From assembly GCA_002269645.1 (NCBI GenBank), contig NIVC01000432.1, positions 341,003 through 405,002 on the forward strand: a stretch of DNA of 64,000 nucleotides, in the 5' to 3' direction. Each line of letters begins with the position of its first letter. Position 1 is the first letter of the stretch. The translations under genes and the position numbers were made by a program. The notes below the pieces were generated by a model that did not search any database, was not told where the DNA came from, and saw only the letters and a program-made list of their open reading frames with translations. Of this stretch, positions 1 to 64,000 are shown piece after piece. Source of the stretch: Macrostomum lignano. Taxonomy: Eukaryota.

Positions 1-15
1 TATAAGTAGTATAGG

Positions 16-506
16 TTTTGTCAGCCTAACTGAGAATAAAGCCATCCAAAGTGAGAATCCTGCCTACGCTGACTGCGAAGGGCCGGGCTGCGTGCAGCCT
101 TAGTCTATGGGCCATAGACTATAAAGGATAAGCAAAGTGATAAAAAGCCATCCAATGTGAGAATCCTGCCTACGCTGAATACGAAGGGCCTAGCTGCGTC
201 CAGCCTAGTCTATGAGCCATAGACTATAAAGGACAAGCAAAGTTTTAAAAAGACATCATCCAGTGTGTTCCTGTTTCCGTTATTCCGTTCAAGCTATTGG
301 CTAGTCATATGGCTCAGAAGGTATAAAAAAAAAAGAATACGACGCATAGACCAATCGATTCTCATATTGGATGGCTTTTTATCACTTTGCTTGTCCTTTA
401 TTGTCTATGGCCCATAGACTAAGGCTGCACGCAGCCAGGCCCTTCGCAGTCAGCGTAGGCAGGATTCTCACTTTGGATGGCTTTATTCTCAGTTAGGCTG
501 ACAAAA
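16..506. mobile_element. Foldback/MITE-like cluster: ~150 bp inverted arms (16-~170 vs ~355-506) built from ~105 bp units bounded by CCATAGAC...GTCTATGG
   Basis: TTTTGTCAGCCTAACTGAGAATAAAGCCATCC at ~16 is the reverse complement of the sequence ending at 506; GTCTATGG-N-CCATAGAC junctions at 103-119 and 403-419; unit duplicated at ~37-146 and ~146-256. Confidence 0.6.
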
Positions 507-608
507 GCAATACTGCTTCTGAATGAATAAGATTTGAATGAGGCGGCCTGAAGCGGCTCTGCGATAATCGCGTCTGAATCTCGCGTCACAAACCCTGGTT
601 CGATTTCG

Positions 609-1232
609 TGCACAAACACATTCCTTTGGGGCTTGTGTGCACACAAACACATTCCTTTGGGGCTTGTGTGCACACAAACACATTCCTTTGGGGCTTGTGT
701 GCACGAACACATTCCTTTGGGGCTTGTGCACACAAACACATTCCTTTGGGGCTTGTGTGCACGAACACATTCCTTTGGGGCTTGTGCACACAAACACATT
801 CCTTTGGGGCTTGTGTGCACACAAACACATTCCTTTGGGGCTTGTGTGCACACAAACACATTCCTTTGGGGCTTGTGCACACAAACACATTCCTTTGGGG
901 CTTGTGCACACAAACACATTCCTTTGGGGCTTGTGTGCACACAAACACATTCCTTTGGGGCTTGTGTGCACACAAACACATTCCTTTGGGGCTTGTGCGC
1001 ACACAAACACATTCCTTTGGGGCTTGTGCACACAAACACATTCCTTTGGGGCTTGTGCACACAAACACATTCCTTTGGGGCTTGTGCACACAAACACATT
1101 CCTTTGGGGCTTGTGTGCACACAAACACATTCCTTTGGGGCTTGTGCACACAAACACATTCCTTTGGGGCTTGTGTGCACACAAACACATTCCTTTGGGG
1201 CTTGTGCACACAAACACATTCCTTCGGGGCTT
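609..1232. repeat. Minisatellite, 30-32 bp unit (GTGCACACAAACACATTCCTTTGGGGCTTGT), ~20 copies
   Basis: Directly visible tandem array; it explains the six overlapping ORFs at 419-1392. Confidence 0.95.
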
Positions 1233-1611
1233 GCTCTGGACCATTTCACCGAATCCTTTGCACCGGGTGCCCGCAGCCCTTGTGCGAATATTTATTTTTT
1301 TTTACGATGAAATGTTCGCCAGCCGCCGTTTCAACGCCCTCTTTAGCGCCTTCATTCGTGATAATCTTGTGCTAAATCTTACTATCGGATAATTTGAGAC
1401 AGAGAGGCGAAGTGTGCGAGGCTGTGGCAGAATTGGGGACTGCGATGAGGGAAGGGCGTGGGATGAAATATTGAGAGAGAGAGAGAGAGAGGACTTCGCA
1501 ACTCGCTTCATTAGCCCCTCATTATGCATAGAGTGATAGATGTGAGCAACGGCTGGCCAACTCTGCCTCTCCCGCCTATCTGTTTTTGCTGCTCTGTGTG
1601 CCTTTTAACTA

Positions 1612-2230
<619 letters not shown>

Positions 2231-2799
2231 CTGACTGTCACAGTTAGTGAGTGTTTGCCCGCCTCAGTCTGTGACTCTCTGTCGGACTTCATCCCTCTAC
2301 TGGGGAGAGCGGGAGGACAGTCTGGGGCGGGGTGGCCGGTCCAATCTGATTTGTGCCCGCCCGCACTGCTTAGCTCTCGCAGCTCCAGGTTCCTCTTGAA
2401 TAATTTTTCTATCCTTAATTTTTCTGCAGACCTCATGCTTTTCACTTTCCCGGCGGGCGGGAGCCACCGTAATGCTAAATAACTGAGCCAACTACATATT
2501 GTTGACCCCTCGTCTCCAAGCTCCAGCCTCGCTTTCCGCCCGGGCACTCTTCTTCTCTACTTCTCCTAAATCTTAATAGGATGCAGTATAGTACAGACAG
2601 ACGTTCTTTTATGCCAAAGAATTATGAGGAAGCGTTGAAGAGGCCGGGCAAGGGCGCGTAAGTGCTTGGGTGCCGATGTGCTGGCGGGTGCCGCAACAGT
2701 AACAGAATGTTACTTCCGGGATCATCTTTATGGTAGATGGTAAAGTACTTTGTAGTCCGCCATGCTTAGAAATGGGTGTAGCTAAGAGTTCTAACCCGT

Positions 2800-3245
2800 C
2801 TGTCATCAGTCTAGTCACAGCCTGACCCAGTCTGTCATCAGTCTAACCACAGCCTGACCCAGTCTGTAATTAGTCTAGTCACAGCTTGACCCAGTCTGTA
2901 ATCAGTCTAGTCACAGCTTGACTCAGTCTGTAATCAGTCTAGTCACAGCTTGACCCAGTCTGTAATCAGTCTAGTCACAGTCTGACCCAGTCTGTAATCA
3001 GTCTAGTCACAGTCTGACCCAGTCTGTAATCAGTCTAGTCACAGCTTGACTCAGTCTGTAATCAGTCTAGTCACAGCTTGACCCAGTCTGTAATCAGTCT
3101 TGTCACAGTCTGACCCAGTCTGTAATCAGTCTAGTCACAGTCTGACCCAGTCTGTAATCAGTCTAGTCACAGCTTGACCCAGTCTGTAATCAGTCTAGTC
3201 ACAGCTTGACCCAGTCTGTAATCAGTCTAGTCACAGTCTGACCCA
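2800..3245. repeat. Minisatellite, 32 bp unit (CAGTCTGTAATCAGTCTAGTCACAGCTTGACC), ending just before the first visible Par-3 acceptor
   Basis: Visible tandem array. Confidence 0.95.
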
Positions 3246-3257
3246 AAATTCTCTCAG

Positions 3258-6200
3258 GCATCGAATCAGACCAGCGGTTCTGAGGGGCCGCAGCAGCTGG
3301 TGTACGCCATGGACATTGTCCTCGGTCAGCAAGCCACCGCTGCTGGCGCCGGCGCTGGCGCCGGTCTGGGCGTCAGCGTCAAGTGCCGGCCAGTCTCCGG
3401 GGCCGAGACCGGCGTCTTCATCAAAACTGTTATCCAAGGCGGAGCCGCTGATTTGGTGAGCAGTTGTTGCTTTTGTTTTTTTACTCTGGCTACCCTGAGT
3501 AGACCCTGGCATCCCTGAGTAGACTCTGGCTTGCCTGAGTAGACTCTGGCATCCCCGAGTAGACTCTGACATCTCTGAGTAGACTATAACATCCCCGAGT
3601 AGACTCTGACATCCCTGAGTAGACTCTGGCTTACCTGAGTAGACTCTGGCTACCCTGAGTAGACTCTGGCATCCCTGAGTAGACTCTGGCTACCCTGAGT
3701 AGACTCTGGCTACCCTGAGTAGACTCTGGCATCCCTGAGTAGACTCTGGCTTGCCTGAGTAGACTCTGACATCCCTGAGTAGACTCTGACATCCCTGAGT
3801 AGACTCTGGCTACCCTGAGTAGACTCTGGCATCCCTGAGTAGACTCTGGCTACCCTGAGTAGACTCTGGCATCCCTGAGTAGACTCTGGCATCCCTGAGT
3901 AGACTCTGGCTACCCTGAGTAGACTCTGGCTACCCTGAGTAGACTCTGGCATCCCTGAGTAGACTCTGACATCTCTGAGTAGACCTTGACATCCCCGAGT
4001 AGATTTTGACATCTATAAATAAAAACGACTGACATGTCTGACATTTATAATAATAATTGACAGGACGGCCGACTTCGAGAAGGCGATCAGCTGCTGTCCG
4101 TGAACGGCACTTCTTTGTCCGGCTTAGGCAGTCCGGCCGCCATGTCTGTCCTGCGCAGGGCTGTCCACGCAGCAGCTGCCTCCTCATCTTCCGTTTCCGC
4201 TTCTAACAACGCCAGCACTTCCGGTTCTTCCTCAGCTTCCGCTTCCTCTTCTGGTCGAGTCCGCCTTTTAGTTGCCAGGCGTTGTCAAGGTCGAATAGTT
4301 CGGCCTTGGACTGCGGCGGCGTCTTCTGCGGCTTCTGCGGCGGGCGCGGCTGCCGTTGCCGCAGCTCCGCCGGCTTACACCCTGGCCGTTGGCAGCGTCG
4401 GCAGCTCCGGCAGCGTCACGGTCAGCGCCGACGTGCACGAGACTCCACCGACGCCTCCGCCGCCGCAGCTGCAACCTCTGCCTTCGTCTGTTTATGCAGA
4501 TATTGGTGCCACCTTTGGGGCGGTGAGTGCTTGCTGTGTCACTGTGCTTGCTGTGTCACACTGTGCTTGCTGTGTCACACTGTGCTTGCTGTGTCACTGT
4601 GCTTGCCGTGTTACTGTGCTTGCTGTGTCACTGTGCTTGCTGTGTCACTGTGCTTGCTGTGTCACACTGTGCTTGCTGTGTCACTGTGTTTGCTGTGTCA
4701 CACTGTGCTTGCTGTGTCACTGTGCTTGCTGTGTCACTGTGCTTGCTGGGTCACTGTGCTTGCTGTGTCACTGTGCTTGCTGTGTCACTGTGTTTGCTGG
4801 GTCACTGTGCTTGCTGTGTCACTGTGCTTGCTGTGTCACACTGTGCTTGCTGTGTCACACTGTGCTTGCTGTGTCACTGTGCTTGGTGTATCACGGTGCT
4901 TACTGTGTGTCTGTCACAGTGCTTTTTTCGTGCCTGTTACAGTGTTCTTTTTGTGTCTGTCACAGTGCCTGTCACAGTGCTTGTTTTGTGTCTGTCCCAG
5001 TGTCTGTCACAGTTCTTGTCACATTGCCTGTCACAGTGCTTGTCACAGTGCCTGTCACAGTGCTTGTCACAGTGCTTGTCACAGTGCTTGTCACAGTGCT
5101 TGTCACAGTGCTTGTCACAGTGCTTGTCACAGTGCTTGTCACAGTGCTTGTCACAGTGCTTGTCACAATGCTTGTCACAGTGCTTGTCACAGTGCTTGTC
5201 ACAGTGCTTGTCACAGTGCTTGTCACAGTGCTTGTCACAGTGCTTGTCACAGTGCTTGTCACAGTGCTTGTCACAGTGCTTGTCACAGTGCTTGTCACAG
5301 TGCTTGTCACAGTGCTTGTCACAGTGCTTGTCACAGTGCTTGCATGCCTTTCTTTTCCGCCTTTCACCGCAGCCGCCTCAGCCTGCACAGAAGCAGAAGC
5401 TATTTGATCGATTCTCAAGTCCCAGCTTCGCCGCTTCCGCCAGCGGCGTCGCTCACCGCGTCCTTGGCCGCGGCGTCGGCGCCGGCGGCCTGTCATCAGC
5501 CAGCCGGTTTCAATCGGCTTCAGTTGACAATCTGCTGTCGGAACGAATCACTGCATTGTAAGAGACTCATCCCGCATGGGATTTAGTCACTCTGTGGGAA
5601 AGGCTTTCATCCCGCTTTAATCTCTGCTTTAAATTTTTGAGAAGCAGCAGTGCCTATTGCGACAGCTAGCTGAGACATCTTGCTTAATTAGTCCCAACAC
5701 GCACACCTGTCAGTTGCATAGCTGTTAAGCACCTGTACGCGGCTTCACGACTGCCTTTAGCCATGCGCATTCTGTCTTCTTCCTACTGCCCAGCGTCTCG
5801 CATTCTGCCCTGCTTACTGCCCTGCCGTCTCCCTCCCTGCCATCTCCCTCCCTGCCATCTCCCTCCCTGCCATCTCCCTCCCTGCCATCTCCCTCCCTGC
5901 CATCTCCCTCCCTGCCATCTCCCTCCCTGCCATCTCCCTCCCTGCCATCTCCCTGCCATCTCCCTCCCTGCCATCTCCCTCCCTGCCATCTCCCTCCCTG
6001 CCATCTCCCTCCCTGCCATCTCTCTCCCTACCTCTCTGCGTCTCTCCCTACCTCTCTGCGTCTTTCTCTCTACCTCTCTGCGTCTCTCTCTCTACCTCTC
6101 TGCGTCTCTCCCTACCTCTCTGCGTCTTTCTCTCTACCTCTCTGCGTCTCTCTCTCTACCTCTCTGCGTCTCTCCCTACCTCTCTGCGTCTCTCTCTCTA

Positions 6201-9200
6201 CCTCTCTGTGTCTCTCCCTACCTCTCTGCGTCTCTCTCTCTACCTCTCTGCGTCTCTCTCCCTACCTCTCTGCGTCTCTCTCTCTACCTCTCTGTGTCTC
6301 TCCCTACCTCTCTGCGTCTCTCTCTCTACCTCTCTGCGTCTTTCTCCCTACCTCTCTGCGTCTTTCTCTCTACCTCTCTGCGTCTCTCCCTACCTCTCTG
6401 CGTCTCTCTCTCTACCTCTCTGTGTCTCTCCCTACCTCTCTGCGTCTCTCTCTCTACCTCTCTGCGTCTCTCTCCCTACCTCTCTGCGTCTCTCTCTCTA
6501 CCTCTCTGTGTCTCTCCCTACCTCTCTGCGTCTCTCTCTCTACCTCTCTGCGTCTTTCTCCCTACCTCTCTGCGTCTTTCTCTCTACCTCTCTGCGTCTC
6601 TCCCTACCTCTCTGCGTCTCTCCCTACCTCTCTGCGTCTCTCTCTCTACCTCTCTGTGTCTCTCCCTACCTCTCTGCGTCTCTCTCTCTACCTCTCTGCG
6701 TCTCTCTCTCTACCTCTCTGCGTCTCTCCCTACCTCTCTGCGTCTTTCTCTCTACCTCTCTGCGTCTCTCTCTCTACCTCTCTGCGTCTCTCCCTACCTC
6801 TCTGCGTCTTTCTCTCTACCTCTCTGCGTCTCTCTCTCTACCTCTCTGTGTCTCTCTCTCTACCTCTCTGCGTCTCTCTCTCTTCCTGTCGTTACCATCT
6901 GTCTGAATTTCTTTCTCATTTCTTACTGTTTATTTTCCCCTACCAACCAATTATTAATTAAAGTCTGTTGTCCCCGTACATTCGTATTGCTCATATAACT
7001 AACCTACCTCTCAGAGACTCGGAGTTCGGTCCGTCTCCGTTCATCCGCGACAGCCTCGGCCGCCGGTCAATGAGCGAGAAAAAAACCGGAGCCTGCGGCG
7101 GCTTCGTTGACCCCAGGCAGCTGACCTTCTATCAGGAGCTGCAGCTCAAGAAGTCGATGAACGACCTGAGCGGTGAGGATGGCTGATCTTTTGGCGACTC
7201 CGTTTGCATGAGCTGGACCTGTCACTTAATCTCTCTTGATGATCTTGTCTCTGTATCACCACATATCTAATCTCATCTAATCTCGTATCTCATAACATCT
7301 AATCTAATCTCATCCCTTATCTTATCCTATCTAATCTAGTCTCGTATCTCATCCTACCTAATCTAATCTCATATCCCATACTATCTAATCTAATCTCGTA
7401 TATCATCTCATCCCATCTAATCCAGCCTCGTATTTCATCCCATCTAGTCTAGTCTCGTATCTCAACTTATCTAATCTAATCTTGTATCTTATCCAATCCA
7501 ATCTAATCTCATATTTCAACTTATCTAATCTAATCTCGTATCTCATACCTTCTAATCTAGTCTCGTATCTTATACCATCTAGTCTAGTCTCGTATCTTAT
7601 ACCATCTAGTCTAGTCTCGTATCTTATACCATCTAGTCTAGTCTCGTATCTTATCCAATCTAATATAATCTCATATCTCAACTTATCTAATCTAATCTCG
7701 TATCTCATACCATCTAGTCTAGTCTCGTATCTTATACCATCTAGTCTAGTCTCGGATCTTATCCAATCTAATCTAATCTCATATCTCAACTTATCTAATC
7801 TAATCTCGTATCTTATACCATCTAATCTAGTCTCGTATCTTATACCATCTAGTCTAGTCTCGTATCTTATACCATCTAGTCTAGTCTCGTATCTTATACC
7901 ATCTAGTCTAGTCTCGTATCTTATCCAATCTAATCTAATCTCATATCTCAACTTATCTAATCTAATCTCGTATCTCATACCTTCTAATCTAGTCTCGTAT
8001 CTTATACCATCTAGTCTAGTCTCGTATCTTATACCATCTAGTCTAGTCTCGTATCTTATACCATCTAGTCTAGTCTCGTATCTTATACCATCTAGTCTAG
8101 TCTCGTATCTTATCCAATCTAATCTAATCTCATATCTCAACTTATCTAATCTAATCTCGTATCTCATCCCATCTAATTTAGTCTCGTATTTCATCCCATC
8201 TAATCTAGCTATACATTTTATCTCCTATTGCTGCAGCGTGGTTCGTAAACACAGCGGGGATGTGAGGGTCGCCCATTCCACTATATATCTTACCGCATAT
8301 CATCTATCTGATATCTGATATCGGATATCGTCTCGTCTTGTACCTTTTCTCGTAGTACTTTTTCTCTTTTTATCTAACCCCATGTCATCTCATCTCATCT
8401 CAATTTTCTCCTATTTTTCAACGAGCTACTGAGTTCATCTCTTTGATTTGCGCATTACCCGGCAAATGGGAAATTAATTCCCTCAGAGCTCTCAGATATC
8501 CCTCGCCACCACCACAAACTTCCTCTCATCCCAGACAGCATCCAATAACTTCACAATTTCTATCCTCTTCATCACTTTCTAAGCCATGCGCGGTTATGAC
8601 TGTGCCAATGATTATTGAAATTATATTATAATAACTACCAATCAGTTTTATTGCGCCCTGCCAGACCGAATGCCCGAATGCGGTGTGCGCCCCCGCTGAG
8701 CTTATCCGAAATAATAGTAGCTATTGGGACTCTAAGAGCTCTTGTGTGTTGTTAATCTAGCCAATTCCCGACACATAGGAAGATTCTGGCATGTTCCTAA
8801 GCTAAAAATAGCTTTCAAGGGCCATGCTGCAGTTTATTTATTAATAGACAGAACCGTAGTTAGAACAGGAAGGAGTTTCACCTGTTGGCACTGGTCGGAC
8901 ACCAGCTAGACAGACAGGTGGCTAGAACAGGTAGGAGGCTCACCTGTTGTCACTGGTCACTGAACACCTCTTAGACAGACAGGTGGCTAGAACAGGTAGG
9001 AGGCTCACCTGTTGTCACTGGTCACTGAACACCTGTTAGACAGACAGGTGGCTAGAACAGGTAGGAGTCTCACCTGTTGGCACGGGTCACTGAACACCTG
9101 TTAGACAGACAGGTGGCTAGAACAGGTAGGAGTCTCACCTGTTGGCACTGGTCACTGAACACCTGTTAGACAGACAGGTGGCTAGAACAGGTAGGAGTCT

Positions 9201-12200
9201 CACCTGTTGTCACTGGTCACTGGACACCTGTTAGACAGACAGGTTAGACAGACTGGACGCCTGATAGACAGACTCACAGGTAGCTAGAACAGGAAGGAGT
9301 CTCACCTGTTGGCACTGGTCACTGAACACCTGTTAGACAGACAGGTTAGACAGACTGGACACCTGATAGACAGACTCACAGGTAGCTAGAACAGGAAGGA
9401 GTCTCACCTGTTGGCACTGGTCACTGAACACCTGTTAGACAGACAGGTTAGACAGACTGGACACCTGATAGACAGACTCACAGGTAGCTAGAACAGGAAG
9501 GAGTCTCACCTGTTGGCACTGGTCACTGAACACCTGTTAGACAGACAGGTAGCTAGAACAGGTAGGAGTCTCACCTGTTGTCACTGGTCACTGAACACCT
9601 GTTAGACAGACAGGTGGCTAGAACAGGTAGGAGTCTCACCTGTTGTCACTGGTCACTGAACACCTGTTAGACAGACAGGTGGCTAGAACAGGTAGGAGGC
9701 TCACCTGTTGTCACTGGTCACTGAACACCTTTTAGACAGACAGGTGGCTAGAACAGGTATGAGTCTCACTTGTTGTCACTGGTCACTGAACACCTGTTAG
9801 ACAGACAGGTGGCTAGAACAGGTAGGAGTCTCACCTGTTGTCACTGGTCACTGAACACCTGTTAGACAGACAGGTGGCTAGAACAGGTATGAGTCTCACT
9901 TGTTGTCACTGGTCACTGAACACCTGTTAGACAGACAGGTGGCTAGAACAGGTAGGAGTCTCACCTGTTGTCACTGGTCACTGAACACCTGTTAGACAGA
10001 CAGGTGGCTAGAACAGGTATGAGTCTCACTTGTTGTCACTGGTCACTGGACACCAGCTAGACAGACAGGTGGCTAGAACAGGTATTTCTTACTAACAAAC
10101 CCAAGCAAGCAATGCTTCTCCCATTTGTAGGCCGAGCCCCCAGTTCCGGTCACACGCCAGTGATTCGACAAACTCGAACAACAGACCAGCAGCAGCAGCA
10201 GCAGAGCAACACTCTGCGCAGGGCGGTGAGCACAGACTCAGTGCCGCTGCTGCCGCCGAGGCGAAGGCCGCAAAGCGTGGCCAGCCGCAGTCAGGCTTCG
10301 TCGCCAGCTTCCAGCGTCGTCGGCGGCGCACCTGCTGACGCCTACGAGACCGCCACCCTGCCCGCTGGCAGCTCCGCCGTCGCCAATGCCGCCGCTGTGA
10401 CTTCGTCAAATTCGCCTACGACGCCGAGAACGACTGGCACAGGGAGCGGCGGAAACGGCGGCCGAGGCGGCGGAGGCGGACACTGGTGGCGTGGCCGGCT
10501 GCCTCAGCAGCAGCAGGCCTCCGCTAGCGGAGACCAGGCCAAGAGCCGCGGCTTCCTTCGCGGCCTGTTCAGGTATTCTATCTCCTGATTTCAGCGATAC
10601 AAGACTTTATCAGTCACTCACCTGTCTGATCACTCCATCGGTCACTCACCTGTCTGATCACTCCACCGGTCACTCACCTGTCTGATCACTCCACCGGTCA
10701 CTCACCTGTCTGATCACTCCATCGGTCACTCACCTGTCTGATCACTCCACCGGTCACTCACCTGTCTGATCACTCCATCGGTCACTCACCTGTCTGATCA
10801 CTCCATCGGTCACTCACCTGTCTAATCACTCCACCGGTCACTCACCTGTCTGATCACTCCACCGGTCACTCACCTGTCTGATCACTCCACCGGTCACTCA
10901 CCTGTCTGATCACTCCATCGGTCACTCACCTGTCTGATCACTTCACCGGTCACTCACCTGTCTGATCATTCCACCGGTCACTCACCTGTCTGATCACTCC
11001 ATCGGTCACTCACCTGTCTGATCACTTCACCGGTCACTCACCTGTCTGATCACTCCACCGGTCACTCACCTGTCTGATCACTCCACCGGTCACTCACCTG
11101 TCTCATCATTCCATCGGTCATTCAACTGTTTCATCACTCCATCAGTCACTCACCTGTTTCATCACTCCATCAGTCACTCACCTGTTTTATCACTCCATCA
11201 GTCACTCACCTGTCTCATCACTCCATCGGTCACTCGCCTGTCTCATCACTCCATCAGTCACTCACCTGTCTTATCACTCCATCGGGCACTCGCCTGTCTC
11301 ATCACTCCACCAATGACTCACCTGTCTCATCACTCCACCAATGACTCACCTGTCTCATCACTCCACCAATGACTCACCTGTCTGATCACTCCACCAATGA
11401 CTCACCTGTCTCATCACTGCACTAAGCAGGGATTGTGAAATTTTTATGCGAATAATCATAAATTAATTTTTATTTGCATCTAAAATTTCTATATTGTGAT
11501 TAGTATATGTTATTATTTTAGTCCAACTTTAAGTCTAATTAGTTAGCCTAAGATTACAGCAGACCTGTCTCTTGTCAAATCTCTCTCATCGACTACTGCT
11601 TCAGATCTTTTAGTCAGAGGCTCAGGTACATGTTAAACTGTTGCTGTGCCACTCCCTATGCGTCAATTTGGAATAGTGTGTTTTTTACCTGCCCAATATT
11701 GAATTACGAGTATGTTGCACTTAACAATGACTACATTTTTTTAGATATTAATTTCCAATTGCCAGTATCTTTGTGTGTGTCCTGTAGAGTGCAGTGCACA
11801 TGACAGACCCACACCGACTTATCAGTAATATTTGTTGGTAGGTTAATGCTAGGTTCATTTCACCCTCACTTCTCTGACACTTCTCACAGTGTAACTGTGT
11901 TGTCTTTCACTCTAAATTATCTATTATTGATTCCCTCTAAATATCTGTCTGTCACACGGAATCTGTCACTCTCTAGCAGTCTCTCCCGTCTGTCACACGG
12001 AATCTGTCACTCTCTAGCAGTCTCTCCCGTCTGTCACACGGAATCTATCACTCTCTAGCAGTCTCTCCCGTCTGTCACACGGAATCTGTCACTCTCTAGC
12101 AGTCTCTCCCGTCTGTCACATGGAATCTGTCACTCTCTAGCAGTCTCTTCCGTCTGTCACTCGGAATCTGTCACTCTCTAGCAGTCTCTTTTGTCTGTCA

Positions 12201-13475
12201 CTCGGAATCTGTCACTCTCTAGCAGTCTCTTCCGTCTGTCACATGGAATCTGTCACTCTCTAGCAGTCTCTTTTGTCTGTCACATGGAATCTGTCACTCT
12301 CTAGCAGTCTCTTCCGTCTGTCACATGGAATCTGTCACTCTCTAGCAGTCTGTTTTGTCCGTCACTCGGAATCTGTCACTCTCTAGCAGTCTCTTCCGTC
12401 TGTCACATGGAATCTGTCACTCTCTAGCAGTCTCTTTTGTCTGTCACTCGGAATCTGTCACTCTCTAGCAGTCTCTTCCGTCCGTCACACGGAATCTGTC
12501 ACTCTCTAGCAGTCTGTTTTGTCTGTCACTCGGAATCTGTCACTCTCTAGCAGTCTCTTTTGTCTGTCACTCGGAATCTGTCACTCTCTAGCAGTCTCTT
12601 CCGTCCGTCACACGGAATCTGTCACTCTCTAGCAGTCTGTTTTGTCTGTCACTCGGAATCTGTCACTCTCTAGCAGTCTCTTCCGTCCGTCACACGGAAT
12701 CTGTCACTCTCTAGCAGTCTCTTCCGTCTGTCACTCGGAATCTGTCACTCTCTAGCAGTCTCTTCCGTCTGTCACATGGAATCTGTCACTCTCTAGCAGT
12801 CTCTTCCGTCTGTCACTCGGAATCTGTCACTCTCTAGCAGTCTCTTCCGTCTGTCACACGGAATCTGTCACTCTCTAGCAGTCTGTTTTGTCCGTCACAC
12901 GGAATCTGTCACTCTCTAGCAGTCTCTTGTCTGTCACTCGGAATCTGTCACTCTCTAGCAGTCTCTTCCGTCTGTCACACGGAATCTGTCACTCTCTAGC
13001 AGTGTGTTTTGTCTGTCACTCTTTAGTCTGTCACTCTAACTTATCATTCTCACTTGACTTTCACTCTAAACCTATTTATACACGCCTATCACTACCCTAG
13101 ACCCGTTTTACCATCACCTGTCATTATCCAATCCATTTTATTATGCGCTATCATGTCTGTCACACTCGCTGTCACTCTCCCGTGCGCTCTAGACTCGCCA
13201 GGCCGCTTCGTCCAGCCTCGACGGCTGGAGCGACCTCCTCAGCCTCCGCCAAGCCGCAGGCCGCGCCCGCAGCCACTGTGTCCGCCTCCGCTCAGACAGA
13301 GGATCCTGCGCCTCTGCCGCCCAACTCTGCGCAGCCTCCGCCTCCGCCGCTACCTGAACCGTTGCTAGGCGGTTGTCAGGCGGCGTCAGGCAGTTCAAAC
13401 GAGGGCCTCTACGCTACCGTGTTGCGCAACCGCCGGCTGCATCGCCTGGCTGACGGGGACCCACTGACTCACTGA
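3258..13475 (+). CDS. PARD3: Par-3/bazooka polarity scaffold, 3' portion (PDZ3, aPKC-binding CR3, low-complexity C-terminus); 5' exons not found in window
   Basis: Phase-consistent GT-AG exons 3258-3455, 4064-4522, 5373-5557, 7015-7172, 10131-10572, 13193-13475. GLGVSVK...[15 protein letters not shown]|[18 protein letters not shown]...AMSVLRRAV...VRLLVARR matches Par-3 PDZ3; [15 protein letters not shown] matches the Par-3 CR3 motif (FQREGFGRQSMSEKR-type). Confidence 0.88.
3495..4010. repeat. Intronic minisatellite, 20 bp unit (CTGAGTAGACTCTGGCATCC)
   Basis: Fills Par-3 intron 3456-4063. Confidence 0.95.
4530..5342. repeat. Intronic compound minisatellite: 17/19 bp GTGTCACTGTGCTTGCT grading into 12 bp TGTCACAGTGCT
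   Basis: Fills intron 4523-5372. Confidence 0.95.
5820..6880. repeat. Pyrimidine-rich intronic minisatellites: 15 bp CTGCCATCTCCCTCC then ~18-22 bp CTACCTCTCTGCGTCTCTC
   Basis: Fills intron 5558-7014. Confidence 0.93.
7260..8200. repeat. Intronic minisatellite based on TCTAG/TCTAA pentamers (~27 bp sub-units with higher-order blocks)
   Basis: Visible tandem array; source of the spurious YETRLDGIR ORFs. Confidence 0.92.
8870..10082. repeat. Intronic minisatellite, ~64 bp unit (GACAGACAGGTGGCTAGAACAGGTAGGAGTCTCACCTGTTGTCACTGGTCACTGAACACCTGTTA)
   Basis: Visible tandem array ending ~50 bp before the acceptor at 10130. Confidence 0.93.
10610..11415. repeat. Intronic minisatellite, 27 bp unit (TGATCACTCCACCGGTCACTCACCTGTC-type)
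   Basis: Visible tandem array starting ~40 bp after the donor at 10573. Confidence 0.95.
11945..13020. repeat. Intronic minisatellite, ~40 bp unit (CTGTCACACGGAATCTGTCACTCTCTAGCAGTCTCTTCCGT-type)
   Basis: Visible tandem array. Confidence 0.95.
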
Positions 13476-13750
13476 CCCGCTGACCTGCCTGTCCTGACCC
13501 ACCAACTTGACCCACCGACTCACTGACCCGCTGACCTGCCTGTCCTGACCCACCAACTTGACCCACCGACTCACTGACCCGCTGACCTACCTCTCCTGAC
13601 CCACCAACTTGACCTACCGACTCACTGACCCACTAACCTGCCTGTCCTGACCCACCAACTTGACCCACTGACTCACTGACCCGCTGACCTGCCTGTCCTG
13701 ACCCACCAACTTGACCCACTGACTCACTGACCCGCTGACTTACCTGTCCT
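13460..13750. repeat. Minisatellite, ~52 bp unit, overlapping the putative Par-3 stop codon
   Basis: CCACTGACTCACTGACCCGCTGACCTGCCTGTCCTGACCCACCAACTTGAC repeated ~5.5 times. Confidence 0.93.
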
Positions 13751-14704
13751 GACCCTCCCTAACCCTATTCTACCCTACCCTACCCTACCCAACCTACCCT
13801 ACCCTACCCCTTACCCTAGCTTTAACCCTACCTGAAGACTGAGCTTCATGCTCGTCAAGACTCCGTTCGAATTACGAGCTATACAAGCTCTGCCCTGCTC
13901 CGAAGTATAATTTCATAGAATTGTTTATTAAAATGTCCAACCGCTTGTCATCTGTGATTGTCTAAAGTTTTAGAAAACTTCAGATCCAACTTAGTCAATT
14001 GAGATTGAGATATTGTGTACACAAAATTTTCATCGAATTTTTTGGGAATATTTGAAATTTCTGCTGCCTGGATTTTTTTGCGGCAATTTAAATTCTCGAG
14101 CTCAGTTTCAAACACATATTTTACTAATTTGTTAATTATTATTTTCTTATTGCAGTTTGGCCGCTACCTGTAAATAAACTTAACAGGTTTATTTTGTTAT
14201 TGCAGTTTTTATTCTCATATTCTCTTCTCTTAACTGTGCGACCCCCCCGTCTGTCTGTCTGAGTGCTGCATTTCAACTAACCAGCGTATTCTGCAAGTCT
14301 CGATCAGAGATATTAAATTATTAATATTATTATTATTATATGAATATTTTTGCTACTCAAACGCACAAAAAATTCCCATAAATCTGTCAGTTTTGTCCTC
14401 ATTTTCTAGCTCAGTTACTATCGGTAGTGCGATAGGCGTTTTCTTGTCGGAATTCGTCGAGTAGAGTCAAGCAAATGAGGTTTTGAGTTTGTTTTTTTCT
14501 TCTGTTAGCTAGTTATGTTTTCAGTTTTATAAACAAATAACCGTGAATTAATACTCAAATTTTGATAGATCCCTTTCCTCGTTTTGATTCTGTCTCCGTC
14601 TATATTTTTATTTTTACTGTTGAAAAGTCAACGCACAAGAAAGTATTGAACTTTTATGCAGGCTGTTTGGTCCGGCGCTGAGAGTCCGCTGTGAACCCTG
14701 TCTA

Positions 14705-15170
14705 CCCTACAGATACTGAAATAACTAGATGGGGCCACTCAGGCATATATGCTTAGCAAAACAGCTTTCTACTTTCAGTTCAGTAGCAAAGACGAATACA
14801 TAAGCTATTTTATAAGAATAAAGGCAGCTGAAACAACTTTGATAAGTTTAGAAGCCCAAGCTTGCAGACGTAAACAACTTGCTAATTGGTTCAGCCATAA
14901 TGTACATTGGCCACTGAAAATGTACATGGCAGCTCTAGACTGGAACAACCGAGGAAGGTAGTAAAAATTTTTGGGGTCGCGGGGCAGGGGTAGAGGTTCT
15001 GTGTGGAGTTTAAGGGTTTTAGCTTGGGGTGGGTAAGAGCCAATAAAAAAGTGGAATGTTAAAAATACATTAAAATGCTTCAGTTTAACTTACTACTGAA
15101 CTGAGAGTAGCTTCCACGCAAATGTACTGAGTGGCCCATTGAGTTATTCTGATATCTGTGGTCTACAGCC
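14705..15170. mobile_element. Non-autonomous inverted-repeat element, long copy; homologous to 37455-37727
   Basis: ~35 bp imperfect TIRs (...GGGCCACTCAG / CTGAGTGGCCC...) and inner IR CTACTTTCAGTTCAGTAG / CTACTGAACTGAGAGTAG; colinear with the 37.5 kb copy except for ~190 bp extra internal sequence. Confidence 0.6.
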
Positions 15171-15789
15171 TACACCATACTATTGGCAACTCTTGTGCGT
15201 CTCCTTCCAGCCTTTTTTTGATTCGAATTTTTGTTTCTCATATCAATTGTCCTAGCATGTTTTCAATATCGAATTAAAGCCTTCACGTTTACTCCTGTGG
15301 CGCCATCAAGAGTCGCTTGTTTTGTATCAATATTTTTTTTACTTTAATCCATAAGAAATCTCTCCTATCATTTTTCTCTTTCACGAGTTTTGTCCTGTGT
15401 GTTCCGAGTTTCCGTTGGCCTGCACATTAATTATTAATTGTTGCTTGTTTATACTATGCAAACCTGACTGAGTGTTCTTTAATTATGCAACAAATCTCCT
15501 GAAGCATTCGTTTGGGCATAAAATCAGCTCTTGCATCTTAAACAATTAAATTTGTCTATAATGTTTATCTGTCCTCATATACCATACTTTGGCATTTTTT
15601 CTAAATTATATAGTCTACCTGCGGTACTGTGTGATGAAACCGTTAAAATAGCAGCGCAAAATGCTGGATTAAAATATCTGACAGCTGTTAGCTGGTCTGG
15701 CTTTGTTATTTTCCTACTGAATTCAAAGCTCAGTTCACATTTGGAGCAGTCAATGAGGATAGTTGTTTTTGAGTGAGGTAGCGCTTGAG

Positions 15790-16270
15790 TCAGGGGGTCG
15801 CTAAATAGGGGGTGTCAGGGGGTCGCTAAATAGGGGGTGTCAGGGGGTCGCTAAATAGGGGTGTCAGGGGGTCGTTAAATAGGGGGTGTCAGGGATTGCC
15901 AAGTAGGGGGGTGTCAGAGGGTCGCGTAGATGGGTGTCAGAGGGATGCCGAAATGGGTGTCAGAGGGTCGCGTAGATTGGTGTCAGAGGGATGCCTAAAT
16001 GAGTGTCAGAGGGTCGCCTAACTGGGTGTCAGAGGGTCGCGTAGATGGGTGTCAGAGGGCTGCCTAAATGGGTGTCAGAGGGTTGCCTCAATGGGTGTCA
16101 GAGGGTTACCTAAATGGGTGTCAGAGGGTTACCTCAATGGGTGTCAGAGGGCTGCCTAAATTGGTGTCAGATGGTTGCCTAAATGGTTTCAGAGGGTTGT
16201 CTCAATGGGTGTCAAAGGGTTGCCTAAACTGGTGTCAGAGGTTCGCTAAATATGGAGTGTCAGGGTGTCG
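15790..16270. repeat. G-rich minisatellite, ~21-22 bp unit (GGGGTCGCTAAATAGGGGGTGTCAG diverging to AGAGGGTTGCCTAAATGGGTGTC)
   Basis: Visible tandem array with a divergence gradient. Confidence 0.9.
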
Positions 16271-16562
16271 CTAAACTTTAAGCGCAGGTGTCAGAATACT
16301 CTAAATACGAGTGTATAAGCACCCAAAGATATTACAAGCCAATGCAATTTAAAACTGCATCTTTAGCCGCATAGGAGAGCTGAGCCGATTGGGATTCTGC
16401 TTTATTTTACACAGATCCTAGTGGGGGGCTTTGTTCATATAGGGGAATATCGACTTGTTAATGGGGAGTGAAATAGAAATCATTTTAGCCAGCGAGTTGA
16501 AGCGCATAGAACTATTTGTGAGTCCAGTTTAGGAGGGAGATGCGAGCAGCATCGCCGCCGAT

Positions 16563-17101
16563 TCAGAAGTACCAGACTCGCTCCTTGGGCTTGTTGGGAT
16601 TCCGGTTGCGCTGCTCGCCTGCGGCGGCACCTGGCTCGGCTGCGAGCGCCTCCTCGGCTTTGGCTTCGACCCGTTGAATATCTCGACTATTCAGCATGTA
16701 CTTGTACTTCTCCCAGTCGTCTTCGTTATAAAACAGGCGTGCGTCTGGCGCCACAGGCCCGGCCGGGTGCTCGTTGCTGAGCGTCTGGTGCTCGGCTGAG
16801 AAGAACACGGGCCGGCCGCGCCAGCGCTCCGCGTACGGCGCCGGTGCGTGCTCGGCCGCGTGGCAGCCAACGCCAGTCGTTGACGAGGCTGCGCTTGGCC
16901 AGCCAGACACAGCGGCCGTCTTGTCGAGGCCCTGGCCGACCGGATCGCGCGTCACCTGAGGCGGATCGGTGAACCGGTGAGTCTCCGACTGGTAGAAGCC
17001 GGGGCCGCGCCACTGGTGCGAGACGGCGCCCCGGCTGGGCCGGACGGCGCAGGGAATCACCAGGTTCTGCGGCCCGCTCAGATATTTCAGGCGGGCCTGC
17101 T
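16563..17101 (-). CDS. Hypothetical protein, probable terminal exon (~180 aa, EQARLKYLSGPQNLVIP...KPKERVWYF*)
   Basis: GC-rich island in AT-rich flanks, open frame from a CACAG acceptor (exon start 17101, phase 1) to TGA at 16563; no recognisable domain; upstream exon not located. Confidence 0.55.
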
Positions 17102-18686
17102 CTGTGGTTTGATAGTGTTTTTAATAGAATCATTATATTATTGTGTGCGTCGTTATTTGCATGTCGGGCCTCTAATGTTTTGTCAGGAAGTAAAACACGT
17201 CCATACTTTTTTATTGAAATATTATCAGAGCTGCGAAGGTGGACGATTTTTGTATTATACTACGCATAACTAGTGTTTAAAACTCAATAATGCCAATATG
17301 TTATTATTGGGTATCTAAAAGCTGTTCGTATGTTATAAAATTATGTCAAATAATTATACCAAGCAGCTAAACTATGGTATACAAGGGTAATTATTTTAAA
17401 GCGGATTAGTTTCAGTAAAATACCTGTTTCTGAATTTAAAGTTGCCATAAATGCACCCTCAGATTTTATAGAAAGATGTAGGATAAACGATAAAATGATC
17501 CAACTTGATGTCAAACTAAAAAAGTATTGATACAGTGTTTCTAAATAAATGCCCGCCATTGTCGCCAAGAAAGCATGTATACGATATCAGTATTTCTAAT
17601 TTTGTGGTAGTATTAGAATCTAAAATAATACTTTACACAAATTAAAAACAAGAAAACACTATTTCTGACAGAGGTTGAAATTATAAGTTACAATTTTCGT
17701 TTTACTTTGCGTATTGTTTGTACCGACGATTTTTAACACGTATCTAGCGCAAAATTATTTTAATGTAAGTTCTGCTCTTTTGTGTTTTTGGAAAATTCTA
17801 AGAGAAAACTGAACAGTTTTATTAAATCTATTTCTTTCAATCCATGGGTTCCGTTTTGGCGTTCTGTGGGGAATTTTCAGGGGTTTGAATGCAGCCAGTC
17901 TTCTTTGTAAATTTTTATTTCTGTCTAGCTATTTCTTACATTTTTCAGCAGCTATAGAACTAGAAGAGCTTATTGTTAAACAGACTTTAAAGTATATATG
18001 TTATTAAAGTATGTTTCTTTTTTTATGCTTTAAACTTTGTTTTTATATGTATTAAAAAATTCAAGCACTAAATGGAATCCAACTCTTGATATTCCTTTAG
18101 TCCTTAGTCACTGGTGGCTGGTGCATGGTGTGTGTGTGTGTGTAGGGAATTTTTTTAGGCTGCATTTATAAAATTTATTTTCTACCTCTCTGAGCTCTCT
18201 AAAAATAAAGCGATGGTAAAAACCCTAGGAGTGATTAAAAAATCTGACTGACTTTTTACTACTTTAGTACTTGGCCAGATTAAAAGTAATTGTTGTCAGT
18301 TAATGTATTTGTACAAATTTATCTAGTCTAAATACTAGATTTTAAACTCAATGTTTGACTTAGCCTCATTAAAGGTACATGTTGATTCATTAATAGTTTA
18401 TTGGTTATCAACCAGTTTGATGTCTAGCTTTTTAATTGGCAGTATTTAACATCTTTGTTTTAAGCTGCTATTGTCAATTTGTAAATTTTTTGATCAATTA
18501 TTTATTGGAAACAAATTAATTATAAATTTTCATTTTTCAAGTTAGCTATTGAAGTGTCAAGTAGTGATGCTTTTAAAAAAATTAAATGAATCTTGGTCCA
18601 TTATAAAGCGATTTAATGGAGGTAATCTCAATATTGCTTCTTATAGTTAAATTGTTAACATACTTTAAACAAAACAAATCCAGCAG

Positions 18687-21600
18687 ATGGATTCGGAAGA
18701 TCCTGATGCGTGCGAGCTCGAGGTGATGGAGATCGGCCACAGCACAGTCAGGTCAGCGGGCAGCGGCGCCAGGGACTCCAGAAAGCCGCCACCGGGCAGG
18801 AAGTCGCATTCAACGGAGCCGCGCCGCCAAAGTCAGCGAGAATTTGATCCGGAAACTCCGCCATCGCCGCAGAAGTCCTCAGCGACGCCGATTATCTCCA
18901 CAGTGTCGGAGGACAGCGGCTCCGCGGTCGACCAGCGCCAGGACTGCCTGGTCCGCTTCAACTGGGACCCGCTGCTGGCGGAGGAGGAGGAGCAGCGCAG
19001 GGCCCAGCGGACCAAGAAGAAAATTTTCAGCTCGCAGGGGACGCACAGGGGGCACAGAGTCACCGTGACGCTTGGCGAGAGGGGCATCATCTGGAAGCAG
19101 GGTGGGTTGCTTGGTGACAGAGAGTTCGCTTTGGTTGCTGCATTTCTGTACTTTTGCGCTGAGTCAATGACTGGCGTGGGAAACGGGAAAGATAGAGGGT
19201 TCAGGGAAGGGCAGGAGAGGGGTAGATAGAAGTTCAGTGAAGGTCACGAGAGGGGTAAATAGAAGGTTCAGTGAAGGTCACGAGAGGGATAAGATAGAAG
19301 GTTCAGTGAAGGTCACGAGAGGGATAAGATAGAAGGTTCAGTGAAGGTCACGAGAGGGATAGATAAAGGGTTCAGGGAAGGTCACAAGAGGGACAGATAA
19401 AGGGTTCAGGGAAAGTCAAGGAGAGGGACAGATAGAGGGTTCAGTGAAGGTCACGAGAGGGATAAGATAGAAGGTTCAGTGAAGGTCACGAGAGGGATAG
19501 ATAAAGGGTTCAGTGAATGTCACGAGAGGGGTAGATAGAAGGTTCAGTGAAGGTCACGAGAGGGATAAGATAGAAGGTTCAGTGAAGGTCACGAGAGGGA
19601 TAGATAAAGGGTTCAGTGAAGGTCACGAGAGGGGTAGATAGAAGGTTCAGTGAAGGTCACGAGAGGGATAAGATAGAAGGTTCAGTGAAGGTCACGAGAG
19701 GGATAGATAAAGGGTTCAGGGAAGGTCACAAGAGGGACAGATAAAGGGTTCAGGGAAAGTCAAGGAGAGGGATAGATAGAGGGTTCCGTGAAGGTGAGGG
19801 AGGAACAGAAGTCACAGTAAAGCCACAAGAGAATCGCAGGTAAGATCAGAAACCGCCGCTCCATTCTAAAATCCAGAGCGCCGCGCGGGTTCAGGCGATC
19901 CATCGAACAGAAGCGACCCTCAGCAGCAGCAGCAGCGGCAGATGGAGACCCTCTGCTATCTCTACGAAGACGTTATCTCAGTGACTGAACGGCCACAGCC
20001 AGCGGGTCAGACATCCCGGATCGTGATCTCAGTTTGCCAGCGCTACAACTCAAGCCAGTTCCGCCTGTTAGAGAAGGAGCTCGATTTGCCGAAGCGCCGG
20101 GACGCCGACCGGTGGGTTCGGTACACGGAGCGAGTGCTGGACTCGATGAAACGGCGAGTGCGCAGCGCGGCGATGTACGTGTGCACCAAGGCTGGCAAAG
20201 GCGCCGCGCTCGGCCTGATGAAGGATCGCGTGCTGCCTCTGTTGAAGAAGTTCGACGTCAAGGTAGGAGTGACAGTTAGCTTGCCAACTTGGCAGACAAT
20301 TTTCTCAAATTCGGCCCTGACCGAACACCTCCGGCACCTGTTCGCTGCAGGTCACCCGAGTCGAGCGGCCAAAGCCGGACGAGCTGGCAGCCTGTCTGAT
20401 GGACTGCCCGACCGAAGAGCTGGAGGACTCTGTCGATGCGCTCATCATCATTGGGGGCGACGGCACCGTTCAGCGCATGTGCGATGCTCTGCTACGGAGG
20501 GCTCAGCAACAGCAGCACCAGCCTCACGACAGTCAAGTCCTGCCGGCCCATCTGCGTGTCTGCATCGTTCCAGCCGGTTTTAACAACGATGTGGCTCGCA
20601 GTTTGCTTGGCACAGTTGAACCTGTGTCACCTGTTGTGCACATGCTGGCTGGTGAGGAACCCTTCACCTGTGACCCTGCTCATTAGACCCTTCTCACCTA
20701 GCTGTGACCCTGCTCATTGAACCATTCTCACCTGTGACCCTGGTCATTGGACCATTCTCACCTGTGACCCTGCTCATTAGACCCTTCTCACCTGTGACCC
20801 TGCTCATTGGACCCTTCTCACCTGTGACCCTGCTCATTGGACCCTTCTCACCTGTGACCCTGCTCATTAGACCCTTCTCACCTGTGACCCTGCTCATTGG
20901 ACCCTTCTCACCTGTGACCCTGCTCATTAGACCCTTCTCACCTGTGACCCTGCTCATTGAACCATTCTCACCTGTGACCCTGGTCATTGGACCATTCTCA
21001 CCTGTGACCCTGCTCATTAGACCCTTCTCACCTGTGACCCTGCTCATTGGACCCTTCTCACCTGTGACCCTGCTCATTGGACCCTTCTCACCTGTGACCC
21101 TGCTCATTAGACCCTTCTCACCTGTGACCCTGCTCATTGGACCCTTCTCACCTGTGACCCTGCTCATTAGACCCTTCTCACCTGTGACCCTGCTCATTGG
21201 ACCCTTCTCACCTGTGACCCTGCTCATTGGACCCTTCTCACCTGTGACCCTGCTCATTGGACCCTTCTCACCTGTGACCCTGCTCATTGGACCCTTCTCA
21301 CTTGTGACCCTGCTCATTAGACCCTTCTCACCTGTGACCCTGCTCATTAGACCCTTCTCACCTGTGACCCTGCTCATTGGACCCTTCTCACCTGTGACCC
21401 TGCTCATTAGACCCTTCTCACCTGTGACCCTGCTCATTAGACCCTTCTCACCTGTGACCCTGCTCATTGGACCCTTCTCACCTGTGACCCTGCTCATTAG
21501 ACCCTTCTCACCTGTGACCCTGCTCATTGGACCCTTCTCACCTGTGACCCTGCTCATTAGACCCTTCTCACCTGTGACCCTGCTCATTGGACCCTTCTCA

Positions 21601-24292
21601 CCTGTGACCCTGCTCATTGGACCCTTCTCACCTGTGACCCTGCTCATTGGACCCTTCTCACTTGTGACCCTGCTCATTAGACCCTTCTCACCTGTGACCC
21701 TGCTCATTAGACCCTTCTCACCTGTGACCCTGCTCATTGGACCCTTCTCACCTGTGACCCTGCTCATTAGACCCTTCTCACCTGTGACCCTGCTCATTGG
21801 ACCCTTCTCACCTGTGACCCTGCTCATTAGACCCTTCTCACCTGTGACCCTGCTCATTAGACCCTTCTCACCTGTGACCCTGCTTATTGGACCCTTCTCA
21901 CTTGTGACCCTGCTCATTGAACCCTTCTCACCTGTGACCCTGCTCATTGGACCCTTCTCACCTGTGACCCTGCTCATTAGACCCTTCTCACCTGTGACCC
22001 TGCTTATTGGACCCTTCTCACTTGTGACCCTGCTTATTGGACCCTTCTCACTTGTGACCCTGCTCATTAGACCCTTCTCACCTGTGACCCTGCTCATTGA
22101 ACCCTTTTCACCTGTGACCCTGCTCATTAGACCCTTCTCACCTAGCTGTGACCCTGCTCATTGAACCCTTCTCACCTGTGACCCTGCTCATTAGACCCTT
22201 CTCACCTAGCTGTGACCCTGCTCATTGAACCATTCTCACCTGTGACCCTGCTCATTAGACCCTTCTCACCTGTGACCCTGCTCATTGGATCCTCATTATT
22301 TGCAACCCTATCCAATTTTCTCACCCAGGTCACGTGAAGAAGGTGAACTGTGTCCAGGTGTTGGCCAGAGAGTCTGGAAGCAGTGGCGACTTCAAATTCC
22401 TGCGCTGGTGCTTCAACGCCAGCTACGGGTTGCCCAGCTCCACCCTGAAGTACCTGGAGAAGTACAAACTGTTCTACGACTCCAAGTACGAGAAGGCGAT
22501 GTCCAGAGCGCTGGACAAGAAAACTTTCATGGCCTATCCCTGCGACCTGCAGTACCGACCGTCAGCCAACGCTGAGCTAAGCCATCCAACCGATGGCACT
22601 TGCTGCTTCTCGCGGTAATTTTTCCAGTTTTCTTTAGTATAGTTTGCGTGTTCTTATATTTCTACTTGATACGAGTAGCTAAACGAAGCTGTTAAAAGCA
22701 AAAAGCAAAAAATCGGTAAATTTTCAAAAGTGGACAAAGTTAATTTTCGATACATATCGGTCAACACTACCGCAGCTGCCCCGTGTGCCAGTCGGTGGAG
22801 TCCAGCAAGCACCGTCGGCAGAGCGAAGGCGAGTCCGATTCGGTGCAAGAATTCGACCCGTTGAATTCGTCCAATAATAGCGACAGCTTGATTGGTGAGC
22901 AGCTTTAGAATCCAACGCTGTTTGTCGATAAAAAAATAGTTGTCAAGTCGAGAAATTCTCGGCTTTAGCAGCAACAAGCATAACAAAGACATTTCTCTCA
23001 AGTGGTAAAACTTCAACATGTGCCTGGCTGTGCTTGGATCTCAGTCTGCAATTGTATTATTTGTTGCTAGTTCAGTGGTTACTTATAGATGATTTAGAAG
23101 TCATTTCCTTGCATGCATATACTACTATAAGCAGTTGTTAATGATTTTCGCTTGGGTTTTTCTGGTGGTGAAAAATGAATTGTTTCACCCCGATATTTAG
23201 AGCTGGTTGGCAGGGACGCCTGGCTCAATCTGAAAGGTGACTATAGCTGGGTGGGAGTCTACTCTCTGGCCGGCATGTCGGAAAACTGTCCCCAGGGACT
23301 GTCTCGGTTCGCCCATCGAAACGACGGCTGCATGGACCTCGTGCTGGTGTCCGAGGCGCGAAAAAAGGAGGTGGCAAGATTTGTCAAGTCGTTAGGCGGC
23401 TCCTCCGCCAAGAGTCACCATGTGAGCTAGCGATTTCTGGCTGCCAGTGGGAATTTTTTTAATCTGGGTGTACTTGTGCTTTGGGACAGGGTGGGCATAG
23501 GAATGGGAGCTGTGCTTTGGGGCAGGGAGTAAGGTGGGCAGAGGAATGGGGGGCTGTGCCTTGGTGCAGGGAGTGAGGTGGGCGCAAGAATGGGGGCTGT
23601 TCTTTAGGGCAGGAGTGAGATGAGTGCAGGAATATGGGCTGTGCCTTGAGGCAGGGAGTGAGGTGGGTTCAGGAATGGGGGCTGTGCTTTGGGGCAGGAA
23701 GTAAGGTGGACAGAGGAATGGGGGCTGTACACATTGGGGCAGGGAGTGAGGTGGGTGCAGGGAATGGGGCTGTGCCTTGGTGCAGGGAGTGAGGTGGGCG
23801 CAAGAATGGGGGCTGTTCTTTAGGGCAGGAGTGAGGTGAGTGCAGGAATATGGGCTGTACCTTGGGGCAGGGAGTGAGGTGGGTTCAGGAATGGGGGGCT
23901 GTGCTTTGGGGCAGGGAGTGAGGTGGGTTCAGGAATGGGGGGCTATGCTTTGGGGCAGGGAGTGAGGTGGGTTCAGGAATGGGGGGCTATGCTTTGGGGC
24001 AGGGAGAGGCGGGCGCAGGAACGAGAATTATTCGCTAAGGGAGGTTTCTTGCATCGCCGAAACAAACTGAATGAATCTCTTTCACTTCTGAATTTCGAAC
24101 CCACCCCAGCTGGAGCTTCCATTCGTGGAGTCGATCCGGTGCACAGCGATCCGATTTCAGCCTCGCTCGCGCACCTGGAACGCGCCTGAGCAGTGCGACG
24201 AACTCGAACTAGACGCTAAAAGCAATTTGCAACGACTGCGCTCGGCTGGGCAGGACTCTAATAGTTCCGAAATGGTTATCGATCTGCTCAAT
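18687..24292 (+). CDS. CERKL: Ceramide kinase-like protein (DAGK catalytic-domain family, closest in recalled motifs to CERKL); last exon unresolved
   Basis: Phase-consistent exons 18687-19101, 19877-20262, 20351-20651, 22329-22614, 22776-22894, 23201-23421, 24110-24292 (or read-through to the stop at 24376). IIIGGDGT..ALLRRAQ..IVPAGFNN..HMLAGHVKKVN, CPQGLSRFAHRNDGCMDLVLV and LPFVES parallel CERKL GGDG..ALLLRAQ..IPAGSTN..GHVQLVD, APRGLAP..LNNGSM and FPFVET. Confidence 0.78.
19190..19800. repeat. Intronic purine-rich minisatellite, ~29-30 bp unit (GATAGAAGGTTCAGTGAAGGTCACGAGAGG)
   Basis: Fills CERKL intron 1. Confidence 0.93.
20660..22285. repeat. Intronic minisatellite, 30 bp unit (CCTGTGACCCTGCTCATTGGACCCTTCTCA), >50 copies
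   Basis: Highly homogeneous array filling CERKL intron 3; source of the 477/486 aa spurious ORFs. Confidence 0.97.
23490..24005. repeat. Intronic G-rich minisatellite, ~39 bp unit (GGGGCAGGGAGTGAGGTGGGTTCAGGAATGGGGGCTGTGCTTT-type)
   Basis: Fills CERKL intron 6. Confidence 0.9.
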
Positions 24293-25356
24293 GTGAGTTG
24301 CCAGGACCATTTCCCTGTATCACATACAGATATCCATTTTAAAAAAATAATAAATGAAGCGCATGTAGCTACTTAAGTAGTTTTGTTTGCTTATAAAATT
24401 TATTACCGAATCGATTTATGATTCGGATGGCCGTTGATTCCGCCGATGAAATTGCATACTCGCTCTTATTTTGTTAGCGAAAATTTGTTTGACAAAAAAT
24501 GGTACATGATAAAAAATACTAAACAGGTCAGAGTATAAACCATAAATGAGCCTATGACAATGACACGAGTTTGTGACAAATTATAACGTGACAGGCGGAC
24601 TTTTTTAAACACTCTAGTAACCAGTCAAATGAATCACAATCAGAGAAACCAAAACCAATATGGCGTGCGAATTTGTAGCTGAACCAGGTAAGCTGGATTA
24701 ATGGATTAATCCAATTAGAAAGGTGCTATAAATTTAGCTCTAAAAATTAAATTAAGTATTTAGGGGGGACAAGCCTAACCACGGCAATCGGAATCAGCCT
24801 GTAGAATCCAAGGAATGAGGAGGAAAATTAACATAAATGCCAAGCAGGCTACGATATGTACAGGACTCAATTGAAACACCTTGTGTGGAGGCTCCTCTCC
24901 TTATTAGATGGTCAAATTGATACACGCACGGGTTACTAGAAAGTTACAGTGCTAACTAGCAAATTGAAGCTATTCTTAGCTGTAAAAGCAGCACAATGTT
25001 AGCTTAAAAATATATAAAATAAGCTAAATAGCTTAATTAATTGCTAAAAACGCATTGGGGAGGGGGCGATCCGCCAACATCAAGTTAGTTTCGTTCGGTA
25101 AATCGAAGAGGCAACACTGTTAAACAAACAAGGTTTCAATACTGTTAAAGCATGTTATGCTAACCTTTTAGATATTTAAAGGGTATTTTACCGGTGTTTA
25201 ATAGATTTTTGTTTTACAAAAACTCTTCTTTAACCCGAATTTGAAATCGATTTAATTTACCAAAAAAGTTTCGGATTGCCGCGTTGGGTCGTCTAAGTGT
25301 GCCGAGAGTAAATGAGTCCAAATACCTCCATTCTTGGTACTTTGTGTTTGTGGGGC

Positions 25357-26168
25357 CTACGCCTCAGCCGGGTATCTCCGCTGCTGCAGTGGCTGCCGCT
25401 GCTGTACGCCAGCAGTAGCTTCGGTCTTTGTCAGCGTGGAGGCCAGGATAGACCTGGGCTGCCTCCGGCTTCTCCCGGTGAACTTTGCCAGCCTCCGTTC
25501 GGCCAGCCGCTGCTCATAAGCGGTCGGATCGAAGCCCTGCAGCAGCAGTGTGGTCAGGTCCATCCGGCTGGCGTCGACCTCGGCTTCGGGCTCCGTCGAC
25601 TCTGGGTCTGGCGAGGATGACCCGCTCTTGCGGTCGACCTGACCGCCGCAGTCCAACGACCGGCTGCTTGGCGGCGCCATCGTGGTGCCCGCGCCGGTCG
25701 GAGCAATGCTCAGGAAATGCTGCCGCAGGAGCCGTCGGTTTGAATTGGCAGCCGCTGGAGACTGCGGCGGCTGCTGTTGCTGCTGCTGCTGAGGTTGCTT
25801 TTGCGGTTGCTGCTGCTGCTGAGGTTGCTTTTGCGGTTGCTGCTGCTGTTGTTGCTGCTGCTGCCAGACACTGGAAGACAGCTCCGAATAGCAAGAGCTC
25901 CTAGCAGACGAAGATGTTCAGTTACTGCCGAACCCTTAGCTGAGCAGGTCTTCGGCGCGCTAGATAACGAACTGCGACGTCGCCAAAGACCTTGACTGCG
26001 ACAGCTCATCCTGGCCGCGTCCTCTAGCCGGCCGAGAAAATTGTTACCGTCCAACTGGTGCACTCGACACCTTTGCCGATGCTAACCGACTCAACCTGCT
26101 CAGGTTGCTCGTCGTCGTTGTATATGCCGTTCGGTGATTTGGCTGGTTTGCAGCCAGTTGCGCCCATG
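25357..26168 (-). CDS. Hypothetical Q-rich protein; exon structure uncertain
   Basis: Open frame from ~25925 to TAG at 25357 (WQQQQQ..PQKQPQQQ..MDLTTLLLQGFDPTAYEQRLAERRLAKF); candidate acceptor at 25901/25900; a separate Met-Gly start frame at 26168 does not join it cleanly. Confidence 0.4.
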
Positions 26169-27444
26169 AGTGACGGCCTAGCTGAGTTAAATTTGGCTCA
26201 ATGCGACTCTAGTTGAACTTTATTAAACAGTATTTTTCAACGAAATAATCCGGCTTAGGGCAGCTGGTTGCGGTTTGGACAGTACGGCTGTGAACAGAGT
26301 AGGTTCTGCCTTGGCTTGGCGGTCTTTAACTTTGGACTGGGCCTTAATGTTGCGGCTTTAAACAGATTTGATTCAGTGCGGGCCACGTGATTCTCCGCCG
26401 GCCGGTTATAAAGCCACAGGGGAGGGGGAGGGGGTGGGTGCTGTTCAAGGTCACGGCGAACCAGGAGGGGGTGGGCTGATAGTTAAATGCTTATAGATCC
26501 TGCCGCGACACCCACCCCACTCCGTAATTTTCACTGCTCTGGTGTAATAATACTCGTTAGCTTAAAAATCGTAAAACTCAGGTCTTGTGGTACACGCTTG
26601 CATATAAATAAATTAAAAATAAGAATTTAGCAAACTTTCTTAGTGCTAATCATTCAGAATTTGTGCGCTCAAATCAAACCATGCGGTCAAAGCGTGAATG
26701 CGTGCTCTTGACTTATCTGAAATTTTCCATTTTTCTCTCTCTCTCCTCCGGGGCCAAGTGGCCATCTGGTGCGATAAAGCTATGACCTGCTTCTACTACT
26801 CACTGTGTACAACATTTGTATTGGTACACCCTATAACTTAACCTTATCTTTCAACAAGTTACTCCTGTGCTGCCTCTTCACGATTAGTCGAAAGTCGCTT
26901 TAATCAGAAATTCAACTGATTGAACCTGACAGACTTGGACTTTGAAGTTGAATCTGAATTCGTTACAAAGTTCTGTAATCTGTATCTCTGTGCAACCCCG
27001 ACAATCTTGTGAATAGAAATCGCTAATCAAAGGGTCATTTTCTCACTCTTCATTTGTCGTCAATTGTCGGGTGTACTTAGAGTCTTGTCTCGTGTCCAGC
27101 TCTCCAGTATGCGGGTTTCGTCAGCAAAAATTGAACTTAAAAGGCGCAAAGTATTCTCTAGCTGTATTGATAATAAAAGCATACACATTGACTTAGTATG
27201 TCTCGCCGAAACAGAAAGGAAAGGAAATTTACTTTGATTGTCCATTAGTATTGTAAATTTGAGAAATAGTGTGAAATTTTTGTGTAAAATTCGGTGTAAA
27301 GTTTGGTGTAAAACGGTGTAAAATTTTCATTTTCAGTGAGCTGTAGTTAACGATTTTTCACGCTGCTAGAGAAGCAATTTTATGTTTCTAAGTTTGCACA
27401 AGTATTAGGAAGTCAAAATCCCGGAACTTTCCAGAAATCCCCGG

Positions 27445-27815
27445 CAGGGCAGCGAGGAGGGGCAGGGAGTGAGGAGGGGCAGGGAGTGAGGAGGGGCAGG
27501 GAGTGAGGAGAGGAAGGGAGTGAGGAGGGTCAGGGAGTGAGGAGGGGCAGGGAGCGAGGAGGGGCAGGGAGTGAGGAGGGTCAGGGAGTGAGGAGGGGCA
27601 GGGAGTGAGGAGGGTCAGGGAGTGAGCAGGGTCAGGGAGTGAGGAGGGGCAGTCAGCGAGGAGGGGCAGGGAGTGAGGAGGGGCAGTCAGCGAGGAGGGG
27701 CAGGGAGTGAGGAGGGGCAGGGAGTGAGGAGGGGCAGGGAGTGAGGAGGGGCAGGGAGTGAGGAGGGTCAGGGAGTGAGGAAAGGCAGGGAGTGAGGAGA
27801 GTCAGGGAGTGAGGT
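27445..27815. repeat. G-rich minisatellite, 19 bp unit (GGGAGTGAGGAGGGGCAGG-type)
   Basis: Visible array; same family as 29500-29780. Confidence 0.93.
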
Positions 27816-27842
27816 AGGGTTAAGCAAAGCGTTGATCAGTCG

Positions 27843-30075
27843 ATGCCACACCGGTCTCAATTCCAGGACGACTCCGACTCCAGCGACGACGCACTCGGTG
27901 ATTCTCCATCGCCTGCCGGTGCCATGGCCACCTCGGCGACGAACGGGCGTCGGCGCTCCTCCGTGCTGACTGGCGCTGGTCGGCGACAATCTCTCGCAAA
28001 CATTCTCTGCGACAGCTCCGACGAGGATGAAGAGGAGGCCGCTGACGCTGGAGCAGTGAGTCAGCTCAAGGATGTCTGCGGGGTTTGCTGAGTTGAACAG
28101 ACAATTTTTCAGGAAACGTAATACACGGCATGGAATAACCACAGGAGTTAGTTGTATTCTAGAAGCCATTTGAGCCAGTCATTCACAACCCAAAGCCAAA
28201 AGATCGTTAATTGATAAGATCAGCATATCTCTGGGCCGCCACCGGCCTTTATACATGTACGAGTATTATACATGAATTCTTAAGTTGTTCAACTGCGCGG
28301 CGTGCGTCAAAATTTTTATTTTGAAATTGAATACAGTTTTATTACGTACTGCCTTCTATATAGAAACTCGACCTCATGGCTAGCGTTCCTGTCGGCGCTT
28401 TTGATCTCGCCGCCTTAACAACTATAGCTCGTGTTATTGCCTCGGTCGAGTAGAAATGAAATTTAATTTTTCCCCGAGGCTGAATAATGCAGAGGCAAAA
28501 TGAATACAATAATTTGTTATGTCTGTACAAAGTACAAAATTATGTCTGTTTTCTGTTTTTTGCTGATTTGACCAAAACGTGGTTTTTAGTCGAATGTTTT
28601 GACGCCGAAATATCGTCAATTTTAACAATTTTCTGATTGTCTTCCTACACAATTTATCTTCACCAAACTTTGAATCCAGATTTCACTGACTCTAACAATT
28701 CCTACCCCCACTTTGCTACCCCTCCTAATTCCGACCCCCACTTTGCTACCCCTCCTAATTCCTACCCCCACTTTGCTACCCCTCCTAATTCCGACCCCCA
28801 CTTTGCTACCCCTCCTAATTCCTACCCCCACTTTGCTACCCCTCCTAATTCCTACCCCCACTTTGCTACCCCTCCTAATTCCTACCCCCACTTTGCTACC
28901 CCTCCTAATTCCTACCCCCACTTTGCTACCCCTCCTAATTCCTACCCCCACTTTGCTACCCCTCCTAATTCCTACCCCACTTTGCTACCCCTCCTAATTC
29001 CGACCCCCACTTTCCTTCCCTCTTATTCCATCTAACTCCCCGAAGGAGGGTCGAAAAATGGATACCAACCAGCCAATCATCTATTCTCCAACACCCCCTT
29101 CATCCAGGCTAACGGTGCTAGCCAATCAGAAGCGAGCAGCCGGGCAGCAGCAACAGCAGCCGACGGCGACGAGAAAAAGCCGGGCAGCGCAAAAGGCGCC
29201 GACACTGACGAACCCGCTAAGAAGCCGAAAAAGAAGAAGAAATCACGGCTGGCGAAGCTGCTGCACACGACCCCCGGCCCGAGCTGCGCCGATCCCAGCT
29301 ACGTGGCGCCGACGCGCCTGCCGTCAGAAATTGAGCAGCAACGTCGCATTCGCAAACAAATGGAAAAGATGAACAGGCGAGCGATGAAGGAGGATGCAAA
29401 ATTGCGTTCGAAATGGAATTTGGACTTCTCGCTTATCGACGAGTTGGAGCTGGAATTTCAGTGAGTGCAGTTGGGGTGGTGGGGTGGTGGGGTGGGTGGT
29501 GGAGTGAGGAGGGGCAGGGAGTGAGGAGGGGCAGGGAGTGAGGAGGGGCAGGGAGTGAGGAGGGCAGGGAGTGAGGAGGGCAGGGAGTGAGAAGGGGCAG
29601 GGAGTGAGGAGGGCAGGGAGTGAGGAGGGGCATCGAGTGAGGAGGGCAGGGAGTAAGGAGGGGCAGGGAGTGATGAGGGCAGGGAGTGAGGAGGGGCATC
29701 GAGTGAGGAGGGCAGGGAGTGATGAGGGCAGGGAGTAAGGAGGGGCAGGGAGTGATGAGGGCAGGGAGTGAGGAGGGGCAGGAAATCTTTTGCCGAGTAA
29801 CGGAATGATATCCCGTTCGACTCTAGTGTTGAAGTCCCTGAGTTTGATTCCGCGTGGTGCCATATTTAATTAATTTGGAGTTTGTGCAAAGGCCTGGGGC
29901 TTTGAGTGTCAAAATGCAACTACTGGAAGAACAATCGTTGAGGTCTTAAGTACATGCCTCCACCTGCAGCTGCTACGCCAACATGCTGGAGATATTTTGC
30001 GAAGGCATTTTCTCCGACACGGCTCCAAGAGGCGTCAGCGCCAGCTCGAAAACAAGCGAACGGTCAGCAGACTAA
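27843..30075 (+). CDS. Hypothetical ~223 aa protein, three exons; acidic N-terminus, RRxS sites, Lys-rich NLS-like stretch
   Basis: Phase-consistent exons 27843-28055, 29108-29460, 29970-30075 (GTGAGT donors, CAG acceptors). Middle exon ANGASQ..KKPKKKKKSRLAKLL..KWNLDFSLIDELELEF has no internal Met before its end and is missing from the ORF track. Confidence 0.62.
28700..29010. repeat. Intronic minisatellite, 30 bp unit (ATTCCTACCCCCACTTTGCTACCCCTCCTA)
   Basis: Visible tandem array. Confidence 0.95.
29500..29780. repeat. Intronic G-rich minisatellite, 18-19 bp unit (GAGTGAGGAGGGGCAGG)
   Basis: Visible tandem array. Confidence 0.92.
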
Positions 30076-31115
30076 ACAGCATCAGGACAAGGTGATGGTT
30101 TAACAAGAACAGCTTTCACATGCATGACTTTCAGGCCCTCAAAATTTCAGCTTTTGCCTTAACAATTTTTTGTTTGAATTCCTTTTTTCCTTCCTCATCC
30201 ACAGCTGTTGCTTTTTTCCACTGTTTACTAAAGCTACAAAAGTAGTTTGAAAATTCAACTGCAAGATTTTAACTGCTGCTGCATGGTTTTTTTAAAATTT
30301 GTTTGCGGGCTGCACAAGTTCATTTTGGTAGTGAGAATGTTCTTAAAACTTTTGAATGGGTGAACCCATCGTTAGACTTATTTTTACAAAACCCTGGGTC
30401 CCGGATATATTTTGCAAATATGGACCTGTATGATTACGAGCAATCTTGCATTAGAGTCCAGACCTCGCGATTAAAAATTTAAACTTTTTCGTCTATGGTC
30501 TATGGCTTCTGAGACTGCTCCTCCTTCTGCTATGGGAAAAGTTCCCATTACATATGCAGGAAAGACAGGACTAAAAAAGTGCTTTTAAGCGAGGCTAAGG
30601 AACCATCAAAAAGTTATATTGATTTTTGAAACACCCCATTGGAGGTATACCTACGCGTATATATTGGCATTATTTTGTTTCTTTGACAAAAATATTAATT
30701 TCTAGATTGGCTAAACCAGAAATACGCCTTATCTTCCACAGAAATTCAAAAAGGAAAACAAGTTCCCCACATTGTCAGACAAATTTTGTTCCCATTTACC
30801 TTTTTTATACAACCCGTAGCCTTTTCATAACATACAATGTATATTGTTTATTTATCAAAATTTAATCCATTCCCAGGTAAAATAACATGTCTTAGCCAAG
30901 CAAATTGATGTACGTCTCTATGATTTACAATAATGCGGATGCTTATTAATCCAGTGTGTAATTTTAACAGGTGTGGTTTTGGTTTAAGATGTAGATATAC
31001 TAGCAATGTAGGTTAAAACTAGATAAATGTGATGTATCAATGTAATTACAAAGCATAACTAATTTTATTTAAGAATTTGAGAATTCATTTAAAAACGCTG
31101 TCAATCGTATTCAAC

Positions 31116-31262
31116 CAATGGATAAATAATCAGCGGTCCCAGTGCGTGACAACGATTGTCTGGCGAGCGCCGGTAGGCGTGAACCATAGACAAATCGTTG
31201 TCACGTGCTGCGACCGCTGATTCTTTGCAATTGCATTGTTCTGCTGCTTGACGATCCTATTG
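31116..31262. mobile_element. Short hairpin-forming dispersed repeat; second copy at 39135-39272
   Basis: Near-identical ~110 bp core at both sites with nested IRs CAGCGGTC/GACCGCTG and GTGACAACGATT/AATCGTTGTCAC. Confidence 0.6.
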
Positions 31263-32459
31263 TTCTGCTAGACAATGAGCTTCCTGGTTGAGCACACATG
31301 AGGTCTAACCATAGATCTTATATTCCCTAGATAGTCCACTTTGTATCGTGACAATAGGGAAAGTGCGACCGCTGTTTTTCGTCACTTGTGTGAAAAAACC
31401 CGACATGGGTTGCTTATAAATTTGAGTTCAGTAGCTTAGGGACATAGACGCTATTTTTTTGAGAACTTAATAGAAATTCTCATGAATTATATAAAAAGCT
31501 ACTCAATCAAACTAAGAATGATGCATGAACTGCAGAGACTACTGACGAAATTGAGTTCAGTAGTTGATTTTGACAGTCTGACAGTTTAGTTAGTAGCCAC
31601 AGTTGCAGACTTCTTCCCATACACGGTTTTGGTCATAGACAATCGGTGAAGCATGGGTTGAATACGGTTGGCCGTGTCTTAAACTGAATGCTGGACTTCT
31701 TAAAAATTCTTGAACAATGCTGCCTTCATATTTTCACACAGCTAAGTTGGTTCAGCTGATTATACCAAAAACTGTTTAACTTGCTTCATATAAATAAATA
31801 ATTCTAAATTGCGCTTTATTTAATGCCAGTTATATTTCATAATAAATAAACAAGCATATATTGATCTTATTTTTTGGGTTAGATATTTGAAGCGACATCC
31901 CACTGGTGTATTCTTTAGCTAATTTTCCTTACATAAAATACAATGATATTTGGAAGTTAAATAATTTCTGCAAATATAAATAGCAATAGCACACTGAATT
32001 CAACAGCTGAAGATAAACCTGATGTACTTTCAGGCGGACGGAGCAGATAAAAGTACAGGGGAAAAGTGCCAAAAAGCGCAAAGTTTCTGTCGGTCTACGT
32101 TTAAAAACTGTAAAAGTACATGCGTATACAGCCTGCAGGTGTGGAGCTTAATAAGAGAAAAGGTGCAGGCAGAGCAAAAAAGGTCATGAACAGCTCAGTT
32201 CAGCATGTGGAAAAACAGTCGGTACAGAGCATCATAACTCAGTGTAAAAAATTTGGCGATCAATTGAAAAAAATATTTCGATTTTTTTTCCTCAAAAGGG
32301 TCTGTAAAAGTTACTGCAACGCACTACTGGAAGTAGCAACCAAACCTACCAGTCTGGAGCTGTAGATTTCATTTAGAAAAGCTTAACGCTTTTTAGGGGC
32401 TTTTTAAAGAGACAAAAATATGAAAAAGTTACACCGCAACTCCGGGATTTTAATCATTA

Positions 32460-33790
32460 AGCGAGTCATCAAATCCCACTGGGAGTCATCAAATCCCACT
32501 GTGAGTCATCAAATCCCACTGTGAGTCATCAAATCCCACTGTGAGTCATCAAATCCCTCAGCGAGTCATCAAATCCCACTGTGAGTCATCAAATCCCACT
32601 GTGAGTCATCAAATCCCACTGTGAGTCATCAAATCCCACTGCGAGTCATCAAATCCCTCAGCGAGTCATCAAATCCCACTGTGAGTCATCAAATCACACT
32701 GTGAGTCATTAAATCCCCCAGCGAATCATCAAATCCCACAGTAAGTCATCCAATCCCTCAGCGAGTCATCAAATCCCACTGTGAGTCATCAAATCCCACT
32801 GAGTCATCAAATCCCACTGTGAGTCATCAAATCCCTCAGCGAGTCATCAAATCCCACTGTGAGTCATCAAATCCCTCAGCGAGTCATCAAATCCCTCAGC
32901 GAGTCATCAAATCCCACTGTGAGTCATCAAATCCCACTGTGAGTCATCAAATCCCACTGTGAGTCATCAAATCCCACTGCGAGTCATCAAATCCCTCAGC
33001 GAGTCATCAAATCCCACTGTGAGTCATCAAATCACACTGTGAGTCATTAAATCCCCCAGCGAATCATTAAATCCCACAGTAAGTCATCCAATCCCTCAGC
33101 GAGTCATCAAATCCCACTGTGAGTCATCAAATTCCACTGAGTCATCAAATCCCACTGTGAGTCATCAAATCCCTCAGCGAGTCATCAAATCCCACTGTGA
33201 GTCATCAAATCCCTCAGCGAGTCATCAAATCCCTCAGCGAGTCATCAAATCCCACTGTGAGTCATCAAATCCCACTGTGAGTCATCAAATCCCACTGTGA
33301 GTCATCAAATCCCACTGCGAGTCATCAAATCCCTCAGCGAGTCATCAAATCCCACTGTGAGTCATCAAATCACACTGTGAGTCATTAAATCCCCCAGCGA
33401 ATCATCAAATCCCACAGTAAGTCATCCAATCCCTCAGCGAGTCATCAAATCCCACTGTGAGTCATCAAATCCCACTGAGTCATCAAATCCCACTGTGAGT
33501 CATCAAATCCCTCAGCGAGTCATCAAATCCCACTGTGAGTCATCAAATCCCTCAGCGAGTCATCAAATCCCTCAGCGAGTCATCAAATCCCTCAGCGAGT
33601 CATCAAATCCCTCAGCGAGTCATCAAATCCCACTGTGAGTCATCAAATCCCACTGTAAGTCATCAAATCCTACAGCTATTCATCAAATCCCATTGTGAGT
33701 CATCAAATCCCACTGAGTCAACAAATCCCTCTGAGTCATCAAATCCCACTGTGAGTCATCAAATCCCACTGTGAGTCATCAAATCCCAGT
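32460..33790. repeat. Minisatellite, 20 bp unit (GAGTCATCAAATCCCACTGT) with 338 bp higher-order periodicity
   Basis: Variant monomer TCACACT recurs at 32694, 33032 and 33370. Confidence 0.95.
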
Positions 33791-33793
33791 CGC

Positions 33794-36508
<2,715 letters not shown>

Positions 36509-36619
36509 TGTGGCGATGTGCTGCTGGAATGCAGACCCAGTGAGGTGGGGTGGCGGAACAGTGAGAGATTTACTATAATATTTACCAATTACTTATGGGA
36601 GCTAGTCTTAACCATCCTC

Positions 36620-37090
36620 TCTGATTGAACAGCCGCATTAGCCCAGCTCTCTGATTAAACAGCCGCATTAGCCCAGCTCTCTGATTGGACAACCGACTTA
36701 GCCCCGCTCTCTCTGATTGGACACCCGACTTAGCCCCGCTGTCTCTGATTGGACAACCGACTTAGCCCCTCTCTCTCTGATTGGACAACCGACTTAGCCC
36801 CGCTCTCTCTGATTGGACACCCGACTTAGCCCCGCTCTCTCTGATTGGACAACCGACTTAGCCTCGCTCTCTCTGATTGGACAACTGACTTAGCCTCGCT
36901 CTCTCTGATTGGACAACCGACTTAGCCTCGCTCTCTCTGATTGGACAACCGACTTAGCCTCGCTCTCACTGATTGGACAACGGACTTAGCCTCGCTCTCT
37001 CTGATTGGACAACCGACTTAGTCCCGCTCTCTCTGATTGGACATTTGACTTAGCTTCACTCTCTCTGATTGGACAATGGACTTAGCTCTA
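36620..37090. repeat. Minisatellite, 32 bp unit containing CTGATTGG (CCAATCAG on the CYP sense strand), upstream of the CYP ATG
   Basis: GATTGG recurs at 36683, 36715, 36747, 36779 and onward. Confidence 0.93.
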
Positions 37091-37454
37091 AACAGAAAAA
37101 GCGAACTAGTATACACTCGTAGATGCTTATTGTCTCGTAAAAAAACCTGAACAAAGACTAGCTTGAGTCTGGGAACTATTCGAATTATTCTAAGTTTACA
37201 AATATGTATTTATTAAAATTAAAATTTATACTGTAAAATTAACTTCAGCATAAAATACTAGATAAAGTTACAGTGACAGCTGCCATGGGTGCGTGCACTA
37301 ATTATTTTTTTTCAGATTGCTCATATCAAAGTTTACTACTTTAAATAATCAAAATCGTTACATAATTTTAGCTGTAAGCTTTGGTAAGCTTTCTCTCAGG
37401 CAGCCGCTTATCCCCGCTTTCCCATTGGACACCCGCTATCGTGCCCGCTATAGC

Positions 37455-37727
37455 TCTAAACCACGGATACTAAAAGAACTAGATAGGCCACTCAGTCACA
37501 TATACTTAGTAAAACAGCTTTCTACTTTCAGTTCAGTAGCAAAGAAGAATGTATAAGCTGTTTTATAAGAATAAATGGTTTAGGCTGGGAGGTAAGAGCC
37601 AATAATGACAAAATGAGCTTAAAAAATACAGTAAAATGCTTCTGTTTAAGTTGCTACTGAACTGAAAGTAGTTTACACGCAAATGTGATGAGTGGCCCAC
37701 CTAGCTATTCTAGTATCTGTGCTCTAA
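37455..37727. mobile_element. Non-autonomous inverted-repeat element, short copy of the 14705-15170 family
   Basis: Shared TIR and inner-IR sequences; flanked by ~60 bp imperfect direct repeats at ~37105-37170 and ~37765-37820. Confidence 0.55.
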
Positions 37728-38102
37728 ACCTAAAACAACGAACTAGCATCGAGCAATAAACGTTTATTGTCTCGTAAAAAAGCCTTAACAAAGACTAGTT
37801 TGAGTCTGGAAACTACGAGCTAGTAGAATAAAAGCAAAGATGAACTACGACATAATATGCTAGCCAAGCAAACTAGAAAAAAATATCGAACATATCTAAA
37901 GGGTCTAAAGTATAACGTACAATTTTTCAGCGTAGCTGTTGATCCTGCGAGCACGCAATTTAATCATTCAGGCGCTCTTTCAGCCGTCTATGGCACAGAC
38001 TGGGGGGGCAGATCAGCACGAAATAAAATCGAACGAAGAAGTGCATCTTCATGTACAAATTTGTTAAACTCTAATTTTCCTTTTAACTCATGCGTTTGAG
38101 AT

Positions 38103-38580
38103 GAGGGGGACTGTTACGGGGACCGAAGTCGCGACCACATTTGACAAGAAACTGGGCACGTAGCTGCTCAAACTCCTGCTGGTTCAGTTGGTGAGGGGGT
38201 GGTTTAGGGAGATTCTTAGAAAGGGAATATATGGAGCGATTCTTAGAAAGGGAATATATGGAGCGGTTCTTAGAAAGGGAATATATGGAGCGATTTTTAG
38301 GGAGGGAATATATGGAGCGATTTTTAGGGAGGGAATATATGGAGCGATTCTTAGAGAGGTAATATATGGAAGCGATTCTTAGAGGGAATATATGGAGCGG
38401 TTCTTAGAAAGGGAATATATGGAGCGATTTTTAGGGAGGGAATATATGGAGCGATTCTTAGAGAGGGAATATATGGAAGCGATTCTTAGAGAGGGAATAT
38501 ATGGAGCGATTCTTAGAAAGGGGATACATGGAGCGATTCTTAGAAAGGGAATATATGGAAGCGATTCTTAGAAAGGGAAA
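38103..38580 (-). pseudogene. Relic of a duplicated CYP: 5' part of exon 2 plus intron-1 minisatellite
   Basis: 38175 downward reads EFEQLRAQFLVKCGRDFGPRNS vs EFEQLRAQFLANCGRNFDPRNS in the intact gene, with the same acceptor context; adjacent 27 bp array GGAGCGATTCTTAGAAAGGGAATATAT resembles the intron-1 array. Confidence 0.8.
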
Positions 38581-39272
38581 ATTCTCTGCCTCTGCAAAGT
38601 GCCTCTGTGAAGTGGTAACATAAACAAGAATGCCTGATACTAGGAGATGAGCCATAGACAGTATCTCTGAGCGAAGCGAGATTCTGTATGGCTCATCTTC
38701 TCGTATCAGGCGATTCTTTGTATGTAATCCACAGCATGTGCGACCTGAATATAACGCCTTATCTCCGCCGGAGATAATGAGTTATCTCCGCTATCCATGT
38801 CTATCCATCTTGTTGGTTTGTCTATGGTAGCAGAATTACGCTACTGATTATCACCGCTCATTTAACACTGGGGAATAGACGAGGTGCACAGGCAAAGTGG
38901 ATTACATGATTGAATTTGGGCTTGAAAGATCAACTAGGCTGCAAAAAAGGTATAAAAAGTCTAATACAATACTCGTAGTTGGTTATTGCGTGCAGTAAAT
39001 AGATAAAAAGTACCCTAGACAGAAAAATTTAGCGGAAGGAACTAATACGCTCGAAGGTTAATTGATATACTCGTAAATCGCAAAAACGATAAAAATACAT
39101 TGCACAATATGTGACTAAATGGTGACTTATTGCACAATAGATAAATAATCAGCGGTCCCAGCGCGTGACAACGATTGTCTGGCGAGCGCCGGTAGGCGTG
39201 AACCATAGACAAATCGTTGTCACGTGCTGCGACCGCTGATTCTTTACATTGTTTTTCTGTTTGACGATCCTA

Positions 39273-39592
39273 CCATGGAGGAAAGAATAGAATGGAGTGC
39301 CAATCTGAGCCAGTCATTTTTATCTCGCCCGATCTTAACTTTTAACATCCCTTCCCCCCCCCCCGTTCTTTCCTATTGGCTCGTGACTGCCATAGACAAA
39401 GTATTTTTCGTCTCGTTTTCGTTTTCGTTCCCCTCTGAAAGGTATGTCCCAGCATAGTACGAGCTCGCATCAAAATATGCTTTCAGCCAATAGGAAGGAA
39501 CGGGGGGGGGAAAGGGATGTTAAAAGCGAAAATCGAGCGAGATAAAAACAACTGGCTCAGATTAGCACTCCATTCTATTCTTTCCTCCATGG
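39273..39592. mobile_element. MITE-like element, ~105 bp TIRs, CCATGG at both ends
   Basis: ATGGAGGAAAGAATAGAATGGAGTGC...CCTATTGGCT is inverted as AGCCAATAGG...GCACTCCATTCTATTCTTTCCTCCAT. Confidence 0.75.
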
Positions 39593-40102
39593 ATCATACA
39601 GACAAAGCATTTTTTTAGTAATGAATTGTTCTGCATTAAAAATGTGAATAATGATCGTCAAATTGCTAAACAATGGTAGATTATATAGCATGTTACGGCG
39701 TTGAATAATTTAACTATTTGGCCTTTAACTAATTTAACTACGCGCACTCGTGTTATGGCCATTATTTAACTCCGTAACATACTATATAATTGCATTGTAT
39801 ATATAGCATACTAGTAGCCAATTGTAATCTTTAGCGTATATGTAGAATGGTTAGACGTTGGATTAGACTAAACTAGGCTGCCAGTTTTATTGCCACTTGT
39901 AGATTATTAATTTACTAACTAAATTTATTAATAACTTTCTTTTTCCAACAGATTCACACTGTAATGGAAAGCAAACTTCGCACCATCCGCGGTCATAGCT
40001 GCCTCTGATGTCCGAGTAGCGTTTGCACCAGAGAGTCAAACTATATCCGACTGTTCACTATACAGCCTCAGCCAGTGCGGCTCATTTCAAAACATGCTAA
40101 TC

Positions 40103-42057
40103 TTAGGCATTCAAAAGTGGATTCGATCTCAATTGTAAGTCGCACCTTTCCGCACTTTTAGAATCTTTATTAACATCCCCAACCGCTTCCTGATGCTGCC
40201 GCTGTTCTCGATTTGATTTCATTTTCTTCACATAACAATATGCTGCAGAGATGAGAACAATGAGAATGATAATGAGACTAACAACAACAATAATCGTGAT
40301 CTGAACGGAGGCGGACATTGTGCTGCAGTCGGGAGCGGGTGGCTGTGGCGGCGGCATGTCGCAAGTTCTGAACAGCTGCGGTTGCGAGTCGCCTTTGGTT
40401 GCTGGGATCTGCTTGAACTCAATCAGCGCTGGCAGGCTCAAATCCATTGACTGACAAGTGAAAATTGGATTTTTGCTGCTGTCCCAGTGTACGGACAGGG
40501 CGCAGCGGCTGCAGCGGTCATTGTAGCTGGTGCTAGAATTGAATAATCTGTAAACAATATTTGACGATAAGATCGTTATATAGGTAGTAAGCAGCAAATT
40601 TCATAAAATTCTGTCATAATTATCTTACACCATCATGTTTCGAATACTCCGTATGCAGTTGTTCAACGGATCGGAGAAATCGGCCTCAACAGAGGCGCCA
40701 CTCGAGGGTTGGCTATCGTAGAAGTGAATGACATAGCCGGTCCACAGCTGCTGGGAGGACAGGGCGAGCGGAGACTTGAATGGGAGCTCCTTTGACCTTG
40801 CAGAGTCTGCAGCGATGCACAGATAGAGGACAATCAACAATGATAGCCAAGTTTCGTTACAGGTTCAACTGATAAAAATACGGTTAAGGAAACACCTTCA
40901 CACCTCAAAAAACACCCAGCTCTGAATAAAACTCACTCTGTTGAATGAACGGACGGAAAAAGTCTGAGTTGTTTCTGTTTTTAGGAACAGTGAAGACGTT
41001 GCCAAGATAATTCTTCGCGATGCTGAATGCCTCAGCAGGTGTCATAGGCTCAGGTGTTATCAGATAGCAGGAGCCCTCAAAGAACAGCATGTTCCTGTGG
41101 CAATAGTCTCTGCCCAGCACCTGCACATCCACCTGCACTCCCTTGGCGTTGGACCGGACTTGCTTATCGTCAGAGCGGAACTCCAAAGCCAGCTTGTACG
41201 ACCTGAGCAAAGGTAAGAGAGCAAATATGATGATGAATACTTCAGAGAATAACCAGTCCAAAATCACAGATGCTTCAAGACACTCACGAGTCCCACAAGT
41301 TCACGATTTGGCTCTTGACTTTCACTGATTTGTTTGAGCACCAGAACTCATTTCGGTACGTGGCTGAAATGCAGGAATGCAGTTTAAAACAGAAAATGAA
41401 GTATGTAAAATTATAATTCAAGTTGAGTTAAAATGGCTGAGAAACTCACTATCGTTCAGTTTTAAATTCAGGCTGAACACATCAGCCTTGGTATTGGAGA
41501 CATTGCACTGAGCCTCAGACACATCGTTGGTGTCAAAGTCGATAACGGGCACACGAATGTACATCTGTCTCGGTTTATCGTAGTTGGCAGGCTGCAGAGT
41601 CCACTTGCACTGCAGGTTCACCTGGTAGCCTGGCTCGTCTCGAACAAATGACAACACCTGAAGCGTAAAATTTCGAAAACTGTGTTTCGCATGATAGATT
41701 TAAGCAACGAATACCAATTCAATCACTGAGTACATTTATGAACATTAAAGTACACTACTTGAGCACACAAAACTAACTGAGGCTGAGTACAATTATGCAG
41801 TTGAGCCCTTTACCCGCTGTGGATTGTCGTCGCCGATCTCAACCTTAATATCCTTCAAGGCCTTATTCATGCAGTGCTGGTATTCAGATTTGACCATCGC
41901 TGAAAATAGTAAGCAAATATGGATCGATCTCCCTACAGAGAGTGTAAGAGAACTATTTAACCTGCCAAGTAGCAAATATTCAGCAAGAAAACTTACGAGT
42001 GCAGGACGCTAACAGAGTTAATGCGAAATAACAGCAGTAATAATTGACGATCTGCAT
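40103..42057 (-). CDS. Receptor copy A: signal peptide-CUB-C-type-lectin-like domain-TM-tail, intact, ~439 aa
   Basis: Exons 42057-41997, 41899-41814, 41657-41450, 41363-41288, 41202-40937, 40806-40629, 40547-40103 (1320 nt, phases consistent). CUB-like YQVNLQCKWTL..WCS..LEFRSD..KGVQV; CTLD-like YCHRNMLFFEGSCYLI..LWTGY..CALSVHW..FTC; TM VQITIIVVVSLIIILIVLISAAYCYV. Confidence 0.8.
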
Positions 42058-42299
42058 AGATATATGCGGGAGCTGAAACAGCAATAGAAATTTTTTAGGT
42101 TCTATGTGAATTTATACATACTTAATTTAAAAAAAATGTGCTTTAGTTTCTATTAATTTATTTCGCATTTATCGTTAACATTTTTTAGGAATAATTAAGT
42201 TTTCTTAAGTTTAAATGAGCTGTTGTTTTCCCGCCAATTTAAATTACGTTTTTTTGTGTCCTTCGCTCTCGTCGTGTGATTCGTCCGCCAAATTCGCGC

Positions 42300-42690
42300 C
42301 ATGTCTTTGATTAATTTTGCTTTCTATTGTGTCCCAAACTTCTTGAGTCATCAGATTGAATACTTTATCCTCTTGTAGTGAGGTTTTCAAAATTCGAAAC
42401 TTCACCTGAGATTTCCTGTTCAAATTTATCACGGGGAGTACTGTCAAAGTACACTTAACAGGAGCTTCAATTTCTAACCCCTATATGGCACTTTGGGCAA
42501 ATCCTATTGTCGTAAGGGATATCTGGTGTCGCAGTCCTCATTGTTTCGCAGGCCAAGTTTATGCTTTTTTGCTAGTCTAAACTGTGACAGGGGAGGCTTA
42601 AATTCTGAATTGGAAACTTCTAGTAGCTCGTATTTGTACAGAAACAATGCACTGTTGTTCCATTTAATAATCAGGTCTTCTAATGACTAA
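42300..42690 (-). mobile_element. Degenerate 3' end of a non-LTR retrotransposon ORF2 (C-terminal CCHC zinc-finger region)
   Basis: With frameshifts reads ..PLSQFRLAKKHKLGL..IPYDNRICPKCHIG..EIE..KC.., resembling the FRL..H.L..E.GR....R.C..C...E.E.H...C tail of LINE ORF2 proteins. Confidence 0.5.
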
Positions 42691-43099
42691 AACCATGCAA
42701 ACCACTTTACCACTAGCATACTATACACATTAAATCAGTATTTTTCTCTCAGGTTTGCTTTATTAGAAACTTACACGAAAAAGTCAACAGTAATGCTAAG
42801 ACGCTGATTTTTAAAAAAATTATAGCTCAAATCAATTTTTTTGTTTAAAAATTGTTTATAGAATGAAAAACCACTAATGACCTGGCACAAAAAGTAGACG
42901 CCATAGAAGACTATTAAAAAGCTAATTGTCAATAAAAAAATCAGTTCAAAATTCAGGAATATTACTGAATAGCGAATCACCGAAATTTTGCAAGCAGTTT
43001 TCAATAGTGACTTAACATAGCATTGAAGTTTAACACAAATTATCTTTATTAGCACAGTCAGAATAATAAAGTAATTTTGTTCGTAGTTAGTCCTCAAGA

Positions 43100-46030
43100 A
43101 TGTCCGTAGGCGAGTGCCAGGGATGTCTGTAGGCGATTCTCAGGGATGTCTGTAGGCGATTCTCAGGGATGTCTGTAGGCGATTGCCAGGGATGTCTGTA
43201 GGCGATTCTCAGGGATGTCTGTAGGCGATTGCCAGGGATGTCTGTAGGCGATTCTCAGGGATGTCTGTAGGCGATTGCCAGGGATGTCTGTAGGCGATTC
43301 TCAGGGATGTCTGTAGGCGATTCTCAGGGATGCCTGTACGCGATTGCCAGGGATGTCTGTAGGCGATTCTCAGGGATGTCTGTAGGCGATTCTCAGGGAT
43401 GTCTGTAGGCGATTCTCAGGGATGCCTGCAAGCGATTCCCAGGGATGTCTGCGGGTGATTCTCAGGGATGTCTGCGGGTGATTCTCAGGGATGTCTGCAG
43501 GCGATTCTCAGGGATGTCTGTAGGTGATTCTCAGGGATGTCTGCAAGCGATTCTCAGGGATGTCTGTAGCTGATTCTCAGGGATGTCTGCAGGTGATTCT
43601 CAGGGATGTCTGTAGGCGATTCTCAGGGATGTCTGTAGGCGATTCTCAGGGATGTCTGCGGGTGATTCTCAGGGATGTCTGCAGGCGATGCTCAGGGATG
43701 TCTGCAGGCGATTCTCAGGGATGTCTGTAGGCGATTGCCAGGGATGTCTGTAGGCGATTCTCAGGGATGTCTGTAGGCGATTGCCAGGGATGTCTGTAGG
43801 CGATTCTCAGGGATGTCTGCGGGTGATTCTCAGGGATGTCTGCAGGCGATTCTCAGGGATGTCTGTAGGCGATTCTCAGGGATGTCTGCAAGCGATTCTC
43901 AGGGATGTCTGCGGGCGATTCTCAGGGATGTCTGTAGGCGATTCTCAGGGATGTCTGTAGGCGATTCTCAGGGATGCCTGTAGCTGATTCTCAGGGATGT
44001 CTGTAGGCGATTCTCAGGGATGTCTGTAGGCGATTGCCAGGGATGTCTGTAGGCGATTCTCAGGGATGCCTGTAGGCGATTGCCAGGGATGTCTGTAGGC
44101 GATTCTCAGGGATGTCTGTAGGCGATTGCCAGGGATGTCTGTAGGCGATTCTCAGGGATGTCTGTAGGCGATTCTCAGGGATGCCTGTAGGCGATTGCCA
44201 GGGATGTCTGTAGGCGATTCTCAGGGATGTCTGTAGGCGATTGCCAGGGATGTCTGTAGGCGATTCTCAGGGATGTCTGTAGGCGATTCTCAGGGATGCC
44301 TGTAGGCGATTGCCAGGGATGTCTGTAGGCGATTCTCAGGGATGTCTGCAAGCGATTCTCAGGGATGTCTGCGGGTGATTCTCAGGGATGTCTGCGGGTG
44401 ATTCTCAGGGATGTCTGCAGGCGATTCTCAGGGATGTCTGTAGGCGATTCCCAGGGATGTCTGCGGGTGATTCTCAGGGATGTCTGCGGGTGATTCTCAG
44501 GGATGTCTGCGGGTGATTCTCAGGGATGTCTGCAGGTGATTCTCAGGTATGTCTGCAGGCGATTCTCAGGGATGTCTGTAGGCGATTGCCAGGGATGTCT
44601 GTAGGCGATTCTCAGGGATGTCTGTAGGCGATTCTCAGGAATGTCTGCGGGTGATTCTCAGGGATGTCTGCAGGCGATTCTCAGGGATGTCTGTAGGCGA
44701 TTGCCAGGGATGTCTGTAGCTGATTCTCAGGGATGTCTGTAGGCGATTGCCAGGGATGTCTGTAGGCGATTCTCAGGGATGTCTGTAGGCGATTCTCAGG
44801 GATGCCTGTAGGCGATTGCCAGGGATGTCTGTAGGCGATTCTCAGGGATGTCTGCAAGCGATTCTCAGGGATGTCTGCGGGTGATTCTCAGGGATGTCTG
44901 CGGGTGATTCTCAGGGATGTCTGCAGGCGATTCTCAGGGATGTCTGTAGGCGATTCTCAGGGATGTCTGCAAGCGATTCTCAGGGATGTCTGCGGGTGAT
45001 TCTCAGGGATGTCTGCGGGTGATTCTCAGGGATGTCTGCAGGTGATTCTCAGGTATGTCTGCAGGCGATTCTCAGGGATGTCTGTAGGCGATTGCCAGGG
45101 ATGTCTGTAGGCGATTCTCAGGGATGTCTGTAGGCGATTCTCAGGGATGTCTGCGGGTGATTCTCAGGGATGTCTGCAGGCGATTCTCAGGGATGTCTGT
45201 AGGCGATTGCCAGGGATGTCTGTAGCTGATTCTCAGGGATGTCTGTAGGCGATTGCCAGGGATGTCTGTAGGCGATTCTCAAGAGTGTCTGTAGCTGATT
45301 CTCAGGGATGTCTGTAGCTGATTTTCAGGGATGTCTGCAAGCGATTCTCAGGGATGTCTGCGGGTGATTCTCAGGGATGTCTGCGGGTGATTCTCAGGGA
45401 TGTCTGCGGGTGATTCTCAGGGATGTCTGCAGGCGATTCTCAGGGATGTCTGTAGGCGATTCTCAGGGATGTCTGTAGGCGATTCTCAGGGATGTCTGCG
45501 GGTGATTCTCAGGGATGTCTGCGGGTGATTCTCAGGGATGTCTGCAGGTGATTCTCAGGTATGTCTGCAGGCGATTCTCAGGGATGTCTGTAGGCGATTG
45601 CCAGGGATGTCTGTAGGCGATTCTCAGGGATGTCTGTAGGCGATTCTCAGGGATGTCTGCGGGTGATTCTCAGGGATGTCTGCAGGCGATTCTCAGGGAT
45701 GTCTGTAGGCGATTGCCAGGGATGTCTGTAGCTGATTCTCAGGGATGTCTGTAGGCGATTGCCAGGGATGTCTGTAGGCGATTCTCAGGGATGTCTGTAG
45801 GCGATTCTCAGGGATGTCTGTAGGCGATTCTCAGGGATGTCTGCGGGTGATTCTCAGGGATGTCTGCAGGCGATTCTCAGGGATGTCTGTAGGCGATTGC
45901 CAGGGATGTCTGTAGCTGATTCTCAGGGATGTCTGTAGGCGATTGCCAGGGATGTCTGTAGGCGATTCTCAAGAGTGTCTGTAGCTGATTCTCAGGGATG
46001 TCTGTAGCTGATTTTCAGGGATGTCTTTAG
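43100..46030. repeat. Large minisatellite, 23 bp unit (CAGGGATGTCTGTAGGCGATTCT), ~2.9 kb
   Basis: Visible tandem array directly downstream of receptor copy B. Confidence 0.97.
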
Positions 46031-46312
46031 GCAATACAGAATATTGAAATTGCACTGTTGCTGAAAAAATATAAATCATTCTCAAACAAGCAAATACTGT
46101 ATAATTTGAACGCATCGAAATTGGCGAAGTCCACACAAAACATGCAGACAGGAGCCAAAATATATTGAATAAGGCATGGCCCGAAAAGATTACAGGTGGG
46201 AAAAAATACAGCAAAAGTGACCACCAAAAAAGGTATTGCATCGGTCAACAACAACAGCAACAGCACAACACGGGCTCGATTCCGTCTAAAGCCATAAGCA
46301 GAAACGACATGT

Positions 46313-49300
46313 TTAATTCCGATTAAGTTTCTCATCTACAACGTGCGCAAAGGAACGCCAAGCAGTTAGTTTAGTGCATGGGACTGCGTCTCCTACTCGT
46401 ATATGAACACTTTTGAGGCTGGCAAGTTGTTCGAGGCTAAGCTCTTGTTGTTGTTGTTTTTCTTGTTCTTGTTGGTAACCATTATTATCATTATTACTTC
46501 GAAGTACTACTATAATTACTTTTGGTTGTTGCATGCCGCTATTGTTGTTCTTGATGACTAAGCTATCGGTATTTTTGGTATTGGATGTTGAGCTGTTGCT
46601 CTTGCAGGTTGAATTGCTGAAGCAGGAGGCTGACCTGCTGCTGTTGGAGGCTGAGCTGCTGCTGTTGGAGGCTGAGCTGCTGCTGTTGGAGGCTGAGCTG
46701 CTGCTGTTGGAGGCTGAGCTGCTGCTGTTGGAGGCTGAGCTGCTGTTGCATCAGGCTCAGCTGTTGACGTTGGAGACTGAGTTGTTGTCGCTGTAGATTG
46801 AGCTGCTGTTCTTGAGGCCGAGTTGTTGTTGGAAACAGACGGAACGACGGCAGCGTGTCGCAAGTGGTGAACAGCTGCGGATGCAGGTCACCTTTTGTTG
46901 CAGGAATCTGCTTCAACTCGATCATGGCTGGCAGTTTAGATTCCATGGATTCGCAGGTGAAATTCACCGAGCCACCGCTGCCCCAATGCATGGCCACAGC
47001 ACAACGGTCGAAGTATTCGAATTTCGAGCTCGATTTGAAAAATCTGAAAGCAAAAAATATTAAAATCACCGATAAATGCAACAGATAGCAGTTAAGAGAT
47101 AACACTGAGGCTTTCAAGCTTCGACCTCTACTCTCTGTCACGGCTACGCACAACAGTACATCAGTAAGTAGCTCATACTGCTTACACAGAAAAGTTTCTC
47201 AGAGCAACACCGCAACCGGCCTGCGGGTCGCAGTACTGGGCAGACTTGAAAACGGCAGGCGGACTGCTAGACAAAATATCTATGAAATAGCCGGTCCACA
47301 TGGAGCCAGTCAGGCGGAGCGGAGACTCGAATGGGAACTCGCCAGCTCTGTCCGAGTCTGCAATGATTGGGATACCAACAAATCGATCAACAGGCGATAA
47401 AGCATGCCATATAATAAACGCAATACTAACGCAATACGCCTGACAATGCCTCAGCAGGTGTCAGGCGCTCAGGTGTTATCAGATAGCAGGAGCCCTCAAA
47501 GAACAGCATGGTCCTGTGGCAATAGTCTCTGCCCAGCACCTGCACATCCACCTGCACTCCCTTGGCGTTGGACCGGACTTGCTTATCGTCAGAGCGGAAC
47601 TCCAAAGCCAGCTTGTACGACCTGAGCAAAGGTAAGAGAGCAAATATGATACTGAATACTTCAGAGAATAAACAGTCCGAAATCACAGATGCTTCAAGAC
47701 ACTCACGAGTCCCACAAGTTCACGATTTGGCTCTTGACTTTCACTGATTTGTTTGAGCACCAGGACTCATTTCGGTACGTTGCTGAAATGAAGGAATACA
47801 GTTAAAAAACAAAAAATGAAGTTCGTAAAATTATAATTCAAGCTAAACTGAAACGGCTGAGAAACTCACTATCGTTCAGTTTTAACTTCAGGCTGAACAC
47901 ATCAGCCTTGGTATTAGAGACATTGCACTGAGCCTCAGACACATCGTTGGTGTCAAAGTCGATAACGGGCACACGAATGTACATCTGCCTCGGTTTATCG
48001 TAGTTGGCAGGCTGCAGAGTCCACTTGCACTGCAGGTTCACCTGGTAGCCTGGCTCGTCTCGAACAAATGACAACACCTGAAGCGTAATTTTTTGAAGAA
48101 TTGTGTTTCGCATGGTAAATCCAAGTTGCATATTTGTTTATCTATTAGTGCATTTCTGTTGGAAAAGTTATGCACCTGCAGAGGCATAAAAGGTGAGCGA
48201 GGTGCACAAAAGAGGCACTTTGGTGGCCTATTTCGTGTGTGTTTTAGAAATGCACCTGAGTGCACCTTTTATGCCTAAATGTAACCAATATTTTTGAAAA
48301 GAGGCATGAAAGGTGTAAAATAGGTGAAGTGGTCAGGCAGTAGGTGAATTCTCACTTTTGATTGGTTGCGGCGGTAGGGGCAGTAAAGGTGCGTAAGGGG
48401 CACTGGAGGTGCGCAAAAGGTGAACAGTAGGCTCAAAAGTGAGGCACAGCAGGTGCAGGAAAGATGCTGAAGGGGCGCAGAAAGTGCACGAAAGGTGAAT
48501 TAGAGGTGCATAAGGTGTACATGTGCGCCGTAAATATGTATACAGGTGCATTTCCAAAACACGCTCGAAATAGACCCCTAAAGTGCCTCTTCTGTGCACC
48601 TCGCTCACCTTTCATGCCTATACACGAATTAACGCATTAAGAATTCGTAACAAAAAATTAACTGAGAGTTACATACTCGTATATTGCACGCACAGATTAA
48701 ACATAGAAAAGCTTAATTTACACCTATACTAATCGCTGCTATCCCCTTCCTGATCCTGACAAACCTAAACAAAACATTTCCTATACTGATAAGTTTTAAT
48801 GACTTTCAAATACTCAGGAAAAGCTCCGAAAAGTGATGAAAAGGTTTGCATTAGTGAGTAAAAACTTCGAATAGTGAGAAAAGGTAGCAAAGAACTTCGC
48901 CAGTTGAAACTTTAACGCCCCTTGCATTGCCTCTACGCCTAAAGTGCCCACTTTTTTTAAATAAAAATAAAGTGCCCACTGTGCACCTTTTATTCACCTT
49001 TCGTGCCTCCAGTGCACACTGTACACCTTTTATGCACCTCCACCGCAGCGCACCTTTTTTTCACCTTTCACTCCACCAATGCCCCCAATTCCTACTTTGT
49101 TCACCTTTTGTGCCTCAACGCACACTGTGCACCTTTTATGCACCTAAATCCCCTACGACACCTGTGCTCCTACCGCCTAGTTCGTGCCTTAAATTCACCT
49201 TCCGCCCCTGCAGAGGCACTCAGGTGAACACGCGGTGCACAAGTGGCACAAAATAGGCATAAGAGAGGCGAAAGTGAGGCAGAAGGTGCAAAACTCTTCA

Positions 49301-49671
49301 CCTTTCATGCCTACTTTAAAAACTCAAAATCCAACGGGATTGTCACTTAAGTCAGCTCAATGAGCATTCAAGCATTGAGCACATAAAACTAACTGAGGCT
49401 GAGCACAATTATGCAGTTAAGACGTTTACCCGCTGTGGATTGTCGTCGCCGATCTCAACGCTAATATCTTTCAAATGCCTTTCTATACAGTGCTGAGCTT
49501 CCGATCTGACCGTGACTGTAAAATAGTAAACAAATATAGATAGACTTGCCAACACGGAGTGTAAGAGAATTGTTTAACCTGTCATATAGCAAATATTCAA
49601 CAACAAGACTTACGGATGCAGGCCGCAAACAGAGTAAAGGCTGAATAAAAGCAGCAAATAAGGAGCTTCAT
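46313..49671 (-). pseudogene. Receptor copy B: disrupted (exon-5 deletion with donor loss, exon-7 frameshift, no clear TM)
   Basis: Exons 49671-49614, 49515-49430, 48077-47870, 47782-47707 intact; exon 5 from 47621 hits TAG at 47426; exon 6 47357-47186; exon 7 from 47043 runs into a 21 bp repeat in a frame different from the TAEP stalk frame of copy C. Confidence 0.75.
48181..49312. mobile_element. Nested palindromic insertion(s) in intron 2 of copy B with AGGCATRAAAGGTG...CACCTTTYATGCCT ends
   Basis: Terminal motif at 48181 and 48302 and inverted at ~48264, ~48607 and ~49299; intron 2 is 1352 bp here versus 156 bp in copy A. Confidence 0.65.
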
Positions 49672-49936
49672 ATTGGCGGAAGCTGAAATAATACAGAATA
49701 GTTGTTGATTATTGCACACTACGCTCGTAAATTTGTTATTGGCATGGATTTGAAACAGGAACAGCATCACAATTGTAATTAGCTACAAAAAATTAAACCT
49801 ATACCTACTGTATGTCTCTTACAGCAATCTACCGTACATTGCCAGAATCCTACAGCACTAAACCAAGTATATGGACCATTATCATCATAGAGAGTGAAGT
49901 ACTTCAACAGTGACCGACAAGAGCTCTCTAAGAATA

Positions 49937-50727
49937 TTAAATATCGCTTTTTGCAGCTTATTTGGGCTTACGCGCATTGAATTTAATCCAATATAGGTTT
50001 GCCAATGTAACGGAGCTTTTGTCTATGGTAGCAAGGCTGGCACAGCGGCATTTGATTTAGTCCAACAAGCATCAATTTGGTCCAAATTCTTGTGAGCCAA
50101 TGGCAAACCCTTGCCTTCTCGCAACCGCCTAAGGGTTGTTGCGCACCGCTGGAAGGTCAGCGTCTCTACCAGCAATTTTCAGTCGCTTTTCCATAGCTCT
50201 GCTGATAGTCAGAATCTGATAACCAACTGGAACTGTTCCTTCAACTGCTGCTGCATTTTCTGCAACGTCAAAAAAGGGTTCGTCTCAATTGCATTAAGTA
50301 GCAGTTGGACCTGAGTCTCTAGCAAATTGCCTTGGCGATTGCCACCTTTCACAGGCGACCTATGCCAGAAGTGGTTTCAACACGCTGATGGATGCTGTAA
50401 ACCATCTTTCTTCTATATTCAGCAACCTTGCAATGTCCTTTGGGTGTTCACCTCTGTTGAGTGCTTTGATCACAAGCCAGTGGCATACGTTCGACAACCT
50501 AGCATGGTTCACAATTCTGGGGCTGATCTTGCTCCACCGCAACAGTTGCAAATGAAGCTATGGACCAAATTGATGCTTGTTGGACCAGATTAAGTGCCGC
50601 TGTGGCAGCCTTGCTACCATAGACAAAAGCTCCGTTACATTGGTAAACCTTGGGTACCTTGGGTAAACCTATATTGGATTAAATTAAATGCGCGTAAGCC
50701 CAAATGGGCTGCAAAAAGCTATATTAA
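49937..50727 (-). mobile_element. IS630/Tc1/mariner-derived non-autonomous element with ~155 bp TIRs and a degenerate transposase N-terminal HTH fragment
   Basis: Arms 49937-~50095 and ~50562-50727 are reverse complements. Interior minus strand with stops and frameshifts reads IKALNRGEHPKDIARLLNIEER..KGGNRQGNLLETQVQLLLNAIETNPFLTLQKMQQQLKEQF..TISRAMEKRLK. Confidence 0.65.
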
Positions 50728-51066
50728 ATGTAATCTAAAATAAAAAGAAGTAGCTGGTTAATTTATAGTAGCTTTGAAAATAAAAAAAATTAAAATTTTG
50801 CTTTATAGCAGGACTATTTTGTTTGTTAAGTACACTTTTAACTATAAGAGGATTACCACTGCAATAGACATCGGACAGAAATTAGGACACGCAAAGTAAA
50901 ATCTTTAAAAAGCAAAAATACTGCGTTGAATACTTTACTATTTATTTATATCTTCTTAGCTATTCACAGCGTTTATCGCAATGTCCATTAAGTCATTATT
51001 AAAAACTTAAAATATCATGTTAATACTGTGGTGTTGAGAATAAAAGTACAAAAGAGATAACTGAAA

Positions 51067-51631
51067 GGGCTGTCCGGAAAAAAATGTTACTTTTGATCGC
51101 AGCTCATCGTTAGTAAACCACAGGCCCACTCATTTGGTGTCGCTGGAAAGCGACAAGTGTCTTCTTTAAAATAAGTGTACTTTCAGAGGCTTTGGATTAG
51201 CAGTTTCAGAGACATGGTCATTTGAGTAGAGCAAGGTTAGTCATAGATTTGCACAACCTCCCGTATCTGCTAATAGCCACGTGCAGCTACGATATATTGG
51301 TTTTTTGCACACGTTCGTTGTCTATGGTCAAAAAGTGATGCAGTAAATGGGAGACTACCTACAGCAGCCCCTTGTTCAATTTTCAACTGTCAAATGGACG
51401 TCCATTCAGATATTTTTTGTAGATGCTTGCGGTTTTATACGTCCATAACTGACCTTGCTCTACTCAACTAATCACATCTCTGACAGTGCTCATCCAAAGC
51501 CGCTGAAATAAAAACTATTTTAAAGAAGACACTTACCGCTTTTCATCAACACCAAATGTCTGGGCCTGCGGTTTACATTAATGAGGAGATACAATCAACA
51601 GTAAAAGTGCTCTCCGGACTCCGGACAGCCC
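51067..51631. mobile_element. Old MITE-like element with GGGCTGTCCGGA termini and ~190 bp diverged inverted arms
   Basis: Terminal 12-mer perfectly inverted (51067-51078, 51620-51631); internal GTGTCTTCTTTAAAATA and TTGAGTAGAGCAAGG also inverted. No TSD seen. Confidence 0.6.
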
Positions 51632-52099
51632 TCTCGTAAAAAATTACAAATGCTAGAATAAAATAAAAGTAGGCAGTTAAAAATAGCTACCAAATATTGA
51701 TGATTAGAAAGCATCGGAAGTACCGAATACACAAAAACAGTCAACAGGATGTATAATGTACTCTGGAACATCAAGTTAAAAGCCTAATAAGTGCAATACA
51801 GATGCGCGTTTACCACTGAGCTGCTCTGTCTCTATGCATCTAAGCACATTTGTTATCTTGAGGTAGTCAGCAATCTTGCGATAGATATTTTGAATGCTCA
51901 CCTCTGACAAAATTTGAAATTTTCTCCAGTCTTCACGGTTCTGGGGCTGATTTTACTATTGAGCAGCAGCAGTTTACGCGATGTGGTTTGAAGTCCTAAT
52001 TGGCCAAACCTATGCACATAGATCTGTTTGCTTTAAGTTCAGCTGCTAGGCTGCACTAGGCCAACATAAAGGCCAACACTAGGCTGCAAGAGACCTTTA

Positions 52100-52483
52100 T
52101 TAAACTACATAAACACTGTTTGCAGTATACACAGGATTGCTTGCATGCTTTCGAAGAGGCATTACGACTTGTGCAGTGTTATTAACCTGCGGAAAAGCGT
52201 TGCGCCTCTTATAAACTATCCTTGCCACTTTGTAACAAATCAGCGTTGTCGATACAACGAATAAAACAACTAGTGCGCCAATGATTATCGCAATAGCAAA
52301 ACTAGCCTCTTCAGACGTAGGAGGATGGTGTAGGTTGACACTAGTGGATACTGTTGTCGACATTGGCTTTAATTTCAACGTACTGTCAACGTACAGCGCT
52401 CGATCAAATTCTCCAGGGTCGCGGCTCTGTCTGTTATCAGTAGCACTGGAGTTAATAAATGCGAAGAAGCGATTAATACGCAA
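52100..52483 (-). CDS. Orphan stalk-TM-cytoplasmic tail segment ending NPVYTANSVYVV*; probable terminal exon or pseudogene of another membrane receptor
   Basis: 127 aa ORF with S/T-rich stalk, 23-residue hydrophobic helix, basic stop-transfer residues and NPxY; upstream 52500-52650 shows only broken CTLD-like peptides. Confidence 0.5.
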   Translation of the reverse strand: MRINRFFAFINSSATDNRQSRDPGEFDRALYVDSTLKLKPMSTTVSTSVNLHHPPTSEEASFAIAIIIGALVVLFVVSTTLICYKVARIVYKRRNAFPQVNNTAQVVMPLRKHASNPVYTANSVYVV

Positions 52484-52939
52484 ATAATCGAGAATTAATT
52501 TGTTGAAGTATACTCAGCAACATTGAAAAGTCGCCACCCTTTGCTCAGTGAGCAGTGCCTTTCGACCACTGTCTATCGCATGGCCAGCGATTTTTTCAAG
52601 CAAGACAAAATCCATGTTCAAGCTTCAATCCATCCAATCTTCGCCCTCCGCTCTTTCCAATCTCTCCTCACCCAGCCCAACTCTACGTCGCGTGGCGCAA
52701 GTTGCGTCACTCAAAAGTCAATACTGAGCTGGAATTTACTGCGCACCTTAAAAGGTGGGGAATTTTTAATGTTGTTGAGTATATTAGCAGTTTTACATCG
52801 CTTTTTTAGGCAGAGCGAGTCAAGTTTTAGGGAGGAGTGAACGTTTTTGGAAAATCGATAAAGTCCCGCAGCTCCTTCCGTTTATCAATCCTTAAAACAT
52901 AAACCTAACGTTCAACAAATTTCTCATTTTGAGAAACCA

Positions 52940-53850
52940 ATATGGGTGATTTGGCATGGCCTATGGGTGATTCTCGGACTGCCTATGGGTGATTCTCAAG
53001 ATGCCTATGGGTGATTCTCAAGATGCCTATGGGTGATTCTCAAGATGCCTATGGGTGATTCGCAGGCTGCCTATGGGTGATTCTCAGGCTGCCTATGGGT
53101 GATTCTCAGGCTGCCTATGGGTGATTCTCAAGATGCCTATGGGTGATTCTCAGGCTGCCTATGGGTGATTCTCAGGCTGCCTATGGGTGATTCTCAGGCT
53201 GTCTATGGGTGATTCTCAGGCTGCCTATGGGTGATTCTCAGGCTGCCTATGGGTGATTCTCAGGCTGCCTATGGGTGATTCTCAGGCTGCCTATGGGTGA
53301 TTCGCAGGCTGCCTATGGGTGATTCTCAGGCTGCCTATGGGTGATTCTCAGGCTGTCTATGGGTGATTCTCAGGCTGCCTATGGGTGATTCTCAAGATGC
53401 CTATGGGTGATTCTCAAGATGCCTATGGGTGATTCTCAAGATGCCTATGGGTGATTCTCAGGCTGCCTATGGGTGATTCTCAGGCTGCCTATGGGTGATT
53501 CTCAGGCTGCCTATGGGTGATTCTCAGGCTGCCTATGGGTGATTCTCAGGCTGCCTATGGGTGATTCTCAGGCTGTCTATGGGTGATTCTCAGGCTGCCT
53601 ATGGGTGATTCTCAGGCTGCCTATGGGTGATTCTCAGGCTGCCTATGGGTGATTCTCAGGCTGCCTATGGGTGATTCTCAGGCTGCCTATGGGTGATTCT
53701 CAGGCTGCCTATGGGTGATTCTCAGGCTGCCTATGGGTGATTCTCAGGCTGCCTATGGGTGATTCTCAGGCTGCCTATGGGTGATTCTCAGGCTGCCTAT
53801 GGGTGATTCTCAGGCTGCCTATGGGTGATTCTCAGGCTGCCTATGGATCA
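52940..53850. repeat. Minisatellite, 22 bp unit (GCTGCCTATGGGTGATTCTCAG)
   Basis: Visible tandem array. Confidence 0.96.
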
Positions 53851-54871
53851 TTCTTAAGCTGCCTAAAGGTAATTCTTAAGCTGCTGATAAATGCTTTAAC
53901 AAGATGATGGCTATACATGATTCTTAAGGCTACTTACGAGTACGTGCAGTTTGCAAAATGAGAACAACCACAAACTGCACTGTAAAACGCCTAGGTAAAA
54001 TTTTGTTTTATTAGGAATGGCATAGTAGCACTATAACAAAGATAAATAATAGGTGAGTATAACAGAGCTAAATAGATGGGAGTGAGTTAGATATTTTGCT
54101 AAGATTAGAATACTTATATTAGGCGCAATGTAATAAAACAAGTTACAAGTACAGTGAAAAGTACTTTATCAGGCCACATAAATTTTTTTGAAATTACAGA
54201 GACTTTATTGATGCTACATGTATAACAAATTGAATTTGATTCACTATGTAGCATGCAGACACGTGCAGAGGAGCATAATACGAGCATGACATGATTTTTT
54301 TATCGCGCCAACAAAAAACTACACAAATATCTAGCAAAGCATGTCCTTCGCATATTTTATATTTTGCTGTCAGTTGAGTCGATTGATATCCATTGGTGGC
54401 ATTTTTTAATATTAATAATCCTGGGATGAACCAGATTCTGTAATACTCTCAGACTCTAATAAAAGTTAGATTAAAAAAACTGACGATCGTATATTTCACT
54501 GGTGGCAAGATGATAGTGCAAGTTCCAGTGGTAATTCCTGTTCATATTTCATAATCAACTTTAAGGACTAAATCTTAAAATACAATTTAAAAAATTGCTT
54601 TAAAGTTTTCAAAAAAACTGCGCAGTGCTTTAACAAAGGCGCGAACCGGTTCCAACACGGGCAAAAACATGGAAAATCTTACTAATCACCCAAAAGTACT
54701 AACCTATTACATAATAGTTAAAAGCATTTAGGCAAATGTTATCAATATTGCATGCAGCTGTTTAATTTCAAGCTCGAAACACACACGCAGTTACAATAGT
54801 ACATTAATACCCATGCTTTAAGGGCGTTAATGGGAAAATCAGAAGGTGCCGTTGGTATTACTATCATTGTG

Positions 54872-55122
54872 CCATAGACATTTGTGTCCTTGACAAAGTG
54901 GGACAAAATTAGCGGGCAGTTAATGACATTATGACATACTTATGTCATAAGTACTGTCATAAGTATTGTCATAAGTTATGTCATAAGTTTGTTAATGACA
55001 AACTTACTTTGCATTAAAGTAAGTTTGAAATAGACAATCGGGCCTTAAATGCCATTAACTGCCCGCTAATTTGAATTAAAGTAAGTTTGACTCCTGCAAG
55101 CGGGCTTAAATGTAGTCTATGG
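54872..55122. mobile_element. Small element bounded by CCATAGAC...GTCTATGG with an inner 20 bp inverted repeat
   Basis: AAATTAGCGGGCAGTTAATG / CATTAACTGCCCGCTAATTT, plus internal GTCATAAG repeats. Confidence 0.5.
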
Positions 55123-55909
55123 CTTTACAAGGCAGGAATAAGTGCCCAGCGGGCACAAAGGTCATGGTAAAATAATGTTGATATACTCGTAACTACCAAA
55201 AACTATAGTGCATAAAGTGTATTTTTTTATTTTGTGACTCAATGCTGACAAAAGTTTTTTAGGTATAATTTTTCGATTTATAGGTGTGATTCTTGGAATA
55301 GGCGCTGTCTATGGGCGATTCTCGAATAATTAATTAAGAGTACCTTTCACTTCTAAAAAATTGTTCATTAAAACAATATTATTTAACGTAGCGCTTACCG
55401 TTTACGAGCTGTATACTAATAAACAAAAAAGTGTTCTAACACTGAATAAGTGAGCACAAAGTGTTTGAAACCCAATTCAATAAAATTAAAGTGAGCAAAT
55501 ATAATTATTACTGTATAATAAAATTACTAATATAATACAATTACTACTACTTATAAAATACTTTAGTACAGAACAACTTACCATGATTAAAATATATTAG
55601 AACTATACTGTTATATATTACAAATAAGAAATAATTAATCCAAAAATTATATTACTAGGCACTGCAGAGACGGCACGTATGAAATTCAAGTATATTAGCA
55701 AATCATCCAAGAATTAGCTTGCTGAACAAGGAAATAGAGAAGCTTCCTTGCAATCAAGAGAGGAGCAAAGGCAATGAAATAAAATTCAGAGCAAATAATT
55801 ATTTTACATGCATTATTATTATTATTAATATTAATATTATAATTATAATAAATAAATAAATATAATAAAATATTAATATTATATTGATCGTACTCGTAGT
55901 TTATTCTCA

Positions 55910-56390
55910 ATGCTATCTATGGGTGATTCTCAGTGCTATCTATGGCTGATTCTCAGTGCTGTCTATGGGTGATTCTCAGTGCTATCTATGGCTGATTCTC
56001 AGTGCTATCTATGGGTGATTCTCAGTGCTATCTATGGCTGATTCTCAGTGCTGTCTATGGCTGATTCTCAGTGCTGTCTATGGGTGATTCTCAGTGCTGT
56101 CTATGAGTGATTCTCAGTGCTGTCTATAGGTGATTCTCAGGCTGCCTATGGCTGATTCTCAGGCTGCCTATGGGTGATTCTCAGGCTGCCTATGGGTGAT
56201 TCTCAGGCTGCCTATGGGTGATTCTCAGGCTGCCTATAGGTGATTCTCAGGCTGCCTATGGCTGATTCTCAGGCTGCCTATGGGTGATTCTCAGTTCTAT
56301 CTATGGCTGATTCTCAGGCTGCCTATGGCTGATTCTCAGTGCTGTCTATGGGTGATTCTCAGTGCTGTCTATAGGTGATTCTCAGTGCTG
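55910..56390. repeat. Minisatellite, 22 bp unit (TGCTRTCTATGGGTGATTCTCAG-type), same family as 52940-53850
   Basis: Visible tandem array directly downstream of receptor copy C. Confidence 0.95.
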
Positions 56391-56635
56391 TGTCGCAGAA
56401 ATCGCGGTCGCATTCTCTTTCTGTGCGAGAGGACCTAAGGTTCGCTTCAAGGAGCGGAGTGGCCTCGCTAATTCCATGGGGAATACGAGCGCTCGTATTA
56501 CATCAGGAATCGCAGCCTAAGAACTACCAAGACGCACACGCACACACTTGGGTTGCTTGGACCCAAGTTGGGTTGCTGTTAAAAGGCGCGCGCAAGCGCA
56601 GATTTGCATAGAACAGCGAGTCCGCGAGGGTCAGA

Positions 56636-58699
56636 TTACGCTCGAGCTGCAGCATCATCCGTGTCATTTGCAATTAATTTATCCTCCTTTCCAGCAGTTG
56701 CGGAATGTCTCGCATCCTGTTCAGTCTGTTTCAAGGCGTGAGCCTCCGCTTCGTTAGATTGCCGAGCGGCTGCACTGCAACAGGCTAGCGAACCGCGGCG
56801 TCGTAGAAAGAAAAAAACAAAAACAAAAAATAAAATGCTGAACAAAACAATTGGAAATATAATCGCGATAACGATTTTAGAACTCAGTCCGGACTCAAGT
56901 ACGTCTGGGGATGGTTTGGGAGAAATTGGCGGAACTTTTGATGAAGGCTCAGCTGTTGTTGTTGTTGGAGGCTGCGGAGTTGGCGGCAGAGGCAGGGTGT
57001 CACAAGATGTGAACAGCTGCGGATGCAGGTCACCTTTTGTTGCAGGAATCTGCTTCAACTCGATCATGGCTGGCAGTTTAGATTCCATCGATTCGCAGGT
57101 GAAATTCACCGAGCCACCGCTGCCCCAATGCATGGCCACAGCACAACGGTTGAAGTATTCGAATTTCGAGCTCGATTTGAAAAAGCTGAAAGCAAAAAAT
57201 ATTAAAATCACCGATAAATGCAACAAATAGAAGTCTACTCTTCGTCACGGCTACGCACAACAGTACATCAGTAAGTAGCTCATACTGCTTACACAGAAAA
57301 GTTTCTCAGAGCAACACCGCAACCGGCCTGCGGGTCGCAGTACTGGGCAGACTTGAAAACGGCAGGCGGACTGCTAGACAAAATATCTATGAAATAGCCG
57401 GTCCACATGGAGCCAGTCAGGCTGAGCGGAGACTCGAATGGGAACTCGCCAGCTCTGTCCGAGTCTGCAATGATTGGGATACCAACAAATCGATCAACAG
57501 GCGATAAAGCATGTCATATCATAAACGCAATACTCACTTCTCTGAATGAACGGACGGAAAAAGTCTGAGTTGTTTCTGTTTTTAGGAACAGTGAAGACGT
57601 TGCCAAGGTAATTCTTCGCGATGCTGAATGCCTCAGTAGGTGTCATAGGCTCAGGTGTTATCAGATAGCAGGAGCCCTCAAAGAACAGCATGGTCCTGTG
57701 GCAATAGTCTCTGCCCAGCACCTGCACATCCACCTGCACTCCCTTGGCGTTGGACCGGACTTGCTTATCGTCAGAGCGGAACTCCAAAGCCAGCTTGTAC
57801 GACCTGAGCAAAGGTAAGAGAGCAAATATGATGATGAATACTTCAGAGAATAACCAGTCCAAAATCACAGATGCTTCAAGACACTCACGAGTCCCACAAG
57901 TTCACAATTTGGCTCTTGACTTTCACTGATTTGTTTGAGCACCAGGACTCATTTCGGTACGTGGCTGAAATGAAGGAATACAGTTAGAAAACAAAAAATG
58001 AAGTTCGTAAAATTATAATTCAGGTTGAGTTGAAATGGCTGAGAAACTCACTATCGTTCAGTTTTAACTTCAGGCTGAACACATCAGCCTTGGTATTGGA
58101 GACATTGCACTGAGCCTCAGACACATCGTTGGTGTCAAAGTCGATAACGGGCACCCGAATGTACATCTGTCTCGGTTTATCGTAGTTGGAAGGCTGCAGA
58201 GTCCACTTGCACTGCAGGTTCACCTGGTAGCCTGGCTCGTCTCGAACAAATGACATCACCTGATGCGTAGAATTTGATTCACTTTGCGGTTTTATACAAT
58301 TTTTGATGGCAAATACAAAAATCAGCTAACAATTGCCAACCAATTAGCAACTAGCGACAGCCAACCAATCAGAAAATAGCAAGTGCTAATCAATTGGAAA
58401 TTACTAAGTCATTAACTAAAAACTATCAGGATCCTTTTTACAGGTCCCTATATTGATAGCAATTAAAAGGGTAAATATTAAATTACCCTCTGTGGATTAT
58501 CGTCACCGATTTCAACAGAGATGTCCTTCATCGCATTGTTCATACAGTGTTGATCTTCTGAGCTGACGTACACTATAAGTCATAAATTGAATACGAAACA
58601 ATTTGTTTACTGTGAATGCAATAAGAGTAGTATTATTAATTGGAATTTTTACTTACACGTCAAAAGCAAAACCAGTAGAATAACGCACTTGCACTTCAT
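56636..58699 (-). CDS. Receptor copy C: signal peptide-CUB-CTLD-like-P/T stalk-TM-tail, intact, ~466 aa
   Basis: Exons 58699-58657, 58572-58487, 58259-58052, 57964-57889, 57803-57538, 57464-57293, 57185-56636 (1401 nt, same phases as copy A). TM IVIAIIFPIVLFSILFFVFVFFFL followed by RRRGS. Confidence 0.82.
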
Positions 58700-59138
58700 T
58701 GTACTCAACTCATGCACACAACAGATACCATTTTTATATCACATAATATAAGACCGAAAGTTATTTAAGGTATGGCTAAGTAAAGCATTGGTAATAGACA
58801 ATGCTACTCGATAAGCTGATAAGACTACTGCACTGTTGTATCAATAAATAGGAAGGTTTATTAATAATCAACATAACTTATTAAGCTATAGCCTTTTATC
58901 AAATCCACAGAGCAAACTTGCATCCAAGCTACTTTTAGTTCAGTAGAAAATCAAATTGAAGTATTTTAATGTATTTTATGTCATGATTTGTCGATCGCCC
59001 CTCGCTTAACACATCCGCCTAGTCTTTCACTGTCTGCCCCGCCACCGCCGCAATTCTTTATAGCCTTGTCGGTTGTTACGACCAAGGCTGCAACGTATGT
59101 ACATTATATTATTAGCTAGCTGAACGTTGGCTAATGTA

Positions 59139-60352
59139 TTGGGTTGTAAAAGTTTCGAGCGTTTTCTTTAAACTTCTAGAACTTTATCTAGAGAAATTTC
59201 TTAGAATGTTCTATGGGGGTATATAAGAGTGACCAGTGCGCACTACCAGATCGACTTGGTTATGATCAACCTTCACCTAAAATGGCTACGCAACAACACG
59301 ATCAACGTTACCTCATTCGAGCATCTTTACTTTTCTGCTTCAAGCTGGGCGACTCAGCAGGTGAGGCGCATCGCAAGTTATGTCAGGCGTATGGCGAGGA
59401 CTGTCTGAGCGAGCAACGCTGCCGTGCCTGGTTTGCACAGTTCAAGAAGGGTGACGAATAATTCGAAGACAAGGAGCGCTCTGGTCGTCCACCTGAGCTC
59501 GATATCCAGCAGTTTGCCCTGCTTGTTGAAGCTGAGCCAAATCTCACAACACGTGAAATGGCAGAGTACTTCAAGGTCTCTGCCATGACCATCAACCGCG
59601 GCCTTCATCAACTCGGCTAAGTGCACAAGCTTGGTCGATGGGTTCCGCACGAACTTTCACGTGAGAACAAGGATCAGCGCATCATCACATGCACCCAACT
59701 CCTGTCCTATCGTCGCAACCCAGGATGGCTTGATACCCTGGTGACTGGCGATGAGAAGTGGGTGGCCTACTTCAACATCACATGCAAGCGCCAGTGGCTT
59801 GGCGTGGGGAATCAGCCACAACCAACGCCCAAACCTGATCCACACCAAAAGGTTATGCTGTGCGTCTGGTGGAATTCCAGTGGAATCGTCCACTGGGAGC
59901 TCCTGCCTCGTAACACCTGCATCACTGCCGATGTCCACTGTGAGCAGCTGGACAGACTGCACCAGGCTATTGTCAAGCAGCAGGGCGCTGGCGCGAAAAT
60001 TCGATTTCTTCACGACAACGCCCGACCTCAAGTGGCGAAGAAGACACGGCAGAAGCTGCTCGAGCTGGGCTGGGAAGTTATGCCCCACCCTCCATACTCG
60101 CCTGATCTTGCGTCATCAGACTACCACCTGTTCCGCTCTATACAGGACCACATAAATGGCGTGACGTTAAAAGACGAGGAAGTTGCTGCTGCCTGAGTTA
60201 TTTAAGAAGGGCATCCACGATCTCATCGCCAGATGGAAACAGGTCATTGATCAGGATGGTGATTATATCCTGGAATAGAAACTGTTATGGGACTGGAAAA
60301 ATGAATTCAAAGTTTGAGTACAAAAACGCTCGAAACTTTTGTTACAACCCAA
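59139..60352 (+). mobile_element. Full-length but defective mariner (D,D34D-type) transposon
   Basis: TIRs TTGGGTTGTAA(CA)AAAGTTTCGAGCGTTTT, TA at 59137-59138 and 60353-60354. Transposase from ATG 59282 with WVPHEL, TGDEKW, HDNARP, YSPDL; in-frame stops at 59459, 59618 and 60194. Confidence 0.92.
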
Positions 60353-61314
60353 TACATTACGGCTGCACCAATAGCAAATTGTTTACGTCTGCAAGTCACT
60401 GCAAAAAATTACGCATGCTTTCTTACTAATTGAACTGAAAGTAAAGAAAAACTATTATAGCAAGACAATATGCCTAAGTGGCCCATCTATTTTTAAACTT
60501 TTAATCCATACACTTATACTAAACTTCGCTAGTTGTCTATCCGTTGCTATGGTTACACCGTAGAAGCCAACGAAATACGGTACTATTGTGCGGCATAAGC
60601 GACTCCGACAAGCTCGTAAATTCAACATACTAAAGATGTGCTGAGCATCTGAGATCTGATATAATCTTAATTTCTAAACCTAAATATTAGGAAGATAGAA
60701 AATGAGTAAAAAGCAAAGCACTTGTCATTTTTGACGAACAATCAGACTTATTGCAGGTAAAGTTATATATTTTAATAAATAAAGTTAATAAAAACGGACT
60801 GCTATGCTTAGTGTCGCAACCGCAAGTGAATTATAGTGACAATGCAATCAGTATAGCCTTCTAGGTAGTTTAGACTGATCCGCAGTTCCACTGATCCAGT
60901 TATTAGTTTTTATCGCTGCTAAAGCTGAATAAGGAGGCTTGGCCTCATGACCGTGAGTCGCTTCTGCTGTTGGCTAACGCAGCATGAATATATTTACCAA
61001 TATTACATGAGTCGCTAAGGTTTGAAAGAAGGAGCAAGCCACTAACCGATGCAGAGGTCACAAAGCTGAATAATACGTTGCGAAACATAAAAATATTGCA
61101 AGTAAATTACGCAGTTTGACAGCTTTTAGTGCATAAAATTAGTATGAAACGCTGGAGCAAAAAATTAAAAAGAGTTTGGTTTGCACCAATTGATTGCAAA
61201 ACTATTTTTTGTATTAATTAACAAATTTTTCTTAAAAAGAAGAGCTTAAATGTATAACGCTGTGTATAATATAATTAAACCGGGAAATACATAACATCAA
61301 TGTCGTCCGTTTTC

Positions 61315-61714
61315 TACGTATGAAACATTCGCCGACACTCATGCAGACACTTCTACAGACACTTCAGCCTCTGTCGTACGAATCGTAGGAACAGGCATTA
61401 AATTTGTTTATTCCTTACAAACTACCAGTAAACTGCTTTATTTTAAGCTTTTTTTTCTTTATTTTATTAAATATGAATCATGAAATTTGTTATTCTGCAT
61501 AGATTCTCTTCACGTGAAGAAGAATGTTAAATTTGTCCAGGACACTTCCTAATTCATATTTAATAAAATAAAGCAAAAAAAAGCTTAAAATAAAGCAGTC
61601 TACTGGTAGTTTGTAAGGAATAAACAAATTTAATGCTTGTTCCTACGATTCGTACGACAGAAACTAAAGTGTCTGTAGAAGCCTCTGAACAAGTGTCGGC
61701 GAATGTTTCATACG
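61315..61714. mobile_element. Foldback/MITE-like element: ~160 bp inverted arms around a ~75 bp spacer
   Basis: CGTATGAAACATTCGCCGACAC...TTAAATATGAAT is inverted as ATTCATATTTAA...GTGTCGGCGAATGTTTCATACG. Confidence 0.75.
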
Positions 61715-62404
61715 TCGTTTTCTCGCAAAATACTTTGCTTTTGCAACGGCGAACACGGAGAAAACAAATTTAAATTGTAAATCATGTCCAAAGCGTTTGA
61801 AGAAATGACTCTTCTTCCCCCGTGTCTGTGCACTATACTTTTCTGCCCCAAGCCAGTGCATCTTTTGTTAACTTTCCGCCAGATGCCTGCGAATTCCGTA
61901 TATCTGAAATAGCGTAGCTACCGAAAAAATATAGAGCAGTCTCAGAAAGCAGCTGTGCAAATTTTACCTTCCCTCTAGTCAAAACATGGGATAGATCATA
62001 TTCCATTGATAGCATTTAGAACGTGGCATGCAATTGATATACAGAAAAAAACATATTTCACATGCACGTCAAAGGATATTTCGAGACATTCTGCATCTCA
62101 ATTCGAGTTTTAACAATACACCATTGAATGCAGCACTTAATATAAGATTATAGATAAAATGGGCATAGAAAATGTTCCGTTTTTAGAAATAGTTATAAAT
62201 ACTAGCGCACCAAGCCCCCAATGGGGCATTCAAGTTCAAAATTAAAACGGAGCACCAAGTGAAACCATTAAAATCATCCGAATATTTGACCAACTTCGAA
62301 TTCGATTTTTTCATCAAAAAAGTTATGTATGACCGCCGAAGAATTACAATTTTAAAGCTCCACCAGAAGGTTTAAATCGACCAGAAGGTTCTCGAAAAAA
62401 TCAA

Positions 62405-62473
62405 CCACAGACAGAAAGACAGACAGACAGACAGACAGAAAGTCAGACAGACAGACAGACAGACAGACACTCT

Positions 62474-62547
<74 letters not shown>

Positions 62548-62690
62548 TAGTCAGACAGACAGACAGACAGGCAGACAGGCAGACAGACAGACAGACAGAC
62601 AGACACTAAGACAGACAGGCAGACAGACAGTCAGACAGACAGACAGACAGTCAGACAGACAGACAGACAGACAGACAGTCAGACAGACAC
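62405..62690. repeat. (CAGA)n microsatellite
   Basis: Visible run. Confidence 0.96.
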
Positions 62691-63154
62691 AAGGATAAAC
62701 AGCTCAAAATCAGCGCATAGATGACTCATGATCTATTGAAATTAAAGTACACCCTGTGCGAGCGTGTAAGGGCTCTCAAGTGCTCAGGGGTCAGAGGCAA
62801 TAATCAAGAGTTGTTAGACTCCTCGCAGGCGGCCCGTGGGTCGAGTGCCTAATGCTAAAGCTATAGGCCACACTGGAAACTTGTCGGTACAAAAGCAACC
62901 AAGTAAAAGGGCAGCTTGAATGTCTGTGTCTGAGAATAGAAAAAAACTAATTTGTTAACAATGCATACTTAGCATTAAAGTTTGAATTGCACAATATCAA
63001 CCCTTTACTCGAGATTTATAATATAATTTTACTAATTATTGACCAGGTAACGTGACACAACCAATTTTGATTTGCAGTAGAAAAACGAACAAACTCTTCC
63101 AAACTCATTGTTTAGAAGTTTTTGTTTTGCCGTCGTTCATACCAACAGATATGT

Positions 63155-63896
63155 TCAAACTGTCGGGTCGGTCTTGCTCTGCTGAGAAGCCTCCCCATCC
63201 TCACCGCGTGCATTCAGAGGCACTTTCTCCGGTCCAGCAGGAGTCTCAGCTTCAGTTTGGCCACCGCTTTGCGGGCTGGCTCTTCTTTTAAAGAATATTA
63301 CAATGGCAACTACAATTACGGCGATTATAATAGCTACTATGACAACTAAAGCGATAATAATGACAGTCTTTGTAGACTGAGGCTCGGCTTCAGTAACAGT
63401 TCTTGTCGGTGCGGAATTCGTGTCGAGCTGCTTCTTAGGCAGCGTGTCGCAAGTGGTGAACAGTTGCGGATGCGTGTCGCCTTTGAAGGCGGGAATCTGC
63501 TTGAACTCGATCAGAGCTGGTAGCTTTGAGCTCAACGATTCGCAGGTGAAATTCACACGGGAACCACTAGTAATCACCATGGCAACGGCACAAACTGACT
63601 CCACAGCCTGGTTGACAGTGCTACTGATGTAGCTAAAATACGTATAAATAGGACAATAACTGATGACCTTAGCAAAATTCAAGGCAAGGCTCTAACAAAA
63701 CTGAGATAAATATTTTATAAGGTAACTCACACAGTCATATTTCGCCTCTCGTGACAGCATTTCTTACCCGGGTTCATAAACAGGGCTCCGTTGACGGGGC
63801 TCTGGGCTGGCAGATCCACAAAGTAGCCGGTCCACATCTTTCTGCCGACGAGGGACAGCGGAGACTCAAATGGGAACTCACCGCCTCTGTCACTGT
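63155..63896 (-). CDS. Receptor copy D: last two exons (distal CTLD-like part, stalk, TM, tail); gene continues beyond the window
   Basis: Exons 63896-63731 and 63632-63155 with the family phases; FPFESPLSL..MWTGY and FTCESL..LPALIEFKQIPAFKGDTHPQLFTTCD match copies A-C. Confidence 0.8.
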
Positions 63897-64000
63897 CTAA
63901 AAAATAATAAAATTCAATGAACTAAAAATCTACGAGAAGCGCTTCAAGAGTTTTTGGACTAATGTTTGAGAAAATGTAGCAATTTCATAAAAGTATTCTC

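Follow-up and report, generated by a model that had tools for sequence, protein, structure and literature searches.

The window, a 64,000-nucleotide stretch of the Macrostomum lignano contig NIVC01000432.1, carries four tandem copies (A, B, C and D) of a gene with GT-AG introns and a full layout of seven exons, all co-oriented on the minus strand and interspersed with satellite DNA and a transposase remnant. A tblastn search of the window found no family copies besides these four, and blastn between copies gave 95-97% identity across ~700 bp (E = 0), ruling out chance likeness. The features of the locus are as follows:

33794-36508, minus strand: cytochrome P450 gene (Pfam p450, 6.9e-69 and 3.8e-11), adjoining copy A downstream and marking the end of the array
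42057-40103, minus strand: copy A, an intact seven-exon gene with all introns GT-AG and a product of 439 aa by the splice model
42057-41997, 41899-41814, 41657-41450, 41363-41288, 41202-40937, 40806-40629 and 40547-40103, minus strand: exons of copy A, with phases 1-0-1-2-1-2
40937-41657, minus strand: homogenised core of copy A (exon 3 to exon 5 including introns), with counterparts at 47431-48077 in B and 57538-58259 in C
40629-40806, minus strand: variable exon 6 of copy A, with counterparts at 47186-47357 in B, 57293-57464 in C and 63730-63896 in D
43093-46032, no strand: 23-bp satellite of ~128 copies between A and B (TRF)
49671-46563, minus strand: copy B, laid out as A and C, with exon 5 truncated, its splice donor deleted and an intron 2 of 1352 bp
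47431-47447, minus strand: lesion in copy B, ~92 bp (3' end of exon 5 and GT donor) being replaced by 17 bp
46581-46810, minus strand: 21-bp coding minisatellite in the last exon of copy B (TRF and three-frame translation)
52959-53884 and 55903-56391, no strand: related 22-23-bp arrays between B and C (TRF)
58699-56636, minus strand: copy C, an intact seven-exon gene with a product of 466 aa
58699-58657, 58572-58487, 58259-58052, 57964-57889, 57803-57538, 57464-57293 and 57185-56636, minus strand: exons of copy C, with phases as in copy A
59213-60196, plus strand: Mariner/Mos1-type transposase remnant between C and D, in two separate ORFs (Pfam HTH_48 2.7e-19, Transposase_1 2.2e-23)
63896-63155, minus strand: partial copy D, with exon 6 at 63896-63730 and exon 7 at 63631-63155, including the TM segment

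The original prediction of at least four co-oriented tandem copies is in keeping with these models, A, B, C and D all being found where they had been placed, with the splice models confirming the shared exon phases and the conserved VEIGDDNPQR block, present in the N-terminal part of family copies, being read in A (HCMNKALKDIKVEIGDDNPQR), B (HCIERHLKDISVEIGDDNPQR) and C (HCMNNAMKDISVEIGDDNPQR). The predicted positions agree with the models except for the low-coordinate boundary of copy B, which lies at ~46.56 kb and not 46.3 kb, and the strand is minus. Only exons 6 and 7 of copy D fall within the window, its upstream exons lying past the window end. Copy A is 96% identical to UniRef A0A1I8GVV4 and has as its orthologue in another assembly BOX15_Mlig022503g1 (438 aa, annotated complete), and copy D is 88-89% identical to the database family protein P0004. 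The 22-23-bp satellites were rejected as part of the system, unrelated minisatellites occurring throughout the window; tandem repeats make up 15% of the M. lignano genome (PMC5730564). A small TM-containing ORF at 52100-52483 was likewise rejected, matching none of the family exon queries and giving a single sub-threshold Pfam match.

Copies A and C are predicted to be intact type-I membrane proteins. The copy A protein has a signal peptide, a CUB-like domain, a C-type-lectin-like (CTLD-like) domain, a short Pro-rich stalk, a TM helix at aa 366-401 and a tail of ~40 aa, with copy C following the same order but for a Pro/Thr-rich stalk, a TM helix at aa 382-414 and a 52-aa tail. The expectation of single-pass membrane proteins is borne out by hydropathy, which detects a TM segment in A, C and D and none in B. 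By hydropathy, sequons and the AF2 helices, copies A, C and D follow the type-I single-pass pattern (signal peptide at the N-terminus, C-terminal TM helix with basic residues facing the cytoplasm, glycosylatable ectodomain), which B, lacking a TM segment, does not. The ectodomains of A and C carry 5-7 N-X-S/T sequons, and AF2 models place helices at residues 2-21 and 370-413. Each intact gene would encode a type-I, N-glycosylated, single-pass membrane protein made up of a signal peptide, a short variable N-terminal peptide, a probable CUB domain, an atypical CTLD, a Pro/Thr-rich stalk, a TM helix and a tail. The cytoplasmic tails are short, highly divergent and different in each of copies A-D, and a reading of their sequences turned up neither ITAM/ITIM-like nor any other known signalling motifs, with tyrosine almost absent. 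A possible PDZ-binding C-terminus in copy D (…DPTV) was considered and rejected, with Pro at position -2.

The lesion in copy B was defined by a three-way alignment of copy B, copy C and the intact B allele of the other assembly; the reading frame would be kept only via a cryptic GTTAGT donor. In the open frame the minisatellite of copy B's last exon spells (QQQLSL)n, and a different frame gives (AAQPPT)n, a mucin-like stalk. The repeat occupies the place of the stalk and TM segment, and three-frame translation with hydropathy found no TM segment in any frame. Since it has lost the end of exon 5, the splice donor and the TM segment, copy B of the window is probably degenerate, either a secreted variant or, as these losses suggest, a probable pseudogene. 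Some members of the family decay, as copy B of the window does and as two fragments from the other assembly (L002 7449-8194 and 18056-18796) also show.

The assignment of the first domain as CUB stood in its cysteine pattern and motif register but not in Pfam, where copy A, P0003, P0004, P0010 and the isolated domain all lacked a PF00431 match up to E 10. In copy C the four CUB cysteines are Cys24, 60, 94 and 121, and the motifs YQVNLQCKW, VIDFD, WCSN and LEFRSDD...KGVQV align with real CUB domains in both MAFFT and hhalign, giving the CUB pattern of four cysteines and the order Y..C.W / F..Fd.E / fCG / F.SD...GF, with MAFFT alone putting real CUB domains onto the same cysteines. The hhalign comparison aligned 100 columns in register with a probability of only 12% (P 0.0025), its score of 22.4 standing against 12.0 +/- 2.7 for shuffles and being reached by one of 120. 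The automatic UniProt name 'CUB domain-containing protein' was rejected as evidence and carries little weight because fragments of the same family bear spurious names (BAH, cadherin, ZP, transposase and longin). The first domain is probably, if weakly supported, a CUB domain with the canonical four cysteines.

For the second domain the predicted atypical CTLD was upheld by profile comparison, with neither Pfam nor PDB sequences giving a match. PF00059 (Lectin_C) likewise went unmatched up to E 10 in whole proteins and isolated domains, which gave weak TM-type matches only, and PDB sequences searched with the family profile returned 0 matches up to E 10. Comparison by hhalign of a family-only profile with an independent CTLD profile of 83 sequences (82 real domains and one manually entered consensus) gave a probability of 86% (P 4.8e-6) over 122 aligned columns, with a score of 36.4 against 11.2 +/- 2.2 for column shuffles, none of the 120 reaching it, and P of 0.11-0.4 in cross-domain controls. 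The alignment is in the expected register (C..CY, EA, WTGY against WIGL, C2 and C3), with C0-C0' of copy C being Cys172 and 183, C2 and C3 being Cys298 and 314, and WTGY replacing WIGL. The C1 cysteine of helix alpha-1 is missing from every family member, and additional invariant cysteines lie in the long loop and after beta-5 (Cys275 and Cys345 in copy C); these two may form a substitute bond for the missing C1 disulfide. True C-type lectins, and not CTLDs in general, are defined by the EPN/QPD and WND motifs. Both of these sugar/Ca2+ motifs are absent, the aligned positions reading KSSSKF and VNF, so that the domain is lectin-like and not a predicted lectin. Overall the sequence comparisons support a long-form, atypical C-type-lectin-like domain.

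In modelling and in the representative-library search, database proteins P0001-P0007 served as proxies for spliced A and C. An AF2 model built from family sequences alone reached a pLDDT of 39.6, with Foldseek returning only meaningless ribosomal proteins (E >0.4). An alignment seeded with real CUB and CTLD proteins raised the pLDDT to 68.8, this seeding meaning that the better model leans to those folds. With this CTLD-seeded alignment Foldseek matched the second domain to Mincle, LOX-1, DC-SIGN and NKR-P1B (target-normalised TM 0.58-0.77, E from 4e-5), while the matches to the CUB proteins cubilin and neuropilin, at E ~1e-3, come from the CUB-seeded alignment, the family-only model having failed.

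The tandem family is under concerted evolution, the silent and intronic divergence of one tract lying far below that of its flanks. This tract, the homogenised core, codes for the CUB core plus the CTLD's N-terminal half and is 95-100% identical in exons and 86-100% in introns 3-4, as against 55-82% in the flanking exons and introns; comparing A with B and A with C gives an identity of 59-82% for introns 1, 2, 5 and 6. Among copies A-C, dS is 0.02-0.09 in the core and ~1 in the flanks, and across all between-type pairs it is 0.02-0.17 in exon 5 compared with 0.7-1.9 in exons 6-7, a difference that points to gene conversion of the core. The paralogues are old, with dS of ~1 or more in exons 1-2 and 6-7. 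Gene conversion or unequal exchange keeps their exon 5 nearly identical, and among copies A-C does the same for exons 3-4 together with introns 3-4. The birth-and-death mode originally proposed is reflected in the pseudogene-like copies and fragments, but not in its plain form, the dominant signal being concerted evolution of exons 3-5 by gene conversion. Exon 6, which encodes the CTLD 'long-loop' region, falls into at least four discrete types, with amino acid identity of 41-61% between types and >90% within a type, and its dN/dS of 0.35-0.7 is the ectodomain maximum in most between-type pairs. No region has a dN/dS >1, leaving diversifying selection without a signal.

The same gene order, with the array ending at the P450 gene, occurs in an independent M. 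lignano assembly, on a contig that is 92-99% identical to the window and carries at least 11 full copies and further fragments, with more copies on other contigs. A full HMMER profile search of 1.84 billion representative proteins found family members in M. lignano only and no relative outside it, as expected of the lineage-specific family that had been proposed. Among the gene models published for the array there are chimeras (P0001, P0002), making transcript support for individual copies ambiguous.

Several other explanations bear on these observations. The ectodomain might be not CUB plus CTLD but one or two novel cysteine-rich folds imitating the motif spacing, as the lack of Pfam and PDB sequence matches, the low CUB hhalign probability and the failed family-only model would allow; such folds are unlikely given a CTLD alignment that is full-length, in register and ahead of 120/120 shuffles, a CUB alignment that brings the four cysteines and Y..C.W, F..FD, fCG and F.SD...GF into register, and cross-domain controls that are far weaker. 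The near-identity of exons 3-5 could in turn reflect strong purifying selection on an essential scaffold with no gene conversion, since exon 5 spans the junction between the domains as well as the CTLD core, both places where one expects constraint, and its dN is very low. That reading is highly improbable, as synonymous sites are near-identical too, introns 3 and 4 share the high identity that the other four introns lack, and dS is saturated in the most divergent copy (L1a/L3a) for exon 5 as well, so that the silent sites of exon 5 are not intrinsically slow.

It is very unlikely that collapsed or duplicated haplotypes, or subgenome copies of a neopolyploid genome, produced the array as an artefact of assembly. 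The published M. lignano assembly is redundant, with 180 Mb in blocks >=95% identical (PMC5730564), and within the other assembly the two copies L2a and L2c are identical in all exons compared and ~10.4 kb apart, with L003 duplicating L001. Against this, the difference among copies A, B, C and D is put at 20-35% for sequence outside the core and at 20-45% across the upstream regions, exons 1-2 and 6-7, the introns and the 3' flanks; their tails are different too, and divergence concentrated outside the core argues against haplotype duplicates, which are expected to be uniformly similar. The recurrence of the order and of the P450 neighbour in the independent contig likewise speaks against an array built of haplotypes. 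Taken overall, the region is best explained as one section of a large tandem array formed by a Macrostomum-restricted CUB/CTLD membrane-protein family with a gene-converted core, which we consider probable.

Known systems resemble this family in part. Many members of the C. elegans CLEC family lack canonical sugar-binding motifs, as does the flatworm family. The CLEC proteins (for example CLEC-4, CLEC-41, CLEC-42) are likewise lineage-specific and highly expanded, with CTLD and CUB behind a signal peptide (PMC8051790). They differ in being predicted to be secreted, in often having two CTLDs and two CUBs and in being recognised by Pfam, whereas the flatworm proteins have one CUB followed by one CTLD, plus stalk, TM helix and tail, and escape Pfam; neither Pfam nor the family profile search detected a sequence relationship between the two. 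The best structural matches of the second domain in the seeded model are LOX-1 and NKR-P1 or other NK-cell receptors (target-normalised TM 0.65-0.77), which are likewise membrane-anchored and without Ca2+/sugar motifs and which bind protein or lipoprotein ligands via the long-loop face. Unlike the flatworm proteins, with their C-terminal anchor and missing C1, these receptors are type-II proteins anchored at the N-terminus that lack a CUB and retain the C1-C4 disulfide. Neuropilins, NETO, CDCP1, DCBLD, Kremen and LRP3/12 share the type-I topology with membrane-distal CUBs for ligand or co-receptor binding, and neuropilin and cubilin CUBs are among the fold matches of the seeded model; sequence homology with these single-pass CUB receptors was undetectable, and none of these receptors is known to combine one CUB with a CTLD. 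In attractin, which has a CUB as well as a CTLD, EGF, kelch and PSI modules lie in between. An uncharacterised protein of Darwinula stevensoni (P0016, Pfam CUB and Lectin_C) has a CUB followed by CTLDs in one polypeptide of ~400 aa, but its two CTLDs are canonical and Pfam-recognised, it has no C-terminal TM segment and the family profile search did not retrieve it.

The proteins would act as putative cell-surface binding receptors, with specificity set mainly by the CTLD long loop of exon 6. As the lectin motifs are missing, a protein or other non-sugar ligand is more likely than a Ca2+-dependent glycan. A diversifying receptor system for innate immunity, self/non-self or gamete recognition would be speculation and is rather unlikely. 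The family is lineage-restricted, tandemly expanded and membrane-anchored with a CUB/CTLD architecture like that of recognition molecules, its putative ligand-binding loop exon comes in discrete divergent types with the highest dN/dS of the ectodomain, and C. elegans CTLD and CUB proteins respond to pathogens and bind bacteria (PMC8051790). Set against this are dN/dS below 1 in all regions, tails with no recognised signalling motif and almost no tyrosine, and the absence of lectin sugar-binding motifs; a literature search, which covered full texts for the locus tags Mlig016362 and Mlig004633 as well as supplements of M. lignano transcriptome papers, found no expression or polymorphism data for the family. 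A cassette-type arrangement, in which a conversion-homogenised CUB/CTLD scaffold carries interchangeable exon-6 loops (at least four types) and type-specific tails for partner, sperm-egg or microbe discrimination in an outcrossing hermaphrodite, is quite improbable; if true, it would be a flatworm parallel, evolved independently, to variable clusters of lectin-like receptors such as those of NK receptors or nematode CLECs.

What the array holds is a species-restricted, uncharacterised gene family of a familiar kind, and the locus is a clean example of gene conversion limited to part of a gene. Expression studies will need copy-specific exons, given the chimeric gene models published across the array. 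Invertebrate recognition systems usually draw their raw material from expanded CUB and CTLD families, which in free-living flatworms have hardly been studied. As M. lignano is open to transgenesis and RNAi and serves as a model of regeneration, ageing and sexual conflict, a lineage-restricted membrane family with discrete variants of a probable binding loop may offer a tractable entry to flatworm cell-surface recognition.

The four gene copies that had been predicted from the sequence (A to D), with their shared exon phases and conserved N-terminal block, were borne out in detail by gene models, all on the minus strand. In copies A and C all introns are canonical GT-AG, with phases 1-0-1-2-1-2, and the block C…KDI.VEIGDDNPQR is common to copies A, B and C. 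The spliced copy A product is 96% identical to an M. lignano UniRef entry, and a tblastn search with every family protein found no further family copies in the window. The second intron of copy B (48200-49350 region) is 1352 bp long; in A and C it measures 156-227 bp. Internally repeated units occur within the additional sequence, which is also found in the L002 contig (see below).

Features of the array and its surroundings (window coordinates)
33794-36508, minus strand: cytochrome P450 gene directly downstream of the array; introns hold (GACA)n and 27-bp repeats
42057-40103, minus strand: copy A, seven exons, ORF of 439 aa (spliced model)
49671-46563, minus strand: copy B, layout like A and C
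52100-52483, minus strand: 127-aa ORF between B and C, with a stalk-like segment, strong TM helix and short basic tail
58699-56636, minus strand: copy C, seven exons, ORF of 466 aa (spliced model)
59213-60196, plus strand: mariner/Mos1-type transposase (HTH_48 and Transposase_1) in two reading frames, between C and D
63896-63730 and 63631-63155, minus strand: copy D, last two exons only, the rest lying past the window end

The tandem array is real. Contig NIVC01001192.1 of assembly GCA_002269645.1 (L002) runs collinear with the window at 92-99% identity, indicating that the window represents the same locus in another assembly, haplotype or subgenome. The L002 contig carries orthologues of D, C, B and A followed by a P450 gene matching window 33.8-36.5 kb, with further copies upstream. 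Promoters, exons 1-2, exons 6-7, most of the introns and the 3′ flanks differ by 20-45% between the window's copies, and on this sequence evidence the copies are true paralogues, with duplicated haplotypes excluded. Counted in two stretches only, the array comprises eight complete copies with two fragments (L002) and another three copies (L001, which is duplicated on a second contig, L003); other family members lie on contigs of 716, 405 and 173 kb. The published M. lignano assembly is redundant (PMC5730564) such that genome-wide counts of the family are inflated roughly two-fold. L002 contains two instances of a unit of approximately 10.4 kb, identical in their exons and each with a full copy and a fragment (162-1888 and 10537-12263; 7449-8194 and 18056-18796), arising either from a very recent segmental duplication or from redundancy of the assembly.

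The prediction of a lineage-specific family was upheld by database searches. A word-index search of 5.8 billion proteins with the copy A product returned eight matches, all from M. lignano, while a HMMER family profile run against 1.84 billion cluster representatives matched seven proteins, every one of them traced to M. lignano through its source name or its cluster. The proteomes of other flatworms are expected in that library via UniRef, and the restriction of the HMMER matches to M. lignano indicates a family with no detectable sharing with planarians or parasitic flatworms.

Assignment of the two extracellular domains was tested by profile comparison. Pfam gave no CUB or Lectin_C match at E up to 10 with five queries and the family profile matched none of the PDB sequences. 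Independent CUB (24 sequences) and C-type-lectin-like (CTLD; 83 sequences) domain profiles, each built from PDB-match domains, Pfam CUB/Lectin_C-annotated proteins and one hand-written consensus, were compared by hhalign with family-only alignments. The C-terminal domain aligned with the CTLD profile over 122 columns (probability 86%, P 4.8e-6) in the textbook register, with C0..C0′Y, EA in helix alpha-1 and WTGY for WIGL, then C2 and C3. The N-terminal domain matched the CUB profile weakly over 100 columns (P 0.0025, probability 12%) with all four cysteines and the typical motifs in register. Cross-comparison of the CUB region with the CTLD profile and the reverse gave P 0.11-0.4, and the observed score was reached by none of 120 column shuffles for CTLD and one of 120 for CUB. 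Aligned by MAFFT alone, genuine CUB and CTLD domains also fall on these cysteines. An AF2 model from family members only was useless (pLDDT 39.6), and one from an alignment seeded with real CUB and CTLD proteins (pLDDT 68.8) matched in Foldseek the CTLDs of Mincle, LOX-1 and NKR-P1B (target-normalised TM 0.6-0.77) as well as cubilin and neuropilin, which are CUB proteins, although such a model leans to the folds put into its alignment and serves as a consistency check only. Of the two predicted domains the CTLD is therefore well supported, while the CUB assignment is probable.

The predicted CTLD is atypical. The C1 cysteine of helix alpha-1 is missing in every member, extra invariant cysteines lie in the long loop and after beta-5, the long-loop region is extended, and the EPN/QPD and WND motifs are absent. 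As such the domain is lectin-like but would not be predicted to act as a Ca2+-dependent lectin.

In keeping with the predicted single-pass topology, copies A, C and D each carry basic residues after a strongly hydrophobic segment, and A and C have a hydrophobic N-terminus with 5-7 N-glycosylation sequons in the ectodomain; all three are predicted type-I membrane proteins. In copy B approximately 92 bp comprising the end of exon 5 and the donor site have been swapped for 17 bp (47431-47447), and the junction carries a duplicated TATTGCGTT motif. The same site is intact in the B allele of L002 (38680-38770) in a stretch that is otherwise 99% identical, suggesting a recent, allele- or subgenome-specific event. 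In both the window and the L002 contig a 21-bp coding minisatellite takes over in the last exon of B, which then stops with no TM in any frame; copy B is most plausibly a pseudogene and could be no more than a secreted variant.

The ORF at 52100-52483 has no similarity to family exons, with only a sub-threshold Pfam match to Amnionless (E 0.008), and may represent the final exon of a membrane-protein gene that is unrelated or very degenerate. Satellites of related 22-23-bp units (43093-46032, 52959-53884 and 55903-56391; core GATTCTCAG…TGTCT…GG) fill the intergenic space of the array, the first ending approximately 0.5 kb downstream of the copy B stop and the third approximately 0.25 kb downstream of the copy C stop. 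As approximately one-third of the window is minisatellite, this placement may have no special meaning. The transposase is probably a decayed element.

Comparison of the copies shows that they are mosaics. Exons 3-5 of A, B and C are 97-99% identical, with introns 3-4 at 86-100%; identity is 65-82% in exons 1-2 and, for A against B or C, 63-71% in exons 6-7 and introns 5-6. Exons 3-5 have a dS of 0.03-0.06 between A and C, and elsewhere it is approximately 1 or saturated. Among copies representing all types in both assemblies, dS is 0.05-0.17 in exon 5, 0.02-0.48 in exon 3 and 0.7-1.9 in exons 6 and 7, and it is saturated everywhere for L1a/L3a, the most divergent and most upstream copy in the stretches covered. 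With silent and intronic sites homogenised, the process is gene conversion, or else unequal exchange that recurred, with its centre on exon 5, and goes beyond constraint at the protein level. Four discrete types of exon 6 can be told apart (A; B/C; D-like; L1b, a copy in L001), with 41-61% identity between types and more than 90% within a type. The long-loop region, encoded here by exon 6, is the usual ligand-binding face of CTLDs. dN/dS is below 1 in all regions and, in most between-type pairs, highest in exon 6 (0.35-0.7). Birth-and-death evolution, as originally proposed, accounts for part of the pattern, with gene death seen in the decay of B and in two fragments, but the homogenised exons 3-5 mean that the mode is also concerted, and the family combines old duplication with concerted evolution of part of the gene and the occasional loss of copies.

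The NCBI models are an RNA-seq-guided annotation (PMC5730564), in which the copy A orthologue is a complete 438-aa gene, suggesting that this orthologue is transcribed. Several models are, however, chimeric. The database protein P0001 (UniRef A0A1I8GVV4) is made of exons 1-4 of B and exons 5-7 of A, a junction that would require an intron of 6.5 kb, and the NCBI model for P0002 spans 30 kb over several copies (L002 10001-39632). These models reflect either read-through or splicing between copies at the homogenised exon, or else errors of annotation. The P450 gene is itself fused to a family fragment in a mis-predicted UniRef protein (P0008). The array locus tags did not occur in the searchable literature or in supplements of three M. 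lignano transcriptome papers.

The predicted architecture argues for a cell-surface binding receptor, whose specificity would vary with exon-6 type, and the missing lectin motifs favour a ligand that is not a glycan or is bound independently of Ca2+. The short tails show no relationship between types and, on inspection, no known signalling motif. An immune or gamete-recognition role would be a speculative possibility. No family of type-I receptors with one CUB and one CTLD is known to have been described, although a protein of the ostracod Darwinula stevensoni (P0016) has the same CUB-then-CTLD order. The closest functional analogues are the CLEC proteins of nematodes that carry CTLD and CUB domains; they are secreted and pathogen-responsive, and likewise lineage-expanded (PMC8051790). 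LOX-1, the NK receptors and other non-lectin CTLD receptors come close as well. The locus is real, well defined and uncharacterised, while being unsurprising in kind.
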